From NCBI GenBank assembly GCA_038205745.1, contig JBBRBM010000006.1, forward strand, positions 1 through 63,258: a stretch of 63,258 bases of DNA, in the 5' to 3' direction. Below the pieces are notes generated by a model. It saw only the letters and a list, made by a program, of their open reading frames with translations, did not search any database and was not told the DNA's origin. The translations under genes were made by a program, and so were the position numbers. Below, piece after piece: positions 1 to 63,258 of this stretch; positions within the stretch are counted from its first letter, which is position 1, and each line of letters opens with the position of its first letter. Source of the DNA: Verrucomicrobiota bacterium (GTDB lineage: Bacteria > Verrucomicrobiota > Verrucomicrobiia > Limisphaerales > SIBH01).

Positions 1-813
1 CCGCAGCACTCGGTCAATCTGCCTGCCTACCAGATCGGCAAGTATGAAGTCACCCGCGGTCAGTTCCGGAAGTTCATCGAAGCGGGTGGCTATACGAATG
101 CGAGCTATTGGTCCGCCGCAGGGTGGAAATGGAAGGAGAGCGATGTCATCGACTATGCCGGCATGCGCGGCGCCGTCACCCACACCGTGCGCCCCAACCG
201 CAACCAACCGCGCACCGCACCGCAGCATTGGGAGCCGGAGCAGGAATGGATCGGACACGGCTTCGGCCACCCGCGCTTTACCCAAACGGCTCAACATCCG
301 GTGGTCGGCGTCACCTATTATGAAGCCGAAGCGTATTGCAAATGGGCCGGCGGGCGATTGCCCACGGAAGTGGAATGGGAGAAGGCCGCCCGTTGGGATG
401 AGAAGAAGCAGCACGCCAACATCTGGCCCTGGGGCGATACCTGGGATCCGGAAGCCTGCAACAATCCCGCAGATCACAATGCAGCCGGCGGAGGCTATCG
501 CGTGAATCAAAGCGCTCCGGTCGGCAGTTATCCCGCCGGAGCCAGTCCTTACGGGTGCATGGACATGGTGGGTAATGCCTACGAATGGGTGGCCGATTGC
601 GCCAAGTCCTATCCGGGCAATCCTCAACCCTTCGACCACTGCTCCAGCTTTCATTTCGTCCGGGGCGGGTGCTGGGATGATGGTCCGTTCAGCGTCCGCT
701 GCGCGTACCGCGGTTGGTATCTCCCCCCGAGCAGCAGTGGAGCCGGCCCCGGCGACAGCGACTACATCGGATTTCGGATGGCGCGCTCAGCAATCGCTTT
801 CTCAAGACAATAA
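1..813 (+). CDS. Formylglycine-generating enzyme (SUMF1/FGE-sulfatase) domain protein, 5' truncated by window
   Basis: Frame open from base 1 (PQHSVNLPAYQIGKYEVT...); motifs HPVVGVTYYEAEAYCKWAGGRLPTEVEWEKAAR, DMVGNAYEWV, RGGCW, IGFR. Confidence 0.9.
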   Translation, partial: PQHSVNLPAYQIGKYEVTRGQFRKFIEAGGYTNASYWSAAGWKWKESDVIDYAGMRGAVTHTVRPNRNQPRTAPQHWEPEQEWIGHGFGHPRFTQTAQHPVVGVTYYEAEAYCKWAGGRLPTEVEWEKAARWDEKKQHANIWPWGDTWDPEACNNPADHNAAGGGYRVNQSAPVGSYPAGASPYGCMDMVGNAYEWVADCAKSYPGNPQPFDHCSSFHFVRGGCWDDGPFSVRCAYRGWYLPPSSSGAGPGDSDYIGFRMARSAIAFSRQ

Positions 814-841
814 CCAACTCAAAGAATAACCTTCTGAAACG

Positions 842-2158
842 ATGAAAACCGAATCCCAGCCCACCACCCGCCGCGAATTCCTCCGCACTTCCGCGGCGCT
901 CGCCACCACGGCTGCGCTGGCTCCGCTCGCCCTTGAACGCAGCGTCCATGCCGCCGGCAACGATGTCATCCGCATCGGCCTCATCGGTTGCGGCGGCCGC
1001 GGCACCGACGCGGCCGGCAACGCCATGAACGCCGGCAAAGACATCCGCCTCGTCGCGCTGGCGGACATCTTCGACGAGCGTCTCAAGGCGAGTCGTGAAC
1101 AACTCAAGACGATCAAGCCCGACCAGGTCGCGGTTAAGGACGACCACTGTTTTGTTGGCTTTGATGGTTATGAAAAGCTATTGGCCAGCGGCGTGGACGC
1201 GGTGGTGATTGCAGCGGCATCGCACTTCCATCCGCAGATACTCAAAGCCGCCATCGACGCCGGCAAACACGTCTTCTGCGAGAAGCCGCACGGCATTGAC
1301 ATCCCCGGCTTGAAGGTGTCGATGGCCGCGGCCGAGGCGGCAAAGCAGAAGGGCCTCAGTCTGGTCTCCGGCCTCTGTTGGCGCTACGACCCCGGTGTGC
1401 GCGAAACGATGAAGCGTGTCCACGACGGCGCCATTGGAGACATCGTCGCCATCCAGGAGAATTACCTTTCCAACCCTTACAGCATGCGCGAACGGCGGCC
1501 GGGTCAGACGGAGATGGAATGGCAGATGTGGAACTGGTATCACTTCAACTGGCTCTCCGGCGACCAGATCGCGCAACAACTCGTGCATAGCCTCGACAAG
1601 TCCTCGTGGGCAATGCGCGACCAACCGCCGCGCAAGGTCTATGGCATGGGCGGACGGCAGACCAGCCTCGACGCGAAGTTCGGCGATCAGTTTGACCACC
1701 AGGCGGTGATCTTCGAGTATGACAACGGCGTGCGCGTGTTCGGCTTCACGCGGGACCAGGCCGACTGCCACCGCGACACGAACGACTACATCTTTGGCAC
1801 CAAGGGCCGGTGCAATCTGCTCAATTACCGCATCGAAGGCGAAACCAACTGGCGTTACGAGAAGCCGCGAGAGAACATGTATGACCTCGAGCACGCCGAG
1901 TTGTTCCAATCCATCCGCGAAAGCAAACCCATCAACAACGGACATTACATGTGCCTGAGCAGCGCGCTGGGCATCGCCGCGCAGATCGCGTGTTACACCG
2001 GCGCCGTCCTGACTTGGGAAGACGTGATGAACTCGAAACGCTCCTTCACCCTGCCGCGCTACGGTTGGGATGTGGAGCCTCCGGTGAAACCTGGCCCCGA
2101 CGGACGTTATCCCACCGCGATGCAAGGCAGCGCGGAATATGATAAATGGCTGATGTGA
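842..2158 (+). CDS. Tat-exported Gfo/Idh/MocA family oxidoreductase
   Basis: TRREFL twin-arginine signal; IGLIGCGGRG Rossmann motif; KHVFCEKP. Confidence 0.9.
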   Translation: MKTESQPTTRREFLRTSAALATTAALAPLALERSVHAAGNDVIRIGLIGCGGRGTDAAGNAMNAGKDIRLVALADIFDERLKASREQLKTIKPDQVAVKDDHCFVGFDGYEKLLASGVDAVVIAAASHFHPQILKAAIDAGKHVFCEKPHGIDIPGLKVSMAAAEAAKQKGLSLVSGLCWRYDPGVRETMKRVHDGAIGDIVAIQENYLSNPYSMRERRPGQTEMEWQMWNWYHFNWLSGDQIAQQLVHSLDKSSWAMRDQPPRKVYGMGGRQTSLDAKFGDQFDHQAVIFEYDNGVRVFGFTRDQADCHRDTNDYIFGTKGRCNLLNYRIEGETNWRYEKPRENMYDLEHAELFQSIRESKPINNGHYMCLSSALGIAAQIACYTGAVLTWEDVMNSKRSFTLPRYGWDVEPPVKPGPDGRYPTAMQGSAEYDKWLM

Positions 2159-2166
2159 TAAACACT

Positions 2167-2239
2167 GTAGCAGCCGACATGAGGAGGCTCTGATCATAAA
2201 CTCTCGAAGAAGTGAGAGCCTCCTCACGTCGGTTGCTAC
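2167..2239. repeat. GTAG-class REP-like inverted repeat pair (24-bp arms, 25-nt spacer)
   Basis: GTAGCAGCCGACATGAGGAGGCTC (2167-2190) / GAGCCTCCTCACGTCGGTTGCTAC (2216-2239); related copy at 29675-29747. Confidence 0.85.
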
Positions 2240-2267
2240 AGCTATCGCCACGCAAAAATCTACACCC

Positions 2268-3176
2268 ATGAACAGCACCAACCTCACCCGCCGCGACTTT
2301 CTTCGCACCACAACTGCGCTTGGCCTTGCCAGCCTAACCAAGCCACTAACTGCGTTGGCCGCCGACTCGCCAGCCTATCAACTCGGTTGCTACACCCGCC
2401 CGTGGGATCAGTTCGAGTATCGCGTCGCGCTTGATGGGATTGCGGACGCGGGCTTCAAACACGCCGGCCTCATGACGGCCAAAGGCAAGTCGTGGATTCT
2501 CATCACCGTGGACTCCACTTTGGAGGAAGTCGCCGCCATCGCTGAGGAGGTGAAGCAGCGCGGTTTGAAGACGCTTTCGATTTACGGTGGAGATTTTCCC
2601 GTCGCCAAGTCGGTCGAAGCCGGCGTCGCCGGACTGAAGAAGCTCATCGACCATTGCGTGGTTTGCGCCTGCCCCAATCTGCTGCTCGGTGGCACGACCG
2701 ACGAGAAGCTTTTGCAACCCTACTACAAAGTCGTGGCGGAATGCTGCGACTATGCCGCCTCGAAGGGCGTCGGACTGAGCGTCAAGCCACATGGCGGCCA
2801 GAACGCCACCGGCCCGCAGTGCCGCAAACTCATCGAGCAGGTCGGCCACCGGAGCTTCCGGCTTTGGTACGACCCGGGTAACATCTGCTATTACTCCGAC
2901 GGCAAGCTCGACCCGGTGGCGGACTCAGCCACCGTGGACGGCTTGGTCGTCGGCATGAGCGTGAAGGATTTCAAGCTGCCCAAGGAAGTGCTGGTTACGC
3001 CCGGCACCGGCCAGGTGAACTTCCGTGAAGTGTTGGCCCGGCTCAGGAAAGGCGGCTTTACTCGCGGCCCGCTCATCGTCGAATGTCTGACTCGTGGTGA
3101 CACGCCCGCGAAAATAACCGCCGAGGCGAAGCAGGCGCGTCTGTTTCTTGAAGAACTGACGGGGCAAAAGGGGTAG
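2268..3176 (+). CDS. Tat-exported sugar phosphate isomerase/epimerase (AP endonuclease 2 / xylose-isomerase-like TIM barrel)
   Basis: TRRDFL signal; YDPGN, KD...PG.G.VNF and IVE motifs. Confidence 0.82.
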   Translation: MNSTNLTRRDFLRTTTALGLASLTKPLTALAADSPAYQLGCYTRPWDQFEYRVALDGIADAGFKHAGLMTAKGKSWILITVDSTLEEVAAIAEEVKQRGLKTLSIYGGDFPVAKSVEAGVAGLKKLIDHCVVCACPNLLLGGTTDEKLLQPYYKVVAECCDYAASKGVGLSVKPHGGQNATGPQCRKLIEQVGHRSFRLWYDPGNICYYSDGKLDPVADSATVDGLVVGMSVKDFKLPKEVLVTPGTGQVNFREVLARLRKGGFTRGPLIVECLTRGDTPAKITAEAKQARLFLEELTGQKG

Positions 3177-3196
3177 AAATTGATTCGTCCTTTCAT

Positions 3197-3286
3197 CCTA
3201 TGAATCGATCCTGCGCTCCCTCACGGTCGCGGCTCTGTTGGCCGCAGAACAGAGCCGCGCGCGTCAGCAAGCGGCCTGGTTCATGG
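3197..3286. repeat. REP-like inverted pair inside (C)CATGAAYC...GGTTCATGG boundaries
   Basis: CCTATGAATC (3197) ... CGCTCCCTCACGGTCGCGGCTCTGTT / AACAGAGCCGCGCGCGTCAGCAAGCGG ... GGTTCATGG (3278-3286); intergenic. Confidence 0.65.
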
Positions 3287-3321
3287 TTTCCTCGCACGTC
3301 CGCTGAACCTCCAAACTCCCC

Positions 3322-4239
3322 ATGCCCTCGCGCCGCCATTTCTTGAAAAGTGCCCTCGCGGTCAGCGCCGTGGGCTTCTTACCCGGTTCACCCCTGACCG
3401 CCGCGCCCGCGCCGGCGCGGAGTCGCCTCGGCATGTTCGTTTACCTCGACGGCAAGGAACCGGAGGACGCGCTCGCGCCGGTGAAGGAACTCGGCTTTGG
3501 TTACTGCGAGGTTTATCTCAACAGCTTCAGCGACGCCTACGCTGCGAAGTTGCGCGCCGCGTTGAACAAATTCAGCATCCAAGCGACGGCGCTCTTCGCT
3601 TCCGGACCCGGCGAGCAAGTCTATGATTTCTATCGCGGTCCCGAAACCATCGGCCTCGTGCCCCGCCAGTTCCGCGAGGCGCGTGTGGCGGCGCTGAAGC
3701 AGGCGTCCGACTTCGCCAGGCAATGCGGCATCCCGGCCTTCGAGACGCACTGCGGCTTCATCCCGGAGAATCCCAACGACCCGCTTTACAAAGAAGCCGT
3801 GGAAGCCATTCGCCAGGTCGCGGCTCATTGCCGTCAAAATGGCCAGACCTTTCTCTATCATGCGGGCCAAGAGACGCCGGTCACCTTGGTGCGCACGATT
3901 CAAGACGTGGGCCTCGACAACCAGGGCGTTGGCCTCGATACCGCGAATCTCATCCTGTGCGGCAAAGGCCATCCTATCGACGCACTCGACGTGTATGGCC
4001 GGCACCTCAAGGCGGTCAACGCCAAGGACGGACTCTATCCCACCGACGTGAAGCAGCTCGGCAAGGAAACCCCGCTTGGCCGGGGCAAGGTTGATTTCCC
4101 GCGCTTCCTTCGACGGTTGCAAGTACTGGGCTACACCGCGCCCATCATTATCGAACGCGAAATCTCCGGCCCGCAATTGATCCCGGAGCTGAAGGCGGGC
4201 AAGAAATATCTCGATGAAATTCTCCGCCAAATCGAATGA
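3322..4239 (+). CDS. Tat-exported sugar phosphate isomerase/epimerase (TIM barrel)
   Basis: SRRHFL signal; THCGFIPE, GQETP, DTANL, AKDG, IERE motifs. Confidence 0.85.
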   Translation: MPSRRHFLKSALAVSAVGFLPGSPLTAAPAPARSRLGMFVYLDGKEPEDALAPVKELGFGYCEVYLNSFSDAYAAKLRAALNKFSIQATALFASGPGEQVYDFYRGPETIGLVPRQFREARVAALKQASDFARQCGIPAFETHCGFIPENPNDPLYKEAVEAIRQVAAHCRQNGQTFLYHAGQETPVTLVRTIQDVGLDNQGVGLDTANLILCGKGHPIDALDVYGRHLKAVNAKDGLYPTDVKQLGKETPLGRGKVDFPRFLRRLQVLGYTAPIIIEREISGPQLIPELKAGKKYLDEILRQIE

Positions 4240-4261
4240 CTGAACTCCGCTATCCCCCCCG

Positions 4262-5686
4262 ATGATGAACCCTCTCCTCAACACCCTTCTCGTCATCGCC
4301 ACAACGCTGGCGATCGCAACCTTGCCCTTGCGCGCCGCCGAACTCCGCGCCGGCGCGGCGAAATCCTGCATCACTCCCGCCCTCGGCACGCGCATCAACG
4401 GTGGCGTCGGCCCCAGCACGGCGCGACATATCCATGACGACCTCTTTGTCCGCGCGCTTGTGCTCGACGACGGGACGGTCCGCCTGGCGTTTGCCGTGGT
4501 GGACACCTGCCTGCTGGACCGGCCCGTCTTTGACGAGGCCAAGCGGCTCGTCCAGCGCCAGACTGGTCTTGCGCCGGAGCGCGTGATGATGTCAGCCACG
4601 CATACCCACTCCGCCGGTTCGGCCTGTGGCGCTCATCTGGTGGACGCCGATGAAACCTACCGTGCGTGGCTGCCGGGGCGCATCGCCGACGCGGTTCGTT
4701 GCGCCGTGAACAACCTCGCTCCGGCACAGCTCGCCTGGGGCAGCGGCAACGTCCCCCAACATGTCTTCTGTCGCCGCCTTCTCATCAAACCCGGGATGAC
4801 TTACACCAATCAACTCGGTTTCACCAACGAGTTGGCGAAGATGAACTGGGACTCCCCGCATCCCGCCGACGGCGAACCCGCCGGCCCCACCGACCCTGAA
4901 GTCTCCGTGCTGTCGGTCAAGTATGCCGACGGGCGGCCGCTTGCCTTGCTGGCGAACTACTCGCTGCACTACGTGGGCGACGTTGGCCCGGGTCATATCT
5001 CCGCCGATTACTTCGGCGCGTTCTCCGACCGCATTCAACAACTGCTCAGCGCGGACCGACTGGACCCGCCCTTCGTCGGCATCCTCTGCAATGGCACCAG
5101 CGGCGACATCAACAACGTCAACCCGAAAACCAAACGCGAGGCGGCTCCGCCCTACACCCAGATTCGCCGGGTGGCCGAGGACGTGGCGCAGGAAGTTCTC
5201 CGCGTCACCCGCAGTCTGGAACACCGCCGCGAGCTTAAACTCCGTGCGAGCTTGCGCGAATGTGTCGTGACTACGCGCCGCCCCAATGCTGCTGAAGTCG
5301 AGGAGGCCCGCGCCATAGTGGCCGGCCGACCGGTGGAGAAACTCAGCGGCTGGACCGACGACTATGCGCGGGAGCAACTCTTTCTCGCTGATTGGCCGGC
5401 GGAAGTCTCCCTGCCCATTCAAATCTTTCGCATCGGCGACCTCGCCATTGCCGCGTGGCCCGGCGAGATTTTCGCCGCGAGCGGCTTGGACCTCAAACGG
5501 CGCAGCCCGGTGAAACCGCTCTTCAACATCGGCCTCGCCAACGGCTGGTATGGCTACATCCCGCCACCGGAACAATTCCGCTTGGGCGCCTACGAAACGT
5601 GGCGGATGCGTACCAGCCCACTGGAGACGAATGCCATTCCGAAAATGACGGACTGCTTCCTGGGCCTTTTGAAAACACTCCAATGA
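4262..5686 (+). CDS. Neutral/alkaline ceramidase-like secreted protein (PVC-type)
   Basis: Signal peptide; HDDLFVRALVLDDG, SATHTHSA, NYSLHY, ISADYFG, GTSGDIN, PGEIF, GLANG.GYIP motifs. Confidence 0.75.
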   Translation: MMNPLLNTLLVIATTLAIATLPLRAAELRAGAAKSCITPALGTRINGGVGPSTARHIHDDLFVRALVLDDGTVRLAFAVVDTCLLDRPVFDEAKRLVQRQTGLAPERVMMSATHTHSAGSACGAHLVDADETYRAWLPGRIADAVRCAVNNLAPAQLAWGSGNVPQHVFCRRLLIKPGMTYTNQLGFTNELAKMNWDSPHPADGEPAGPTDPEVSVLSVKYADGRPLALLANYSLHYVGDVGPGHISADYFGAFSDRIQQLLSADRLDPPFVGILCNGTSGDINNVNPKTKREAAPPYTQIRRVAEDVAQEVLRVTRSLEHRRELKLRASLRECVVTTRRPNAAEVEEARAIVAGRPVEKLSGWTDDYAREQLFLADWPAEVSLPIQIFRIGDLAIAAWPGEIFAASGLDLKRRSPVKPLFNIGLANGWYGYIPPPEQFRLGAYETWRMRTSPLETNAIPKMTDCFLGLLKTLQ

Positions 5687-7401
5687 ACGTGAAAATCCAG
5701 AACAGCTTGTTGAAACTCCTGCTTCTCGGGAGCCTGCTGAACGTGTTGACCGACGGCAACATCCGCGCGGCGGCGGCAAGCGAACTACCGCGCAAGAAAT
5801 TCATCGAAGTCGGCTGGGACATGCCGGACACCGCGTTCCTGCGCCAACACTGGCAGGAGATGGAGCGCGCCGCGCCGTTTGATGGTCTCAATTTCTATGT
5901 CGCCGTCACGAAACCCGATGGCGGACGCGCCGACTCGCTGAAGATCTGGGATGGCAAACCGTGGCAGCGCGCGTGGTTTACCAATGCCGTCGCTGACCTC
6001 CAATCGTGCCGGTTTACGAAGTTCACCGATAACTTCCTGCGCATTGATGCCTCGCCCGGCACGCTGGATTGGGCGGACGACGCGGCCTGGTCCAACCTGG
6101 CGGAGAAGCTTGCCATCTGCGCCTGGATCGCGCGCGAAGGCGGAGCCAAGGGAGTGTGCCTGGATCTCGAAGGCTACGGCGTGAAGTCGTTCAAGTTCGA
6201 TCCGGCCAAAGAAAAGTCCTTCACTGAAACCAGCGCATTGGCCCGCAAACGCGGCGCGGAACTCATGCGGGCCATTGCCCGTGAGTTCCCCAACCAAGTC
6301 CTCTTCACCTATTGGCTGAACAGCATCAATGTGAAGGCCGGACGCGCCTCGAACCCCGACGCAATCCTGGCCACCGAGACCTACGGCCTGCAACCGGCGT
6401 TCATCAACGGCCTGCTTGACGCCGCGCCGTCGGCGATGACTCTCATCGATGGCTGCGAGGATGGTTACTACAAGGATAGTGAACGCGAGTATCAACGCGC
6501 GGCCGCCGACATGCGCCAGTGGCACGGACCGGTCGCGCGGCTCATCGCGCCGGAGAACCGTCGCAAATGGCGCGCGCAGGGCCAGGCTTCCTTCGGCTTC
6601 TACCTCGATATGTTTCTCAATCCGCCGGGCCATCAATACTACTTTCCACCGCTTGATGGTTCGCGGGTCAAGCGACTCCAGCGCAACCTCGCCGCCGCGC
6701 GCGATGCGGCTGATGAATACGTGTGGATTTACGGCGAGCAATGCAATTGGTGGGGCAATTGGGAACTGAACGACTGGAACCGCGAAACCGTGAAGAAGAC
6801 CGCGGGCCAGGGCCGTCGCTGGGAAGCGGCACTGCCGGGCGTGACGCGTGCCATTCAGAACGTGCGCGACCCGGAGGGCGCCGCCCGTGACACCATTACG
6901 AAACAGCGCGCCAGCGGCACGGTGACAAACCTCGCGCGCAACGGCGATTTCATCATAGCCACCCCAGACAAGAAACGCCCTGCCGAATGGAATACCTGGC
7001 AGGACAATGGCTCGAAAGGCCGTTTCGAATTTGATTCCAGCGTGGGTGCCGGCGCAGCAAAGGCGACTCAAGTGAAGAACGGTTGTTACCTTCAGTCGCA
7101 TCCAGCCCAACCCGGTGAAACCTACGCCATCGAAGCGGAGTGCCGGGTGACAGGTGCGACCGTGTCGGGCTTGATGATCCGTTGGCAGAAGGCCGATGGC
7201 TCGTGGGTGCGCTGGGACGCCGACGCCACCTTCACCTTTTCCGGTTCGCGCGATGGCTGGGCGCAGGCCTTCGGCGTCGTCACCGTCCCCGACAACGCGG
7301 GCAAGCTCGTGGTTCTTCTCAAAGCAGAACACCAGATGAGCACCAACGACGTTTGCTGGTTCGATAACATCGCGCTCTATCGAATGGAGGAAGTGAAGTG
7401 A
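5683..7401 (+). CDS. Secreted hypothetical protein, TIM-barrel-like N-terminus and C-terminal CBM-like domain
   Basis: ATGA overlap with upstream stop; signal peptide; C-terminal NLARNGDF...WFDNIALY resembles a galactose-binding/CBM4_9-like fold. Confidence 0.65.
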   Translation: MNVKIQNSLLKLLLLGSLLNVLTDGNIRAAAASELPRKKFIEVGWDMPDTAFLRQHWQEMERAAPFDGLNFYVAVTKPDGGRADSLKIWDGKPWQRAWFTNAVADLQSCRFTKFTDNFLRIDASPGTLDWADDAAWSNLAEKLAICAWIAREGGAKGVCLDLEGYGVKSFKFDPAKEKSFTETSALARKRGAELMRAIAREFPNQVLFTYWLNSINVKAGRASNPDAILATETYGLQPAFINGLLDAAPSAMTLIDGCEDGYYKDSEREYQRAAADMRQWHGPVARLIAPENRRKWRAQGQASFGFYLDMFLNPPGHQYYFPPLDGSRVKRLQRNLAAARDAADEYVWIYGEQCNWWGNWELNDWNRETVKKTAGQGRRWEAALPGVTRAIQNVRDPEGAARDTITKQRASGTVTNLARNGDFIIATPDKKRPAEWNTWQDNGSKGRFEFDSSVGAGAAKATQVKNGCYLQSHPAQPGETYAIEAECRVTGATVSGLMIRWQKADGSWVRWDADATFTFSGSRDGWAQAFGVVTVPDNAGKLVVLLKAEHQMSTNDVCWFDNIALYRMEEVK

Positions 7402-10055
7402 ATTGGCTCACTTGCATCCGGGTGGGAGCGGTTGGACTTCTTGCGGTGACTCAGTTGACTGCCGCGCCGGACGCCGGGCGTTGGCAACTCCACCTGCGCG
7501 ATGGCGCGGGTGGTGTCCTTCAGACCGAGAAGGCGCAAGTGACCAAGACCAACGGCATCGGCCTGGTGGACTTGGCGTGGAGCCGGACCTTCACGGTCAA
7601 GTCGAACGGGAACTATCTGATCCGTCTGCCGTATCGCACCGAGGACGCGTCGCTGGCGAATCTGCTGTTGCTCCGCTACACGCTCGGCACCAACGACACG
7701 CCCAAGCTCGACGCGAAGAATGACGGTTTCGCGATGTGGACCAGCCAGAGCCTCATACGGAATTCCCCTCCTGGCCAGTGGGACACGCGCTTCTGCACCG
7801 TCCACGCCGAGCGCGATGGCGACCTCACCTTTCACGCGCTGCTCCATGGCAATCCCTGCACGGTGGAAGTCGGCGAGCCAACCCTCGAAGACTCCAAGAC
7901 CATCCGTCCGCGCTACCAGGACTACGCCGATCCGTTCAGTAAAGAGCAGGTGAAAGCCGCACTGGCGAAGCGCTCCGAGGGCACGGCGCGCGTTCGTCAG
8001 CACCAAGGCCGGGCGACGCTGTTCGTAAATGGGAAGCCGGTGCCGTCCATGCTCTACAAGGGCGTCAACGCGACGAAGAGTTACGGCGACTATGCCGGGT
8101 TCGCCGATGCCGGAGTGAACCTGGCCACCGTCTGCATCGCCACCGGCGACACCACCGGGCAGCACCAGGCCGACACCGAGCCAGTGTGGCTGGGCAAGGA
8201 CCGGTTCGCTTTCGAGCGCCTTGGCGCCGCGCTGTTGCGTGCGCTGCGGCGAAACACCAACGCGCAACTCATCCTCGACATCCGCATCAGCCCCTACAAA
8301 GCGTGGGGCACGGAGCATCCGGACGAAATCATCCGCAACGCGAAAGGTCAGCGGGCCTACGCGCCGGTGGATTACGTGGGCAAGTTCACCAGCGACACCA
8401 ACCTGGTGGACCCGCCGAACAGCGGCAAGTGGTGGTATCTCTCCTGGCAAAGCGAAGTCTGGCGCGCAGAATTGGAGCGCGTCTCACCCGCATCGCCGAG
8501 CATGTGAAGGCCAGCCCTTACGGCAAGGCGGTCGTGGGCTTCTTCATAACCGGCAACGACGACGGGCAGTTCGTTGTGCATTACCACGACCATTCGGAAC
8601 CAACGCAGCGGGCGTTTCGTGCGTGGTTGCACAAGAAGTATGGGAGTCTCGACCGCTTGAACGCCGTCTGGAAAACAGGCTTCACCAACGCCAGTCAAAT
8701 CAAGGTGCCGGCGCAGGAATGGCCCAGTAAGTTCACGCATTACGCGCCGGGGCCGCAACCGGATTTCCGCGAGTTCAAGGAACGCAATCCGTGGGAAGTC
8801 CGCGAGCGTCTCGCGGCCGCGCTCAAGCGCGCCATCAGTCGGCCCGTGGTCGCGATGGCCTACGCGGCACCTTATTACCATACCTTCGTCGAGTGCCCGC
8901 ACCTGGACGCCGTCGGGATGCAGGCGGATTACGCGCACCGGCGGAATGGCTTCCCCATCGCCTTCAATCCGGTGTGCGCCGATGACGTGGGCGACCGCCT
9001 GCTCTTCACCGAACTAGACCTGCGCTCCAACACCGGCGAAGCGTGGCCCACCACCGAGTTATACCTTGAATGGGTGAGCGCGCCAAAGACCGCCGAGGAA
9101 TGGCGGCACATTCACCGCAAGGTCGCGGGCTTCTCTATCGCGAACGGCTATGCCGACTGGTACTACGACATGGGTCAATACTTCAATGACCCGGAAGTCC
9201 ACGCTAAGATTGGGGCCGTGCGGCAGGTGCGGGAGCGGCTCCAGCAAACGAAGCGGCGTCCATTCCGTCCCGATGTGTGCGTGGTCGTTGCCGAGACCGA
9301 CCGCCATTACCTCGCCCACGACGAGGCGGTGATTCCGTACGATGAAGTGAAACTTCAATCCGCAGGGACTGGCGCTCGCGGCCAGCGGCGTGCCCTTCGA
9401 ACGGCATTATCTGAACGACATCATGGCGCGAAAGGATCTCCAGGACTTCAAGGTCTATGTGTTTCTGCAGAACGCCTTCCTGGGGGAGACCGCGCGCCGC
9501 TTTATCCGCGAAAAACTCCAGAACCGGCAACGCACACTGGTGTGGGTTTACAACAGCGGCTACGTCGGCGAGGCGGGCAAGTCGGTTGAAGCCATGAGCG
9601 ACCTGATCGGCATCCATCTGGCCACCGACGACAAGCCCGCGCGGCGGACGATGATAATGGACCTTTCTGGATTGCAGCCCTTCTGGGTGGAGGATCCATC
9701 CGCCGTCCCCCTGGCCCGCTACGTCGAAACGCAGCAGGTGGCGGCCGCGAGAAAGCAGCAGTCCAAGTGGACCAGCATCTACATCGGGGCGGCGCAGGGC
9801 TTGAGTGATGAGTTGCTCAACCGTATCGCGCGTGACGCTGGCGCTTACGTCGCGGGTCCGCCCGGACAGCAAATCAACCTTAGTGGGAATTTCGCGTCGC
9901 TTCATGCACTGCGCTCGGGAGATTACGTCCTGCGGCTCCCGCCAGGTTGCCGCAAGGTGTTGGAGGCTGCTACAGGCCGGGTGCTCGCTCGCAATACCAA
10001 GGAGTTCACGTTTCCCGTCATCGCACAGCAAACCTATTGGTTCCTTTTCCAATGA
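7398..10055 (+). pseudogene. Beta-galactosidase-like (GH42-related) glycoside hydrolase split by two frameshifts
   Basis: ORFs 7398-8507, 8186-9589 and 9390-10055 join into one protein: WRAELE|ARLTRIAEHVKASPYGKAVVGF (~8477) and DEV|NFNPQGLALAASGVPFERHYL (~9350); AFRAWLHKKYGSLDRLNAVW is GH42-like. Confidence 0.7.
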
Positions 10056-11071
10056 AAAAACACATCACCGCCATGGTCGGCTTGCTCGTGACCGGAGTCG
10101 CGCTATCCGCCGCCGAACCGCTCCGCTACGCCGTCTCCTGAGTGGGCAACTCGTTTTCCGGCGCGAGCAACCGGTGGGTGCAGAATTTCTTCATCCACAC
10201 CAAGGTCCAGCCGGACGGCACGGTGAACACCTGGAGCCATTGGGACGAGGGCGGGAAGAAGTTCGGCGTTTACCAGGACGGCGACGTTATCGGCAACACC
10301 AACGTGAACCCGAACAGCCTCGCCGTGCAGGACAAGGCGTGGCGCGGGTGGAAGATCGAGTTCGATTAGGTGGAGCCGAAGTTCCACGAATACGACTTCA
10401 AGCCGAAGGGTATCACCTGCGACGGCGTGCTGGTGAAGTTCCCAGATTTGTTCGAGCCGATGGCGCTCGCACTCGCGAACGATGGGCAACTGATGGTCGC
10501 CGATTCGCAGACGAGTCCGCGACAGCAGGTGTTGTTCTACGATGTCACCGACATGACGAAGCCCAAGCTCACGCGCGTCTTCGGCGATTACAGCGGCATC
10601 GCCAGCGGCAAGCCGGGCGAAGTGACGCCGACGAAGTTCTGGGGCATTCGCGGCATCGGCATGGACGCGGCGGGGAACATCTACGTCGCGATGAGTGAGA
10701 TGGGTTCGTGCCTGCGCAAGTTTTCGCCGGACGGCAAACTGCTCTGGGAGTTGCGCGGGACGACCACCAAGCTGATCGACCCTTTCCAGATTCGCCTCAA
10801 CTCGGATGTTCCCTATCCCGAAACCAACGTCCGCTACTTTCTCGCGGACATGTATCTCGGAGGCTCGCGCGACTTCTATCACCGCACCGCCGAGGCCGCG
10901 CACGAAATGGGCTGCAAGGAAGCCGTGGCGCGCTTCGATGCCGGCGTAGGTATCACCAACCTTGACCAGTTCGAGCGCAAGAAGTTGGATGGGAAGGTCA
11001 TCATAACGCGCAAAGGATACAATGAACGCATCAGCGGCATGGCCGTGAAACTCAGCACTGACCTCGAATGA
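10052..11071 (+). pseudogene. Secreted NHL/beta-propeller protein interrupted by two in-frame stops, probably fused to an unrelated C-terminus
   Basis: One frame: MKKHITAMVG...YAVS*(TGA 10139)VGNSFSG...KIEFD*(TAG 10367)VEPKFHE...GIGMDAAGNIYVA...KFSPDGKLLWEL. Confidence 0.75.
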
Positions 11072-11739
11072 ATTCTGCCCAGAACTCAAACACCCTGACC
11101 TTCGTCTTCCTGCTCCTGGGTTGCGGTGCTCTCACCGCTGCGGATCTCACCGGCCACAAGCTGCTCCTCACCTCCGTCCGCACGGGCAACACGGAAGTCT
11201 TCATTGTCGATCCCGAAACCGGCGACGCCCAAAACGTCTCGCGCTCACCGAAGTCCGAGGACCGTTATCCGTGCTGGTCGCCGGATGGAAAGCGCATCTG
11301 CTTCCTGTCGGATCGCGCGGGTGCGACCAATCTTTGGATCGCAAACGCCGACGGTTCAAAAGTGCGCCGGCTCAACCGCACGCCCGCCGTCTGCTACTTC
11401 GGCAAGCACGGCGACAAGCCGGAGATGGCGAGCATCAAGCCAGACGGTTCAGGCGAGGAAATGTTTGGCGTCGGCCATGACCCGACGCTTTCGCCGGACG
11501 GCAAATTGATTTGTTACACCGGCGAAGTTCCCGGCGGCGTGAGTGTGTTCGTGATGAACCATGACGGGACGAACAAGCGGCGCATCGTCGAAGCCAAGAG
11601 CCAAGTTGGAGCAACGTTTCCGAATTGGTCGCCCGATTCGCGACGGATCGTCTATTCGTTCCCGGGCGCCGCGCTGGACTGGGTTCTGGTGTTGGATGAC
11701 AGCACCAAGAACTTTCCACCACCATGTCAGGGATTGTGA
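11068..11739 (+). pseudogene. TolB/PD40-repeat protein, truncated and apparently fused to a DUF4038-type C-terminus
   Basis: PCWSPDGKRI, PTLSPDGK and PNWSPDSRRI repeats; ends DWVLVLDDSTKNFPPP. Confidence 0.55.
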
Positions 11740-12767
11740 AGCAACAAGGCTCGATTTCCGTGGACGCGTCTCGCGGCACGAAGCTGGGCGAATCCCGGCA
11801 GGAATCGACTCCACTTAGCGAGTTGCTCGTTCTGGCAAAACAGTTGCGCTTCGAGCCGCACGAGATCAGCCACGCGCTGGATCGTACGGGACGTTACGAC
11901 CTGGAACTCGACCGCGAGTTTCTCTTTGTCATCAAGCTGTTCCATTACACCTCGGAACATTTCACGCGAGGAGCGACGTGGCATGAGCGATTGGAATTGT
12001 TTCTTCCGCTCGATGGCGGCGTGCGGTTTCGCGTGGGCGATCAGGAAATGGAAATCAATGCCGGCGATCTCCTGGTGGTGGACAATCTCAAGTTGCATCA
12101 GGTAAATGATTTCCCCGGCTTCGACTCGCGCGTCGTCGTGATCAGCTTCATGCGGGAGTTTGTTTACAGCCTTGGATCACCGGCCCACGACCATGCGTTT
12201 CTGTTGCCGTTCGATGCGAAGCTGGAGGGTCAGTCCCACGTGTTGCGTCCCACTGATTCACAAGCGTGTGCTGCGTATCAGGATTTGGCGGAGTTGTTGC
12301 AGTGTTACTTCGAGCGGCCACCGCTCTTCCAGGCTGGATGCAAAGCCTTGCTCCTGCGATTGCTCCATCGATTGGCGCAACGGTTTCAAAGTTCGGAAAT
12401 GTTGCGCGCTGATTTTCTGCAACAGCAGGAGCGGGCGGAGCAATTGAGGAAATTACTGGCGCACATTGAAACGCACTACGCCGAGCGCCTGTCCCTCGAA
12501 GACGCCGCCCGCATGGCGGGGATGAGTCCGTCCAGTTTTATCAAGGCTTTCAAGCGCGTCGCCGGAATGACGTTCGTGACTTACGTGACCCACGTTCGAC
12601 TTTCCCGCGCGGCGCAATTGTTGCGGGAAACAACTCGCCAGATGGCGGAGGTCGCGGCGATCACTGGCTTCGCCGACCAAAGCTATTTTGTCCGCCAGTT
12701 CCGCAAGCATTTCGGCCAGACGCCGAGTGCGTATCGGCACGCGCACACGGGCAAGCCGCCTTCCTGA
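11724..12767 (+). CDS. AraC family transcriptional regulator with cupin sensor domain
   Basis: WHERLELF cupin; LSLEDAARMAGMS...FKRVAG; GFADQSYFVRQFRKHFGQTPSAYR. Exact start uncertain. Confidence 0.9.
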   Translation: MSGIVKQQGSISVDASRGTKLGESRQESTPLSELLVLAKQLRFEPHEISHALDRTGRYDLELDREFLFVIKLFHYTSEHFTRGATWHERLELFLPLDGGVRFRVGDQEMEINAGDLLVVDNLKLHQVNDFPGFDSRVVVISFMREFVYSLGSPAHDHAFLLPFDAKLEGQSHVLRPTDSQACAAYQDLAELLQCYFERPPLFQAGCKALLLRLLHRLAQRFQSSEMLRADFLQQQERAEQLRKLLAHIETHYAERLSLEDAARMAGMSPSSFIKAFKRVAGMTFVTYVTHVRLSRAAQLLRETTRQMAEVAAITGFADQSYFVRQFRKHFGQTPSAYRHAHTGKPPS

Positions 12768-12852
12768 GCGGGATCAACCCCGTCAAAAATCGTCCAAAAG
12801 TTTTACCGGATCGTTCTATCGAAGCGGGCTGCGCGCGGGTTACTGCTCAAAC

Positions 12853-15800
12853 GTGTCACCCAGTCCTTTCAATGCGAAGTGCTGTCGTTTGCTTGCGGCG
12901 TTGTTACTGACGACGCAACTCGCAGTCCGGGCGGACACGACTCTCGTGTTCAACGAGGTCATGTATCACCCCGCCACCAATGAGCCTGCGATGGAATGGG
13001 TGGAGCTCTACAACCAACTCGCGGTGGACCTCGATGTGTCGGGCTGGAGCATCACGGGAGACATCGGCTTTGTGTTCCCGGCAGGCACGAAGGTTTCGGG
13101 CCGGAGCCACATCGTCGTGGCGATCAATCCCGCAGCGCTCACCGCAGCGACCGGCTTGGGCAATGTCTTCGGCCCATTTACCAATCGATTGTCCAATGCC
13201 AATGGCACGTTGCGCCTGCGCAACAACAACGGCCGCGTCATGGACGAACTGTCGTACGGGACGGAAGATGAATGGCCGGTCGCTCCGGATGGCGCGGGAC
13301 CGTCGTTAGCGAAGGCGGATGAAGACTTCGGCACCGCTGAGCCGGCGAACTGGCGCGCGAGCCTCCAGATCGGCGGCACGCCCGGCGCGATCAATATCCC
13401 GCGCGCGACTTCGTCGATCATCACGCGCACACATGTTCCGCTCGATCAGTTTTGGAAGTACGATCAGTCCGGTACCGACCTTGGTACGGCTTGGAAGGAA
13501 CCCGGTTTTGATGATTCGGCGTGGCCCTCGGGCCGCGGTGTGCTGGCGCGGGAGGACAACAGCTCCATCACGCCGTTGATGAACACGGTCCTTGTCCTGA
13601 GCAACGCGGCCAACCAGCGCATCTTCACCTACTACTTCCGCACGCAATTCGCATTCACCAACAACCCCGCTGACTTCACCTTCTCCGCCGCGAACCTGCT
13701 GGATGACGGCGCGGTCGTGTATCTGAACGGTGCCGAGATCTATCGCTACCGTCTCGCGACGAACCAGAACTACCTCACGCTCGCGACGAACCAGGCGAAC
13801 GAAGGAGGGTTTGAAACGATTACCATCCCGAGTTCGGCGTTCGTGCAGGGAACCAACGTCCTCGCGGCGGAAGTGCATCAGGTGAACGACGGAAGCTCCG
13901 ACTTGGTGTTCGGTTTGCGCCTCGACGATGTGACAACCGTGACGAACACGCCCAGCGGTTCGGCGACCAACCTGCCCATCGTGTTCAACGAGATGTCTTC
14001 GGTCACGAACGCGCAGTTCTGGGTCGAGTTGATCAATCTCAGCACGCAGCCCGTCACGCTCGATGGCTGTGTGTTGACGCGTTTCGGCAATCCGACGAAT
14101 CGCGAATACGTCATTCCATCCGCCAACATTCCGCCGGGCGGCTTCGTCGTGCTCGATCGCGCGACGCTGGGTTTTGGCGCCGATCCCGGAGATCGGGTGG
14201 TGCTTTACGCGCCGGGCAAAACAGCAGTGCTCGACGCGTTGGTGGCAAAAAGTTTTCCGCGCGCACGCCTCCCGGATGGCACGGGCGAATGGTTGCGTCC
14301 GAGTCCGACAACGCCGGGCGCTTCGAACCAATTCGCGCTGCACACCGAGATCGTGATCAACGAGATCATGTACCGCCACAAACCATTTCCCTCCGTGAAC
14401 GGGCTGCCGCCCGAGGACAATCCCGAGGAATGGATCGAGTTATTTAATCGCAGTGGCAACGCGGTGAGCCTCACGGGCTGGAGCTTGAGCGGCGGGATCG
14501 GTTTTCAGTTTCCCGACAACAAGGTCATTGCGCCGGGCGCGTATCTTGTTGTGGCCAAGGAGGCGAATTCATTGCGCGCCATTTATCCGACCATCGACAT
14601 CGTGGGGAACTTCAGCGGCAAGCTCTCCTCCAGCGGCGAACGCGTCCTGCTCAAGGATACTACCGGCAACCCCGCGGACGTGGTGCGCTACTATTCGGGC
14701 GGGCGCTGGGCCGAAGCCGCGGGCGGCGGCGGGTCCAGCCTCGAGTTGCGCGATGCGAACGCCGACAACACCAAGGCCGAGTCCTGGGCCGCGAGCGACG
14801 AGTCCGCCAAATCTTTGTGGCAGACCTACTCCTATCAGATGGTGGCGCAGCCCAGCCTCACGGACAATCCCGACGGGGTGTGGGCGCAGTTTCTTCTGGG
14901 CTTACTGTCCGAAGGGGAATGCCTGATTGACGACATCCGCGTCCTGCAGTCTCCGACGAACAATCCGGTCTCGTTGCTCAGCAACGGCGATTTCGAGAAT
15001 GGTCAGACGGGCTGGCGCGTGCTGGGGACGCATTCCGCCAGCCAGGTGATTTCCGAACCGGGCAACCCCGGCAACCATGTGCTGCGCGTCGTGGCCACCG
15101 GCCCGCAGGAGCACATGAACAATCACATCGAAACCACGCTGGCGAATGGCCAGACCGTGGTGAATGGACTGCTTTACGAGATTTCCTACCGGGCGAAGTG
15201 GGTGTCGGGGAACAGCCTCCTCAACACGCGCTTTTGGTTTAACCGCGTGGCGCGCACCATGGAACTGGCCGCGCCGCAGAACAATGGTACGCCGGGCGCG
15301 CGCAATTCCCGCTACGAGGCCAACGTCGGGCCGACGTTCGCGCAGTTCCAGCACCAGCCGGTGGTGCCGGCGGCGAACGCGCCGGTCACGGTGTCCGTGC
15401 AGGCGCAAGACGCGCAGGGTGTGACGAACTGCCAGGTGTTCTGGTCCGCGGCGGGCGGGGCGTTCTCATCCGCGCCCATGACCCTCCAGCCGGGCGGGTT
15501 TTTTGTCGGCACGATCCCGGGCTTCGTCGCGAGCACCGTTGTGCAGTTCTACGTGCGGGCGGTGGACGGCCAGGGGGCGGTGGCCACCTTCCCGGCGCGC
15601 GGTGCCAATGGCGGCGCGCTTTACAAGGTCAATGACGGCCAGGCCAATGTTGCCCTGGTGCATAACTTCCGCATCATCACCAGCCCGGCGAACGCCGCGC
15701 TCCTGCACGCCGACACGAACCTGATGAGCAACGATAATCTCCCCTGCACGCTCATCTACGACGAGCGCATCGCCTACTATGACGTGGGACTGCGCCTCAA

Positions 15801-18800
15801 GGGGAGCATGTACGCCCGGCCCAACTCGTCGCGCGTCGGGTTCCATCTGGCCTTCCAACCGGACGAGTTGTTCCGCGGCGTGCATCCCGCGATGGGGATG
15901 GACCGGCGCCCCGGAGACAATTCACCCGTGAACGAGGAAATCGTCGTCCGTCACGTCGCCCACGCGGCCGGCGGTGTGCCGGCCATGTATCTGGACCCGG
16001 TTCGGGTGCTGTCTCCGCGCGGGACGGAAAACGGCCCGGCGCTGATCACGCCGAGCTACGAGGATGAATTCATCGCAACCGCCTTCGAAAATGGCGGCGA
16101 TGGGACGCTCTTCGAGATGGACGGCACTTACTACGCCACCAGCGCGAACGCCGCCGGATACAAACTTCCTGGTGGCTCCAGCGGGACGCAGTACCGAGAC
16201 TTTGCTGACTGGGGCAACAACAAGGAAGTCTATCGCTACCATTACATCCGCAAGAACCATCACAACCAGGACAACTACTCACCGCTCATCACCCTGGCCA
16301 AGGCGTTCACCCTCAGCGGCACGGCATTGGAGACGCAGACGCGCCAGTTGATGGACATGGACGAATGGTTGCGTGCCTACGCGGTCCTCACCCTCTGCGG
16401 GGTGAACGACACCTACAGCTTCTGGCTCCAGCACAACATGATGTTCTATTTCCGACCGGGGGATAACAAAGCCGTGTACTTAATGTGGGACAGCGATTTC
16501 TCGTTTGCCCGCCCGGCCACGGACGTGATCGTCGGCGACCAGAACCTGGGGAAAATCGTCAACCTCCCGTCGAACCTGCGCGTGCTCTACGCCCAGATGC
16601 TCGACATCATGGACACGACTTACAACACCACCTACATGGCCTACTGGCTCGCGCACTACGGCCCGTTGTCCGGCACGAGCTACAATCGATTGACCTACAT
16701 CCAGCAACGCACGGACTACGTGAAAAGTGTGATTGCTGGCGCCGGCGGCAATGCGGCGTTCAGCGTCAGCGCCACCAACCTCACTGTCACGGGCAGCAAT
16801 CTCGTCACGCTTTCCGGCATCGCGCCAGTGCGGGTGAAGACAATCACGATCAACGGTGTGGCCTGGCCGGTGACGTGGAGCACGCTGACAGGTTGGACGG
16901 TTCGCATTCCCGCCAACGCAGCGACGAACACGCTTCAGATCGAAGGCCGCGACGTGAACGGCAATCTCGTGACGAACACGAGTGTCACCGCGACTGCCGT
17001 AGTGAACGCAACTCCCGAGCCGGCAGCGGGCAATCTGATTTTCAACGAAATCATGTTTCACCCGACGGTTCCCGGCGGTGAATACGTGGAGATTTACAAT
17101 CGCGCCACGAACACCACGTTCGACCTTTCGAGTTGGCGCGTGAATGGACTCGATTACACGTTCCCGCCGGGAAGCTCGATCGGGCCACGGAGCTATCTGG
17201 TGCTGGCGAGGTATCGAATCGTTTACACCGCGACGTACGGCGGCACCGTTCCGTTCGGCGAATTCGACGGCGATTTTCAGCACAACGGTGAAACCATCTC
17301 GCTGATTCGCCCCGGTGCGACGCCCGACCAGGACCTCGCCGTGGATCGCGTACGTTATGAAGGTACCCTGCCGTGGCCTGCCGCTGCTGCGAGTGGCACG
17401 GGCTCGTCCTTTCAGTTGATCGACGCGAGCCAGGACAACAGTCGCGTGGGGAACTGGGCGGCGCGCTACATCCCGGCGGTTTTCCAGAACGAAGAATTTA
17501 TTCCCGCGATCACGAACGTCGGTTGGCGCTTCGTGAGCTTCAGCGGGAGCATTGGAAACGGCATCGGCTCGGGCCAGCAGCGGCTGTTGATTTACCTCGG
17601 CGAGACGAACGGCGCGAACGCGATCATCGATGACGTCTCACTCGTCGCAGGCACCAACGCTGCCAGCGGCTTCAACTACATCCGCAATGGCGATTTCGAA
17701 TCGTCGCCGCTGCTGGACAGTTCGCCGCTCACGAACAGTTGGGTGGTGAACGTGAACTACACGAACTCCGCGATCACCAGCACGCTGACGCATTCCGGGA
17801 ACGGCGCGTTGCGAATCGAGGCCACCACGTTCGGCAATGCGTTCGGCCGAGTGATCTCGCAAAACATTTCGCCCGCGCCGCCGGCCATGAGCACGAACAC
17901 CTTGAGCTTCTGGTTCTGGTCCACCAACTCAGCCACGAACCTCATCGTGCGCGTCCAGAACAGTTCGGCGCTCACAACCGGATCGACGGGAACGAACATC
18001 AATCCCTCGATCACGCCTTCGAGTTACATCCCGCCGGTGCTGATCAGTCCGGCGACGAATTATCTAACACCAGGCGCGGCCAATCAGTTCACTGCGACAC
18101 TGCCGGCGTTCCCGACGTTGTGGATCAATGAGGTGCAGACGGAACATCTCGGTGCGTTGCTCGACAACCACGGCGACTCTGATCCGTGGATCGAACTCTA
18201 CAACGGCGGCACGAACACGATTTCGCTCGTCGGCCTGTATCTCTCGAGCAGTTACACGAACCTGACGAACTGGGTGTTCCCCGCGGGTTGGAGCATTGGG
18301 CCAACGCAGTTCCTCGTGATCTTTTGCGATGGCGAAGCTTCGGAGAGCGATGCGAATCAACTGCACACGAGTTTCCGTCTGCCGCTGACTTCGGGTTCGG
18401 TGGCGTTGTCGCGGCTGCACAACGGGCAGCCGCAAGTCATCGATTACATCAACTACTCTGGTCTCGCGACGAATCGCAGCTTCGGTTCGTTCCCGGACGG
18501 GCAGCCCTTTGATCGGCAGGAATTTTTCCATCTCACACCGGGCGCGACGAATGACGGACGCTCCGCGCCGCTCACTGTTTTCATCAACGAATGGATGGCT
18601 CAGAACAGCAGCACACTCGCCGACCCGGCGGACAATCAGTTCGAGGACTGGTTCGAGATCTACAATCCGAACACGAACGCCGTGGATCTGGCGGGCTATT
18701 TCCTGACCGACACGCTGACCAACAAGTTCCTGTTCGCGATCACGACGAACATGGCGCATGTGATCCCACCGCACGGTCGGCTGCTGGTGTGGGCGGACAA

Positions 18801-19278
18801 CGAGTCGCTCCAAAACGTCGTCAACGGCGTCATGAGCACGGACCTGCACGTGGACTTTGCGCTGAGTGTGAATGGAGAAGCGATCGGCCTGTTCGCCGCG
18901 GATGGAACGCAGGTGGACGCCGTCACTTTCGGACGACAAACGAACGATGTGAGCCAAGGCCGGAATCCAGACGGAAGCGCGACCATCTTCTTCATGCCCG
19001 GCTCCGCCTCGCCGCGCGCGGCGAACTATTTGAGCGGCGGCACCATCGCCCCGCGCTTCGCGCAAAGCATTCGCAACGGGAACAACGTGGAACTCTCGTG
19101 GTCGGCGCAGGCGGGACAAACCTACGTCATTGATTATACGGACGCGCTCCTCACCGCACCGTGGATTCCGCTGTGGACCAATGTGGCGGTTGGCAGTTCG
19201 ATCTCCTTTACCAACAGCATCACGAACGCGCCTCAACGTTTCTTCCGCATTCGCGCGGGACTGAATCCGGCGCCATGA
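12853..19278 (+). CDS. Large secreted multi-lamin-tail-domain / CotH kinase-like protein
   Basis: Repeated (F/I)NE(I/V)MYHP...EW(I/V)EL(Y/F)N lamin-tail motifs; CotH-like GLRLKGS, HNMMFY, LMWDSDFSF; C-terminal RFFRIR. Start GTG 12853 inferred from signal peptide. Confidence 0.85.
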   Translation: MSPSPFNAKCCRLLAALLLTTQLAVRADTTLVFNEVMYHPATNEPAMEWVELYNQLAVDLDVSGWSITGDIGFVFPAGTKVSGRSHIVVAINPAALTAATGLGNVFGPFTNRLSNANGTLRLRNNNGRVMDELSYGTEDEWPVAPDGAGPSLAKADEDFGTAEPANWRASLQIGGTPGAINIPRATSSIITRTHVPLDQFWKYDQSGTDLGTAWKEPGFDDSAWPSGRGVLAREDNSSITPLMNTVLVLSNAANQRIFTYYFRTQFAFTNNPADFTFSAANLLDDGAVVYLNGAEIYRYRLATNQNYLTLATNQANEGGFETITIPSSAFVQGTNVLAAEVHQVNDGSSDLVFGLRLDDVTTVTNTPSGSATNLPIVFNEMSSVTNAQFWVELINLSTQPVTLDGCVLTRFGNPTNREYVIPSANIPPGGFVVLDRATLGFGADPGDRVVLYAPGKTAVLDALVAKSFPRARLPDGTGEWLRPSPTTPGASNQFALHTEIVINEIMYRHKPFPSVNGLPPEDNPEEWIELFNRSGNAVSLTGWSLSGGIGFQFPDNKVIAPGAYLVVAKEANSLRAIYPTIDIVGNFSGKLSSSGERVLLKDTTGNPADVVRYYSGGRWAEAAGGGGSSLELRDANADNTKAESWAASDESAKSLWQTYSYQMVAQPSLTDNPDGVWAQFLLGLLSEGECLIDDIRVLQSPTNNPVSLLSNGDFENGQTGWRVLGTHSASQVISEPGNPGNHVLRVVATGPQEHMNNHIETTLANGQTVVNGLLYEISYRAKWVSGNSLLNTRFWFNRVARTMELAAPQNNGTPGARNSRYEANVGPTFAQFQHQPVVPAANAPVTVSVQAQDAQGVTNCQVFWSAAGGAFSSAPMTLQPGGFFVGTIPGFVASTVVQFYVRAVDGQGAVATFPARGANGGALYKVNDGQANVALVHNFRIITSPANAALLHADTNLMSNDNLPCTLIYDERIAYYDVGLRLKGSMYARPNSSRVGFHLAFQPDELFRGVHPAMGMDRRPGDNSPVNEEIVVRHVAHAAGGVPAMYLDPVRVLSPRGTENGPALITPSYEDEFIATAFENGGDGTLFEMDGTYYATSANAAGYKLPGGSSGTQYRDFADWGNNKEVYRYHYIRKNHHNQDNYSPLITLAKAFTLSGTALETQTRQLMDMDEWLRAYAVLTLCGVNDTYSFWLQHNMMFYFRPGDNKAVYLMWDSDFSFARPATDVIVGDQNLGKIVNLPSNLRVLYAQMLDIMDTTYNTTYMAYWLAHYGPLSGTSYNRLTYIQQRTDYVKSVIAGAGGNAAFSVSATNLTVTGSNLVTLSGIAPVRVKTITINGVAWPVTWSTLTGWTVRIPANAATNTLQIEGRDVNGNLVTNTSVTATAVVNATPEPAAGNLIFNEIMFHPTVPGGEYVEIYNRATNTTFDLSSWRVNGLDYTFPPGSSIGPRSYLVLARYRIVYTATYGGTVPFGEFDGDFQHNGETISLIRPGATPDQDLAVDRVRYEGTLPWPAAAASGTGSSFQLIDASQDNSRVGNWAARYIPAVFQNEEFIPAITNVGWRFVSFSGSIGNGIGSGQQRLLIYLGETNGANAIIDDVSLVAGTNAASGFNYIRNGDFESSPLLDSSPLTNSWVVNVNYTNSAITSTLTHSGNGALRIEATTFGNAFGRVISQNISPAPPAMSTNTLSFWFWSTNSATNLIVRVQNSSALTTGSTGTNINPSITPSSYIPPVLISPATNYLTPGAANQFTATLPAFPTLWINEVQTEHLGALLDNHGDSDPWIELYNGGTNTISLVGLYLSSSYTNLTNWVFPAGWSIGPTQFLVIFCDGEASESDANQLHTSFRLPLTSGSVALSRLHNGQPQVIDYINYSGLATNRSFGSFPDGQPFDRQEFFHLTPGATNDGRSAPLTVFINEWMAQNSSTLADPADNQFEDWFEIYNPNTNAVDLAGYFLTDTLTNKFLFAITTNMAHVIPPHGRLLVWADNESLQNVVNGVMSTDLHVDFALSVNGEAIGLFAADGTQVDAVTFGRQTNDVSQGRNPDGSATIFFMPGSASPRAANYLSGGTIAPRFAQSIRNGNNVELSWSAQAGQTYVIDYTDALLTAPWIPLWTNVAVGSSISFTNSITNAPQRFFRIRAGLNPAP

Positions 19279-19322
19279 AATTTCTCCCGCTCAGTGAACG
19301 CAAAACTCAGTAACCCACTGTT

Positions 19323-21764
19323 ATGACAAACCTGAAAACTCAACATCATTCCTCCACCCGGCGGCGGTGGTATCGCTGGGATGAGGAGTTGACCCTCCGC
19401 GCTCCAGTTGCCGCCCTGCTTGGACTGGCGATGATTGCGACATCGGCTCACGCGCAGCTCACGCCGCTGATCCATGTTCGGATCGAGGAAGGCAGCGGCA
19501 CGATCGCGACCAACACCGGTACGGCAGGCGGTGCGCTGACGGTGAGCACACCGGTGCCGGCGTGGGCGAACAATGTTCCGATCGGTCTTGGCAGCGGCAA
19601 GAGCATGGATTTCGGAACGGTCACGGGAAATTACTTCATCGAAAGCCCGACGAATTATCCGCAACTCACGGGCCTCACGAAGTTCACGCTCGCGGGTTGG
19701 GTGAATTGTCGCAACAGCACCGAAGGCGGCGGCGGCAATCGCATCATCACATGGATCAACGCGGGTGGCAACGGCGTGGACCTCGTCTATCACAACGACG
19801 GCAGCATCCAAATGGGCATCAACCAGTGGCCTGACGCGGGTGGATCTCCCTCGCAGCCGCGCTCCGTCGCCGGAGTGATTCCGACTGATCCCAACGCCGG
19901 TCTGGACAACTGGCGGTTCTTCGCGGTCACGTACGATTCCACGCTGGCGAGCGGTCACGTGAAGTATTACTTCGGCAGCAATGCCGGCGAGGCCACGATG
20001 AATGCCGCCTTTGATTATCAGCGTGGCGCGGTGGGCACGGCGATCAACCGTCTGTGCATTGGCCATTTCAACATCGCGACTCGCGGCGGCGCTCAGGATC
20101 GCATGTTCCGCGGACTCATCGACGAAGTGCAGGTCTTCGGCGACGCGTTGTCCCTCGCACAAATCATCGCGGTGCAACGCCCGAATGGAGCGTCATCGCC
20201 CGTCGGATTTACGAGCCAGCCGGTGAGCCAGACGGTTTTGGAAGGACAACCCGTCACCTTCAGCGTCGTGGTCACGGGCACGCCGCCCATCTCGATTCGA
20301 TGGCAGCGCAACAGCAACGATATTTCTGGCGCGACGGGCCCGACGCACTCCATTCCCGCTGCCTCGGTGGGCGACAACAACGTTTTCTTCCGCGCGGCCG
20401 TGTCGAACTCGCTGGGACAAGTGTTCAGCTCCAATGCGCTCCTCACTGTGATGGCCGACGTCATTGCGCCGACCGTCATCTCTGTGACGCCCGCTCGCAC
20501 CGCGCGCAATCTGACCAACGTGACGGTGAAGTTCTCGGAACCTGTGGACGCAGGCTCGGCTGAAGACCCGGGCAACTACGTTTTGGACGACAACATCCTG
20601 ATCACATACAGCGCGGTGCGGCAACCGGACCTCACCACCGTTCTGTTGACCGTTGATCCGCTGACACCGGACGCGACTCACACCTTGACCATCTCCGGGG
20701 TGAGCGATCGATCTGCCCTGGCCCACGTGATGAATGAAACCAATTGGACCTTCACTGGCCCGCCAACACTGGTGCCGTCGATCATCGCGACGCGTTTTGA
20801 GGAGGGAACTGGTACCACGACGACCAACAGCGGCACCATGGGCGGGACGGCGATTCTCGTGCAGCAGAATTCATTTCCTGCGTTCAGCGCGAACATTCCG
20901 ACGGGCCCTTTTGCTCCCGCGGGCAACGCGACGTCCATTGATCTCGGGAACATCGCCGCGGGCGACGGCGCGCGCGCGATCGATCTGACGACCGCCACCG
21001 GACCGAGTGGAACCGTGGGTGCGCTGAATGCCTTCACGGTTTGCGGATGGGTCAATGCACGTGACTTGAATGAAGGCTTCGGCGGCAATCGCATCGCCTT
21101 CGCACTCGCTTCTGGAAATGGGCCGGGCTTCGACATCGTGCAGCTCAATTCCGGTGCGCTTCGCATCGGCGTGAATCAATGGCCCGACGGTGGCAGCGGC
21201 GGCCCGTTCAGTTCTGCTGGCAAAATTACCGCTGACCCGTTGGCGGGCGCGGCGAACTGGGTGTTCTTCGCTGTGACTTACGATCCTTCTGCGATTGGCA
21301 GCGAGCTCAGTTACTACTTCGGCAAGCCGGATCAGCAGGCGGCACTCGACGTGACCGCAGCGTACGCGCGCGGTGCCGTGCTAACGTCCGGAATGCTTTC
21401 GCTCGGCAACTTCAGCAGCGTTGATGTCCCGGCGCGCACCAGCCTTGGACCCAACGGCCCGAGCCGTGTGTTCCGCGGTTTGATGGATGAGTTCCAGGTA
21501 TTCGACGATGCATTGTCGCTGGAACAAATCCGGCGCGTGCAGCTCAACAACGCATTGCCGCCACTGCTGACAGCGGTGCGTGAGAACAATCAGATCGCGA
21601 TCTCATGGGATTCACCAGGTGGGTTCCAGCTTCTCTATCGAGACGCGGTACACCAGGGCATCTGGCAAACCAATAGCGCCGCGCCGGAAACAAATGGCAC
21701 GCGGCGGACAGTCCGTGTGCCGTTCACGGGAGACGCGCGGTTCTTCCGGCTCCGCGGCCAATAA
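19323..21764 (+). CDS. Secreted protein with two LamG-like jelly-roll domains flanking Ig-like domains
   Basis: Duplicated GINQWPD/GVNQWPD, FFAVTYD and FRGL(I/M)DE(V/F)QVF; Ig repeat FTSQPVSQTV...WQRN; C-terminal RFFRLR. Confidence 0.8.
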   Translation: MTNLKTQHHSSTRRRWYRWDEELTLRAPVAALLGLAMIATSAHAQLTPLIHVRIEEGSGTIATNTGTAGGALTVSTPVPAWANNVPIGLGSGKSMDFGTVTGNYFIESPTNYPQLTGLTKFTLAGWVNCRNSTEGGGGNRIITWINAGGNGVDLVYHNDGSIQMGINQWPDAGGSPSQPRSVAGVIPTDPNAGLDNWRFFAVTYDSTLASGHVKYYFGSNAGEATMNAAFDYQRGAVGTAINRLCIGHFNIATRGGAQDRMFRGLIDEVQVFGDALSLAQIIAVQRPNGASSPVGFTSQPVSQTVLEGQPVTFSVVVTGTPPISIRWQRNSNDISGATGPTHSIPAASVGDNNVFFRAAVSNSLGQVFSSNALLTVMADVIAPTVISVTPARTARNLTNVTVKFSEPVDAGSAEDPGNYVLDDNILITYSAVRQPDLTTVLLTVDPLTPDATHTLTISGVSDRSALAHVMNETNWTFTGPPTLVPSIIATRFEEGTGTTTTNSGTMGGTAILVQQNSFPAFSANIPTGPFAPAGNATSIDLGNIAAGDGARAIDLTTATGPSGTVGALNAFTVCGWVNARDLNEGFGGNRIAFALASGNGPGFDIVQLNSGALRIGVNQWPDGGSGGPFSSAGKITADPLAGAANWVFFAVTYDPSAIGSELSYYFGKPDQQAALDVTAAYARGAVLTSGMLSLGNFSSVDVPARTSLGPNGPSRVFRGLMDEFQVFDDALSLEQIRRVQLNNALPPLLTAVRENNQIAISWDSPGGFQLLYRDAVHQGIWQTNSAAPETNGTRRTVRVPFTGDARFFRLRGQ

Positions 21765-21881
21765 TTGAAAAAGCAGTTATCCACTCACGGGCTGGCTGAT
21801 CCGCAGCCAGCCCTTGCTCAACCGTCGCCGGTTCCAAATGGCTATCGACGACAGCGTCGAGAGTTGAAAATGTTTATGGAA

Positions 21882-23240
21882 ATGAAATTCAAGTGCGTGC
21901 TGTCGATCCTCGTCGCCGGTCTGACTTTGGTGACTTTTGGCGCGGCGCGAGCGGGCGGGGCGACTCAGTTTCCGCTCAAGCCGGGTCCGACCGGTCGTCA
22001 CCTCGTGGATCAGCGCGGCACGCCGTTCTTCTACAATGCAGACACGCCCTGGATGGTGTTTCTCAAACTCACCGAAGCGGAGGCGGACGCGTATTTCGAG
22101 ACGCGGCAGGCGCAGGGATTCAATGCGGTTCAAATCATCATGACCGGCTTTCTCGGCATGACGAATCGTGCGGGTGAACGGCCTTTCGCCGGCACGACGA
22201 ACGCGCAGGATTTCGCGCAGCCGAACGAAAAGTTCTTCGCCCATGTCGATCGGGTGATCGAGAACGCCACGAAGCGCGGACTGTTCCTCGCCATCGCCCC
22301 CGCGTGGTCGGGTTGTTGCGGCGAAGGCTGGGCGGGCAGGAACAAGGACGGCTCGCCGAAACCGCTCAACGCGAACGGCCCCGAGAAATCTCGCGAGCTC
22401 GGACGCTGGCTCGGCAAGCGTTACGCGAAGAATCAGAACATCATGTGGATCCTCGGCGGTGATATTGATCCCGACAACGCGCGTGATTCGATTCGTGGGC
22501 TCGCGCTCGGTCTGAAGGAATCCGCGCCGCACCATCTGCTCACGTATCACGCGTCTTCCTCGCACTCCTCGACGGACGTGTGGCCGAAGGAGAACTGGAT
22601 CGATGTGCCGATGGTTTACACCTATTTCCGCGGTTTCAACAAAGCGTGGAACAAGAATCAGCCGGACGTTTACGAAGTCGGCTGGAAGGAATACGCGAAG
22701 TCGCCGACGCGCCCGTTTTTCCTCGGCGAATCCACTTACGAAGGCGAGCACAGCGCGTGGGGCTCGGCGCTTCAGGCGCGGAAGCAGGCTTACTGGGCGG
22801 TTCTGAGCGGCGGATTCGGAAACGCTTACGGCTCGCCCAATTGGAACATGCCGAAGAACTGGCGCGAGGTGCTGAAGCTGCCCGGCGCTGCGAGCCTGAA
22901 ACATTTCCGTGAGCTTTTCGGATCGCGCGAGTGGTGGAAGCTCGTTCCCGATTCGAAGAATGAATTCGTCACCGCAGGCCACGGCACCATGGCCACGAAC
23001 GATCTCGCCGTCGCGGCGCTGGCGAACGACGGGAGCTTCGGGATGGTGTATCTCCCATCCGTTCGCCCGCTCACCGTCGACTTGAGAAAACTCACGAAAG
23101 CACCGGTGCAGATGAGTTGGTTCAATCCGCGCGACGGCTCGTTCGAGAAGGGAGAATCCTTCCCGAACAATGGTCCGGTGAACATTTCCCGGATCGCCGC
23201 CGCCGACTGGGTGCTCGTGTTGGAGGGTGCAAAGCAATGA
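21882..23240 (+). CDS. DUF4038 / GH140 apiosidase-like glycoside hydrolase with C-terminal putative collagen-binding-type domain
   Basis: PFFYNADTPW, RQAQGFNAVQ, NIMWILGGD, GESTYE, RKQAYWAVLSG, WFNPRDG, DWVLVL. Start among ATGs 21870/21876/21882. Confidence 0.8.
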   Translation: MKFKCVLSILVAGLTLVTFGAARAGGATQFPLKPGPTGRHLVDQRGTPFFYNADTPWMVFLKLTEAEADAYFETRQAQGFNAVQIIMTGFLGMTNRAGERPFAGTTNAQDFAQPNEKFFAHVDRVIENATKRGLFLAIAPAWSGCCGEGWAGRNKDGSPKPLNANGPEKSRELGRWLGKRYAKNQNIMWILGGDIDPDNARDSIRGLALGLKESAPHHLLTYHASSSHSSTDVWPKENWIDVPMVYTYFRGFNKAWNKNQPDVYEVGWKEYAKSPTRPFFLGESTYEGEHSAWGSALQARKQAYWAVLSGGFGNAYGSPNWNMPKNWREVLKLPGAASLKHFRELFGSREWWKLVPDSKNEFVTAGHGTMATNDLAVAALANDGSFGMVYLPSVRPLTVDLRKLTKAPVQMSWFNPRDGSFEKGESFPNNGPVNISRIAAADWVLVLEGAKQ

Positions 23241-24262
23241 AAGCCCCGCTTCGCTTCGCCATCTTCGGCACGGGCTTCTGGTCGCGCTATCAACTCGCGG
23301 GCTGGCGCGAGTTGAAAGGCGCAGAGTGCGTGGCGCTCTACAATCGCACACGCAGCAAGGCTGAGAAGCTCGCGACGGAGTTCGGCGCGCCCGCAGTTTA
23401 CGACGACGCCGAAGAACTGCTCGCGCGCGAGAAGCTCGACTTCATCGACATCATCACGGACGTGGACACGCACGTGCCGTTCGTGGAACTCGCGGCGAAG
23501 CACAAGGTGCCGGTGATTTGTCAAAAGCCGATGGCGCCGACGCTCGCGATGGCGGAGCGCATGGTGACAACGTGCAAGTCCGCTGGTGTGTCCTTGGCGA
23601 TTCATGAGAACTGGCGCTGGCAAACACCGCTGCGCGAATTGAAGCGCGCGCTTGATTCCGGCGTGATCGGACGCGTGTTCCGCGCTCGTGTCGATTTCTG
23701 CAACAGCTTTCCCGTCTTCGAGAACCAGCCGTTCCTGAAAGAGTTGGAGCAATTCATTCTGACCGACATCGGCAGCCACATTCTCGACACGACACGATTT
23801 CTTTTCGGTGAAGCGCGCACTCTGTATTGCCGCACGGATCGCGTGCATCACGACATCAAGGGCGAAGATGTCGCGACTGTGATGATGGGGATGCACTCCG
23901 GCGCGACGGTCACTTGCAACATGAGTTACGCGAGCCCGGTGGAACACGATCGGTTTCCCGAGACGTTCGTGTTCATCGAAGGCGAACTTGGCTCGATCGA
24001 ACTCGCGCCGGATTTCTGGCTGCGCGTCACGACGAAGAACGGCACGCAATCGCGCCGCTGCCCGCCGCCGTTTTATCCGTGGGCGGATGCGCGCTACGCG
24101 CTCGTTCACACCAGCATCGTCGCGTGTAATGCGGATCTGGTGCGCGCGTTCCAAACGAACACTCCGGCTGAGACGAGCGGCGACGACAATTTGAAAACGG
24201 TGAAGCTCGTGTTCGCATCGTACGACGCGGCGAACACCGGACGCGTCATCACACTGAATTGA
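23237..24262 (+). CDS. apsD: Gfo/Idh/MocA oxidoreductase, probable D-apiose dehydrogenase
   Basis: DFIDI, PVICQKP, HENWRWQTP, NQPFL and IKGEDVAT match the ApsD subfamily as recalled; adjacent to apnO. Confidence 0.7.
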   Translation: MKAPLRFAIFGTGFWSRYQLAGWRELKGAECVALYNRTRSKAEKLATEFGAPAVYDDAEELLAREKLDFIDIITDVDTHVPFVELAAKHKVPVICQKPMAPTLAMAERMVTTCKSAGVSLAIHENWRWQTPLRELKRALDSGVIGRVFRARVDFCNSFPVFENQPFLKELEQFILTDIGSHILDTTRFLFGEARTLYCRTDRVHHDIKGEDVATVMMGMHSGATVTCNMSYASPVEHDRFPETFVFIEGELGSIELAPDFWLRVTTKNGTQSRRCPPPFYPWADARYALVHTSIVACNADLVRAFQTNTPAETSGDDNLKTVKLVFASYDAANTGRVITLN

Positions 24263-24265
24263 TTT

Positions 24266-24364
24266 ACTGACCTACTGATTACTGATTACTGATCACTGAA
24301 AACTGATCACTGATTACTGATCACTGAAAACTGATCACTGAAAACTGATCACTGAAAACTGAAC
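24266..24364 (+). repeat. Tandem heptamer array ACTGA(TT/TC/AA) x13 plus one imperfect unit
   Basis: actgacct, then actgatt actgatt actgatc actgaaa actgatc actgatt actgatc actgaaa actgatc actgaaa actgatc actgaaa actgaac, directly before ATG 24365. Confidence 0.95.
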
Positions 24365-25195
24365 ATGAAAACCCTGACCCTCATCGGAGCCGGCGGCAAA
24401 ATGGGTTGCCGCATCACCAACAACATCAAGAACAGCGACTGGACGGTGCATTACCTGGAAGTCAGCGCGCCCGGCATCCAGCGGCTCGCTGATTGCGGCG
24501 TGAGTTGTTCCGAACCTTCGGAAGCGTTGCGCGCGGCAGATGTGGCGATCTTCGCGGTGCCGGATGTGGCGATCGAACTGGTGACGAATGAAATGATCCC
24601 GAAGCTGAAGTCCGGCGCACTGGTGATCCTGCTCGATCCCGCGGCGCCGCTCGATGGCAAGGTCGCGCAGCGTGCTGACCTCGGTTACTTCATCGCGCAC
24701 CCGTGTCACCCGTCCGTGTTCAACTGGGAACCGACCGAGCAATCATTCCGAGATTTTTACGGTGGCATTTCGGCCAAGCAGGCGGCGGTCTGCGCTTTGA
24801 TGAGCGGGGACGAAAAGTATTACGAACTCGGAGCTGAAGTGACGAAACTGATCTACAAGCCAGTGAATAAAATCCATCGCGTGACGCTGGAGCAAATGGC
24901 GATCCTCGAGCCCGCGCTCGTCGAAACGCTCGCGCAGACGTGCATGGAGATCGTGAAGGAAGGTTATGACCGCACCGTGGCAAAAGGTGTTCCGGCGGAA
25001 GCCGCGCGCGACTTCGTGCTCGGCCATTTGCGTATCCAGATCGCGGTGTTGTTCGGCGAAGTGAACGGAACGTTTTCGGACGCCGCCTACAAGATCAGCA
25101 AGCGGGCCAAGCCGGTCCTGTTCAAGGAAGGATGGCAAAAGATTTTCGAGATGGACGACATCCGCGAACAGGTGCGGGACATTACGAGGAAGTAG
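24365..25195 (+). CDS. apnO: D-apionate oxidoisomerase (ApnO family, PGDH_C domain)
   Basis: LIGAGGKMG.R, AVPD, LDPAAP, HPCHP, (Y/F)GGI.AKQ, EQMAILEPALVET, ARDF.LGH, FSDAA. Confidence 0.8.
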   Translation: MKTLTLIGAGGKMGCRITNNIKNSDWTVHYLEVSAPGIQRLADCGVSCSEPSEALRAADVAIFAVPDVAIELVTNEMIPKLKSGALVILLDPAAPLDGKVAQRADLGYFIAHPCHPSVFNWEPTEQSFRDFYGGISAKQAAVCALMSGDEKYYELGAEVTKLIYKPVNKIHRVTLEQMAILEPALVETLAQTCMEIVKEGYDRTVAKGVPAEAARDFVLGHLRIQIAVLFGEVNGTFSDAAYKISKRAKPVLFKEGWQKIFEMDDIREQVRDITRK

Positions 25196-25269
25196 TTGGT
25201 TGTCGGTTGTTCGTGGTTCGTTGTGGCCGCACGGAGTCACATTCCACGAACCACAAACCACGAACCACG
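25196..25269. repeat. Inverted heptamer arms (TTCGTGG-like / CCACGAA-like) with short spacer
   Basis: ttggttg tcggttg ttcgtgg ttcgttg ... ccacgaa ccacaaa ccacgaa ccacg, between the apnO stop and the next start. Confidence 0.85.
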
Positions 25270-26075
25270 TGCAATTAGGAATCAGCAGTTACACGTTCGG
25301 CTGGGCGATCGGAGTGCGCGGTTCAGAACCGATGCAACCGCTCGACGAGCACGGTTTGCTCGACAAGGCGCGCGAGTTCGGCGTGAAGCTGTTGCAGGTC
25401 GGCGACAATCTTCCGCTGCACACATTCGACGAAGCGCGGCTGGCGAAGCTTGCGGAACGCGCAACGCGTGAATGTGTTCAGATCGAGGTCGGTGCTCGGC
25501 GGCTCGTACCGGAGCGGGTCGCTGAATATGCGCGCATTGCTCGTCGGCTGAACGCGAAGCTGATCCGTTTCGTGGTCGATGACGCAGACTTTCATCCAAA
25601 GCCCGAAGACGTCACCGCTGTATTGAAGGAATGCGCGCCGATGCTCGATGGGCTTCTGCTCGGGATTGAGAATCACGATCGCTTCACCGCCGGGACGTTG
25701 CGCGAAATGATCGAACGAGCGGGCAGCGACCGCATCGGCGTGTGTCTCGACACGGCGAATTCATTCGGCGCAGGCGAAGGCATCGACGCCGTGGCGGAAA
25801 CGCTCGCGCCGTTGGTCTTGAATCTGCACGTGAAAGACTTTCACATCGCGCGCGTGCCTCACCTCATGGGATTCACGGTCACCGGACGACCGGCGGGCAG
25901 CGGCCTTTTGGATTTGCCGCGGCTGCTCAAACAACTGGCGTCCGCGCGCCGGTGTGAAACCGCGATCCTCGAGCTCTGGACTCCACCCGAGCCACGGCTC
26001 GAAGACACAATCGCGAAAGAGGCGGCGTGGGCCGCGCAAAGCATCAACTACCTCAAGCCATTCTTTAAGATATGA
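25269..26075 (+). CDS. Xylose-isomerase-like TIM barrel, probable 3-oxo-isoapionate decarboxylase (OiaC-like)
   Basis: LGISSYTFGW, IENHDR, CLDTANS, LHVKDF, LELW motifs; follows apnO. Start GTG 25269 inferred. Confidence 0.6.
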   Translation: MQLGISSYTFGWAIGVRGSEPMQPLDEHGLLDKAREFGVKLLQVGDNLPLHTFDEARLAKLAERATRECVQIEVGARRLVPERVAEYARIARRLNAKLIRFVVDDADFHPKPEDVTAVLKECAPMLDGLLLGIENHDRFTAGTLREMIERAGSDRIGVCLDTANSFGAGEGIDAVAETLAPLVLNLHVKDFHIARVPHLMGFTVTGRPAGSGLLDLPRLLKQLASARRCETAILELWTPPEPRLEDTIAKEAAWAAQSINYLKPFFKI

Positions 26076-26130
26076 AATTTGTGTTGTCGCTGTTCGCCGA
26101 TCCGATGCGCTTTGGTTTTCTGAGTGGGCG

Positions 26131-26290
26131 TTCCCCCTCACCCCGGCCGTCTCCCTTGGGGAGAGGGAGAAGCGTTTCGTCGTCTCGCCACATTCTGTCA
26201 CGTCTCGTGCGATTACCGCGCTGTGCTTGCACCGAAAGTGGGAAACCGTGTCCCCCTCTCCCCCAGGGAGGGGGCCGGGGTGAGGGGGAA
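26131..26290. repeat. CCCTCACCCCGGCC-type REP/MITE inverted pair
   Basis: TTCCCCCTCACCCCGGCCGTCTCCCTTGGGGAGAGGGAGA (26131-26170) / TCCCCCTCTCCCCCAGGGAGGGGGCCGGGGTGAGGGGGAA (26251-26290). Confidence 0.85.
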
Positions 26291-26314
26291 AGCAGCGCAA
26301 TTTTTCCCCGCCCC

Positions 26315-27322
26315 ATGCGACTGCTCTGCACCGCGTTTAGCGCACTCGCGCTTCTTTTCGTTGGCTGCAACAAATCAGATTCGGGCGGCGGGTCCACGTC
26401 CAGCGCGAGCGGGAAACAGCTCACCATTGGCGTCTCGTTCGAGACGTTGCAGACCGAATATTGGGTCGCCGGTTTCAACGCGATCAAAGACGAATTGAAG
26501 CAATGCAACTTCAAGGTTCTTGAAGCAGTGGCCGACGGCGATGCGAACAAGCAACTCGAACAAGTGCGCAACTTCATCACGCGCAAAGTGGATGGCATCA
26601 TCATCGTGCCGAAGGACGCGAAGACGATCCTTCCGTCCATCAAGGCCGCGAACGCGGCGAACATTCCGATCGTGCTGTTCAACCGTCCGGCAGATGTGAG
26701 TGCGGGCGTGAAATCCGCGGCGGTTGTTGCGGATAACTTCGCGCTCACGAAAGAGACGGTGACCTACATGATCGGCGAGGCGAAGAAGACCGGGAAGAAG
26801 CACAAGGCGCTCGTCGTAATCGGCGACCTTGGAGACATCAATGCGATCGGGCGTCGCGATGGTTTCGAAGCTGCCGTAAAAGAAGCGCCCGACGTCGTCG
26901 AGGTGGCTGCGCGCGTGCCAAGCGAGTGGAACCAGGAAAAGGCACAGGCGGGTGTGGTCAACGCGTTGCAGGCGAACCCGGACATTTCATTCATCTTCAC
27001 CAGCTCGGACTTTTTGTTTCCAAGCATCGTCAGCGCGCTGAAAAGCAGCGGGAAGTACAAGAAGATCGGCGAGCCTGGCCACGTGATCCTCGGCGGGTTC
27101 GACGGCGACGCGATGGCTTACCAGATGTTGAAGGACGGCTACCTCGACGCGACGGGCGTGCAGGACGTTTACTTCGAAGCGAAGGCGAGCGTGCAGGCGG
27201 TGCTCGACATGCGTGAAGGCAAACAGGTCGCCGACGTGATCAAGGATCCCGGGTTCGTGATTCATCAAGCGAACTTGAAGGAGAAGGCGGGACAGATGTG
27301 GGGAGCGAATGTGAAACGATAG
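26315..27322 (+). CDS. Sugar ABC transporter substrate-binding lipoprotein (RbsB-like)
   Basis: Lipobox LLFVGC; VDGIIIVP, IPIVLFNR, RRDGF and GGFDG periplasmic-binding motifs. Confidence 0.88.
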   Translation: MRLLCTAFSALALLFVGCNKSDSGGGSTSSASGKQLTIGVSFETLQTEYWVAGFNAIKDELKQCNFKVLEAVADGDANKQLEQVRNFITRKVDGIIIVPKDAKTILPSIKAANAANIPIVLFNRPADVSAGVKSAAVVADNFALTKETVTYMIGEAKKTGKKHKALVVIGDLGDINAIGRRDGFEAAVKEAPDVVEVAARVPSEWNQEKAQAGVVNALQANPDISFIFTSSDFLFPSIVSALKSSGKYKKIGEPGHVILGGFDGDAMAYQMLKDGYLDATGVQDVYFEAKASVQAVLDMREGKQVADVIKDPGFVIHQANLKEKAGQMWGANVKR

Positions 27323-27327
27323 ATGGC

Positions 27328-27352
27328 GGTTCGTGGTTCGTGGTTCGTGGTG
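27328..27352 (+). repeat. Left heptamer arm (GGTTCGT)x3
   Basis: ggttcgt ggttcgt ggttcgt ggtgg immediately upstream of the four-helix-bundle gene. Confidence 0.85.
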
Positions 27353-27360
27353 GGGTGCGT

Positions 27361-27735
27361 ATGGCTAAGACGAATTTTGAGAAACTAAGGGTTTACGGAT
27401 TGGCGGAAGAGATTGCGGATTTGATTTGGGACATCGCACTGGAGTGGCCGGGGTTTGCGAAGGACGCCGTTGGCAAGCAGATTGTTCGGGCCGCGGATAG
27501 CATCGGAGCGAACATCGCCGAAGGTGTCGGACGCGGAAGTCACAAGGACAATCAGCGTTTCGTTCGAACCGCGCGCGGCTCACTTTACGAAACGAAGCAT
27601 TGGCTGCGGCGGGCGTTCAAGCGAAAGCTTCTCACAAAAGCGCAGGTGGACTCCCTCAAGCCATTGCTCGACGAATTAGCGCCAAAGCTCAACGCCTATC
27701 TCAACTCCATCGGTCGCTTTCCAGACACCGAATGA
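27361..27735 (+). CDS. Four-helix-bundle protein (23S rRNA IVP / TIGR02436-like)
   Basis: FEKLRVY, QIVRAADSIGANIAEG.GR, RFVRTARGSLYET motifs. Confidence 0.9.
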   Translation: MAKTNFEKLRVYGLAEEIADLIWDIALEWPGFAKDAVGKQIVRAADSIGANIAEGVGRGSHKDNQRFVRTARGSLYETKHWLRRAFKRKLLTKAQVDSLKPLLDELAPKLNAYLNSIGRFPDTE

Positions 27736-28730
27736 CCGCCACCACAACAAGCAACGAACAACGAACAACAAACAAGTTCCTAACCCTTTTCGCGTCCGAA
27801 TACCTCGTCCTCGCTCTGTGCGTTCTTTATTTCACGGCTCTTGCGCCGTTTGCTGAAGGCTTCGCGTCGCGCGGCAATTTCGGGAACATCCTGCTCACGC
27901 TCCTGCCACTGTTCATGTTGGCGATCGGGCAGACCGTGGTGCTCATCACGGGCGGCATCGATTTGTCAGTCACCTCCACCATCGCGCTCACGAGCGTGGT
28001 CGGAGCGATGGTGATGAGCGGTGACAACGGCTGGCTCGCTGGCAACCCATTGGCGGTGCCGATTGCGATCACTCTGATGCTCATCGTCGGCGGGGCGGTT
28101 GGACTGCTGAATGGAATTGCCATCACGCGGCTGCGCATGCCGGCGTTCATCGTGACGCTCACCACGATGATGTTCGTGAGCGGGTTCGCGGTGTGGCTGA
28201 CGAAGTCGAAGAACATCGGCGCGCTGCCCGGCGCTTTCACGTTGATCGGGAACAATCTTTGGATTTCCCTGCCGCTCACCGCGGTCGTGGCCGCGTTCGC
28301 TCACTTGATGCTGAGCCGATCGCTGTTTGGCCGCTGGCTTTACGCTGTCGGGCACAACAACCGCGCGGCTTACGTCTCGGGCGTGCCGGTCGCGGGCATC
28401 ACGTGTTCGGCTTACGTCGTCAGCGGCGCGTGCGCGGCGCTTGCGTCGGTGCTGCTCACCGGCCAGGCGGAGACGGGTTCGCCCGTCCTCGGCAAAAACC
28501 TGCTGCTCGATGTCATCGGCGCCACCGTCATCGGTGGCACCAGCCTGTTTGGGGGAAAAGGCAAAGTGCTGTGGACCTTGTTCGGCGTGCTCTTCCTGAA
28601 ACTCATCGATAACAGTCTCAACCTGCTGAATCTCTCCGACTGGGACATCCGCATGGTGAAGGGCGGAGTGATCTTGTTCGCCGCGCTGATGGATGCGGTG
28701 CGGAATCGGTTCGTGGTTCGTAGTTCGTAG
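27732..28730 (+). CDS. Sugar ABC transporter permease (RbsC-like)
   Basis: GQTVVLITGGIDLSV, PAFIVTL, GRWLYAVG, IGGTSLFGGKG; ATGA overlap with the upstream gene. Confidence 0.92.
   Translation: MTATTTSNEQRTTNKFLTLFASEYLVLALCVLYFTALAPFAEGFASRGNFGNILLTLLPLFMLAIGQTVVLITGGIDLSVTSTIALTSVVGAMVMSGDNGWLAGNPLAVPIAITLMLIVGGAVGLLNGIAITRLRMPAFIVTLTTMMFVSGFAVWLTKSKNIGALPGAFTLIGNNLWISLPLTAVVAAFAHLMLSRSLFGRWLYAVGHNNRAAYVSGVPVAGITCSAYVVSGACAALASVLLTGQAETGSPVLGKNLLLDVIGATVIGGTSLFGGKGKVLWTLFGVLFLKLIDNSLNLLNLSDWDIRMVKGGVILFAALMDAVRNRFVVRSS
27742..27776 (-). repeat. Right heptamer arm (inverse of TTCGTTG-type), translated as the permease N-terminus
   Basis: ccacaac aagcaac gaacaac gaacaac aaacaag encodes TTSNEQRTTNK. 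Confidence 0.8.
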
Positions 28731-28786
28731 TTCGTAGTTCGTTGCAATGGAAACGACAAACCACGAACAACGAACAACGAACGACG
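28708..28786. repeat. Inverted heptamer arms spanning the permease/ATPase junction
   Basis: ggttcgt ggttcgt agttcgt agttcgt agttcgt tg - caatgga - aacgaca aaccacg aacaacg aacaacg aacgacg; supplies the permease stop and the ATPase N-terminus METTNHEQRTTND. Confidence 0.9.
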
Positions 28787-30582
28787 CGCTCCTGTCGTTC
28801 CGCGCGATTGAGAAATCCTTCTTCGGCGTGCGCGTGTTGAAGAGCGTGTCACTGCGCGTGCGCCGTGGAAGTGTTCTGGGACTGGTCGGCGAAAACGGCG
28901 CGGGCAAGTCCACGCTGATGAACATTCTCGGCGGTAACTTGCGGCCGGATGCGGGCGAGTTGCTGCTGAACGAGGCACGCTTCGAGCCAAGACATCCGAC
29001 GGACGCGGCGCGAGCCGGCATCGCGTTCGTGCATCAGGAACTGAACCTGTTTTCCAACCTGACCATCGCGGAAAATATTTTTCTCACATCGTTTCCGCGT
29101 GCGCTGCCGCCGTTCATTGCGCGGCGGCAACTGCGCGACCGGGCGGCTGAACTGTTGAACGAAGTGGGGCTGAACCTCAGCCCGGACACGCTGGTCGAGC
29201 GGCTTCCGGCGGGCGAACGGCAACTCGTGGAAATCGCGAAGGCACTGAGCCTCGCGCCCAAGCTCATCATCCTCGATGAGCCGACGACTTCGTTGAGCGC
29301 GCGAGAGACAGAACATTTGTTTGCGCTGATGCAACGGCTGCGCGAGCGCGGTGTGGCGATGATCTACATCTCGCACATTCTCGGCGACGTGCTGCGGTTG
29401 TGCGACGACATCGTGGTGTTGCGCGACGGCGCGATGGTGGGCAACGGCGTGCGCGCGGAGTTCACGAGCGAACGAATGATTTCGCTGATGGTGGGACGGG
29501 AGCTGAGCCAGCTTTATCCGAAGCGTCGGGAGCGCGGCGATTCTGTCCCCCTCTCCCCTCAACGGGGAGAGGGCTGGGGTGAGGGGTGGGAACGTCACGA
29601 AACACAGGCTGCGAATGAAAGCGCCGGGCTGAACCACCCCGCACCCGTTACCCCTCCCCATGAACCTTTCCTCGGTAGCAGCCGACGTGACGAGGCTCAT
29701 GCTTCTCAACCGGAGAAAGATCAGAGCCTCGTTACCTCGGCTGCTACGGTACAGGGGTTTGAAGCGCGAAATTTCGTTTCGGGAAATTCTCTCCCCGTTG
29801 AGAGGAGAGGGGGACCAGAGGCGCTGCTCGAACTGCGCCACGTCTCGCAGCCGCACATCGTGCGGGACATTTCGTTCGCACTGCATCGCGGCGAGGTGTT
29901 GGGTATTTCGGGACTCATGGGCGCGGGACGTTCGGAGCTGGCGCGAATCATCTTCGGTCTTGATGCCCATGCGGGCGGCGAGATTCTGCTGAACGGCAAA
30001 GCGCTTCCACGCAGCGGCCCACGGGCACGGATTCAACATGGGCTCGCCTTCCTCACCGAAGATCGCCGGCATGAAGGACTCTGCCTCGAAGCATCGATTG
30101 CCGACAATCTGGCGCTCGTCGCCTTGCGCCGCCATGCGCGCACGCCGCTGAAATTTTTGAGCACCGGCACTTGGCGCGAAGCCATTCGCACGATGCGGGC
30201 GGCGGTGAAGCTCAGTCCGAACGCGCGCGACGAGCAGGCGGTGAAGACTTTGAGCGGCGGCAATCAACAGAAGGTGGTGATCGGTAAATGGCTCGTGGCC
30301 GAGCCACGCGTGTTCATTCTCGACGAACCGACGCGCGGCATCGACGTGGGTGCGAAGTTTGAAATCTATCAACTCATCCACGACCTGGCGGACCGCGGCG
30401 CGGGCGTGCTCGTGATTTCTTCCGAGATGGAGGAACTCATCGGCATTTGTGATCGCATCCTCGTGATGGCGCAGGGCGAGATCCGCGACGAATTGCGCTC
30501 GGTCGAGTTTGATCGCGAACGAATCCTGCGCGCCGCATTGCTGGACGGAGCGCGGACGGTCACGTCCGCGCGAACCCCATGA
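28747..30582 (+). CDS. Sugar ABC transporter ATP-binding protein (RbsA-like) with ~90-aa REP-derived linker insertion
   Basis: GENGAGKST, ILDEPT, LSGGNQQKV, DEPTRGIDVG; insertion at about 29547-29816. Confidence 0.92.
   Translation: METTNHEQRTTNDALLSFRAIEKSFFGVRVLKSVSLRVRRGSVLGLVGENGAGKSTLMNILGGNLRPDAGELLLNEARFEPRHPTDAARAGIAFVHQELNLFSNLTIAENIFLTSFPRALPPFIARRQLRDRAAELLNEVGLNLSPDTLVERLPAGERQLVEIAKALSLAPKLIILDEPTTSLSARETEHLFALMQRLRERGVAMIYISHILGDVLRLCDDIVVLRDGAMVGNGVRAEFTSERMISLMVGRELSQLYPKRRERGDSVPLSPQRGEGWGEGWERHETQAANESAGLNHPAPVTPPHEPFLGSSRRDEAHASQPEKDQSLVTSAATVQGFEARNFVSGNSLPVERRGGPEALLELRHVSQPHIVRDISFALHRGEVLGISGLMGAGRSELARIIFGLDAHAGGEILLNGKALPRSGPRARIQHGLAFLTEDRRHEGLCLEASIADNLALVALRRHARTPLKFLSTGTWREAIRTMRAAVKLSPNARDEQAVKTLSGGNQQKVVIGKWLVAEPRVFILDEPTRGIDVGAKFEIYQLIHDLADRGAGVLVISSEMEELIGICDRILVMAQGEIRDELRSVEFDRERILRAALLDGARTVTSARTP
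29547..29816. mobile_element. Nested REP/MITE composite fused in frame into the ATPase
   Basis: Outer CCCTCACCCC-type pair; its right arm is split by CCATGAACC...GGTACAGGGG, which encloses a GTAG REP pair (29675-29747). Confidence 0.8.
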
Positions 30583-31610
30583 AGCGATCTTCCCACAGCA
30601 ACAATCCAAGCGCGCGGACGAGGCCCTCCGTGCTTGTCCTCCTATTGAACAACGCGTCGTTGGTTTTGTTCGCCGTGGTGCTCGTGGTGTTCGCGCTGCT
30701 GTCGCCGAAGTTTTTCACCGGCGACAACCTGGTAAACATTCTCATTCAATCCTCGTCAACTGCGATCGTGGCCACGGGCATGACGTTCGTGCTTCTGACA
30801 GCCGGAGTGGATCTGTCGGTCGGTGCGGCGATGTTCGTGGGCGCAGCCGTTTGCGGAAAGCTTGTCATTGGCGGGCAACCGATTCCGCTCGCGCTGGCGG
30901 CGATGCTCGGCGTCGGGCTTGCCTTTGGCGCGGTGAACGCCTTGTTCATCACGCGACTGCGGATCATCGCCTTCATCGTCACGCTCGCGACGCTGTTTAT
31001 CGGACGCGGCTTCGCACTGCGCATCACCGAGACGCGGGCGATGAACCTGCCGGACGCATTCCTCCAACTCGGCTCGGCAAAAGTGGCGGGAATTCCTGTG
31101 CCAGTGCTCGCGGTCGCACTCGTGGTGGCCGCAGCGCAGCTCGTGCTCAGTCGTACCGCATTCGGGCGTCAGCTCTACGCGTTGGGCAACAATGTGGAAT
31201 CCGCGCGCAAGGCGGGTGTTCACGTGCAGCGGCTGACGGCGAGCGTTTACGTGATCAGCGGATTTTGCGCGGCGTTGGGTGGCATCATCGCGCTCTCGCA
31301 GCTCGGCGCGGTCGGGCCGAAGTTTGGAGAGAACTACGAGTTCAAAGCCATCGCCGCCGCGGTGCTCGGCGGTACGAGCTTGTTTGGCGGACGGGGAAAT
31401 GTTTTTCCAGGAACTGTGCTTGGAGCCGTGCTGATCCAGTGCGTCGAGAACGGTCTCGTCCTGCTGAATGCCGATCCGTACCTTTATCCATTGATCACGA
31501 GCGCAGTGATTTTCGTGGCTGTGCTGATCGACAGCATTCGCAACGAAACGCTCGCGAAACTTTCCCGGCGTCGCATCCGGCATGATGATTTGGCGTCGGG
31601 CGCACCTTGA
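30579..31610 (+). CDS. Sugar ABC transporter permease (RbsC-like)
   Basis: GMTFVLLTAGVDLSVG, AFIVTLA, GRQLYALGNN, LGGTSLFGGRG. Confidence 0.92.
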   Translation: MKRSSHSNNPSARTRPSVLVLLLNNASLVLFAVVLVVFALLSPKFFTGDNLVNILIQSSSTAIVATGMTFVLLTAGVDLSVGAAMFVGAAVCGKLVIGGQPIPLALAAMLGVGLAFGAVNALFITRLRIIAFIVTLATLFIGRGFALRITETRAMNLPDAFLQLGSAKVAGIPVPVLAVALVVAAAQLVLSRTAFGRQLYALGNNVESARKAGVHVQRLTASVYVISGFCAALGGIIALSQLGAVGPKFGENYEFKAIAAAVLGGTSLFGGRGNVFPGTVLGAVLIQCVENGLVLLNADPYLYPLITSAVIFVAVLIDSIRNETLAKLSRRRIRHDDLASGAP

Positions 31611-31802
31611 ACGTATTCGTTGGAATCCTGCGTCTCCGCGTGACGTAAAAGGCTGGCGTCTCGTTGCCCCGGCCCCTCAAGCACGGTCCGCTTGCTGCCA
31701 CAAATCCCTCTCGGTTATGCGCTGACAATGGGCTCCGCAATGGGCTGCGAGGATTTTCGCACTTGCGTTTTGAAGGTGGCGCAAAGAAATTCTGCGCTCT
31801 TT

Positions 31803-32675
31803 ATGGAATCAGGCGCACCGCCATCGGCGGCCTTTTACAATTTTGTCGGCTGGCTCGACGTGAACAAGAAGCGCGTGGCAGTCGGAGCCGCGATTGTTGT
31901 TTTCATCGCTTTGGTCGTGGCCGTGCTCGTGTGGCGTCATTCCGAACGCGAAGGAGAAGCGGCGCGGGCGCTGTCCGCGGTGCGGGTTCCCTTCAATCCG
32001 CTTGATCCCATTCCGCCCGGAACCGCGGAGGCATTCCTGAAAGTGGCGAGCGACTACTCCGGGACGCCTGCCGCGGCGCGCGCGGCGTTTTCCGCGGCAT
32101 CGGTTTACTTTGTGAGCGGGCAGTACCCGCAGGCGCAGCAGCAGTTCAACAATTTCCTGAGCAAGCATGGCGATACGCCGTGGGTGCCACAGGCGCGTTA
32201 CGGCCTTGCCGCAAGTGTCGATGCCCAGGGCAACGTTCAGGACGCGATCGCCAAGTACAATGATTTCATCCGCGCTTACCCGAACGATCCCGCCGTGGAC
32301 GATGCGCGATTGAACCTGGCGCGGCTTTACGAGAAATCGAACCAGCCGACGCAGGCGCTGGATTTGCTGAACAGGATGACCAATGCGACACCGTTCAGCG
32401 CGACCGGCGCCGAAGTGCAAGACCGCTTGAAGACGATTTACGCGAAATATCCCGATCTCGCACCGAAGCCCGTGGCACCAGCTCCCGGACCCGCTTTGGC
32501 ACCGAGGGACGTGCCGTTGATGCTGCGCGACGTGCCGCGCACACCTCAGCCGTCTCCCACGCCCACAGTGCCAACGCCCGCCGCGCCGAACATCAGCGTG
32601 CCGGCGAGCACTTCGGGCGCGCCAAAGATTATTTTGCAGACACCTCCGGGCCAGAACAACCCACCGGGGAAATAG
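31803..32675 (+). CDS. Membrane-anchored TPR protein (YfgM/BamD-like) with Pro-rich tail
   Basis: One N-terminal TM segment, TPR-like helices, Pro/Ala-rich C-terminus; start ATG 31803 inferred. Confidence 0.7.
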   Translation: MESGAPPSAAFYNFVGWLDVNKKRVAVGAAIVVFIALVVAVLVWRHSEREGEAARALSAVRVPFNPLDPIPPGTAEAFLKVASDYSGTPAAARAAFSAASVYFVSGQYPQAQQQFNNFLSKHGDTPWVPQARYGLAASVDAQGNVQDAIAKYNDFIRAYPNDPAVDDARLNLARLYEKSNQPTQALDLLNRMTNATPFSATGAEVQDRLKTIYAKYPDLAPKPVAPAPGPALAPRDVPLMLRDVPRTPQPSPTPTVPTPAAPNISVPASTSGAPKIILQTPPGQNNPPGK

Positions 32676-32777
32676 AATGCGGACATCGCTGCTGAATCAG
32701 TGGCGGACTGGCCGGCCTCATTTACGGACGCTCTCTGATGCGGCGCCCGTAAGGCGATTTCTGAACCACTCGCGTTG

Positions 32778-34082
32778 ATGAAACTGACAATCATCGGGAC
32801 CGGTTACGTCGGTCTTGTCACTGGAACGTGCTTTGCCGAAGTGGGTCACCACGTGATCTGCGTCGATAAGGACGCGAACAAAATCAAAGTCCTCAAGGGC
32901 GGCGGCCTGCCCATCTACGAGCCGGGCTTGAAGGAAATGGTGGACAAGAATGTCGCTGCAGGCCGGCTGCAATTCACCACCTCGACCGATGAAGGCGTCA
33001 AGAACTCGGATGTGATTTTCATCGCGGTGCCCACGCCCCCGCAGGACGACGGTTCGGTTGATCTGAGTTTCATCGAAGGCGTCGCGCGTGAAATCGCCAA
33101 TGCGATGACGACTTACAAAATTGTCGTCGATAAGAGCACCGTGCCGGTGAAGACCGGCGACAAAGTCAGCGAGACGATCAAGCGCTACTGCAAAGCGAAG
33201 GTGGATTTCGATGTGGTGAGCAACCCGGAATTCCTGCGCGAAGGTTTCGCCGTGGAGGATTTGATGAATCCGGATCGCGTCGTCATCGGCGTGCGCACGC
33301 AGCGGCCGGTCGCGGCGATGAGGGAGATTTACGAGCCGTTCAAAGCACCGATCATCGTCACCGACATCAACTCCGCCGAGTTGATCAAGCACGCGGCGAA
33401 TTCGTTTCTCGCGCTCAAGATTTCCTACATCAACGCCGTGTCGATCATGTGCGAAGCGAGCGGCGCGAACGTGCAGGAAGTGGCCAACGGCATGGGCATG
33501 GACGCGCGCATCGGCCGGCGCTTTCTCGATGCAGGCATTGGCTTCGGTGGCAGTTGCTTTCCAAAAGACCTGAGCGCGTTCATCAAAATCTCCGAGCAAC
33601 TCGGCTACGATTTCCGCCTGCTGAAGGAAGTGCAGCGCATCAACGCCGACCAGATGGACCGCTTCATCAAGAAGATCATGGAGACGCTTTGGGTGTTGAA
33701 GGACAAGCGCATTGGCGTGCTCGGTCTGGCGTTCAAGCAGAACACCGACGACGTGCGCATGTCGCCCGCGATCGACTTGTGTCAGCGCTTGCAAAAGGAA
33801 GGCGCGATCCTGCGCGTCCACGATCCCAAGGCGATGGACAAGGCAAAGGATGTTCTGAAGAACGTTACCTACGTCGAGAACATGGACGACGTAGCCGAGG
33901 GCTGCGACGCCTTGGTGATCGCGACGGAGTGGCCTGAGTTCAAGAAGCTTAATCTCGAACGTGCTCACAAACTTCTCTCCCATCCGATTATCTTCGACGG
34001 GCGCAATCTCTTCGACGCGACGGAAGTCGAGAAGCAGGGCTTCATCTACAAGAGCGTCGGCCGGCCCGAAGTGAAGATGTGA
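32778..34082 (+). CDS. ugd: UDP-glucose/GDP-mannose 6-dehydrogenase
   Basis: IGTGYVG, KSTVPV, NPEFLREG, GFGGSCFPKD, GLAFK.NTDD.R. Confidence 0.95.
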   Translation: MKLTIIGTGYVGLVTGTCFAEVGHHVICVDKDANKIKVLKGGGLPIYEPGLKEMVDKNVAAGRLQFTTSTDEGVKNSDVIFIAVPTPPQDDGSVDLSFIEGVAREIANAMTTYKIVVDKSTVPVKTGDKVSETIKRYCKAKVDFDVVSNPEFLREGFAVEDLMNPDRVVIGVRTQRPVAAMREIYEPFKAPIIVTDINSAELIKHAANSFLALKISYINAVSIMCEASGANVQEVANGMGMDARIGRRFLDAGIGFGGSCFPKDLSAFIKISEQLGYDFRLLKEVQRINADQMDRFIKKIMETLWVLKDKRIGVLGLAFKQNTDDVRMSPAIDLCQRLQKEGAILRVHDPKAMDKAKDVLKNVTYVENMDDVAEGCDALVIATEWPEFKKLNLERAHKLLSHPIIFDGRNLFDATEVEKQGFIYKSVGRPEVKM

Positions 34083-34480
34083 ACGTCGTCGAGGTCGCTG
34101 CCGGACTGGTTTTTCGCGACGGCAAGTTGCTTATCACCCAGCGCTATCCTGACGCGCACCTCGGCGGACTTTGGGAATTCCCGGGCGGCAAGCGGGAGGG
34201 AAACGAGACGTTTGCTGAGTGTCTTGTCCGTGAATTACGCGAAGAACTTGGGATCGAGGTTGAAGTTGGCGAACGTGTCGAAGTCATCGCACACGAATAT
34301 CCCGGGAAGAAGGTTCTGCTGGAGTTTTTCCGTTGCCGTTGGCTGGCCCACGAGCCGCAACCGCTCGGCTGTCCCGCATTCGCGTGGGTGACGCGTGGCG
34401 AATTGGGCCGCTACGCGTTTCCTGCGGCTGACGCGAAGTTGATTGAGCGACTCGGCTCTTCAGACGGCTTTTGGCGATGA
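34079..34480 (+). CDS. mutT: 8-oxo-dGTP diphosphatase (Nudix)
   Basis: WEFPGGK...RELREELG Nudix box; FPAAD. Confidence 0.85.
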   Translation: MNVVEVAAGLVFRDGKLLITQRYPDAHLGGLWEFPGGKREGNETFAECLVRELREELGIEVEVGERVEVIAHEYPGKKVLLEFFRCRWLAHEPQPLGCPAFAWVTRGELGRYAFPAADAKLIERLGSSDGFWR

Positions 34481-34621
34481 GCAATGACGTATTGCCGCTT
34501 GGACTCGGCTGCGTGCCGTGCTAGTGTCCGCCCCGAGCTTTTACCCTGAGTAGTTCGGAATGCCTGGTGCAGTCAGCACTGAGCAACGGCGAAGGACACG
34601 CCGAAAAATTTTCAGGAAATC

Positions 34622-35794
34622 ATGCGCGCCATTACGAATCGCATTTACATGACGATCCACACCAGCCCTGTGCTGGCGGATATTGTCTACAATTCCGCAC
34701 GCTACATCTGGCGCGTGCGCTATTGGTTCCGGCACAAGCTGGCGCATCGGAACGCGGTTCCCGTGGAAGACATTCACAAGTATCGCGGCCTCCAGCCAGG
34801 CGGGCATTTGCAAACGGCGATCACGAACATCTGCAACGCCAAGTGCGTTTTCTGCGCTTATCCGCGCGCGATCGAAAGCGGCCAGCTCAAGACCGGCGTC
34901 ATGTCCTTCGAGATGTTCAAGAAGGCTGCCGACGAATGGGGCAAGATCGGCGGCGGCGATCTCGACCTGACTCCAACGGTCGGCGACACGCTGGTCGATC
35001 CCGGCGTGATCAAGAAACTCGATTACGCGGTGAAGGTCGCAAAAATTCCAAAAGTCGTGCTCACGACGAATGGAATTCTCCTGAACAAGAACGACTTCTA
35101 CAAAAAGCTCGTCGATGGCGGCGTGAAGGAGATTTACATCAGCACGCAGGGCACTGATCCCGACATCTACAAAAAAATCTACGGCGTCGATCATTACGAC
35201 GAGTATCTCGCGGGGTTGAAGAATCTCCTCGAATACAATCGCTCGCAGGGCAGCCCGGTGTTCATCGGCATTCGTTTCCGCAACGCGCAGACGCCCGGCG
35301 AAATCATCCGCTCGCGCGATTTTAACGAAGTGATCAAGCCGTATCTCGGCGATCGAGTTCGAATTAACTTCACGGTCGATTACGACAATTGGGGCGGCAC
35401 GATCAAAGAGGAGGACATGTCCGGCTTCATGCGCATGCGCAAACTGCCGGCCAAGGTCAACGTGCCGTGCATCGGTTTGTTCAACTTCGTAGTTCGCCAC
35501 GATGGCCTTGTCCGCATGTGCGGCTGCCGCTTCCGCACCACGGACAATGACGACATGGTGGTCGGCGATCTGCGCGAGAACTCGCTCCAGGAAATCGCGA
35601 ACGGCGAGCGCGCGTGGAAAATCCTCCAGGGATTTTACAAAGGCGAGCGTCCCGACACCTGCCAGGGCTGCACGCTGTATCAGCCGATAACAAAAAAGTG
35701 GTTTCAGCAGCGTCTGGCGAATGTTCCGGTGGGCGGCACGAAAGCGGATGGCGCAGCCGAGCCAGTCGCCGCGACGGAGCAGCAACCTGCCTGA
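34622..35794 (+). CDS. Radical SAM protein with C-terminal SPASM/Twitch domain
   Basis: CNAKCVFC; LTTNG; PC...DG.V..C.C...GDL...CQGC. Confidence 0.88.
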   Translation: MRAITNRIYMTIHTSPVLADIVYNSARYIWRVRYWFRHKLAHRNAVPVEDIHKYRGLQPGGHLQTAITNICNAKCVFCAYPRAIESGQLKTGVMSFEMFKKAADEWGKIGGGDLDLTPTVGDTLVDPGVIKKLDYAVKVAKIPKVVLTTNGILLNKNDFYKKLVDGGVKEIYISTQGTDPDIYKKIYGVDHYDEYLAGLKNLLEYNRSQGSPVFIGIRFRNAQTPGEIIRSRDFNEVIKPYLGDRVRINFTVDYDNWGGTIKEEDMSGFMRMRKLPAKVNVPCIGLFNFVVRHDGLVRMCGCRFRTTDNDDMVVGDLRENSLQEIANGERAWKILQGFYKGERPDTCQGCTLYQPITKKWFQQRLANVPVGGTKADGAAEPVAATEQQPA

Positions 35795-36067
35795 GCCGGA
35801 GGCCTTTCGGTTTTGCATCATTCACCTGAGGCGCCGATTTCTCTCTGCCCCGGAATTTCCCCCCCCGGCTACCTGAATCTTCACTTCGCAACCGATTGGT
35901 TTCACCGAGGGTGACCGATGCCTTCGGCAATCGCGCTTCAACGTCGGGCGGGGTCGCGCTTTCCGTTGATAGAACGAAAGTCCCATCGACTCACGTACGC
36001 CAGACTTTGACGCGCCAAGTCGGTTTGAAGGAAACTGTCAACCGCTCGTCAGCAATGGTGCGTTCTT

Positions 36068-38536
36068 ATGAAACTTCGTCACTGCATCGCGACATCAGTC
36101 GCCGTCCTCGCCACCCTCACCACCTCAATGTTTGCCGCTGATCAAACTCAACTCCGCGTTATGCGTGAGGTGAAAGGTTCAGCCGACGCCAAGCCGCTCT
36201 ACGTCGCGAATCGCGCGCCTTTGGAGCCAAGTCCGTTCATCAAACTGCCGATCGGCAGCATTGAGCCACGCGGTTGGTTGCGTCATCAACTTGAGATGGA
36301 GCGCGACGGAATGACCGGCCACTTGAAGGAGATTTCGCCTTGGCTGAATTTCGAGAAGAGCGCCTGGGGCAATACGAATGGCGCGGGCAATTTCGGCTGG
36401 GAGGAATTGCCATACTGGCTCAAGGGCTACGGCGATCTGGGCTACGTGTTGAAAGACGAGTCGATCATCGCCGAGGCGAAGAAGTGGATCTTGAGCGCGC
36501 TGGCGTCGCAGCGCGAGGATGGCTACTTCGGTCCGCGCGAGATGTTGACCTCGTTGAAAGGCAAACCCGATCTGTGGCCACACATGGTGATGCTGAATAT
36601 CTTCCAGACTTACTACGAGTTCAGCGGAGATCAGCGGGTGATCGACGTGATGACGCGCTACTTCAAATGGCAGGATTCGCTTCCGCCCAGCGCGTTCGGC
36701 GAGGGCTATTGGCCGAAGCTGCGCTGGGGCGACAACATCGAGAGCATTTACTGGCTCTACAATCGCACCGGTGAGGCGTGGCTGTTGCCGCTCGCAAAAC
36801 GGATTCACGACAACATGGCCCGCTGGGACGAAGGCATCATCAACTGGCACAACGTCAACATCGCGCAGGGCTTTCGCGAGCCGACGGTTTACTGGATGCA
36901 GTCGCGCGATCCGACACACTTGATCGGTGCTGATCGGAATTATCGCGAGGTGATGGGCAAGTATGGACAGTTCCCCGGCGGCGGCTTCGGCGGCGATGAA
37001 AATTGCAGGGAAGGATTTTACGATCCGCGTCAGGGCTTCGAGACGTGCGGCATCGTGGAGTTCACGCACAGCTTTCAAATGCTGACAAAGGTCACCGGTG
37101 ATCCGCTGTGGAGTGATCGTTGTGAAGACATCGCGTTCAACTCGCTTCCCGCCGCGATGACGCCGGATCAGAAAGGTCTGCACTATCTGACTTGCGCCAA
37201 CCAGATTCAGCTCGACCGCAACAACAAGGCGCCGGCGATTCAAAACGGCGGCACGATGTTCAGCTATTCGCCGTTCGAGGTGTATCGCTGCTGCCAGCAC
37301 AATGTCTCGCACGGCTGGCCTTACTACGCGGAGGAACTCTGGCTCGCCACGCCTGATCGCGGACTTTGCGCGTCGCTCTACGCGGAGAGTGAAGTCCGCG
37401 CGAAAGTGGGAGACGGCATCGAGGTGCGTGTGACGGAGACGACGGATTATCCATTCGCTGACGAAGTGAAGCTCAAGATCGCGACACCCAAGTCGGTGCA
37501 GTTTCCACTCTACCTGCGGGTGCCGCGCTGGTGCGACGCCGCGACTGTGAAGGTCAATGGGAAGAAGGTTTCGGCCCAGCCGACACCGTTGAGTTACATC
37601 GTGGTGGATCGCACTTGGAAAAACGGCGACACGGTTTCGCTTACGCTTCCCATGCGCGTCACGGTTGATCGCTGGGCGAAAAATCAGAATGCCGCCTCGG
37701 TGAGTTACGGCCCGCTCAGTTTTTCACTCGCAATCAAGGAAGAGTGGAAGCGCTACGGCAAGAACGCCAACTGGCCCGAGTGGGAAGTGCTGCCGAAGAG
37801 CGATTGGAACTATGGCCTCGTGCTCGATGAGCAGAAGCCGGAGAAGTCCTTCGACGTGGATCGCAAGCGCGGCCGCCTCGCACCGAATCCTTTCACCCAG
37901 GAAAACACGCCGCTCGTCCTCACAGCCAAAGCGAAGAAAATCGCGAACTGGACTGCCGACAAATTCCACATGGTTGGCAAACTTCAGCCCAGCCCGGTGA
38001 AATCAGACGCGAAGACTGAAAAAGTCACGTTGATCCCAATGGGCGCGGCGCGTTTGCGCATCAGCGCGTTCCCGGTCATCGGCGACGGTGCTGGCGCTCG
38101 CGAGTGGCAGGTTCCAACAATCTCGGCGATTCACGCTTCACACGTTCATTCCAGCGACTCCGTAGAAGCGGTGAATGACGGAATTTTGCCGAAGAGTTCG
38201 AGCGACAGCAAAATGCCGCGCTTCACCTGGTGGGATCATCGCGGCACGACCGAGTGGATCGAATGGGGCTTCCCGAAAACGCGCAAGTTGTCCGCCGCCG
38301 AGGTCTATTGGTTCGACGACACCGGCAAAGGCAACGTGCGTCCGCCAAAAAGCTGGCGTGTACTTTACCGCGTCGGGGAACGTTGGAGTCCCGTGACGGA
38401 CGCAAGCGCCTTTGGCACGGAACTGAACAAATTCAATCGCGTCTCGTTCTCCCCCGTCGAGTGCAACGGCATCCGTGTCGAAGCGGAACTGCAGCCGAAT
38501 TTTTCCGCGGGAATCCTGGAATGGAAGATGGAATAA
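36068..38536 (+). CDS. GH127/GH146-like beta-L-arabinofuranosidase-type hydrolase with C-terminal discoidin-like domain
   Basis: Signal peptide; GWEELPYWLKG, HNVN, ETC.IVE, CCQHN, TDYPF, LRVPRW, LIPMG. Confidence 0.85.
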   Translation: MKLRHCIATSVAVLATLTTSMFAADQTQLRVMREVKGSADAKPLYVANRAPLEPSPFIKLPIGSIEPRGWLRHQLEMERDGMTGHLKEISPWLNFEKSAWGNTNGAGNFGWEELPYWLKGYGDLGYVLKDESIIAEAKKWILSALASQREDGYFGPREMLTSLKGKPDLWPHMVMLNIFQTYYEFSGDQRVIDVMTRYFKWQDSLPPSAFGEGYWPKLRWGDNIESIYWLYNRTGEAWLLPLAKRIHDNMARWDEGIINWHNVNIAQGFREPTVYWMQSRDPTHLIGADRNYREVMGKYGQFPGGGFGGDENCREGFYDPRQGFETCGIVEFTHSFQMLTKVTGDPLWSDRCEDIAFNSLPAAMTPDQKGLHYLTCANQIQLDRNNKAPAIQNGGTMFSYSPFEVYRCCQHNVSHGWPYYAEELWLATPDRGLCASLYAESEVRAKVGDGIEVRVTETTDYPFADEVKLKIATPKSVQFPLYLRVPRWCDAATVKVNGKKVSAQPTPLSYIVVDRTWKNGDTVSLTLPMRVTVDRWAKNQNAASVSYGPLSFSLAIKEEWKRYGKNANWPEWEVLPKSDWNYGLVLDEQKPEKSFDVDRKRGRLAPNPFTQENTPLVLTAKAKKIANWTADKFHMVGKLQPSPVKSDAKTEKVTLIPMGAARLRISAFPVIGDGAGAREWQVPTISAIHASHVHSSDSVEAVNDGILPKSSSDSKMPRFTWWDHRGTTEWIEWGFPKTRKLSAAEVYWFDDTGKGNVRPPKSWRVLYRVGERWSPVTDASAFGTELNKFNRVSFSPVECNGIRVEAELQPNFSAGILEWKME

Positions 38537-38577
38537 CTGATCCGCGCGGCGTGACGGTCGCGCACTACTTGTTTGGC

Positions 38578-38595
38578 TTGTGAAAAAAATCACTA
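38578..38595. promoter_or_regulatory. Palindromic operator upstream of nuoB (Rex- or CRP/FNR-like)
   Basis: TTGTGAAAAAAATCACTA resembles Rex TTGTGAA-N4-TTCACAA and CRP TGTGA-N6-TCACA; lies just upstream of the -35. Confidence 0.5.
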
Positions 38596-38600
38596 ATCAC

Positions 38601-38629
38601 TTGCCTGCCAAAAACTCGGTCAGTACGTT
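38601..38629 (+). promoter_or_regulatory. Sigma70-type promoter of the nuo operon
   Basis: TTGCCT - 17 nt - TACGTT, about 40 nt upstream of the nuoB ATG. Confidence 0.55.
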
Positions 38630-38668
38630 GCGCCGCCGACGGTTTCGGCCGAAGCACTGCAGGCGGAC

Positions 38669-39190
38669 ATGCAACCGACAAACTCCACCGTCGAGTTGGG
38701 CTACAACTCGAAAGTCGAAGGTGACGTCATTGTCACCCGTGCCGATGCTGCCTTGAACTGGTTTCGCCGTAACTCACTCTGGCCCATGCCCATGGGGCTC
38801 GCCTGCTGCGCCATCGAGTTGATGGCGGCGGGCGCGAGCCGGTTTGACATCGCGCGGTTCGGTGCGGAGGTCATGCGATTTTCTCCCCGGCAATCTGACC
38901 TCATGATCGTCGCTGGCACGGTCACTTACAAAATGGCGCTCGCGGTGAAGCGCATCTACGACCAGATGGCGGAGCCGAAGTGGGTCATCGCGATGGGCGC
39001 GTGTGCTTCCACCGGCGGCATGTATCGCAGTTACGCGGTGCTGCAAGGCGTGGACAACATCATCCCCGTGGACATTTACGTTGCGGGTTGCCCGCCGCGG
39101 CCCGAGGCGCTGCTCGATGCACTGATCAAGATGCAGGAAAAGGTCGGCAAGGAATCCGCCCTTGGCATCCGAAAGAAAGCCGCCGCTTAA
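38669..39190 (+). CDS. nuoB: NADH-quinone oxidoreductase subunit B
   Basis: [32 protein letters not shown]. Confidence 0.97.
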
Positions 39191-39204
39191 ATTGTAAATC
39201 TCCC

Positions 39205-39882
39205 GTGGCTGCCATCGATCTCGCAAAACAACTCAAGGACAAGTTCGGTGATCTGATCTCCGATCCGGCTGAGTTTCGTGACGAGGTGACGCTGAAAGTT
39301 GCCGATGCCGAGCGAATCGCAGAGGTCTGCGACTTCGCGAAAAAGTCCCTCGGGTTCAACATGCTGGTTGATCTGAGCAGCATTGATAATTACGGCGAGG
39401 ACCCGCGATGGACTTTGGTTTATGAGCTCTATCACATGGAGCAAAAGGCGCATCTCCGGCTGAAGACCGACGTCAGCGAAGAAAAGTCGGAGTTGCCGAC
39501 CATCGTGAATGTGTGGCGCACGGCCAATTGGCACGAGCGCGAGATTTACGACATGATGGGGATTCGATTCCGCGGTCATCCCGATCTGCGGCGCATCCTG
39601 ATGTGGGATGGCTATCCTTACTTCCCGTTGCGAAAGGATTTTCCTCTCGCGGGCAAGCCGACGGAACTTCCCGAAGTGGCCTTTACCAAACCCGCACCGC
39701 TCGAAGGCGGGCCGTTTGTGACGGTGCCGGGTGGCAAGGATTCACTGGCTCGCGAACCGCGCGTGCGCGTGCCGCTAACGGAATCGGTCGAAACCGTTTC
39801 GCGCCTGGAACGTCGTCTCGATGTAAAGCCGGCGCATGAACCGGACCAGCCGCAGCCGAATGCGGCGATGCCGAAATCGTAA
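39205..39882 (+). CDS. nuoC: NADH-quinone oxidoreductase subunit C
   Basis: ANWHEREIYDMMGI.F.GHPDLRRIL...PLRKDFP; GTG start inferred. Confidence 0.95.
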   Translation: MAAIDLAKQLKDKFGDLISDPAEFRDEVTLKVADAERIAEVCDFAKKSLGFNMLVDLSSIDNYGEDPRWTLVYELYHMEQKAHLRLKTDVSEEKSELPTIVNVWRTANWHEREIYDMMGIRFRGHPDLRRILMWDGYPYFPLRKDFPLAGKPTELPEVAFTKPAPLEGGPFVTVPGGKDSLAREPRVRVPLTESVETVSRLERRLDVKPAHEPDQPQPNAAMPKS

Positions 39883-41186
39883 TGGCCACGACTCAAGAAA
39901 TTACTTTTCGTGACGGGCCTTCGCGGATGGCCGCGGAGGACGCGAAGCAACACGCCGTTGGGCCGGGCGTGGCGCAGCAGCAATCGGAACTCGAAGGCGA
40001 ACAGATGGTGCTCAACATGGGGCCGTCGCATCCCGCCACGCACGGCGTCTTGCGCCTCGTGCTGGAGTTGGACGGCGAGATCATCACCAAGGCGATTCCC
40101 GACGTCGGCTACCTGCATCGCGGTGACGAGAAGATCGCGGAGAACATGACATACACCCAATTCATCCCTTACACGGATCGACTGGATTACCTCTCGCCGC
40201 TCGCGAACAACGTGGCTTACGCGCTTGCGGTCGAGAAGCTGATGGGCATCGACAAAGCGCTGCCGCCGCGTTGCCAATACATCCGCGTGATCTGCTGCGA
40301 GCTGGCTCGCATCTCGTCACATCTGCTGGGCGTAGGCTGCTTCGGGATGGACCTGGGAGCCCTGACCGTGTTCATGCACACGTTCACCGAGCGCGAAAAA
40401 ATTTATAACCTTGCCGAGTCGCTCACCGGCGCGCGCTTCACGACAAGTTACACGCGCATCGGCGGCGTTTCACGCGATACGCCGAATGGCTGGATCGCGG
40501 CGGTTGGAAAATTTTGTGATGAAGTGGTGACGAACTTCGATGAGTCCGAAACGTTGCTGACGCGCAATCGAATCTTCGTCGATCGCACGCGGGATGTCGG
40601 AATCATCTCGAAGGAGGACGCGATTGACTACGGGTTGACGGGGCCGAATCTGCGTGGCTCCGGCGTCGATTACGACGTGCGCAAGGCGAAGCCGTATCTC
40701 ATTTACGACCAGCTCGAGTTCGATGTCGCGCTCGGTTCGGTGGGCGATTGCTACGATCGTTACCTCGTGCGCATGGAAGAAATGCGGCAGAGCGTCCGCA
40801 TCATTCGCCAGTGTCTTAAAAACATTCCCGGCGGTGCGAACAACGAAGGCAACGAGCCTGTGCGTGTGAACGACGGCAAGGTCACGCTTCCGGCGAAGGA
40901 CAAAGTGATGAGCAGCATGGAAGAGCTGATTCATCACTTCATCAACGTGACGCAGGGCGTGAACGCCCCGGTCGGCGAAGTGTATTTCGGCGCGGAGAAT
41001 CCGAAGGGCGAATTGGGCTTCTACATCAATTCGCGCGGTGGCGGAACGCCGTATCGGATGAAGATCCGCGGGCCATCGTTTTGCAACTTGAGCATCCTGC
41101 CGCATCTCGTGCCCGGCAACATGCTGAGCGACGTGGTGAGCATTTTGGGCTCGCTCGATTTCGTGATGGGAGAGTGCGATCGATGA
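39882..41186 (+). CDS. nuoD: NADH-quinone oxidoreductase subunit D
   Basis: NMGPSHPATHGVLR, GYLHRG.EK, GDCYDRY, ENPKGELG, GECDR. Confidence 0.97.
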   Translation: MATTQEITFRDGPSRMAAEDAKQHAVGPGVAQQQSELEGEQMVLNMGPSHPATHGVLRLVLELDGEIITKAIPDVGYLHRGDEKIAENMTYTQFIPYTDRLDYLSPLANNVAYALAVEKLMGIDKALPPRCQYIRVICCELARISSHLLGVGCFGMDLGALTVFMHTFTEREKIYNLAESLTGARFTTSYTRIGGVSRDTPNGWIAAVGKFCDEVVTNFDESETLLTRNRIFVDRTRDVGIISKEDAIDYGLTGPNLRGSGVDYDVRKAKPYLIYDQLEFDVALGSVGDCYDRYLVRMEEMRQSVRIIRQCLKNIPGGANNEGNEPVRVNDGKVTLPAKDKVMSSMEELIHHFINVTQGVNAPVGEVYFGAENPKGELGFYINSRGGGTPYRMKIRGPSFCNLSILPHLVPGNMLSDVVSILGSLDFVMGECDR

Positions 41187-41722
41187 GCGCCGAGACTTAC
41201 GAACCCATTCCGAATTCGTTGCGGAGCGATCCAAAGTGGAGGGTCACGCCCGAGATCGAGGCCGAGGTCAACGAATTGCTCACGCATTACCCGGCGGACA
41301 AACAGCGCGCCGCATCGCTCATGGTGCTGCACGCGATTCAGGAGTTGCACGGCTGGATTCCGCAGGAAGCCGTGGAGTGGACGGCGAAGAAGCTCGGACT
41401 GTCGCCGATCAACATCTACGAGATCGTGACGTTTTATCCGATGCTCCGTCGCGAGCCGTTCGGGACGCATCATTTGAAAGTTTGCCGCACGTTGAGCTGC
41501 GCGCTCGGCGGCTCCGGTGAACTTCACAAACATTTCTGTCAGAAGCTGGGACTGGATTCCCACGCGCATGGGCCGCAGACGACGAAGGACGGCAAATACA
41601 CGGTCGAGTTTGTCGAATGCCTCGCGAGTTGCGGCACCGCTCCGGTGATGATGTGCAACGAGGATTTCTACGAGGGGGTCAGCAACGCGAAGGCGGATCA
41701 GCTTTTGGAGAAATACAAGTGA
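41183..41722 (+). CDS. nuoE: NADH-quinone oxidoreductase subunit E
   Basis: TFYPM, VCRTLSC, VECLASC 2Fe-2S ligands. Confidence 0.95.
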   Translation: MSAETYEPIPNSLRSDPKWRVTPEIEAEVNELLTHYPADKQRAASLMVLHAIQELHGWIPQEAVEWTAKKLGLSPINIYEIVTFYPMLRREPFGTHHLKVCRTLSCALGGSGELHKHFCQKLGLDSHAHGPQTTKDGKYTVEFVECLASCGTAPVMMCNEDFYEGVSNAKADQLLEKYK

Positions 41723-41745
41723 GGTCATGTCGACGAAGCGCAAAC

Positions 41746-41943
41746 ATGAAGACGACGCTGAAAGATTGGCCCAAGGTGCATCGAAAGCTCAAGGGCATGC
41801 CCGGCCTCGACGAGCACGAAACAATCCTGTTCGCAAGGTTCGCCGCGGCGACGCCGGACGAACGATGGCAGATGAACGTGAATTATCTCCGTTCGCTCGG
41901 CTTGTGGGGGCGCTCGACGGTGAAAACATCCGGTTCCAGGTGA
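41746..41943 (+). CDS. Small hypothetical protein (putative antitoxin partner of the NTase)
   Basis: 65 aa with a TPDERW motif; overlaps the downstream NTase gene, as is typical of TA-like pairs. Confidence 0.55.
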   Translation: MKTTLKDWPKVHRKLKGMPGLDEHETILFARFAAATPDERWQMNVNYLRSLGLWGRSTVKTSGSR

Positions 41944-42320
41944 TCGGCATGTCGGCCGCGAATCTCCAAGGCGTTCCCGGTTCCACAGTGGGTGTGGATC
42001 TCTGGCTGGATTTGTCGCCGCGCAACGACATGCGGGCGATTAACCTCGCGGTGCGGCAGGGTGCGCAAATGGTGCGGAACACGGTGGTGGAGTTGGCGGA
42101 CGGAACCATGGTGAATTTTGTTTATGAAGTGACCGGGCTGCCAGCTTTCAAACGTGTCTTCTCGAAAGCGATTTGGATGGAATGGCAGGGGACAGAAATC
42201 GCGGTGTTGCCGCTTGAACTGATCGAGAAAAGCAAACGTGCCATTGGCCGTCCCAAAGATTTGTTGCATCTGGAACTCATTCGCCAGCGTTACGAAGTGA
42301 TCAAACGAGGTGGAAAATGA
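41865..42320 (+). CDS. Nucleotidyltransferase-fold protein (DUF6036/AbiEii-like)
   Basis: FQVIGMSAANLQGVPGSTVGVDLWL and KSKRAIGRPKD motifs; the expected DxD appears as GVD. Confidence 0.65.
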   Translation: MADERELSPFARLVGALDGENIRFQVIGMSAANLQGVPGSTVGVDLWLDLSPRNDMRAINLAVRQGAQMVRNTVVELADGTMVNFVYEVTGLPAFKRVFSKAIWMEWQGTEIAVLPLELIEKSKRAIGRPKDLLHLELIRQRYEVIKRGGK

Positions 42321-42322
42321 AT

Positions 42323-42396
42323 TGGCTGCCCGACATGGATTTGAACCATGACAAACAGATTCAGAGTCTGTTGTGCTACCGTTACACCATCGGGCA
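42323..42396 (-). tRNA. tRNA-Gln (anticodon CTG), CCA encoded
   Basis: Minus strand TGCCCGA TGGTGTAACGGTAGCAC A ACAGA-CTCTGAA-TCTGT TTGT CATGG-TTCAAAT-CCATG TCGGGCA G CCA; all stems pair. Confidence 0.95.
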
Positions 42397-42412
42397 GTGG
42401 CGAAGCGGCGTG

Positions 42413-42440
42413 AAGGTATCGCCTTGGAGCGCTGAGTCAA
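42413..42440 (-). promoter_or_regulatory. Sigma70 promoter for tRNA-Gln
   Basis: Minus strand TTGACT - 16 nt - TACCTT followed by GC-rich CACGCCGC, as in stable-RNA promoters. Confidence 0.65.
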
Positions 42441-42450
42441 GAAACTGAAT

Positions 42451-43878
42451 ATGCCCGAGCAATACCGCCTCATCCTCAAGAACATCGACGCGCCGGGTTA
42501 CTCGATCGACATCGAGTGTTACCTGCGGCACGGCGGCTATGGGGCTTGGAAGAAGGCGCTGGCATTGCCCGCGAAGGAATTGCCGGATGGCAAGAAGCTC
42601 ACGGCGCAGGAACAACTGCGCGAGGATGTGAAGGCATCGGGGCTGCGCGGTCGTGGCGGCGCCGGGTTTTCGGCGGGGCTCAAGTGGAGCTTCGTGGACC
42701 GCAAAAGCGGCAAGCCGATTTACCTCATCTGCAACGCGGACGAATCAGAGCCGGGCACCTTCAAGGATCGCCAGATCATCCACAAAGATCCGCATCAGCT
42801 CATCGAGGGGATGATCATCTCGTGCTTCGCGAACGACGTGAAGCTCGCCTACATCTACATCCGCGGCGAGATGCCCGAGGGTGCGCGTATTTTGAATCGC
42901 GCGTTGAAGGAGGCGCGTGCGAAGGGTTTTCTCGGCAAGAATATTCTCGGCAGCGGCTACGATTTGGAGATTCACGTTCATCGTGGCGCAGGCGCTTACA
43001 TCTGCGGCGAGGAGACGGGCTTGATCGAATCGCTTGAAGGCAAGCGGCCCTATCCGCGCATCAAGCCACCTTACTTTCCCGCGATCCTCGGCCTCTGGAT
43101 GTGCCCGACGATCGTCAACAACGTCGAAACGCTCTGCAACGTGAAGCACATCGTCGAGATGGGCACGGCGAATTTCGCGAAGCTCGGCACGCCGAACAAC
43201 ACCGGCACGCGCATCGTGAGCCTCAGCGGCCAGGTGAAGAAGCCGGGCTATTACGAAATCGAAGTCGGCAAGGTCACCATCGGCGAGTTGATTTTTCACG
43301 AGAACTTCGGCGGCGGCTTGCGTGATGGTCGAAAACTCAAGGCAGTAATTCCCGGCGGTTCATCGGCGAAAGTTTTCAAGGCCGGCGAAAAGTTTAAGAT
43401 CAAGAAGAAGAACCCGGACGGCACGATGGCGGAAGTCGAGACGGACATGCTCGATCTGCCCTATGACTTCGACACGCTCATCGCCGCCGGCTCCATGTCC
43501 GGTTCCAGCGCCATTATTGTGATGGATGACTCCGTGGATATCGTCGAAGCGCTCGCGAATCTCAGTGAGTTTTACGCGCACGAGAGTTGCGGCCAATGCA
43601 CACCTTGCCGCGAAGGTTCGCTGTGGATGAGCAAGGCGCTTCATCGCCTCACGCATGGTGAAGGCCGGAAGAGCGACGCGGATTACCTGCTCGGCATCGC
43701 GAACAACATTCCCGGCGGCCGCACCATTTGCGCCTTCGGCGAAGCCTGCTCGTGGCCCGTGCAGAGTTTCGTCGGGAAATTCAAGGACGAGTTCATCGCG
43801 AAGGGTGCGGAAGCCGAAGCGCGCCGCGGCGGTGCTGGTCCGATGTACGACATCAAAATCGCTGCGAGCCCAGAATGA
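42451..43878 (+). CDS. nuoF: NADH-quinone oxidoreductase subunit F
   Basis: GLRGRGGAGF, NADESEPGTFKDR, GAGAYICGEET, ESCGQCTPCREG. Confidence 0.97.
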   Translation: MPEQYRLILKNIDAPGYSIDIECYLRHGGYGAWKKALALPAKELPDGKKLTAQEQLREDVKASGLRGRGGAGFSAGLKWSFVDRKSGKPIYLICNADESEPGTFKDRQIIHKDPHQLIEGMIISCFANDVKLAYIYIRGEMPEGARILNRALKEARAKGFLGKNILGSGYDLEIHVHRGAGAYICGEETGLIESLEGKRPYPRIKPPYFPAILGLWMCPTIVNNVETLCNVKHIVEMGTANFAKLGTPNNTGTRIVSLSGQVKKPGYYEIEVGKVTIGELIFHENFGGGLRDGRKLKAVIPGGSSAKVFKAGEKFKIKKKNPDGTMAEVETDMLDLPYDFDTLIAAGSMSGSSAIIVMDDSVDIVEALANLSEFYAHESCGQCTPCREGSLWMSKALHRLTHGEGRKSDADYLLGIANNIPGGRTICAFGEACSWPVQSFVGKFKDEFIAKGAEAEARRGGAGPMYDIKIAASPE

Positions 43879-43888
43879 GAGAGGAACG

Positions 43889-44194
43889 ATGCCCAAGCTT
43901 TACGAATACTTCGGCATCGTCGTTTACTTTTACACGAATGAACACGAACCGATTCACGTTCACGGCCGCCACGCCGGGTGCGAGAGCAAAGCGGAAATCA
44001 TCCGCGAGAATGGCCGCGTCGTGGGCATCGTGTTTCGTGACATTCCCGGAAAACGGCCGCTCGAAGGAGCCAAGCTTCGGAATTTTCAAGAGCTGGTTGA
44101 AGCAAAGGCCGAGGAAATCGTGGAGCGATGGATTAACTTCTTCGTGCATAACATTCGCAGCAAACCCGAGATCATTACGCGGAGGGTGAAATGA
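43889..44194 (+). CDS. DUF4160 domain protein (putative TA component)
   Basis: MPKLYEYFGIVVYFYTNEHEPIHVH signature. Confidence 0.85.
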   Translation: MPKLYEYFGIVVYFYTNEHEPIHVHGRHAGCESKAEIIRENGRVVGIVFRDIPGKRPLEGAKLRNFQELVEAKAEEIVERWINFFVHNIRSKPEIITRRVK

Positions 44195-44448
44195 AAACGA
44201 CGACGCAGTACCTGGAGATTACGAACGCCGAATATGTTTCTGGATACAAGATCCGGCTCACGTTCAACGACGGCAAAGTTCACGTCATGGATTTCGGCCC
44301 GTTGCTGAAGAAGGCCCGCAATCCTGACACGACTGATTATCGCGACCTCAAAAAGTTCAAGACGTTCCGCATCGTGGATGGCGACCTGATGTGGGGAGAT
44401 TACCAAATGATTTTCCCTATCATGGATTTGTATCGCGGAGAAATCTGA
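44191..44448 (+). CDS. DUF2442 domain protein (putative TA component)
   Basis: Y..GYKIRLTFNDG...DF...F...G.L.W; ATGA overlap with the DUF4160 gene. Confidence 0.85.
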   Translation: MKTTTQYLEITNAEYVSGYKIRLTFNDGKVHVMDFGPLLKKARNPDTTDYRDLKKFKTFRIVDGDLMWGDYQMIFPIMDLYRGEI

Positions 44449-46139
44449 TGTCCACCGCCGCAACAACCGAGCAAAAGTCTGCCACGTCGCCGGTCGAGAC
44501 CATCGCCGTAAAAGTCGATGGCAAGGCCGTGCAGGTGCCGAAGACGACGCCAGACCCGGTCACTGGCAGGCCGATTCCCACCACGATGATCCAGGCCACG
44601 AATCTGGCGAAGGTGGACGTGCCGCATTACTGCTATCATCCCAAGCTGCCGGTTTCGGGCAATTGCCGCATGTGCCTCGTCGAGTTTGGCACACCAGCGA
44701 TGGGGCCGGATCGCAAGCCCATTCTCAACGAGGACGGCACGCCGAAGATCGCGAAGTCGCCGCGGCCCGTCATCGCGTGCGCCACACCGATTTCGCCGGG
44801 AATGGAGATTTACACCACCACGCCTGCGGTGAAGCAGATGCGTGAAGGCGTGCTCGAATCGTTGCTCATCAATCATCCGCTCGACTGCCCGATTTGCGAT
44901 CAGGCCGGCGAGTGCAAGCTCCAGGAATACTCGGTCGATTACGGCCAGTCGCAGAGCCGCTTCGTGGAGCACAAGGTTCACAAGCCCAAGCGCATTGATC
45001 TTGGCCCGCGCATCGTGCTTGATGCCGAACGCTGCATCCTTTGCACGCGCTGCATTCGCTTCACAAAGGATGTCGCGGGCGATGACGCGCTCGGCATCGT
45101 GAACCGCGGCAGTTACAACACGATCTCGGCGTTCCCTGGCAAACCGTTCGACAACAATTACACGCTCAACACCGTGGACATCTGTCCCGTGGGCGCGCTT
45201 ACGTCGAAAGATTTTCGCTTCAAGATGCGCGTGTGGTTCCTCAAGGAAACCAGGAGCCTCTGCACGAGTTGCGGCACGGGCTGCAACATCGTCATTGGTT
45301 CGCGCGAAGAAAAAATCCATCGCTACGAACCGCGTGAGAACGACGCGGTCAACTCGACTTGGATGTGCGATTACGGTCGGCTCAACTACAAGTGGATCGG
45401 CAGCGAGAAGCGGCTGACGAAGGTTGGAGGTTCCAGGCTGAAGGTTGCTGCTTGGAATACTGCGCTCGCCGAAATCTCGGAAGTGTTGCGCAAAGCAGCG
45501 GTTGGTTCCGTTGCCATCGTCGCGTCGGCTCGGCAGACGAATGAAGAGTTGTTCCTGCTGAAGAAACTAGCGACGAAGTTCGATGCGCTCACTGATTCCG
45601 TCCCGCGCATCGCGGAAAGCGACAAGCTGCTGCTCGACGAGGATCGCAATCCGAACACGACCGGTTCGCGACTGATTGGAATATCCTTCACCGAAACCGG
45701 CATCAACCTGCCGAAGATCGCCGACGGCATCCGCGCCGGGAAGATCACGACGTTGATCGTCTTCGGCGAAGATGTAACGAAGCACGGCATCGGCGCCGAC
45801 CTGCTGGCGAAACTCGACACGCTGATCGTCAGCGACATTTTGCCGAACAAGACGACGGAGGTTGCGCACTACTTGTTGCCCGGCTGCGCGCACGCCGAGA
45901 AGCGCGGCTCGTTCACCAACATCAAAGGCCGCGTGCAGCGATTCCTGAAAGCCGTTGAGCCGCGCGGCGATGCACGACCTGAGTGGGAGTTTCTCCACGA
46001 GTTGGTTCATAACGTGACCGGCCAGAATGGCTTTGTGAGCATTGAAGGGTTGTTTAACCAGATGGCGAAGGAAGTGCCCGCGTTCAACGGCGTGACTTGG
46101 GCCGCGCTCGGCGATAACGGCGTGACGGTGGAAATCTGA
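44448..46139 (+). CDS. nuoG: NADH-quinone oxidoreductase subunit G (short form)
   Basis: PHYCYHP, GNCRMCLVE, NHPLDCPICDQAGEC.LQ, RCILCTRCIRF, ICPVGAL; TGATG overlap with DUF2442. Confidence 0.95.
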   Translation: MSTAATTEQKSATSPVETIAVKVDGKAVQVPKTTPDPVTGRPIPTTMIQATNLAKVDVPHYCYHPKLPVSGNCRMCLVEFGTPAMGPDRKPILNEDGTPKIAKSPRPVIACATPISPGMEIYTTTPAVKQMREGVLESLLINHPLDCPICDQAGECKLQEYSVDYGQSQSRFVEHKVHKPKRIDLGPRIVLDAERCILCTRCIRFTKDVAGDDALGIVNRGSYNTISAFPGKPFDNNYTLNTVDICPVGALTSKDFRFKMRVWFLKETRSLCTSCGTGCNIVIGSREEKIHRYEPRENDAVNSTWMCDYGRLNYKWIGSEKRLTKVGGSRLKVAAWNTALAEISEVLRKAAVGSVAIVASARQTNEELFLLKKLATKFDALTDSVPRIAESDKLLLDEDRNPNTTGSRLIGISFTETGINLPKIADGIRAGKITTLIVFGEDVTKHGIGADLLAKLDTLIVSDILPNKTTEVAHYLLPGCAHAEKRGSFTNIKGRVQRFLKAVEPRGDARPEWEFLHELVHNVTGQNGFVSIEGLFNQMAKEVPAFNGVTWAALGDNGVTVEI

Positions 46140-46143
46140 CGCA

Positions 46144-47313
46144 ATGGACTGGAACTTCATAATTTTCAGCGCGGTGAAGATCGTCGGCGTCATCACCGTG
46201 GTGATGACCTTCGTTGCTTATTCCGTTCTCGTGGAGCGCAAGGTGTCCGCGTGGATTCAGGATCGCGTGGGACCGAATCGAACCGCGCCTCCGCTGTTGG
46301 CCAAGATTCCTGTCATCGGGCCGTTTTTGATTAGCCTCGGTATTTTCCAGCCGATCGCCGACGGCTTGAAGCTGTTCATGAAGGAAGATTTTACGCCATC
46401 GCACGTGCGCAAAAGTTACTTCTGGATCGCGCCCGCAGTTGCGATGGCGCCGTCGTTGATGACCATCGCAGTGATTCCGTTCGGCTCATGGATGGGCTTG
46501 CAGAAGATGGTGATCGCGGATTTGAACGTCGGCGTGCTCTACACCTTCGGCATCGTGTCGCTGGCGGTTTACGGCCTGGTGCTCGCGGGATATGCAGCGA
46601 ACTCGAAGTATCCGTTTCTCGGCAGCATTCGTTCCAGCGCGCAGATGATTTCCTACGAGATTTCAATGGGCATGTCGGTGATCCCGATCTTCCTCGTCGC
46701 GGCTTCGCTCAATGTCGAAGGGCTTTCGAGTGCGTGGCAGGAACTCTTGAAGGGCACCAGTTCGCTGAACCTCAGCCGCATCGTGGCGTATCAGGCGGAG
46801 CACGGCTGGTTCGCGCTGCCGTTCATGGCGAAGACGCAGACGGCGCTCAGTTACTTTGTGTGGCCGCTGACGTTTATTGCGTTCATCATCTTCCTCGTGT
46901 CCGCGTTTGCTGAAACCAATCGCCTGCCGTTCGACCTGCCGGAATCGGAGACGGAGCTTGTCGGCGGTTATCACACGGAATACAGCTCGATGAAGTTCGG
47001 CCTTTTCTTTCTCGGCGAATACGCGGCGATGATCGCGGCGAACTCGTTGATCGTGACACTGTTCCTCGGCGGCTGGACGCTGCCGTTCGCCGGGCTGGAC
47101 CAACCCGCGACAAGTGTCGCCATCGGCATCGCCCAAATCGCGATCTTCATCGGCAAGATGCTGGCGATGATGGTGGTGATGATCTGGGTGCGCTGGATGT
47201 TGCCGCGCTTTCGCTACGACCAACTCATGGATCTGGGCTGGCGCCGATTCATCCCGGTGGCGCTCGCGAATATTTTGCTCGTGGCCTGCGTGCTATGGGC
47301 GACGACGAAATGA
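46144..47313 (+). CDS. nuoH: NADH-quinone oxidoreductase subunit H
   Basis: ERK...QDR.GPNR, QPIADGLKLF.KE, AQMISYE, ETNRLPFDLPE.E.ELV, PRFRYDQLM. Confidence 0.97.
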   Translation: MDWNFIIFSAVKIVGVITVVMTFVAYSVLVERKVSAWIQDRVGPNRTAPPLLAKIPVIGPFLISLGIFQPIADGLKLFMKEDFTPSHVRKSYFWIAPAVAMAPSLMTIAVIPFGSWMGLQKMVIADLNVGVLYTFGIVSLAVYGLVLAGYAANSKYPFLGSIRSSAQMISYEISMGMSVIPIFLVAASLNVEGLSSAWQELLKGTSSLNLSRIVAYQAEHGWFALPFMAKTQTALSYFVWPLTFIAFIIFLVSAFAETNRLPFDLPESETELVGGYHTEYSSMKFGLFFLGEYAAMIAANSLIVTLFLGGWTLPFAGLDQPATSVAIGIAQIAIFIGKMLAMMVVMIWVRWMLPRFRYDQLMDLGWRRFIPVALANILLVACVLWATTK

Positions 47314-47351
47314 AATCCCGGCAGAACATCGTCACGCCGAAGGCGAGCCTT

Positions 47352-47964
47352 TCATTAGCACCCGGCTGAAGCCGGGTGACACGGCGGGCATGTGATGTTT
47401 CAGCCGCTTCAGCGGCTTTTCGGATCGGTTTGAATGTGGCGGTGAAGAAATGACGTATGCCGCTCCACTCCTACTGCCGCTGCTGGCTGCACCTCACGTG
47501 GGCCACGTTGGAACGTCGTCCCTTACTCGCGCCACCCGCTGCGGCAAAACTTTCGGGATACCTTCACGAATACGCGAAGCACAAGGGCATCTACCTGCGC
47601 ATCAATTATGTGAATGTGGATCACGTTCACGCGTTGATCGACTTACCTGTATCGAGACCCATCGAGGAAGTTCTTCAGTTGCTCAAGGGTGCCTCGTCCC
47701 ATTGGGTGAACGAGAGCAATCTCGTTCCCGCCAAGTTTGGGTGGCAACGCGGGTATGGAGCGTTCTCGGTTTCGCATTCGGGTGTGGAGGAAGTGAGCGC
47801 TTACATCGCAGCCCAAGAAGAGCATCATCGGAAGCGAACGTTCGCCGAGGAAATGAAACTTCTGGTCGAGAAATACGGCTTGCAGTGGCACGAGGAGGAA
47901 AACCGTTGAAACGGTTTTCCTCGATGCGCGACGATTACACCCGGCTAAAGCCGGGTGCTAATGA
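47352..47964. mobile_element. REP-flanked Y1 transposase element (RAYT / IS200-like)
   Basis: Outer inverted hairpins TCATTAGCACCCGGCTGAAGCCGGGTG / CACCCGGCTAAAGCCGGGTGCTAATGA and inner hairpins AGCCGCTTCAGCGGCT / AAAACCGTTGAAACGGTTTT flank the transposase. Confidence 0.85.
47457..47909 (+). CDS. tnpA: IS200/IS605-family (REP-associated-type) tyrosine transposase
   Basis: HUH motif DHVHAL; LKGASS, WQRGYGAFSVS, YI..Q..HH. Confidence 0.9.
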   Translation: MPLHSYCRCWLHLTWATLERRPLLAPPAAAKLSGYLHEYAKHKGIYLRINYVNVDHVHALIDLPVSRPIEEVLQLLKGASSHWVNESNLVPAKFGWQRGYGAFSVSHSGVEEVSAYIAAQEEHHRKRTFAEEMKLLVEKYGLQWHEEENR

Positions 47965-48027
47965 GAGAACGGAAGGGGGGGCGAGTTTGCCACCGTGCCA
48001 TTCTGTTTTCCGAGCACGCAAAGCGAA

Positions 48028-48600
<573 letters not shown>

Positions 48601-48621
48601 CGCGACGATGAACTAACGCAC

Positions 48622-49122
48622 ATGCAGGATATTCTCTTCTACATTCTCGCAGCGCTCGCTCTCGGCTTCGGTTTCCTGACCGTGGCAAATCCGTTCAGCC
48701 GCAATCCCGTCACGAGCGCGATGTTCCTTGTCCTCACGATGGGTGCGCTGGCTGGACTGTTTGTCCTGCTCCACGCGTTCTTTATCGCGGCGGTGCAGAT
48801 CCTCGTTTACGCCGGGGCGGTGATGGTGCTGTTCCTGTTTGTGATCATGTTGCTCAACTTGAAAGATGAAGAGCGACGCAAGTTCAACGCCTTCGGAATT
48901 GGTGCGGGCTTCATCGCGGTCGGTGCGATCGCGGCGTTATTGGTGAAGACAATTTGGTTTTCTGGCATTGGCGAAAACAAAACGCCTTCGCTTGAAGGTT
49001 CCACCGTCACGCTGGGTCGCGAATTGTTCACCAAATACCTGCTGCCGTTTGAACTCATCTCCGTGCTGCTGCTCGTTGCCATGGTCGGCGTGATTCTGCT
49101 GAGCAAGAAGGATCTGAAATGA
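48622..49122 (+). CDS. nuoJ: NADH-quinone oxidoreductase subunit J
   Basis: [29 protein letters not shown]. Confidence 0.96.
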
Positions 49123-49427
49123 TGCACGTCGGCCTCGAACACTATCTTGTCGTCAGCGCTGCGCTTTTTTGCCTCGGCATCCTCGGCGTCGTCATGCGCC
49201 GCAATCTGCTGGTGATGTATATGGGCCTCGAACTGATGCTCAACGCGGCGAACCTCACGCTCGTCGCCTTCTCGCGATTCAACAATCACCTGAACGGCCA
49301 GATCATGGTCTTCTTCATCATCACCGTGGCGGCGGCGGAAGTGGCTGTCGGCCTCGCGCTGATCGTGGCCCTGTATCGCAAGCGCCAGACCGCGCACGTG
49401 GAAGATCTGACCTCGATGAAACTTTGA
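49119..49427 (+). CDS. nuoK: NADH-quinone oxidoreductase subunit K
   Basis: [23 protein letters not shown]. Confidence 0.96.
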
Positions 49428-49438
49428 TGAAGAACCAA

Positions 49439-49636
49439 CTACCAGACGATGTTTGCGTCCTTCGAAATCCGGGTGGCAAGGCCCGGTTTCAAGGTCTGGT
49501 TTCCGTGAATGGGCACTGTGATGATTTTGATCTCGCCTGCCTTGCCGAAGATATGATGGCTTCCGCGGATGCGTTTCAATATCCAGCCATGTTCGTGAAG
49601 CAACCGGCACATTTCCTTGCCGGTGATGGGCTTCAT
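49439..49636 (-). CDS. hicA: HicA family toxin (mRNA interferase)
   Basis: GW...RIRGSHHIF...ITVPIHG...LKPG. Confidence 0.9.
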   Translation of the reverse strand: MKPITGKEMCRLLHEHGWILKRIRGSHHIFGKAGEIKIITVPIHGNQTLKPGLATRISKDANIVW

Positions 49637-49839
49637 ATGGCGAGTTCCGCTACTTCGATTTCTGGCTGTGGCTGGCGGCCTTCTTCGCGCAACACTTCGA
49701 GGTGACCCAATGCCGCTTCACGCAGATTTTCCATCAACTCGGCGGCGGTTTCGCCCTGAGAATAACAACCAGGCAGCGACGGCACCTCACCCCAATAGCC
49801 GCCATCTGGCTCCGGATGGACAACGACTTTGAACGTCAT
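49633..49839 (-). CDS. hicB: HicB family antitoxin (short, no DNA-binding domain)
   Basis: GGYWGEVPSLPGCYSQGET..E...N.REA. Confidence 0.9.
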   Translation of the reverse strand: MTFKVVVHPEPDGGYWGEVPSLPGCYSQGETAAELMENLREAALGHLEVLREEGRQPQPEIEVAELAI

Positions 49840-49959
49840 GATGACAAAATGCGCGGGACGTTCGACTAAAGCAAGCTGGCGAAACTGCTCTGAGGCAGAG
49901 CACGATCACCCGCAGGTGCAGGCAGAGCACGTGGAAGATCTGACCTCGATGAAACTTTG

Positions 49960-51897
49960 ATGAACTTCAGCTACCCGGAAGATTTGGCGTGGGTCGTTTT
50001 GTTGCTGCCTCTGGTGGCGACTTTGATCATCACGCTGTTCACGCAGCGCTGGAAATTTCTCAGCGCGCAAATCTCCATCATCGCCATCGTCGGTTCGTTC
50101 GTGGCGAGCGCCGTGCTCGTCGCGCAATTCATGCTCATGCAGGCCAGGGGCATGGACGCGACGCCGTTCGAATGGCTCGCCGCTGGCGTGCCCGGCTTCG
50201 ATGAACTGAAAGTCAACATCGGCATGCACATCGATCAACTCAGCCTGCTGATGCTGTTGATCGTGACCGGCGTCGGCGGCGCAATTCACATTTACTCCTA
50301 CGGTTACATGCGCGACGACCCGGGATTCTCACGTTTTTTCGCGTGCCTGAGCCTGTTCACGTTCTCGATGCTCGGCATCGTCCTCTCGAACAACTTCGTG
50401 ATGACGTTCATCTTCTGGGAACTGGTCGGCGTCTCCAGCTATCTGCTCATCGGCTTCTGGTACGAACGCGGTTCGGCGGGCGACGCGGCGAAGAAAGCAT
50501 TCATCACCAATCGCCTGGGCGATTTCGGATTCTTGATCGGCATCATCATGATCTGGGCGATCACCGGACAAACGGACTTCGACGCGCTGCAATCCAAATT
50601 CACAAAGAACCCAGAAGTGCTCGGCGCGTGGGTGAATGTCGCCGGCCTGCTGATCTTCTGCGGCGCGATGGGCAAGTCCGCGCAATTTCCGCTCCACGTC
50701 TGGCTGCCGGACGCGATGGAAGGCCCGACGCCCGTCTCCGCGCTCATCCACGCCGCGACGATGGTGGCCGCCGGCGTTTACATGCTCTGCCGCGTGTTCT
50801 TCATCTTCAGCGCGAACGCCGTGTGGCCCGAGGCGCTTTCGTTCATGAACGGCTGGACGGCGCTTGATGTGATCGCGTGGATTGGCGGATTCACCGCATT
50901 GCTCGCCGCGCTGATCGCGGTGCAGCAAAACGACATCAAACGCATCCTCGCATACTCCACGCTCTCGCAACTCGGCTACATGGTGATGTCGGTCGGCCTC
51001 GCGGGACCGACGCCCGCGATGTTCCACCTCGCCACGCACGCATTCTTCAAGGCGCTGCTGTTCCTTGGCGCCGGCTCTGTGATCCACGCGATGCATCACG
51101 AGCAGGATATTTGGGCGATGGGCGACTTGCGCAAGAAGTTGCCCACGACCTGGTGGACATTCCTCGTCGGCACGCTCGCGCTGGCGGGCATCTGGCCGCT
51201 CGCAGGCTTTTACTCGAAGGACTCCATTCTCGCCCTGGCGGCGGAGCACAAACCCATCTTGTTTGTCCTCGCGGTGTTCGTGGCGTTCCTCACGGCGTTC
51301 TACATGTTCCGCCTTCTATTCGTTGTCTTCTTCGGGCCAGCGAAGAGCGATCACGTCCATCACGCGCACGAATCTCCCGGCGTGATGATCTGGCCGCTCC
51401 GTGTGCTCGCTTTGTTCTCGGTGATCGGCGGAGTCATCGGCATCGATGTGTTTGTTGGCCAAATGTTCACCAAGGGCGAAGCGCATCACGGGGAATGGTT
51501 CGACGCAGTTCTCCAGCCCTTTGGCCACAACGCGCTCGCCGCTTTGTTCGGCCTGCTCGCCGCGATCGTGGGCATCAGCCTCGCCGCCGCTTGCTATTGG
51601 AACGCGACGAACGATCCATTGCCGGCGCGTCTCGGCTGGCTCTCCCGCGCGATGCGCAACCGTTTCTACTTCGATGAACTTTACGCGGCGATGATCGCCG
51701 TCACCCACGAAGCGCTCTCGAAACTCGCTGACTGGTTCGATCGCTGGATCATCGCGGGATTGGGCGTTCGCGGCACGCATGGCACCACGGAAATTTTTGG
51801 CCGCGCGCTGCGCCTGGTGCAGACCGGGAATCTTCAAACCTACGCCTTCTTCTTCGCCCTCGGCGTGGCGGTGGTGTTATTTTTTGTTTTGAGATGA
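49960..51897 (+). CDS. nuoL: NADH-quinone oxidoreductase subunit L
   Basis: WELVG..SYLLIGFW, GKSAQFPLHVWLPDAMEGPTPVSALIHAATMV, HAFFKALLFL. Confidence 0.97.
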   Translation: MNFSYPEDLAWVVLLLPLVATLIITLFTQRWKFLSAQISIIAIVGSFVASAVLVAQFMLMQARGMDATPFEWLAAGVPGFDELKVNIGMHIDQLSLLMLLIVTGVGGAIHIYSYGYMRDDPGFSRFFACLSLFTFSMLGIVLSNNFVMTFIFWELVGVSSYLLIGFWYERGSAGDAAKKAFITNRLGDFGFLIGIIMIWAITGQTDFDALQSKFTKNPEVLGAWVNVAGLLIFCGAMGKSAQFPLHVWLPDAMEGPTPVSALIHAATMVAAGVYMLCRVFFIFSANAVWPEALSFMNGWTALDVIAWIGGFTALLAALIAVQQNDIKRILAYSTLSQLGYMVMSVGLAGPTPAMFHLATHAFFKALLFLGAGSVIHAMHHEQDIWAMGDLRKKLPTTWWTFLVGTLALAGIWPLAGFYSKDSILALAAEHKPILFVLAVFVAFLTAFYMFRLLFVVFFGPAKSDHVHHAHESPGVMIWPLRVLALFSVIGGVIGIDVFVGQMFTKGEAHHGEWFDAVLQPFGHNALAALFGLLAAIVGISLAAACYWNATNDPLPARLGWLSRAMRNRFYFDELYAAMIAVTHEALSKLADWFDRWIIAGLGVRGTHGTTEIFGRALRLVQTGNLQTYAFFFALGVAVVLFFVLR

Positions 51898-52223
51898 ACG
51901 CGACCATTGACGATCTGAAGACGATTCTGCCCGATGTGCGCGCAGCATTGGTGCGTTGCCTGGGGACCGATTTCGTCCGCGCGTATCTCTACGGCTCGTG
52001 CGCACGCGGCGAGCAGACGCCGGATTCGGACATCGACGTGCTCGTGATCGTGCGTGACGAATCCGAACGCGTGCGGTTGACCGAACGTACGTCCGAGGCG
52101 ATCGCCGGGCTTTGCCTTAAACACGGCACGCTCATCTCTCGCGCGTTCATGTCGGAGGAACGCTTCAAGAAAGGGATCAGCCCTTTCCTGATCAATGTCC
52201 GGCGGGAGGCGGTGCCGCTGTGA
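51894..52223 (+). CDS. Minimal nucleotidyltransferase (MNT/MntA-type antitoxin)
   Basis: LYGSCARG...DSDIDVLV; ATGA overlap with the nuoL stop. Confidence 0.9.
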   Translation: MNATIDDLKTILPDVRAALVRCLGTDFVRAYLYGSCARGEQTPDSDIDVLVIVRDESERVRLTERTSEAIAGLCLKHGTLISRAFMSEERFKKGISPFLINVRREAVPL

Positions 52224-52600
52224 AACCGGAACTGCAAGCCCTCATGGACAAGGCTGACCAAAGCTTGTCCGCCGCCGAGTTGCTGTTGAAGGAAGGCTAC
52301 GGCGACTTCGCCGCGTCACGCGCCTATTACGCAATGTTCTACGCGGCAGAAGCGTTACTGCTGGAGCGCGGGCAGGCGTATTCCTCGCACAAAGCGGTCA
52401 TCAGCGCGTTCGGCGTGGAGTTTGCCCGTACGGCGCAAATGGACCCGGCGCTGCATCGGGCGCTCATCGAGGCGCAAACGCTGCGGCAGACCGGCGATTA
52501 CGAAACCGGAACACCAATCACAGAAGCAGAGGCCAGGCAAACCATCGCTGCGGCGCGCAGTTTTCTACTGGCCGCCACGCAAAGGCTTACCGCCACTTAA
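52220..52600 (+). CDS. HEPN domain protein (UPF0332-like)
   Basis: SRAYYAMFY, SSHKAVISAFG, R..GDY. Confidence 0.88.
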   Translation: MKPELQALMDKADQSLSAAELLLKEGYGDFAASRAYYAMFYAAEALLLERGQAYSSHKAVISAFGVEFARTAQMDPALHRALIEAQTLRQTGDYETGTPITEAEARQTIAAARSFLLAATQRLTAT

Positions 52601-52603
52601 ACG

Positions 52604-54133
52604 ATGTCATTGCTCACCTACATCATCATGGTGCCGTTCATCGGAGCGCTGATCGTGGCGCTGATTCCGCGCGATTACCGCTTCGTCATCCGCATCGTGG
52701 CGCTGGCGAGCAGCTTGATTTCAATGGTGCTGGCGATTGCGCTCTTCACGAAGTTCGACGCGAGCGCGACGGGCTTTCAATTCGTGCAGAAGGTGCCGTG
52801 GGTAAAATCACTCGATCTCAATTTCCACGTCGGCGTGGACGGCATCAACGTCGGCTTGATCCTCATGGGCGCCATCGTCGCGTTCGCGGCCACGTTCGTG
52901 TCGAACAAGATCGAGACGCTGGTCAAAGAATTCTATCTGCTGCTGCTCGTGATGATCGGCGGCATTCTTGGTGCATTCGCGTCGCTGGATTTGTTCTTCC
53001 TCTACTTCTTCCACGAACTCGCGCTGGTGCCCACGTTCATCATGATCGGCGTGTGGGGACGCGGAGAGCAGAAGAACTACGCGACGTTCCAGATCACGCT
53101 CTATCTCAGCATCGGCGCATTGTTCGCGCTCGTCGGATTGATCGCGCTTTACCTGAACAGCGCGGTGGGTGGCTTGCCCGCCACTTTCGACATCGTTGAG
53201 ATGACGCGGCGATTCAAAGCCGTGCCGCTGGTGCTGGGCGCGCAGAAGCTGATCTTCCCGCTGCTGCTGTTCGGCTTCGGCATTCTCGTTTCGCTTTGGC
53301 CGTTCCACACATGGGCGCCGCTTGGTTATGGCTCCGCGCCCGCGCCGACGGCGATGCTTCACGCGGGTGTGTTGAAAAAATTCGGCCTCTACGGCTTGAT
53401 CCGCATCGCGATTCCGTTCGCGCCGGACGTTGCAAGAGCGCATCTGCACCTCATCGCGTGGCTGGCGCTCGGGAACATTCTCTACTGCGGTTGGGTGGCG
53501 ATGCGGCAAAAGGATTTCAATTTCCTGCTCGGCAATTCCAGCGTGGCGCACATGGGCTTTTGCTTCCTCGGCATCGCGAGCCTGAGCCTGGTCGGCATCA
53601 CGGGAACGGTGCTCGTGATGATCGCACACGGATTTCTCGCGGCGTTGAGTTTTGGCTTGAGCGGTTACTTGAACGAACAAACCGGAACGCTCGAAATCAG
53701 CAAGCTCGGCGGCCTGATGAAGAAGATGCCGTTCATCGGCGTGGCGCTTGTGATCGCAGCGATGGCGGGTTGCGGCCTGCCGGGCTTCGCCAACTTCGCT
53801 GGCGAATTGCTGACGCTCTTCGGCGCGTGGAAAACGTTGTCCCCGTGGGTCGTCGTCGCCGCATGGGGCGCGCTGGTGGTCGGTGCGATCTACATGTTGC
53901 GTGCGGTGCGAAACATTCTTCACGGCCCGCTCGCGGAGAATCTGCCGACGGTTCGCGACGCCAGCACATGGCGCAGGATTCCATTCCTGCTGCTGATCGC
54001 GTGCTTGCTGCTCTTCGGTGTCATGCCGCGACTGCTCACGAGCAAGATCGATCCCGCCGCACGGGAGATCGTCGCCATGGTGAAAGGCGAGTTGCCAAAA
54101 CCCGCGCCGCTGAAGCGCGCCGCCAGGAAGTGA
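52604..54133 (+). CDS. nuoM: NADH-quinone oxidoreductase subunit M
   Basis: GVDGI, PFHTWAP, LKKFG.YG, SSVAHMG, PGFANFAGE. Confidence 0.95.
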   Translation: MSLLTYIIMVPFIGALIVALIPRDYRFVIRIVALASSLISMVLAIALFTKFDASATGFQFVQKVPWVKSLDLNFHVGVDGINVGLILMGAIVAFAATFVSNKIETLVKEFYLLLLVMIGGILGAFASLDLFFLYFFHELALVPTFIMIGVWGRGEQKNYATFQITLYLSIGALFALVGLIALYLNSAVGGLPATFDIVEMTRRFKAVPLVLGAQKLIFPLLLFGFGILVSLWPFHTWAPLGYGSAPAPTAMLHAGVLKKFGLYGLIRIAIPFAPDVARAHLHLIAWLALGNILYCGWVAMRQKDFNFLLGNSSVAHMGFCFLGIASLSLVGITGTVLVMIAHGFLAALSFGLSGYLNEQTGTLEISKLGGLMKKMPFIGVALVIAAMAGCGLPGFANFAGELLTLFGAWKTLSPWVVVAAWGALVVGAIYMLRAVRNILHGPLAENLPTVRDASTWRRIPFLLLIACLLLFGVMPRLLTSKIDPAAREIVAMVKGELPKPAPLKRAARK

Positions 54134-54140
54134 TTTCTCG

Positions 54141-55688
54141 ATGAACCTTTCTTTGATGAGTCTCGAAGTCGCCGTGGTCCTGCTCGGGCTTGGCGTGTTG
54201 CTGCTCGATCTGTGGATGCCGGCAGAGCACAAGCGCAAGCTGGGCTACGCCGCCGCGCTCGGGGTGCTCGCGATTTTCGCCTGCTCGTTCTGTCAACAGT
54301 TCGCGCTCGTCGGCGAACCGCAAATCACTGCGGCCGGCAGCTACGTTCTCGACCCACTCGCACTGTTCTTCAAGCGCTTCTTCCTCGTGGCGGCGTTCTT
54401 CGTTCTGGTCATGGCAACGGAGTTCGCGGATCGCATCGAGGCGGGCATCTCCGAGTATTATTCGCTGATCCTCTTCGCGCTCGCGGGGATGATGTTCGCC
54501 TCGTCGGCCAACGATTTCACGCTGCTCTTCGTTTCGCTCGAAACCATCACGGTGACGTTTTACGTGCTCACGAGTTTTCAGCGCGGTCGCGTGCAATCGC
54601 TGGAAGCCGGCGTGAAGTATCTCGTCATCGGCGGGCTATCGACTGGCTTCACGGTCATGGGCATTGCGCTCGTTTCTGGCACGGCGACGACAACGATCGC
54701 CGGGCACGCGTTGAACGGAATGAACTTCGGGGATCTCGCGCAGTTCGTGAAATATTACAGCCCGGACCATCAAGGTGGATTTCCGCCGCTCTTCCTCGCG
54801 GGACTCGCGCTCGTGCTGGCCGGACTGGGATTTAAGATCGCGGCGGTTCCATTTCAAATCTGGGCGCCGGATGTTTATCAGGGTTCACCCACGCCCACGA
54901 CGGCGTTTCTCGCGATCGGTTCCAAGGCTGCCGGATTCGTGCTGTTGCTTCGACTACTCTTCACCGCAGTGCCCGACGTGACATTTCACTGGGAGAAAAT
55001 CCTGATGGCGATGTCGGCCGTGACGATTCTCTACGGTAATCTCTGTGCGATTCCGCAACGCAGCGTGAAGCGCCTGCTCGGCTATTCCTCCATCGCGCAC
55101 GCCGGCTATTTGCTGCTCGGCGTCGCTGCGGCGAGCGGCAGCGGTTCCTCGGCGATTCTGTACTACTTGAGCGGCTACCTCTTCACCGTGATCACCGCAT
55201 TCATCGTGATCACCATCGCGCTACGACACACCGAAACGGACGACATCAGTGGCCTCTCCGGTCTGCATCGCCGGTCGCCGATACTGGCGTGGGCCATGAC
55301 GTTCGCGATGGTTTCGCTCGCAGGCATTCCGCCGCTCGCCGGGTTCTTCGGGAAATTCCTGTTGCTCAAAGCGGTGATCGAAGAAGGCGCACGCTACACT
55401 GCGTTTTACTGTCTCGCCGGCATTGCGATCATCGGCGTGGTGATTTCGCTCTACTACTACTTCGGCGTGGTGCGGGCGATTTTCTGGTCACGCGACAACA
55501 GCGATGTGTCGTCGATCCGTGTTCCTTTTCTCTCTCGCGCCGCTTTGGTCGTGTGCATGGCGGCAATTCTGTTCCTCGGAATTTATCCGCAGCCGTTGCT
55601 GAACGTTGTGGATCGGGCGGTGCAACCTCTTGTTGCGGGGATGATTGGTACCAGTCACGCCGGGCCGAGCACGGCGGCGCTGCGCTGA
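54141..55688 (+). CDS. nuoN: NADH-quinone oxidoreductase subunit N
   Basis: EAGVKY, FKIAAVPFQIWAPDVYQG, KRLLGYSSIAH, SLAGIPPLAGFFGK. Confidence 0.96.
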   Translation: MNLSLMSLEVAVVLLGLGVLLLDLWMPAEHKRKLGYAAALGVLAIFACSFCQQFALVGEPQITAAGSYVLDPLALFFKRFFLVAAFFVLVMATEFADRIEAGISEYYSLILFALAGMMFASSANDFTLLFVSLETITVTFYVLTSFQRGRVQSLEAGVKYLVIGGLSTGFTVMGIALVSGTATTTIAGHALNGMNFGDLAQFVKYYSPDHQGGFPPLFLAGLALVLAGLGFKIAAVPFQIWAPDVYQGSPTPTTAFLAIGSKAAGFVLLLRLLFTAVPDVTFHWEKILMAMSAVTILYGNLCAIPQRSVKRLLGYSSIAHAGYLLLGVAAASGSGSSAILYYLSGYLFTVITAFIVITIALRHTETDDISGLSGLHRRSPILAWAMTFAMVSLAGIPPLAGFFGKFLLLKAVIEEGARYTAFYCLAGIAIIGVVISLYYYFGVVRAIFWSRDNSDVSSIRVPFLSRAALVVCMAAILFLGIYPQPLLNVVDRAVQPLVAGMIGTSHAGPSTAALR

Positions 55689-55726
55689 GGGCGGGGCGGG
55701 GAGCCAGCAAGATGCTGGCGGCACGT

Positions 55727-56113
55727 TCAGGGCGCGACCATTTTGAACTTCGGAATGCGCGTGATCACTCTTCGACCGCGCTCGTCCATTCCGATGTAGC
55801 TGCCCTCGGCAACCGCAGTCTGCGTGTCGTTGAGGTGAAAGCTGTTGTAGGTGAAGTGACTGCCCGGCGTGATTTCAGGAAACTCGCCCACGACGCCGTC
55901 GCCTTCCACCGCGGTGACTTCTCCGCGCTCGTTCGTCACGACCCACTTTCGGCCCTTGATCGTGACGGTCACATCCGAGTCGTTATGGATGGTGATGAAG
56001 TAAACGAAGCAATGCGGCCGATCCGGAGGTGTTTGCGCGTCGGGTCGATGAAGCACGCGATCAACCGTGACGCGCAAGCCTGATAATTCGATGAAGCCGC
56101 TGGGTGTTGCCAC
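55727..56113 (-). CDS. apaG: ApaG domain protein
   Basis: FVYFITIHN, RKW.VT, VEGDGVVGEFP. Confidence 0.88.
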   Translation of the reverse strand: MATPSGFIELSGLRVTVDRVLHRPDAQTPPDRPHCFVYFITIHNDSDVTVTIKGRKWVVTNERGEVTAVEGDGVVGEFPEITPGSHFTYNSFHLNDTQTAVAEGSYIGMDERGRRVITRIPKFKMVAP

Positions 56114-56156
56114 GCGTGGAGCTTAACCGCCGCGAGCCATGACGCAACCCGTCGAA

Positions 56157-57644
56157 TCAATTCGAGGCGAGGGCGAGCTTCTTCAGTTCAGGTTTCAGAA
56201 TTTTTCCCGTCGCATTGCGTGGGAGCGCGGGCATCACGACGATGCGTTTCGGGACTTTGTAATCAGCCAGTCGTTCGCGGAGAAATTGCTGGAGTGCTTT
56301 CGTGTCGATTGACGCGCCTTCGTTCGCCGCGACGAAAGCGAGCGGTTGTTCGCCACGGCGTGGATCGGGCACGCCGATGACGGCTGCTTCCTTCACTCCG
56401 GGAAACTGGTAAATGACTTCCTCGATCTGGCGCGGATAAACGTTGATGCCGTTCACGAGCAGCATGTCTTTCTTGCGATCGGTGATGAAGAAGTAGCCGT
56501 CACCGTCGCGATGGCCCACGTCGCCCGTGAGCAGCCAACCGTCGCGAATGGCGTGCGCGGTTTCTTCAGGTTGATTCCAGTAACCGAGCATCACATTCGG
56601 GCCGCGCACGGAGATTTCGCCGGTTTCACCATCGGAGAGAATATTGCCCGTATCGTCCTGCACCGTGATTTCAACGCCAGGGATCGGCACGCCGATGGAG
56701 CCGGCCTTCCACGGGCCTTTGATGGGGTTTATGCTACACACCGGACTCGCTTCGCTCAGGCCGTAGCCTTCGAGGAGCGGCACGGGCATCTTCGATGTGA
56801 ATTCGGTGAGAATCTCGGCCGGCAATGGCGCGCCACCACTGATGCAGAGGCGCAGTGGGAAGTCTTTTGGCACGGGCACTTGCGCCAGCGCACGGAAGAA
56901 CTGTGGGACGGCCGGTAAAATGGTCGCACCGTTTTGGAGAATTTCTGCGATGACATTCTTCGCTGGGTTCACTGACTTGATCAGCAATAGCGAGCCGCCC
57001 ACGAGCAGCGGCAGCAACACGCCAACCGTCATCATGAAGCTGTGAAACATCGGCAGCAACACGACGAAACGGTCGTGGTCCACGGCGGCGAGAACCTGTC
57101 GGCAGCTCTCGACGTTGCTCAAAAGATTGCCGTGGCTGAGCATCGCGCCTTTGGGTTTGCCAGTGGTGCCGCTGGTGTAGATGAGGACAGCCAGATCGTT
57201 GATTGAGGATTGAGGATTGGGGATTTTGGATTCGGTGACGGGAGCGTCGAAGATTCCTTCGGTGAGGAGAAATTTCGTTTCAGCTCGAAGTGTGGCGAGC
57301 CTTGCTGCTTGTTCGTCCAGGCTCGCGTCGCGGATCACGACGTTCACGCCGGCGTCATCGAGGATGAAATCGACTTCATCCGCCTTGAGGAAGTTGTTCA
57401 CCGACACGACGATCCCGCCAGCGAAGAGGATGCCGAAGTAGGCCGGAATGAATTCGGGACAATTCTTCATCCACAACGCCACTCGATCGCCCGGACGGAC
57501 GCCGAAGTCGCGCACCACCCGCTGCGCGACATTCAAGGTGGACGCCAGCAGCGTGGCGTACGAGATCTTATCATCGCCCCAGAACACGGCGGTCTTCTGC
57601 GCGTGTGTGCGCGCGGAGTTCAGGAATGCCGTGGCGAGGTTCAT
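56157..57644 (-). CDS. Long-chain fatty acid--CoA ligase (AMP-binding)
   Basis: YTSGTTGKPKG, EGYGLSE, TGDVG...DRKKD, LPRNATGKI; start ATG 57644 inferred. Confidence 0.9.
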   Translation of the reverse strand: MNLATAFLNSARTHAQKTAVFWGDDKISYATLLASTLNVAQRVVRDFGVRPGDRVALWMKNCPEFIPAYFGILFAGGIVVSVNNFLKADEVDFILDDAGVNVVIRDASLDEQAARLATLRAETKFLLTEGIFDAPVTESKIPNPQSSINDLAVLIYTSGTTGKPKGAMLSHGNLLSNVESCRQVLAAVDHDRFVVLLPMFHSFMMTVGVLLPLLVGGSLLLIKSVNPAKNVIAEILQNGATILPAVPQFFRALAQVPVPKDFPLRLCISGGAPLPAEILTEFTSKMPVPLLEGYGLSEASPVCSINPIKGPWKAGSIGVPIPGVEITVQDDTGNILSDGETGEISVRGPNVMLGYWNQPEETAHAIRDGWLLTGDVGHRDGDGYFFITDRKKDMLLVNGINVYPRQIEEVIYQFPGVKEAAVIGVPDPRRGEQPLAFVAANEGASIDTKALQQFLRERLADYKVPKRIVVMPALPRNATGKILKPELKKLALASN

Positions 57645-57820
57645 GGTGTTGCGCGCATTGAACGTTAACGCCTGCGACAGGGTCAAGCGGTTCAATCTGG
57701 GGTGGCCGGTCAGTTTTACAACGAAAGGAGCGCCGCGTTCCCAACCGGCCTGCTACGAATTTGGGCATCAACTGCGCTGGACAGTGGAATTTTTTTTTCC
57801 CCACCCTCATATTGCCGCGC

Positions 57821-58882
57821 GTGATCGACACAGAAGAGAAGCTGCAGGCCCTTTTGCCCCCTCTGCGGGCGACGCCTTGGATGGCCATCGACACCGAGGC
57901 AGACAGCCTTCACGCCTATCCTGAAAAGCTGTGCCTGCTGCAAATCAGCAGCGATGGAGTCGAAGCGCTGATCGATCCGCTGGCGAACCTGGATCTCAAA
58001 CCGCTCCTGGAAATTTTCCGCGATCACCAGTTGATCATGCATGGCGCTGACTACGATTTGCGGCTGCTGCGCAAGACGTTTGATTTCAAGCCCGCCTCCA
58101 TTTTCGACACGATGCTTGCGGCGCGATTGATTGGCGCGCGGGAGTTCGGCCTCGGAAATCTCGTGGCGAAATATCTCGGCGTTAAACTGGAGAAGGGCCC
58201 GCAGAAAGCCGACTGGGCGCGCCGCCCGCTGACACCGCGCATGGAAGAATACGCGCGCAACGATACCCGTTTCCTGAAGACCCTTGCCGACCTCCTGCGC
58301 GAAGAGCTAAAGGCCAAGAATCGCTTGTCGTGGCACGAGGAATCCTGCGCCATGCTCATCGAGGAATGCGCCATCGTGAAGACGCCAGACCCCGATGCCG
58401 TGTGGCGCGTGAAAGGCAGTTTTCATCTCGGCCCGCATTCACTCGCCGTGCTGCGCGACATCTGGCACTGGCGCGAAAACGAAGCGGTGGTGGCGAACAA
58501 GCCGCCGTATTTCATCCTCCAACCCGAGCAGATGATTGGGTTGGCCATTGCCGCGGTGGAGCAACGCTCCTTGGAGCCGATGCTGCCGAAGCGCTTTTCA
58601 CCTCGTCGCCACGCCGGCTTGATGAAGGCGATCACGCGCGGATTACACGCGCAGGACAGGCCGCAGCCCGTTCGCGCTGTTCACTACCGCCAAAGCGCGG
58701 ACGAAAAGCGGCGGTATCACGATCTCGAAAAGCGCCGCAACAAGCGCGCTACGGAACTTGGCATTGACGCGACGATCATCGCGAGCCGTTCGATGCTCGT
58801 TCAACTGGCGCGCAAGGACGCCGAGCCGGACGACCGCGGCTTGATGTCCTGGCAGCGGGAATTGTTGAAGCCGACATCGTGA
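57821..58882 (+). CDS. rnd: Ribonuclease D-like 3'-5' exonuclease with HRDC domain
   Basis: AIDTE, HGADYD, FDT..AA, DWARRPL...YA..D. Confidence 0.88.
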   Translation: MIDTEEKLQALLPPLRATPWMAIDTEADSLHAYPEKLCLLQISSDGVEALIDPLANLDLKPLLEIFRDHQLIMHGADYDLRLLRKTFDFKPASIFDTMLAARLIGAREFGLGNLVAKYLGVKLEKGPQKADWARRPLTPRMEEYARNDTRFLKTLADLLREELKAKNRLSWHEESCAMLIEECAIVKTPDPDAVWRVKGSFHLGPHSLAVLRDIWHWRENEAVVANKPPYFILQPEQMIGLAIAAVEQRSLEPMLPKRFSPRRHAGLMKAITRGLHAQDRPQPVRAVHYRQSADEKRRYHDLEKRRNKRATELGIDATIIASRSMLVQLARKDAEPDDRGLMSWQRELLKPTS

Positions 58883-58942
58883 GTCGTTGACGGACGGCGA
58901 ACCGAGCTATACAAACGGCCAGCCAAAATACTGGAGACTTTT

Positions 58943-60040
58943 ATGCCCCCAAAAACTGTTGAAAAACCTGTTGTCGAGACGAAGCCCGAAGCCAAAGCCG
59001 AAACCAAAGCCGTTGACGGAGTAAGGTTGACTCCTGCACGTCAGCGCGAGCTGGACGCCGCCATCTCGTCGATTACGAAGGCGTACGGCGAAGGCAGCAT
59101 CATGCGTCTCGGCGATGCGCGGGCGCAGGTGAAGATCGAGGTGATTCCCACCGGCGCACTCGCAGTCGATCTCGCGCTCGGCGTTGGCGGTGTGCCGCGC
59201 GGGCGAGTCGTGGAAATCTTCGGACCGGAATCGTCCGGCAAGACGACGCTGATGCTTCACATCATCGCCAATGCGCAGAAGCAGGGCGGTCTCGCGGCGT
59301 TCATTGATGCGGAGCACGCGCTTGATCCCGGTTACGCGAAGAAACTGGGCGTGAATCTCGACGACCTGCTCGTCTCGCAGCCTGACAGCGGTGAAGAAGC
59401 ACTTTCGATTTGCGAAACACTCGCACGTTCAAACGCGCTTGATGTGATCGTGATCGACTCGGTCGCCGCACTGGTGCCAAAGGCGGAACTCGAAGGTGAA
59501 ATGGGCATGGCCACGATGGGCATGCAGGCGCGCCTCATGAGTCAGGCGCTGCGTAAACTCACCGCGATCCTCAGCAAGTCCAAGACTACGTGCATCTTCA
59601 CCAACCAGCTCCGCGAAAAAGTCGGCGTGATGTTCGGCAATCCCGAGACGACGCCCGGCGGCAAGGCGCTGAAGTTTTACGCCAGCATCCGCATGGACAT
59701 TCGCCGCAAGGAGACGCTCAAGGATGCGGCAGGCAACGCCGTCGGCAACCTCGCCAAAGTGAAGGTGGTGAAAAACAAAGTTGCGCCGCCGTTTGCAGAG
59801 GCTGAGTTCGAGATCATCTACAACCACGGCGTGAACAAGGAAGGCAGCATCATCGACGTCGGATTGACCCACGGTGTCGTGGAAAAAAAAGGCGCCTGGC
59901 TGCAATTCAACGGAGAACTCATCGGCCAGGGCAAGGATGCCGCCCGCCAGTCGCTGGTGGACAAACCCGACCTCGCGAAGAAGATCGTCGATGCGATCAT
60001 GGCGAAGCGAAACGCTGTTGTCGAAAAGCCCGCAGCGTAG
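58943..60040 (+). CDS. recA: Recombinase RecA
   Basis: [53 protein letters not shown]. Confidence 0.99.
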
Positions 60041-60190
60041 TGCGCCTCACCTGACGATCGGATGGGCCGAAGCTTCATCTGCTTCCCGCCGGCATTCAGA
60101 AGCGATCCTTGTTCGCATTCATTCATGGTGGGAACAGCAATGCCACGGTTGCAAATGTCCGGTGCGTTGTTGAATGCTCAGGTTTAACTG

Positions 60191-61861
60191 ATGAAGAAGG
60201 CACTGATTGTTTTCGGCGTCCTGGGCGTTCTTGCCGTGGGATGGTTCTTTGGATTGCCGGCGTATCGTGTTCACAAGGAGAAGAAATTCGCGGCCCAGGC
60301 GCACGCTCATCTCGCGAAGGGCGAATATCGGGCAGCGCTCTTGAGCGCCCAACAAACGCTGGTGTTGAATGGGACAAATCTTGCCGCGTGCGCGGTGATG
60401 GCCGAACTCGCGGACGCCGGACGTTCACCCAACGCGATCATCTGGCGGCGCCGCATCGCCGAGTTTGCTCCCACAATTTCAAACCAGGTCGTGCTGGCAG
60501 CGGGTTCCTTGCATTACGAACAGCCGCCATTCCCCATCGCTCAACAAGCTCTCACGGCCGCCGCGACGATCGGCTCTGTGGATCAGAATGTGCCCTACCA
60601 GGTGGTTTCGGCGCAGCTCGCGCTGAAGCAGGGACGAATTGCTGACGCCGAAAAGTTTTTTGAAAATGCCATTCGACTGGAGCCGACCAATCGCCTGCAC
60701 CGACTGAATCTTGCGACGGTGCGGCTGGAATCTCGCGACGCCGCTGTTTCGACCACGGCGCACGCGGAACTGGAAGCGATGCAGATGGACGCGCAGGTGG
60801 GCGAGCACGCCTTGCGCTCGCTGACGGCGCATCACGCCGGACGGAAGGATTTTGAAAGTGCGCTGAAGTTTTCGAAAACACTGCTGGAGATCAAGAGCGC
60901 GAGTTTCGACGATCGGCTCGATCGTTTGAATCTGTTGCATGAAGCGAAGCGGACGGAGTTCGACGGTTACGCGGCACTACTCAAACAATCCTCGAGCACC
61001 AACGCGGTGCTGGTGTTCGCGGTCACGAGCCGGCTGCTCGCGTGCGGCCAGGCGGAGCAGACTCTTGCGTGGTTGAAATCGCTGCCGCAGGAAATGCAGA
61101 CGGAACAGCCGGTGCCGCTGGCATTCGCGGACACTTTGTCGCGATTGAAAGACTGGCGCGGAATGGAGGAGAGGCTCAACGCCGAGAGCTGGAAAGATCA
61201 GGATTTCATGCGCATGGCGCTCATGGCATACGCGGTGCGCAACCAGAAGGATGATGCCGTCGCAAATGCACACTGGGCGAAGGCCGTGCAACTCGCGTCT
61301 GAGCGTCCGGAACGGCTCGGGTTGCTTTCTCAGTTGGCGTCCGGATGGCGCTGGGATTCGGAAGCGGAGGGCGTGTTGTGGCGCGTTGCCAGGGATTTTC
61401 CACGCGAGCGCTGGGCACTGGACGCGTTGCACAACGGCTACGTTCGCACGCGCAACACTCGCGGGCTTTTTTCGATTTATTCCACGCTGCTGGATCGCAA
61501 CAGGACGAATGCGATGGTGATGAATAATTACGCATCGCTCGCGTTGCTGCTGAGCACGAATATGCCGCGCGCGCATCAACTCGCGCAGCAAGTCTATCTG
61601 GCCGGCACGAATAATTACGCCTTCCGGTCCACCTACGCGTGGTCGTTGCACCTTCAGGGAAAAACGGCCGAAGCACTGGTGTTGATGGAGCAGATTTCCC
61701 CCGCCCAACTGGCCGATCCTGCCGTGGCGAGTTATTACGGCGCCATGCTTGTGGCGAGCGGACAAAAGGAGAAGGCCCGGATGTTTTTGGATAAAACACA
61801 GGGAGCCGCGATTTTGCCGGAGGAAAAGGCGCTCGCGGACGAGGCCCGAAAAAGCCTTTGA
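60191..61861 (+). CDS. Membrane-anchored TPR-repeat protein
   Basis: N-terminal TM segment; all-helical TPR-like repeats (NNYA.L, STYAWSLH.QG). Confidence 0.75.
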   Translation: MKKALIVFGVLGVLAVGWFFGLPAYRVHKEKKFAAQAHAHLAKGEYRAALLSAQQTLVLNGTNLAACAVMAELADAGRSPNAIIWRRRIAEFAPTISNQVVLAAGSLHYEQPPFPIAQQALTAAATIGSVDQNVPYQVVSAQLALKQGRIADAEKFFENAIRLEPTNRLHRLNLATVRLESRDAAVSTTAHAELEAMQMDAQVGEHALRSLTAHHAGRKDFESALKFSKTLLEIKSASFDDRLDRLNLLHEAKRTEFDGYAALLKQSSSTNAVLVFAVTSRLLACGQAEQTLAWLKSLPQEMQTEQPVPLAFADTLSRLKDWRGMEERLNAESWKDQDFMRMALMAYAVRNQKDDAVANAHWAKAVQLASERPERLGLLSQLASGWRWDSEAEGVLWRVARDFPRERWALDALHNGYVRTRNTRGLFSIYSTLLDRNRTNAMVMNNYASLALLLSTNMPRAHQLAQQVYLAGTNNYAFRSTYAWSLHLQGKTAEALVLMEQISPAQLADPAVASYYGAMLVASGQKEKARMFLDKTQGAAILPEEKALADEARKSL

Positions 61862-61927
61862 AGATTCACACTCCGGGTGCGGCGACATTCCGGATTCGCA
61901 CCACTTCCTTCATGGATGTGCAAACAA

Positions 61928-61953
61928 AACAGCCCGGGATTGCCCGGGCTGTT
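61928..61953. terminator. Hairpin terminator between convergent genes
   Basis: AACAGCCCGGG-ATTG-CCCGGGCTGTT, with an A-run upstream that reads as a U-run on the minus strand. Confidence 0.7.
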
Positions 61954-61975
61954 CGCGGAAATTTTTGTGAACCGA

Positions 61976-62779
61976 CTACGGCCCAGAGTAGTCGCGTGAA
62001 GTCGGAGGCGCCTCGAACGTTTGCGAAGTGTTGATTTCGCCCGGCGTTCCAGAGATCGGGGTGTATGGCGGCCCAACCACGGGCGGCGCGGCAAGCACTG
62101 TGGCGGTCAGACCCGAAAGCTGCGCAGTCATGGTCGGCGTCAACTCACTGGCGAGAATCGTTTCCGGCGTGCTCTTCGATGAGCTGGAAAGTTTTGCGAG
62201 CAACATTTCCGTGCGCTTGAGAACCGAAACGACAGCGGCAGGGGTCTTCGCACCTTTCGTATCGAAACGGGCGATGAGCGTCTTCAGGGTCGGGTTGGCC
62301 GCGGTGATTCCATGAAGGATGGCCTCAGCAGACTTGGGTGCTGCTTCGACAGCAGCGACGCCAATGAGCGCAAACGCCGCCGGATGAGACTTGGTCAGCG
62401 CACCCACAATGGCTTCTGCCTCTGCGGGCGCAGCGCCCACAGCGGCTCTCGTGATGGGCGAAAGTTGTTTCGGCTGGAGCAATACCGCGGTGACTGCGGA
62501 GCCTGCCGCAGCGTCTGGCGTCGAACGCGCGATGGCGCCGATCAGCATCGGAGCGGCGGAAGCATTCACATCAAGGGCGGCGCGGACAACATCATCGGCC
62601 AGCGCGAGGCGGTCAGTTGATGGCGCAGCGGCGACCGTGGAGGCGGCGCGTCCAGGCAGTTCGAGCGCGCGGACGCCCGCGAATTCCTTCTTGAGTGAGT
62701 CGATTTTGGCCTGATTGGCACCGACCGAGGCTGCAGCAGCGACCAACGCGACTGTGCAGAGAATTTTCAGCTTATTCAT
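61976..62779 (-). CDS. Ala-rich secreted hypothetical protein with helical repeats
   Basis: Signal peptide MNKLKILCTVALVAAAASVGA; repeated A..I..AA..AAP motifs; Pro-rich tail ending RDYSGP. Confidence 0.7.
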   Translation of the reverse strand: MNKLKILCTVALVAAAASVGANQAKIDSLKKEFAGVRALELPGRAASTVAAAPSTDRLALADDVVRAALDVNASAAPMLIGAIARSTPDAAAGSAVTAVLLQPKQLSPITRAAVGAAPAEAEAIVGALTKSHPAAFALIGVAAVEAAPKSAEAILHGITAANPTLKTLIARFDTKGAKTPAAVVSVLKRTEMLLAKLSSSSKSTPETILASELTPTMTAQLSGLTATVLAAPPVVGPPYTPISGTPGEINTSQTFEAPPTSRDYSGP

Positions 62780-62903
62780 GATTCAATAATGAGGACTACA
62801 AACACACCGTGACTGTTCGCCGGTAAGGTAATCGGCGTCAATGCTAATCGGTGAAGGAAAAAGCGCGTTGAAAGCACCCGCTGGCTCCTCTACTTTCGCT
62901 GCG

Positions 62904-63258
62904 ATGCTCGATGACCGTTCGTACATGCGCGACGATTCCCATCGTTCGAGATGGAGCGCGAATACTGTCGTCATGGTCGCGATCATCGTTTGCTTCGCCC
63001 TGCAGAATATCGCCAGCTTCTACTTTCGGTTCCCCGTGACCGAATATTTAGCATTAAGTAAGGGCGGCATCGAAAAAGGATTTGTCTGGCAGCTCCTTAC
63101 CTTTGAATTCCTACACGGCAATCTAGGCCATCTCTTCGGAAACTTGCTCGGCCTGTTCTTCTTTGGCCGCACGGTCGAGGCGCGATTGGGCACGAAGGAG
63201 TACGTGAAAGTGTATCTTTTGTCGGGGCTGGGTGGAGGATTGCTCCAACTGCTGCTCG
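62904..63258 (+). CDS. Rhomboid family intramembrane serine protease, 3' truncated by window
   Basis: Translated by eye: MLDDRSYMR...WQLLTFEFLHGNLGHLFGNLLGLFFFGRTVE..LG. Confidence 0.85.
   Translation, partial: MLDDRSYMRDDSHRSRWSANTVVMVAIIVCFALQNIASFYFRFPVTEYLALSKGGIEKGFVWQLLTFEFLHGNLGHLFGNLLGLFFFGRTVEARLGTKEYVKVYLLSGLGGGLLQLLL

What the first reader, a model, noticed from the sequence alone, without database searches (positions are those of the whole stretch)
25196..28786. Inverted heptamer-arm element: one copy carries a four-helix-bundle gene, two are empty
Seen: three gene junctions within 3.6 kb share the same layout, a left arm of (GGTTCGT/AGTTCGT)n followed by a right arm of its inverse (CCACGAA/CAACGAA)n. 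At 27328-27776 the arms enclose the four-helix-bundle gene. At 25196-25269 and 28708-28786 they enclose only a few bases. Each copy sits at a stop/start junction, and arms are absorbed into host termini (FVVRSS*, METTNHEQRTTN, MTATTTSNEQRTTN), so the operon stays intact. Established: this protein family is related to 23S-IVP and the DGR accessory protein Avd, and its function is unknown. Inference: a gene-bearing element with empty derivatives, in which the protein binds or propagates heptamer hairpins at operon junctions.
Basis: partly seen in the sequence, partly recalled or inferred. Interest (0 to 1): 0.85.

Follow-up and report, generated by a model that had tools for sequence, protein, structure and literature searches.

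The report
Heptamer-armed four-helix-bundle operon cassette
A small gene of unknown function sits inside a sugar-transporter operon, bracketed by mirror-image runs of a 7-base repeat; the same layout surrounds this gene family across many bacterial groups and may explain why 7-base repeats are so common in bacteria.

Summary
Three junctions of one ABC-transporter operon carry inverted arrays of GGTTCGT-type heptamers. One pair encloses a PF05635 (23S rRNA IVS protein) gene.

The layout is general:
- All 8 PF05635 genes of this genome lie between inverted heptamer arrays, each with a different unit. A random control gave 1 of 3000.
- The relaxed test is met by 25 of 40 genes from same-order genomes and 60 of 79 from about ten phylum-level groups. 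Seven of 9 cyanobacterial plasmid copies show clear arms.
- Arms and gene travel together. Proteins 66-74% identical sit in different operons with homologous arms.
- Dispersed gene-less arrays match the arms of the resident gene in two phyla (Xanthomonadaceae; this order).
- All 8 elements lie in sense orientation between co-directional operon partners.
- One orthologous set shows dN/dS of 0.06-0.16.

Published work on a 23S rRNA IVS describes the same anatomy: a 28-bp stem, tandem heptamers and RNase III cleavage.

My reading is an IVS-type cassette living in mRNA operons, with REPIN-like gene-less hairpins.

Protein binding and propagation are untested. The neighbouring "empty" hairpin at junction 3 is shared with congeners, so it is not a recent derivative. 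I found no RNA-strand (G·U) signal and no RNA data.

The parts
24262..24365 (+). One-armed array of about 14 heptamers (ACTGATY/ACTGAAA) filling the junction between the oxidoreductase stop and the PGDH-like gene's ATG. Its unit family (AATCAGT) is that of the PF05635 element on contig C36.
25196..25226 (+). Left (G/T-rich) arm of the gene-less hairpin at the PGDH-like | TIM-barrel junction
25244..25269 (+). Right (C/A-rich) arm of hairpin 1, 3.7 CCACGAA units. It abuts the in-frame GTG at 25269.
26315..27322 (+). Periplasmic sugar-binding protein gene (Peripla_BP_4), the upstream operon partner
27328..27351 (+). Left arm of the gene-bearing element, 3.4 perfect GGTTCGT units. It starts 6 nt after the binding-protein stop.
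27361..27735 (+). PF05635/TIGR02436 four-helix-bundle gene, 124 aa, pI 9.6. Its stop TGA (27733-27735) overlaps the permease ATG (27732-27734).
27744..27775 (+). Right arm of the gene-bearing element (ACGAACA/ACAAACA units), translated as the permease N-terminus
27732..28730 (+). ABC permease (BPD_transp_2), the downstream operon partner
28709..28742 (+). Left arm of gene-less hairpin 3, 4.9 units of GGTTCGT/AGTTCGT. It contains the permease stop. One unit fewer in a contig of run X2.
28759..28786 (+). Right arm of hairpin 3, translated as the ATPase N-terminus (ATG at 28747 lies in the loop)
28747..30582 (+). ABC ATPase (two ABC_tran domains)
57196..57232 (+). Solo GATTGAG-type array closely resembling the left arm of the PF05635 element on contig C105

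Best explanation
Window 27328-27775 is one copy of a widespread compact cassette: a PF05635 gene of about 120 codons, bracketed directly by two inverted arrays of 4-5 tandem 7-mers (8-mers in some lineages). It has the same anatomy as the ORF-bearing intervening sequences of 23S rRNA, but here it lives inside a protein-coding operon.

The cassette has no room for a promoter of its own. It lies in sense orientation between the binding-protein and permease genes and is read from the operon transcript. Its stop overlaps the permease start (ATGA).

Gene and arms are inherited and occasionally moved as one unit. Gene-less heptamer hairpins and arrays with the same unit, such as junctions 1 and 3 here, form the non-autonomous population of the same system, in the way REPINs relate to RAYT genes.

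Shown:
- the anatomy and its generality;
- co-inheritance of arms with the gene;
- co-occurrence of cognate arrays with the gene across genomes;
- purifying selection on the protein;
- unit-wise length change of an arm.

Inferred:
- the basic, pentamer-forming protein recognises its own heptamer array (as RNA or single-stranded DNA) and thereby maintains or propagates the arrays;
- in the transcript the arms pair and affect processing or translational coupling at the junction.
For: **Anatomy**
- All 8 PF05635 hits in the genome are flanked by inverted heptamer arrays with 8 different units.
- The relaxed detector scores 8 of 8 against 1 of 3000 random places.
- The strict detector scores 44 of 79 analysable cross-phylum loci against 0 of 144 shifted controls and 0 of 3000 random places.
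- Median arm length is 32 nt (IQR 28-35) and median element span 473 nt.
- In this genome, close inverted pairs of tandem arrays peak at period 7: 38 pairs, against 11 for period 6, 15 for period 8, and 0 for periods 5, 10 and 12.

**Arms belong to the gene**
- The window protein is about 66% identical to copies in G016 (FabI-like | MFS junction) and G015 (HlyD-like junction). Those two copies match over 117 codons at 74% identity by tblastx, share GTCAGTA arms and sit in unrelated contexts.
- Unit distance of 1 or less occurs in 52% of pairs at 70% protein identity or more. It occurs in 4% or fewer of pairs below 60%.

**Cognate arrays**
- In 31 Xanthomonadaceae genomes, GGGAWTS x3 gives 157-925 matches in the nine genomes whose gene has such arms.
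- It gives 0-12 matches in five genomes whose gene has other arms, and 5 or fewer in 12 of 14 genomes without the gene.
- (GGGGAAC)x3 was predicted from the arms of the G041 gene. G041 is the top genome with 188 matches, and 24 of 31 genomes have none.
- In this order, all 7 of 7 genomes holding a C36-type protein at 60% identity or more have 25 or more RATCAGT x3 matches. Only 3 of 14 genomes without it do.

**Operon niche**
- All 8 elements lie between co-directional partners with Pfam-confirmed families.
- No promoter-like site was found in 24000-29200.

**Protein function and array dynamics**
- dN/dS is 0.06-0.16 in the 9 of 15 orthologue pairs where it could be computed. Synonymous sites are saturated (pS 0.60-0.78), yet the arms keep the GATTGAG unit in all six species.
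- A contig of run X2 lacks exactly 7 nt at 28716.

**Literature (passages read)**
- The IVS of a 23S rRNA has a 28-bp terminal stem and tandem GACAGAT heptamers upstream of the S23p ORF. RNase III cuts at the first repeat (PMC4990558).

**Fold**
- pLDDT is 93.9. The best match is 2gsc with TM 0.89-0.96. The model also matches the Avd chains of DGR ribonucleoprotein structures.
Against: - **No RNA-strand signal.** In 3115 aligned arm positions there are 73 G·U-type mismatches against 88 A·C-type mismatches.
- **Cleavage would be harmful here.** The permease ATG (27732) and the ATPase ATG (28747) lie inside the loops, with their N-termini in the right arms. An RNase III cut in the stem would sever both start codons. 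Simple IVS-like excision cannot be the whole story.
- **Loops are not conserved.** The 38 gene-less hairpins do not share loop sequences.
- **Arrays occur without a detected cognate gene.** Examples are G040 (56) and G048 (40), and G003, G010 and G004. In G025 the arm subtype does not match the dominant array subtype, and three genomes are mixed.
- **Arm co-evolution is modest.** Among six orthologues, cognate arm pairs score 56.3 against 44.5 for non-cognate pairs. The cognate arm is the best partner in only 3 of 6 rows.
- **Many family members fail the test.** 15 of 40 same-order genes and 19 of 79 cross-phylum genes fail even the relaxed test.
- **Array length varies widely.** Some arrays reach 25 units (L093).
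- **Genomes are related.** The co-occurrence counts are therefore not independent.
- **No binding or RNA data exist.**
Confidence: 0.55

Rival explanations
1. Passive origin. Heptamer arrays arise by replication slippage, and inverted pairs arise by template switching. PF05635 genes are merely tolerated in, or drawn to, hairpin loops. The protein has nothing to do with the repeats.
For: - Published proposal that 7 nt favours polymerase slippage, as cited in passages of PMC4692102 and PMC4679880.
- One-unit indel between populations.
- Loops are not conserved.
- No G·U bias.
- Arrays occur in genomes without a detected gene.
- The junction-3 hairpin persists in congeners that lack the gene at junction 2.
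Against: - Arms stay with the gene across unrelated contexts.
- The unit found dispersed in a genome is predicted by the arms of its gene.
- The unit is conserved where synonymous sites are saturated.
- 8 of 8 genes are flanked against 1 of 3000 random places.
Confidence: 0.2
2. Host-serving operon device. The hairpins are intercistronic RNA elements that set relative expression or enforce translational coupling, as REP/BIME stabilisers do. PF05635 is their domesticated RNA-binding regulator rather than a selfish partner.
For: - Arms sit exactly on stop and start codons.
- ATGA overlap in the window, and by reading in all six C105-type orthologues. It occurs in 18 of 92 elements overall.
- One element is kept at the same ATPase|permease junction in six congeners under purifying selection.
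- All 8 elements lie in operon pairs.
Against: - The same junction is empty in G010 and G003. In G001, G008 and G007 it carries unrelated REP-like or IS200-like inserts, so the operon does not need the element.
- The host operons are functionally unrelated: transporters, efflux pumps, Bat, Lpt/Bam-like, cas.
- ATGA coupling is found in a minority of elements.
Confidence: 0.2
3. Retroelement accessory. As with Avd in diversity-generating retroelements, the protein works with a reverse transcriptase that copies heptamer RNA into new sites.
For: - Fold match to Avd (4dwl) and to Avd chains of DGR ribonucleoprotein structures.
- The genome holds one RVT_1 hit.
Against: - The only reverse-transcriptase hit is on C14 at 50948, about 49 kb from the nearest PF05635 gene. 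None is in the window.
- No sequence-profile match to Avd at E up to 1.
- No template/variable repeat pair was seen around the element.
Confidence: 0.05

Closest known systems
ORF-bearing intervening sequences (IVS) of 23S rRNA genes (S23p/PF05635 ORF)
   Same: - The same protein family lies in the loop of a long terminal stem.
- In the one case whose passages I read (PMC4990558), the stem is 28 bp and the 5' side is tandem heptamers whose number varies between strains.
- The element is embedded in, and expressed from, a host transcript.
- It has been regarded as a selfish element since the 1990s (as cited in that paper).
   Different: - Here the host transcript is an mRNA operon, not rRNA.
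- Start and stop codons of host genes lie inside the arms and loop, so RNase III excision would damage the host message.
- Gene-less hairpins of the same unit accompany the element.
REP/REPIN sequences and their RAYT (IS200-like Y1) transposases
   Same: - A single gene is flanked by inverted copies of its cognate repeat.
- Many dispersed gene-less hairpin doublets of that repeat occur in intergenic or junction positions.
- Different paralogues have different repeat families within one genome.
   Different: - The gene is a four-helix bundle with no HUH/Y1 domain.
- The repeat is a tandem array of 7-8-mers rather than a 20-30-nt palindrome.
- True RAYT/REP elements coexist in this genome (14 Y1_Tnp hits).
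Over-represented heptanucleotide repeats: Xanthomonas GGGAATC, Nostoc GGGGA(C/T)T, Beggiatoaceae TAACTGA, cyanobacterial STRR
   Same: - Intergenic tandem heptamers, often as convergent inverted pairs: 70-75 pairs per Xanthomonas genome in passages of PMC4692102.
- The GGGAATC/GGGATTC units are the arms of PF05635 genes in Xanthomonadaceae genomes.
   Different: - Those papers treat the repeats as G-quadruplex or regulatory motifs, or as slippage products.
- In the texts I searched they do not mention S23p or four-helix-bundle genes: 0 occurrences.
- The STRR name and its units are recalled, not seen in a call.
Avd, the accessory protein of diversity-generating retroelements
   Same: Four-helix-bundle fold. 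Homopentamer in the solved relatives: 5 chains each in 2gsc and 2rld.
   Different: No adjacent reverse transcriptase or template/variable repeats. No profile-level sequence match.

Membership tests
PF05635 / TIGR02436 four-helix-bundle (23S rRNA IVS protein) family | Profile match above the curated cut-off | tested here: met
   Pfam 99.2 bits against a cut-off of 33.8. TIGR02436 90.5 bits against 24.
PF05635 / TIGR02436 four-helix-bundle (23S rRNA IVS protein) family | Four-helix-bundle fold like Xcc0516 (2gsc) | tested here: met
   Model pLDDT 93.9 with four helices. Match to 2gsc chains with TM 0.84-0.96 depending on normalisation and rmsd 1.0-1.4. Profile E 1.2e-28.
PF05635 / TIGR02436 four-helix-bundle (23S rRNA IVS protein) family | Homopentameric toroid | not tested
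   Known only from the solved relatives (5 chains per entry; paper passage). No oligomer prediction was run.
23S rRNA intervening sequence (IVS) element | Inserted in a helix of the 23S rRNA gene | tested here: not met
   It lies between a binding-protein gene and a permease gene. No rRNA match in 23500-29500.
23S rRNA intervening sequence (IVS) element | Terminal inverted repeats forming a stem around the S23p ORF | tested here: met
   Arms 27328-27351 and 27744-27775 pair in the minimum-energy fold.
23S rRNA intervening sequence (IVS) element | Excision of the element by RNase III | not testable with these tools
   No RNA run holds the locus.
REPIN-RAYT system | Gene flanked by inverted cognate repeats, with dispersed gene-less hairpins of the same repeat | tested here: met
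REPIN-RAYT system | Gene encodes a Y1/HUH (IS200-like) transposase | tested here: not met
   PF05635 is the only Pfam hit for the gene. Y1_Tnp hits lie elsewhere.
Diversity-generating retroelement | Adjacent reverse transcriptase with template and variable repeats | tested here: not met
   The single RVT_1 hit in the genome is on another contig.
Intrinsic terminator | G+C-rich stem followed by a T run | tested here: not met
   No terminator-like site coincides with the arm pairs. 3 sites were found in 5.2 kb against 7.0 expected.

The most novel reading that the evidence does not exclude
PF05635 'IVS proteins' are the trans-acting partners of a REPIN-like system. Each paralogue recognises its own 7-8-nt unit in single-stranded nucleic acid, perhaps one unit per subunit of the pentamer. 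In doing so it drives the birth or maintenance of tandem-heptamer hairpins at gene junctions.

This system would be the main source of the long-noted excess of heptanucleotide repeats in bacterial genomes (Xanthomonas GGGAATC, cyanobacterial and Beggiatoaceae heptamers). The 23S rRNA IVSs would be only its rRNA-resident minority.
Probability: 0.3. Interest if true: 0.9.

Novelty: new variant of a known kind. Interest (0 to 1): 0.8.

Why it matters
Three puzzles have been treated separately:
- what the ORF-bearing rRNA intervening sequences are;
- what the very common "four helix bundle protein" genes do;
- why heptanucleotide repeats are over-represented in many bacterial genomes.

The data here tie them together. 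The gene family comes with inverted heptamer arrays in at least ten phylum-level groups. The dispersed arrays of a genome match the arms of its own gene.

This yields a directly testable hypothesis: cognate protein-repeat recognition, with consequences for operon RNA. It also gives a simple annotation rule for thousands of "hypothetical" junction hairpins.

In addition, it shows that operon junctions are shared landing sites for unrelated selfish elements. The same junction holds this cassette, REP-like inserts or an IS200-like gene in different congeners.

Tried and rejected
- **RNA-level selection.** Counting G·U against A·C mismatches gave no bias (73 against 88).
- **Expression and RNA ends.** No RNA holder was listed. 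The DNA contigs laid show only that the related population in run X2 holds the 3' part of the gene and has one heptamer fewer at 28716. Other joints had short sides (22-40 nt) and may come from other organisms.
- **Arm co-evolution among orthologues.** The signal is only modest. The C208-type windows missed their arms and were uninformative.
- **Subtype matching in Xanthomonadaceae (GGGAATS against GGGATTS).** Four genomes clearly match, one clearly mismatches and three are mixed.
- **Five units per pentamer.** The median arm of 32 nt fits. Arrays of 14-25 units do not, so this stays speculation.
- **Flank-strand predictor.**
  - On 16 flanks of known sense it gave 11 correct, 1 wrong and 4 undecided.
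  - On 85 other elements it gave (+,+) 28, (-,-) 4, (+,-) 9 and (-,+) 3. The remaining 41 had at least one undecided flank.
  - The same-order subset was mostly undecided or mixed.
  - Among 9 annotated plasmid loci, both neighbours are co-directional in 5, both are opposite in 2, one has an upstream-only neighbour and one is unannotated.
- **Known RNA families and signals.** No Rfam family reached its threshold. No promoter or terminator signal lies at the arms.
- **Sampling G020 (no PF05635) for hairpin density.** Rejected as underpowered: about 6 hairpins per Mb are expected.
- **Literature.** Searches found no paper linking heptamer arrays to PF05635 beyond the single-organism IVS description. 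Supplements were closed and subscription papers are not held, so prior description elsewhere cannot be excluded. The curated TIGR02436 comment was not visible.

Full report
**What is in the window.**
- The region is one co-directional gene string: Gfo/Idh/MocA oxidoreductase, PGDH-like dehydrogenase, xylose-isomerase-like TIM barrel, periplasmic sugar-binding protein, a 124-aa PF05635 protein, permease, double ABC ATPase, second permease.
- The pattern GTTCGTRGTTCGT (up to 1 mismatch) occurs 13 times, all in these junctions. Shuffles gave a mean of 0.17.
- Host stop and start codons lie in or beside the arms. TAG 25193-25195 comes just before arm 1. TAG 27320-27322 lies 6 nt before the left arm of the gene-bearing copy. 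TAG 28728-28730 lies inside the left arm of hairpin 3. ATG 28747 lies in its loop.
- The PF05635 stop overlaps the permease start (ATGA at 27732-27735). The right arm is translated as the permease N-terminus.
- As RNA, hairpins 1 and 3 fold better than all 200 shuffles, with z of -2.7 and -4.2. Hairpin 3 is a ladder of 6-bp helices with a mismatch at every seventh position.
- In the fold of the whole element the two arms close the structure, although the total energy is ordinary.
- A fourth junction (24262-24365) holds a one-armed run of about 14 ACTGATY/ACTGAAA units.

**The layout is a property of the gene family.**
- The genome (6.2 Mb, 359 contigs, 59% G+C) has 8 PF05635 matches, all above the curated cut-off.
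- Reading their flanks shows inverted heptamer arrays around every one. Each has a different unit: GGGGACT, AATCAGT, GGTTCGT, GAATGGT, TAATCGT, GATTGCG, GATTGAG, CGAATGT.
- My detector aligns 230 nt upstream with the reverse complement of 230 nt downstream and asks for 6-8-nt periodicity in both arms.
  - Its relaxed form scores 8 of 8 here, 25 of 40 PF05635 genes taken from five same-order genomes, and 60 of 79 analysable loci from a cross-phylum scan. One of 3000 random places in this genome passes.
  - The strict form scores 4 of 8, 21 of 40 and 44 of 79. It scores 0 of 144 shifted controls and 0 of 3000 random places.
- By record titles, the positives include Verrucomicrobiota, Planctomycetota, Acidobacteriota, Bacteroidota, Alpha- and Gammaproteobacteria, Elusimicrobiota, Nitrospirota, Gemmatimonadota, Omnitrophota and Kiritimatiellota.
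- Period 8 occurs in 12 of the 60 positives, 11 of them with Bacteroidota titles.
- Nine PF05635 genes on plasmids were fetched, eight cyanobacterial and one from Azospirillum. Seven show clear arms.
- Fifteen of 40 and 19 of 79 genes fail the relaxed test, so not every family member has arms.

**Anatomy across elements (93 relaxed positives).**
- Arms have a median length of 32 nt (IQR 28-35), and the element spans a median of 473 nt.
- 88% of aligned arm positions are Watson-Crick pairs.
- The 5' arm is C-poor (11% C, 34% G) and the 3' arm mirrors it. Because a hairpin looks the same on both strands, this polarity does not depend on gene orientation. It also holds for 34 of 38 gene-less hairpins in this genome.
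- G·U-type mismatches (73) do not exceed A·C-type mismatches (88). Nothing singles out the sense RNA as the selected structure.
- The PF05635 stop lies before the right arm in 58 of 92 elements, inside it in 30 and after it in 4. A start codon overlapping the stop (NTGA) occurs in 18 of 92.

**Arms and gene are one unit.**
- The window protein is about 66% identical to a copy in G016 that lies between a FabI-like reductase and an MFS transporter. It is similarly close to a copy in G015 that follows a HlyD-like gene.
- Those two copies match at 74% identity over 117 codons by tblastx, have homologous GTCAGTA arms, and sit in unrelated neighbourhoods.
- Over all pairs, unit similarity falls with protein divergence. 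Unit distance of 1 or less is seen in 52% of pairs at 70% identity or more, 23% at 60-70%, and 4% or fewer below that.
- This shows co-inheritance. It does not show binding.

**Residence and turnover.**
- The orthologous binding-protein|permease junction varies among relatives:
  - empty in G010 and G003, with no arms and no gene;
  - an unrelated REP-like insert in G001 and G008;
  - an IS200-like gene with REP-like flanks in G007;
  - the right arm only, inside the permease N-terminus, in G001, G009 and G015, and a degenerate version in G008.
- The junction-3 hairpin is present in G007 and G009. The local hairpins are therefore older than these species and are not recent offshoots of the window's gene copy.
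- The GATTGAG element of contig C105 sits at the same ABC ATPase|permease junction in six congeners. Proteins are 77-89% identical and variant units are mirrored between the arms.
- For that set, dN/dS is 0.06-0.16 in the 9 of 15 pairs where dS could be computed, and pS is 0.60-0.78. The arms keep their unit although synonymous sites are saturated, which argues for a constraint on arm sequence and not only on pairing.
- Cognate arm pairs score higher than non-cognate pairs (56.3 against 44.5). The cognate arm is the best partner in only 3 of 6 rows.
- A contig of run X2, from a second study, lacks exactly one heptamer at 28716.

**Operon niche.**
- All 8 elements of this genome lie in sense orientation between co-directional genes with confirmed families:
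  - binding protein|permease;
  - ABC ATPase|permease;
  - HlyD|AcrB;
  - DUF1553|DUF1501, twice;
  - DUF58|BatA;
  - LptE|BamB-like;
  - SDR|alginate lyase.
- No sigma-70-like site was found in 24000-29200, and only 9 nt separate the left arm from the ATG.
- On plasmids the gene lies between cas6 and cas4 twice, and once between cmr2 and cmr3. Two of the nine plasmid copies are antisense to both neighbours.
- A crude strand predictor on 85 further elements gave (+,+) 28 against (-,-) 4, with many undecided.

**Gene-less arrays are cognate to the gene's arms.**
- In this genome, 164 of 389 period-7 TRF arrays lie within one mismatch of one of the eight gene-flanking units. The AATCAGT family alone has 70 arrays on 47 contigs.
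- Close inverted pairs of tandem arrays number 38 at period 7, against 11, 15 and 6 at periods 6, 8 and 9, and 0-1 at periods 5 and 10-12. Their loops (2-89 nt, most 12-35 nt) are not conserved.
- Among 31 Xanthomonadaceae genomes, 17 have the gene. In nine of them its arms are GGGAATC- or GGGATTC-like.
  - GGGAWTS x3 (up to 2 mismatches) gives 157-925 matches in those nine.
  - It gives 0-12 matches in five genomes whose gene has other arms, and 70-332 in three others (G021, G031, G034).
  - It gives 5 or fewer in 12 of 14 genomes without the gene. The exceptions are G040 (56) and G048 (40).
- A prediction made from the arms of one gene held. (GGGGAAC)x3 is most abundant in G041 (188). G046 follows with 133 and G045 with 12; four other genomes have 5 or fewer and 24 of 31 have none.
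- Subtype matching is imperfect.
- In the window's own order, all 7 of 7 genomes holding a C36-type protein at 60% identity or more have 25 or more RATCAGT x3 matches. They come from three families. Only 3 of 14 others do, and those three are fragmented congeners.
- The genomes are related, so these counts overstate independence.

**Link to what is known.**
- In passages of PMC4990558, the IVS of one 23S rRNA is a 'selfish genetic element' with a 28-bp terminal stem. It has three or four tandem GACAGAT heptamers upstream of the S23p ORF, in a number that varies between strains. RNase III cuts at the first repeat. Earlier proposals that the IVS is a mobile element are cited there.
- Passages of PMC4692102 describe GGGAATC repeats in Xanthomonas, with 70-75 convergent inverted pairs per genome. 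They also cite the over-representation of heptamers among bacterial repeats.
- Passages of PMC4679880 describe TAACTGA repeats in Beggiatoaceae.
- Neither of these two texts contains 'S23', and 'intervening' gave no hit in either. 'Four helix' was searched only in PMC4679880 and was also absent.
- Seven library searches found no paper that joins the two threads.
- The protein model (pLDDT 93.9) matches the pentameric Xcc0516 structure (TM 0.84-0.96 depending on chain and normalisation). More weakly, it matches Avd alone and within DGR ribonucleoprotein structures. A sequence profile finds 2gsc and 2rld but not Avd.

**How it most likely works.**
- Shown: a promoter-less, sense-oriented cassette with tandem-heptamer terminal inverted repeats. 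It is inherited as a unit, has been resident in operon junctions for long periods, and encodes a protein under purifying selection. It is accompanied in the same genome by gene-less arrays of its own unit that change length by whole units.
- Inferred: the basic (pI 9.6) pentamer-forming protein recognises its cognate array and is needed to keep or spread such arrays.
- Inferred: in the transcript the arms pair.
- In rRNA, pairing leads to RNase III excision. In this operon, a cut in the stems would remove the start codons of the permease and the ATPase. Here the pairing more plausibly ties downstream initiation to upstream translation, or is kept open by ribosomes.
- I put 0.55 on the element-plus-cognate-repeat reading as a whole and about 0.9 on the anatomical classification. 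The passive-slippage and host-device readings get 0.2 each, and the latter is not exclusive.

Noticed in passing
window 26100-26300: A G+C-rich inverted repeat (ccccctcaccccggcc...ggccggggtgaggggg type) lies upstream of the binding-protein gene and is read as SPSPRPSPLGRGR in one frame. Metagenome contig depth jumps here to 106-361, against about 10 beside it. It therefore looks like a multi-copy repeat shared by many organisms.
   Followed up: no
window 29480-29900, inside the ABC ATPase gene 28747-30582: The ATPase ORF carries an insert of roughly 100 aa between its two ABC domains. The insert has motifs typical of dispersed repeats (PLSPQRGEGWGEGW, SLVTSAATV). It appears to be a repeat insertion kept in frame.
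   Followed up: no
window 47475-47816: An IS200-like Y1 transposase match (E 8.4e-20), one of 14 in the genome. Classical REP/RAYT-type elements coexist with the heptamer system.
   Followed up: no
L124 (G001), L127 (G008), L130 (G007): the orthologous binding-protein|permease junction: The same junction that holds the PF05635 cassette here holds REP-like palindromic inserts in two congeners. In a third it holds an IS200-like gene flanked by such repeats. The junction is a shared landing site for unrelated elements.
   Followed up: partly
G000 contig C32, 5640-5954 (locus L133): The PF05635 reading frame runs on without a stop through the right arm into the downstream BamB-like PQQ gene, giving a 555-codon open frame. 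This could be a fusion, or an internal start for the downstream gene.
   Followed up: partly
L181, L185, L184 (cyanobacterial plasmids): Four-helix-bundle genes with heptamer or octamer arms sit inside CRISPR-cas operons, twice between cas6 and cas4 and once between cmr2 and cmr3. In L181 the arrays run to 10-14 units.
   Followed up: partly
L093 (Planctomycetota contig): The arms are about 180 nt long, roughly 25 units of CGGTGGA-type heptamers. This is far longer than the usual 4-5 units.
   Followed up: no
window 28716 in run X2; window 27351 and 28763 in run X1: A contig from a second study lacks exactly one heptamer in the left arm of hairpin 3. Another high-depth contig joins GGTTCGT-type arms across a different 33-nt loop. 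Hairpins of this unit therefore exist elsewhere in the community.
   Followed up: partly
G010 (L122) against window 27732-27775: The permease N-terminus keeps MTAT and its length in G010. The 10 residues that the heptamer array encodes here (TTSNEQRTTN) are replaced there by unrelated sequence (SDPGARPA...). Which state is ancestral is unresolved.
   Followed up: partly

Follow-up and report, generated by a model that had tools for sequence, protein, structure and literature searches.

How do toxin-antitoxin (TA)-type and transposase genes come to stand between the genes of an intact complex I cluster, and what keeps them there? The question is raised by the window analysed here, a 63,258-nucleotide stretch of a Verrucomicrobiota draft genome, in which extra genes occupy 5 of the 12 junctions from nuoB to nuoN, namely nuoE-nuoF, nuoF-nuoG, nuoH-nuoI, nuoK-nuoL and nuoL-nuoM (Table 1). 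Here, we argue that this cluster is, rather likely, the most heavily loaded case of a genome- and order-wide lodging of cassettes at co-directional junctions of core genes.

An intact nuo cluster with five loaded junctions

Near full-length Pfam family matches were obtained for nuoB, C, D, E, F, G, H, I, J, K and L, and nuoM and nuoN were identified by full-length tblastn alignment to relatives; nuoA is not in the window's nuo cluster. The ORF listing, Pfam and the alignments agree with the earlier note that no nuo ORF is broken, the ORF and Pfam inventory confirms its count of five loaded junctions, and no integrase was seen among the ORFs of the region, as it had also claimed. A second nuo cluster (nuo2) lies on contig C64 of the same genome. 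The source is a soil/freshwater, Pedosphaera-like Verrucomicrobium.

Metagenome mis-assembly or binning could have stitched the cassettes into the nuo cluster, and the earlier note had itself raised a chimeric assembly as an objection. The genome is a draft of 359 contigs, and public-run contigs break at the REP arms of nuoH-nuoI and at the 46-nt repeat of nuoK-nuoL. However, run X2, which belongs to a different study, has contigs that join nuoD-nuoE-small ORF-NTase-like gene (39724-42137), nuoF-DUF4160-DUF2442-nuoG (43030-44892) and nuoL-MNT (51405-52000), and independently assembled MAGs carry identical cassette kinds at the matching junctions. An artefact is thus already largely refuted, and we regard it as hardly credible.

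Table 1. Genes and repeats of the nuo region, by position in the window.
Feature	Positions	Strand	Evidence
nuoB	38669..39190	+	Pfam Oxidored_q6, E 3.6e-29
nuoC	39187..39882, start 39187 (TTG) or 39205	+	Pfam Complex1_30kDa; gene map took 39205
nuoD	39882..41186	+	Pfam Complex1_49kDa, E 8e-116
nuoE	41183..41722	+	Pfam 2Fe-2S_thioredx, E 1e-44
Small ORF, 65 aa, partner of NTase-like gene	41746..41943	+	no family match
NTase-like protein, 151 aa	41865..42320, start 41865 or 41904	+	motif alignment, PDB, Atlas look-alikes
tRNA-Gln(CTG)	42323..42396	-, antisense to nuo	ARAGORN
nuoF	42451..43878	+	Pfam Complex1_51K + NADH_4Fe-4S
DUF4160 protein, DhiT-type toxin candidate	43889..44194	+	Pfam PF13711, E 6.7e-10
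DUF2442 protein, DhiA-type antitoxin candidate	44191..44448	+	Pfam PF10387
nuoG	44448..46139	+	Pfam Fer4_Nqo3, Molybdopterin, NADH-G_4Fe-4S_3
nuoH	46144..47313	+	Pfam NADHdh, E 8e-109
Left REP-like arm, hairpin CACCCGGC-TGAA-GCCGGGTG	47349..47378		inverted repeat, 30 nt, 90% complementary
Y1 (IS200/RAYT-like) tyrosine transposase	47457..47909	+	Pfam Y1_Tnp, E 2.4e-20
Right REP-like arm, inverted copy of left	47938..47967		inverted repeat with left arm
nuoI	48028..48600	+	Pfam Fer4 families
nuoJ	48622..49122	+	Pfam Oxidored_q3
nuoK	49119..49427	+	Pfam Oxidored_q2
Direct repeat copy 1: true nuoK 3' end + first nuoL bases	49386..49431	+	repeat search
hicA, toxin candidate	49439..49636	-, antisense to nuo	Pfam HicA_toxin, E 1.5e-17
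hicB, 68 aa	49633..49839	-	Pfam HicB_lk_antitox, profile positions 1-61 of 123
Direct repeat copy 2: duplicated nuoK end, restores TGATG before nuoL	49919..49964	+	repeat search, sequence
nuoL	49960..51897, ATG at 49960, ORF opens TTG 49957	+	Pfam Proton_antipo_M + Proton_antipo_N
MNT-type minimal nucleotidyltransferase	51894..52223	+	Pfam NTP_transf_2, E 5.7e-11; PADLOC PDC-S09, E 6e-29
HEPN protein, R50-x6-H57 read by eye	52220..52600	+	Pfam HEPN, E 5.5e-18
nuoM	52604..54133	+	full-length tblastn matches in relatives
nuoN	54141..55688	+	full-length tblastn matches in relatives

Toxin-antitoxin families in the cluster

The earlier note counted four unrelated TA-like families; only three recognised TA families stand at the nuo junctions of the window, DUF4160/DUF2442, HicBA and MNT-HEPN, beside one uncharacterised pair. 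The translational couplings that it described are present in the sequence: DUF2442 overlaps nuoG by TGATG (and DUF4160 by ATGA), nuoL overlaps the MNT gene by ATGA, and the HEPN gene is joined to nuoM by TAA, 3 nt and ATG.

At nuoF-nuoG, the DUF2442 protein scores 22.9 bits against the NCBIfam DhiA model (cut-off 200). The DhiTA-type cassette shares 58-61% amino acid identity with those of relatives versus 85-89% for its flanks, an excess divergence that may reflect fast evolution or replacement, either of which fits equally well. At nuoK-nuoL, hicBA is present as had been noted, with the correction that it lies on the strand opposite to nuo and is flanked by a junction duplication, a direct repeat of 46 nt (93%, spacing 533). 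HicB matches the N-terminal half of its profile only, and the DNA-binding part was not seen. Since both hicBA and the tRNA-Gln at nuoE-nuoF are antisense, neither can be a read-through passenger, and the cluster may comprise more than one operon. At nuoL-nuoM, the HEPN protein is the sole PF05168 match in the genome, and the MNT protein, which does not reach the NCBIfam equivalog cut-off for MntA, is also found in locus L002 with 84% amino acid identity; where shared, the MNT-HEPN pair shows 80-83% nucleotide identity versus 75-78% for the flanks.

In domain pairing, adjacency and short overlaps these modules match the type II/VII systems DhiTA, HicAB and MNT-HEPN, from which they differ in the half-profile HicB and in the unreached DhiA and MntA cut-offs. 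According to PMC8198452, DhiTA of Dickeya dadantii is a validated DUF4160/DUF2442 system in which the toxin gene leads and the two genes share 3 nt. Canonical TA loci are described as autonomous, autoregulated operons, and their own promoters are measured in PMC8198452. Unlike such loci, the pairs here touch or run into the neighbouring core genes. A consensus scan for promoters and terminators carried little information, with 2 promoter-like sites versus 5.0 expected and 21 terminator-like sites versus 20.4 expected.

Five toxin families give 70 matches genome-wide. Of the roughly 5084 junctions, the 12 of nuo account for 3 of these matches, more than by chance (expected 0.17, Poisson P = 7e-4); please note that the gene map is crude, as 22 of the 70 toxin matches have no called gene. 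Of the 47 evaluable TA-toxin matches, 18 rows (17 blocks) are flanked on both sides by a co-directional gene no more than 60 nt away, as are 964 of 4729 genes overall, i.e., 36% versus 20% with a baseline from this genome alone.

Junction contents in relatives and in other core operons

Across 19 order-level related operons (L004 was dropped for its fragmentary alignments), 41 of 182 nuo junctions hold 200 bp or more of extra DNA, including those at nuoF-nuoG (7/18), nuoE-nuoF (8/15, beyond the tRNA) and nuoM-nuoN (5/15); these genomes are kin, and the junction counts are descriptive rather than independent trials. In one species (L003) inserts occupy 8 of 12 junctions, and many relatives have compact operons, L014 and L019 with 0/12 each and L012 with 0/8. 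In the same genome set, the control counts were 1/309 junctions for the ribosomal S10-spc-alpha operon, 10/121 for the atp operon (8/20 at atpA-atpG) and 21/160 for the second nuo cluster; other orders of the class gave 17/214.

Insert content was read by Pfam from 40 hand-picked ORFs, 24 of which matched at E ≤0.01; they are mostly co-oriented, and antisense cassettes may be under-counted. At nuoF-nuoG at least five kinds occur across species, among them Uma2, Unstab_antitox+ParE, ParE+Phd and DUF4160/DUF2442. Elsewhere we found Phd+PIN (nuoM-nuoN), PDDEXK_3 (nuoJ-nuoK), DUF4160+DUF2442 (nuoH-nuoI), HicB+HicA (nuoI-nuoJ) and a YhcG nuclease or HerA-like ATPase (nuoL-nuoM). The synteny comparison proposed in the earlier note is thus positive, the same junctions carrying different cassettes by species, and in the sequences compared the nuo junctions do act as hot spots. 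Duplicated gene ends lie in or beside the inserts at 8 junctions, with repeats of 42-105 nt. Flanks beside shared cassettes showed no raised identity and thus no sign of recent homologous exchange. Shared cassettes and their flanks have diverged to a similar degree, which favours long-standing residence over active hopping.

The window's own genome carries TA-type cassettes at gyrB-gyrA, pheS-pheT, ccoP-ccoG (FixP-FixG) and DUF58-batA, with further flanks including ubiX-like flavoprotein-ubiA and the junction of a PSCyt-DUF1553 gene with a DUF1501 gene, among others; nuo2 holds ParE and PIN pairs, and atpA-atpG holds an ORF6N gene. In relatives, 5 of 8 loci have 830-900 bp inserted at gyrB-gyrA, and 3 of 7 have inserts of 1.8-3.1 kb and varied content at pheS-pheT. 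The lodged modules in nuo, nuo2, atp, gyrBA, pheST and cco are TA-type, nuclease-type and defence-candidate cassettes. Their presence in these operons and in relatives makes the habit genome-wide and not tied to respiration. The earlier idea of selection for TA modules co-expressed with respiration is not supported in the form proposed, the same cassette kind being found in gyrB-gyrA, pheS-pheT, atpA-atpG and others, nor is that of modules stabilising an essential operon, as this complex I is not demonstrably essential given the nuo2 cluster.

Candidates for a domesticated function

Some or all inserts might instead serve complex I or its regulation, as assembly factors or as stress-switch factors tuning respiration. 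The best candidates lie at nuoE-nuoF, where the pair of small ORF and NTase-like gene was found in 6 of 6 loci retrieved through the NTase-like protein and also in L002, L006 and L013. The pair has diverged about as much as nuoE, and between carriers the cassette has 84-87% nucleotide identity versus 84-88% for the flanks. Neither ORF matched in Pfam, NCBIfam or PADLOC. The gene pair named in the earlier note is present, and its NTase identity is weakly backed, by the GS...DxD motif, a PDB match to the putative NTase TM1012 (E 0.034) and Atlas look-alikes carrying DUF2204/DUF6036/AbiEii. In the alignment the motif reads GMS...(D/G)VD, and the window copy carries G at the position of the first Asp in relatives, which speaks against a domesticated role.

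The second candidate is the neighbouring tRNA-Gln. The earlier note had grouped it with the cassette, and we rejected this assignment: the same gene was found at the same junction and in the same antisense orientation in all 15 related loci scanned, and it is an ancestral, order-wide antisense resident of nuoE-nuoF. The ORF6N gene of atpA-atpG and the PIN pair of gyrB-gyrA, each kept in several genomes, could likewise be domesticated.

There are precedents for extra genes in complex I clusters. The nqo cluster of Paracoccus denitrificans has unidentified reading frames among its structural genes. In Rhodobacter capsulatus, ORFs are described as intermixed with the nuo genes (PMC4758237), and urf7 of this operon is treated as a methyltransferase in PMC9036352. 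The window resembles the latter operon in that a 14-subunit-type cluster has its structural genes parted by unrelated ORFs. Unlike there, the inserts are TA-type, nuclease-type and transposase genes that vary by species at a given junction, and gyrBA, pheST, atp and other operons show the habit too. That the content of a junction mostly differs between species, that compact relatives do without inserts and that the families are generic TA and nuclease families found in unrelated operons too make domestication, in our judgement, unlikely.

A possible dedicated insertion at stop/start junctions

A dedicated site-specific process, whether integron-like, carried out by the Y1 transposase of the cluster or a homing driven by nucleases, would account for the precision of the sites, since every nuoF-nuoG cassette, whatever its content, fits precisely between the stop codon of nuoF and the ATG of nuoG. 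The recurrent junction duplications agree with such a process, as do several single-gene cassettes that are PD-(D/E)XK nucleases (Uma2, PDDEXK_3 and YhcG), the PDDEXK_3 one showing by eye imperfect terminal inverted repeats (about 28 nt). In T4-like phages, free-standing homing endonuclease genes lie between conserved genes, with proven intronless homing. The cassettes here are similar in being small, probably selfish genes placed exactly between conserved, presumably co-transcribed genes and varying among close genomes; unlike the phage genes, they are mostly TA pairs, and homing by them would be hypothetical.

The Y1 transposase at nuoH-nuoI resembles RAYT/REP systems in being a single gene with inverted REP-like hairpins at its flanks and related units dispersed in the genome (the right arm lies in a unit of about 70 nt that recurs on 12 other contigs). 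It differs in its place within an operon junction and in scoring nearer the IS200 model (53.8, cut-off 55) than the NCBIfam RAYT model, REP_Tyr_transpos (22.9, cut-off 80). However, three species (that of the window, L001 and L003; 86-87% amino acid identity) share the Y1 gene at this junction, so it is not hopping, and within the window's nuo region the REP-like unit is found at nuoH-nuoI only.

Chromosomal integration hot spots are described as lying between transcription units and usually span kilobases with integrases, and in chromosomal integron arrays TA modules often travel as passengers and act as stabilisers. The nuo junctions share with hot spots a variable accessory content between conserved core genes; unlike hot spots and integrons, the sites are single stop/start junctions inside operons, with no integrase seen in the region and no room for attC-like sites in the tight junctions. 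The cassettes have no paralogous DNA copies elsewhere in the genome, and the shared ones look old. The junction-targeting route of the earlier note is thus retained as to the hot spots, and a dedicated enzyme we consider improbable.

A model for cassette lodging

We return to our preferred reading, that these are probably long-lived selfish cassettes lodged at core-operon junctions and riding on host transcription. Directly observed are the identity and place of the cassettes, their presence/absence polymorphism, the scarcity in the ribosomal operon, the stop/start overlaps and the duplicated gene-end fragments. The cassettes would be selfish elements or serve in defence; most would lack a dedicated promoter and be expressed by read-through from the host operon. 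Entry may proceed by a recombination that duplicates the junction, so that the downstream gene retains its start context, and the 46-nt repeat around hicBA would be the freshest scar of such an entry. Loss would be hard owing to toxin addiction and because an imprecise deletion would damage a core gene; long persistence could then trim the cassettes to overlapping stop and start codons. Conserved flanks may permit repeated targeting or exchange, giving hot spots such as nuoF-nuoG. Our results suggest that, in this lineage, selfish cassettes use operon junctions as docking sites.

Intact nuo genes with five occupied junctions

The source genome of the window (G000) is a draft of 6.2 Mb in 359 contigs, and the window is one complete contig of it (C6). 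In the window, the genes nuoB to nuoN follow one another in canonical order, and no nuo ORF is broken, as the earlier note had stated: nuoB to nuoL give near full-length Pfam matches, and nuoM and nuoN align end to end with those of relatives in tblastn. nuoA is absent from this cluster; the two PF00507 matches of the genome are on contigs C132 and C64 only, and the flanking DNA retrieved for 20 related loci has none. Extra genes, here called cassettes, occupy the nuoE–nuoF, nuoF–nuoG, nuoH–nuoI, nuoK–nuoL, and nuoL–nuoM junctions. This five-junction observation of the earlier note is confirmed, and its coordinates and translational couplings are correct; two points are corrected, i.e., hicBA lies on the minus strand, and the tRNA-Gln, which had been counted with a cassette, is ancestral.

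Coordinates of the features discussed in the text (window positions unless another sequence is named)
Feature	Junction	Position (nt)	Strand
nuoB to nuoN		38669-55688	plus
Small ORF (sORF), 65 aa	nuoE–nuoF	41746-41943	
NTase-like ORF, ~150 aa, overlapping the sORF	nuoE–nuoF	ending 42320	
Codon 43 of the NTase-like ORF	nuoE–nuoF	41991-41993	
tRNA-Gln(CTG), after the NTase-like ORF	nuoE–nuoF	42323-42396	minus
ATGA overlap of DUF4160 and DUF2442 genes	nuoF–nuoG	44191-44194	
Frame opened by the original nuoL start codon	nuoK–nuoL	49427-49705	
ORF6N-domain gene of G000	atpA–atpG	C24 21770-22345 (L028, a fetched locus, 7770-8342)	
Cassette stack of L009 (nuo locus of relative G037)	nuoF–nuoG	4525-6980 (oriented)	

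The GC fraction of most cassettes is 0.49–0.57 versus 0.58–0.61 for nuo, with MNT-HEPN as the exception. A scan for consensus promoters and terminators returned nothing above shuffled sequences. With regard to the integron layout (attC sites at cassette ends, an IntI integrase nearby), the ORF listing of the region shows no evident integrase-like ORF, and the tight junctions leave 0–11 nt. Contigs from the run of a different study bridge nuoD–nuoE–sORF–NTase-like, nuoF–DUF4160–DUF2442–nuoG, and nuoL–MNT, and independently assembled MAGs carry these cassettes at the corresponding nuo junctions.

Toxin–antitoxin-type pairs at three junctions

At nuoF–nuoG, DUF4160 and DUF2442 both score above the Pfam cut-off, the toxin gene comes first, and the DUF2442 gene overlaps nuoG by TGATG. 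DhiTA, a DUF4160/DUF2442 pair of the same gene order, was validated in Dickeya (PMC8198452), and the nuoF–nuoG pair matches it in domain pair, toxin-first order, and short overlap. The NCBIfam DhiA equivalog cut-off is missed by far (22.9 bits versus 200), with profile positions 3–62 of 160 covered only. Judged from these sequence features, the two genes are candidates for a DhiTA-type toxin and antitoxin.

At nuoK–nuoL, hicB and hicA are antisense to nuo, overlap by 4 nt, and score 63.8 bits (HicA) and 40.2 bits (HicB_lk_antitox) in Pfam; a DNA-binding domain for autoregulation was not seen by Pfam in HicB, which has 68 aa and covers profile positions 1–61 of 123 only. On either side of hicBA lies one copy of a 46-nt direct repeat (93% identity, 38 nt of it perfect) that consists of the nuoK 3′ end and the first nuoL bases, so that nuoL retains its TGATG start context. 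At nuoK–nuoL, none of 15 related loci has an insert of any kind (0/15). The original nuoL start codon is kept in the first repeat copy and opens a junk frame of ~93 codons that runs antisense through hicA into hicB.

At nuoL–nuoM, an MNT-type NTase gene overlaps the nuoL stop (ATGA), the HEPN gene overlaps the MNT gene by 4 nt, and its stop lies 3 nt ahead of nuoM. The Pfam scores are 43.1 bits for NTP_transf_2 and 65.7 bits for HEPN, and a minimal NTase followed by HEPN is the layout of MNT-HEPN (type VII TA); the NCBIfam MntA equivalog cut-off is not reached (33.4 bits versus 60). The HEPN translation, inspected by eye for Rx4-6H, has the string R50-x6-H57, which may correspond to that motif.

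The nuoE–nuoF junction

Neither the sORF nor the NTase-like protein has a match in Pfam, NCBIfam, or PADLOC. Seven aligned homologues of the NTase-like protein have in common an hG-S...D-V-D motif, with the D.D complete in six of them. Residue 43 of the window protein is Gly, whereas in six homologues this position is the first Asp of D-x-D; the window copy may be catalytically dead. A profile of the homologues gives a weak match in the PDB to the putative nucleotidyltransferase TM1012 (E 0.034), and Atlas look-alikes, which are leads only, include clusters with DUF2204, DUF6036, or AbiEii. BLASTP against the NTase at the nuoD–nuoE junction of L011, a related nuo locus, is suggestive only (E 0.11), and the AlphaFold (AF2) model from the 7-row alignment is poor (pLDDT 43.7). 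We regard the NTase label for this protein as plausible, not as established, and the description of sORF and NTase-like protein as a TA system as a guess.

The tRNA-Gln is antisense between nuoE and nuoF in 15/15 related loci of the order and is therefore ancestral in this order; the nuoE–nuoF gap of 20 genomes from other orders is too short for it. That a tRNA gene is fixed head-on within such a cluster is unusual on its own account.

The nuoH–nuoI element and dispersed hairpins

Inverted arms of 30 nt, each with a GC-rich hairpin, flank the Y1 transposase gene on both sides. Hairpins of this exact type number 13 genome-wide, and related hairpins and a ~70-nt unit are found on 12 other contigs. 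In its sequence layout the element is RAYT/REP-like, i.e., inverted REP hairpins surround a Y1 gene and REP copies are dispersed, but the Y1 protein scores nearer the IS200 model (53.8 bits versus a cut-off of 55) than REP_Tyr_transpos of NCBIfam (22.9 versus 80). The genome also has a second, commoner family of GC-rich hairpins, of the CCCCCGGC-ATCTT-GCCGGGT type, with dozens of dispersed copies, and translated repeat motifs such as "PLPWGEG" occur in several junction gaps of relatives.

The same junctions carry different cassettes in relatives

Twenty nuo clusters of the same genus and order were fetched and their genes mapped by tblastn; one of them (L004, from G002), whose genes align in fragments, was dropped. 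A junction was scored as loaded when it had 200 bp or more outside the extrapolated ends of its two genes. By this measure 41/182 nuo junctions are loaded in same-order relatives, and inserts are present at 17/214 in 20 genomes of other orders. Occupancy ranges from 8/12 junctions in L003 to none in L014 and L019. Pfam on 40 hand-picked insert ORFs gave matches for 24, and the contents vary between species.

Contents of nuo junctions in relatives of the window genome
Junction	Contents
nuoD–nuoE	Small ORF and weakly AbiEii/DUF6036-like NTase (three genomes)
nuoF–nuoG	Uma2 nuclease; Unstab_antitox and ParE; ParE and Phd; DUF2442 alone; DUF4160/DUF2442; unassigned 290-aa protein
nuoH–nuoI	Y1 gene (two species); DUF4160 and DUF2442 (another family)
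nuoI–nuoJ	HicB and HicA (one genome)
nuoJ–nuoK	PDDEXK_3 nuclease
nuoL–nuoM	YhcG nuclease or HerA-like ATPase
nuoM–nuoN	Phd and PIN (three genus members); SLBB protein elsewhere

Every nuoF–nuoG cassette starts right after the stop codon of nuoF and extends precisely to the ATG of nuoG, in the sense that it fills the space between these two codons. The synteny comparison that the earlier note had proposed thus supports the junction hot-spot half of its interpretation, since the same junctions carry different cassettes among species.

In L009, four or five cassettes are stacked over 2.5 kb at nuoF–nuoG (ParE and Phd, Unstab_antitox and ParE, DUF2442, and a 295-aa unknown), and between them is embedded a second copy, 62 nt long, of the 3′ end of nuoF. 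In L002 and L003, the PDDEXK_3 (GxxExxY-type) cassette at nuoJ–nuoK is bounded by imperfect inverted repeats of ~28 nt, identified by eye; there are hints that this cassette is a small mobile unit.

A genome-wide habit with nuo as the extreme case

In the same relatives, the ribosomal S10-spc-alpha operon has an insert at 1/309 junctions. Gaps of ~200 bp at rplR–rpsE and rpsM–rpsK were rejected as alignment-end effects of low-complexity N-termini; they vanish with extrapolated gene ends. The atp operon has inserts at 10/121 junctions, mostly a conserved ~630-bp insert at atpA–atpG in 8/20 operons; in G000 it is an ORF6N-domain gene, a PADLOC candidate (PDC-S05), that ends 2 nt before atpG. The second complex I-type cluster of G000, on C64, is without E, F, and G; its gene order, and its gene names apart from nuoA and nuoH, were assigned by eye. 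It carries a ParE pair at nuoC–nuoD, a two-gene insert at nuoK–nuoL, and a PIN pair ahead of the last two antiporter genes; in relatives, 21/160 junctions of this second cluster are loaded.

Five toxin families give 70 matches in the genome (HicA 18, DUF4160 8, HEPN 1, PIN 24, ParE 19), three of them within the 12 junctions of the window nuo cluster and two more within the 11 junctions of the second. The Poisson P values are 7e-4 and 2e-5 versus the ~5084 junctions of the gene map, and 8e-3 and 1e-3 versus co-directional tight junctions only. Such low values indicate that the cassettes are not evenly dense across the genome; the equal density everywhere that the earlier note had named as refuting its idea is not what we found.

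All 70 matches were placed on a crude gene map, on which 47 were evaluable. Co-directional neighbors within 60 nt on both sides flank 18 of these 47 rows (17 blocks), and 17 of the 18 are co-oriented with their neighbors; among all genes the share in such a tight co-directional setting is 20%, and it is the same among small genes. According to Pfam on the neighbors of ten such blocks, they lie at gyrB–gyrA, pheS–pheT, UbiX-type flavoprotein–UbiA, PSCyt-DUF1553–DUF1501, DUF58–BatA, FixP–FixG (antisense), LeuA-like–ValS, PurA–UppS, and two further pairs. At gyrB–gyrA, G000 has a two-gene PIN-type module (C252, L114), and 5/8 loci of relatives (L131, L132, L134, L135, L138) have an 830–900 bp insert that reads by eye as antitoxin plus PIN-like. 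At pheS–pheT, G000 has a five-gene block with two PIN genes (C26, L116), and 3/7 loci of relatives (L122, L123, L126) have differing inserts of 1.8–3.1 kb with contents that are HicAB-like, PIN-like, and NTase-like by eye. In several relatives (G009, G005, G015, G012, G034, G037, G038, G016), the alignment of PheS itself is split in two although the reading frame stays open, as if a few tens of residues had been inserted in frame around residue 162–166.

Since cassettes are found in many unrelated operons, the nuo cluster is the extreme case of a genome-wide and lineage-wide habit, not a respiration-specific one. The earlier note had proposed selection for co-expression with respiration, or for stabilizing an essential operon; both ideas are weakened because unrelated operons show the same pattern and a second complex I exists.

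History and possible mechanism

Among the shared cassettes, sORF/NTase-like (84–87% nucleotide identity) and MNT-HEPN (80–83%) show roughly the divergence of their flanks, and the Y1 gene and the DhiTA-type pair exceed that of theirs. No raised flank identity, sought as a sign of recent homologous transfer, was seen beside shared cassettes, and among the five window inserts the REP-like unit alone has DNA paralogues in the genome. The shared cassettes thus resemble long-established residents that individual lineages have lost or gained, rather than recent arrivals by transfer.

Besides the 46-nt repeat at hicBA, duplicated ends or starts of neighbor genes (42–105 nt) lie in or beside inserts at seven other junctions of the two nuo clusters in relatives; this figure is a count, not a frequency. 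The duplications may be scars of insertions, or of cassette stacking, that duplicated the junction, and the events of this kind would be those after which the gene downstream can still be translated. They could have arisen through template switching, or when a circular cassette with a copy of the junction entered by a single crossover.

A broader reading, which we hold to be improbable, is that stop/start junctions of conserved operons in Pedosphaera-like Verrucomicrobiota serve as docking sites for promoter-less selfish cassettes (TA pairs, single PD-(D/E)XK nucleases) that spread between genomes by a homing-like route. Conserved flanking core genes would act as homology arms, the empty allele would be penalized by nuclease or toxin, and the junction would be duplicated at insertion, so that the downstream gene stays translatable. 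If true, bacterial chromosomes would have their own equivalent of the free-standing homing genes known from T4-like phages, and TA systems would act, in a new mode, as gene drives inside essential operons.

Precedents and significance

The usual picture of a TA system is an autonomous operon of two genes on an island, plasmid, or prophage; the TA-type pairs of G000 lie instead between partner genes (nuoF–nuoG, gyrB–gyrA, pheS–pheT), often with overlapping stop and start codons. Comparable cases are the complex I cluster of Paracoccus, hot spots flanked by core genes, TA cassettes of integrons, and the free-standing homing genes of T4. For ORFs mixed into a nuo operon, the closest precedent is Rhodobacter capsulatus (PMC4758237; PMC9036352). 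Our literature search, with subscription journals outside its coverage, returned no paper that describes this pattern, with TA cassettes lodged in the nuo operon or in further core operons of the lineage.

The findings suggest caution in annotation, as the "operons" of this phylum may be broken up by antisense tRNA and TA genes. If the cassettes ride host transcription, the amount of their products would rise and fall with the expression of genes for respiration, replication, and translation, and their loss would be constrained by the adjoining core genes. The arrangement offers a testable setting for the persistence of chromosomal TA systems, the stabilizing of chromosomal regions, and the tolerance of operons to insertion.
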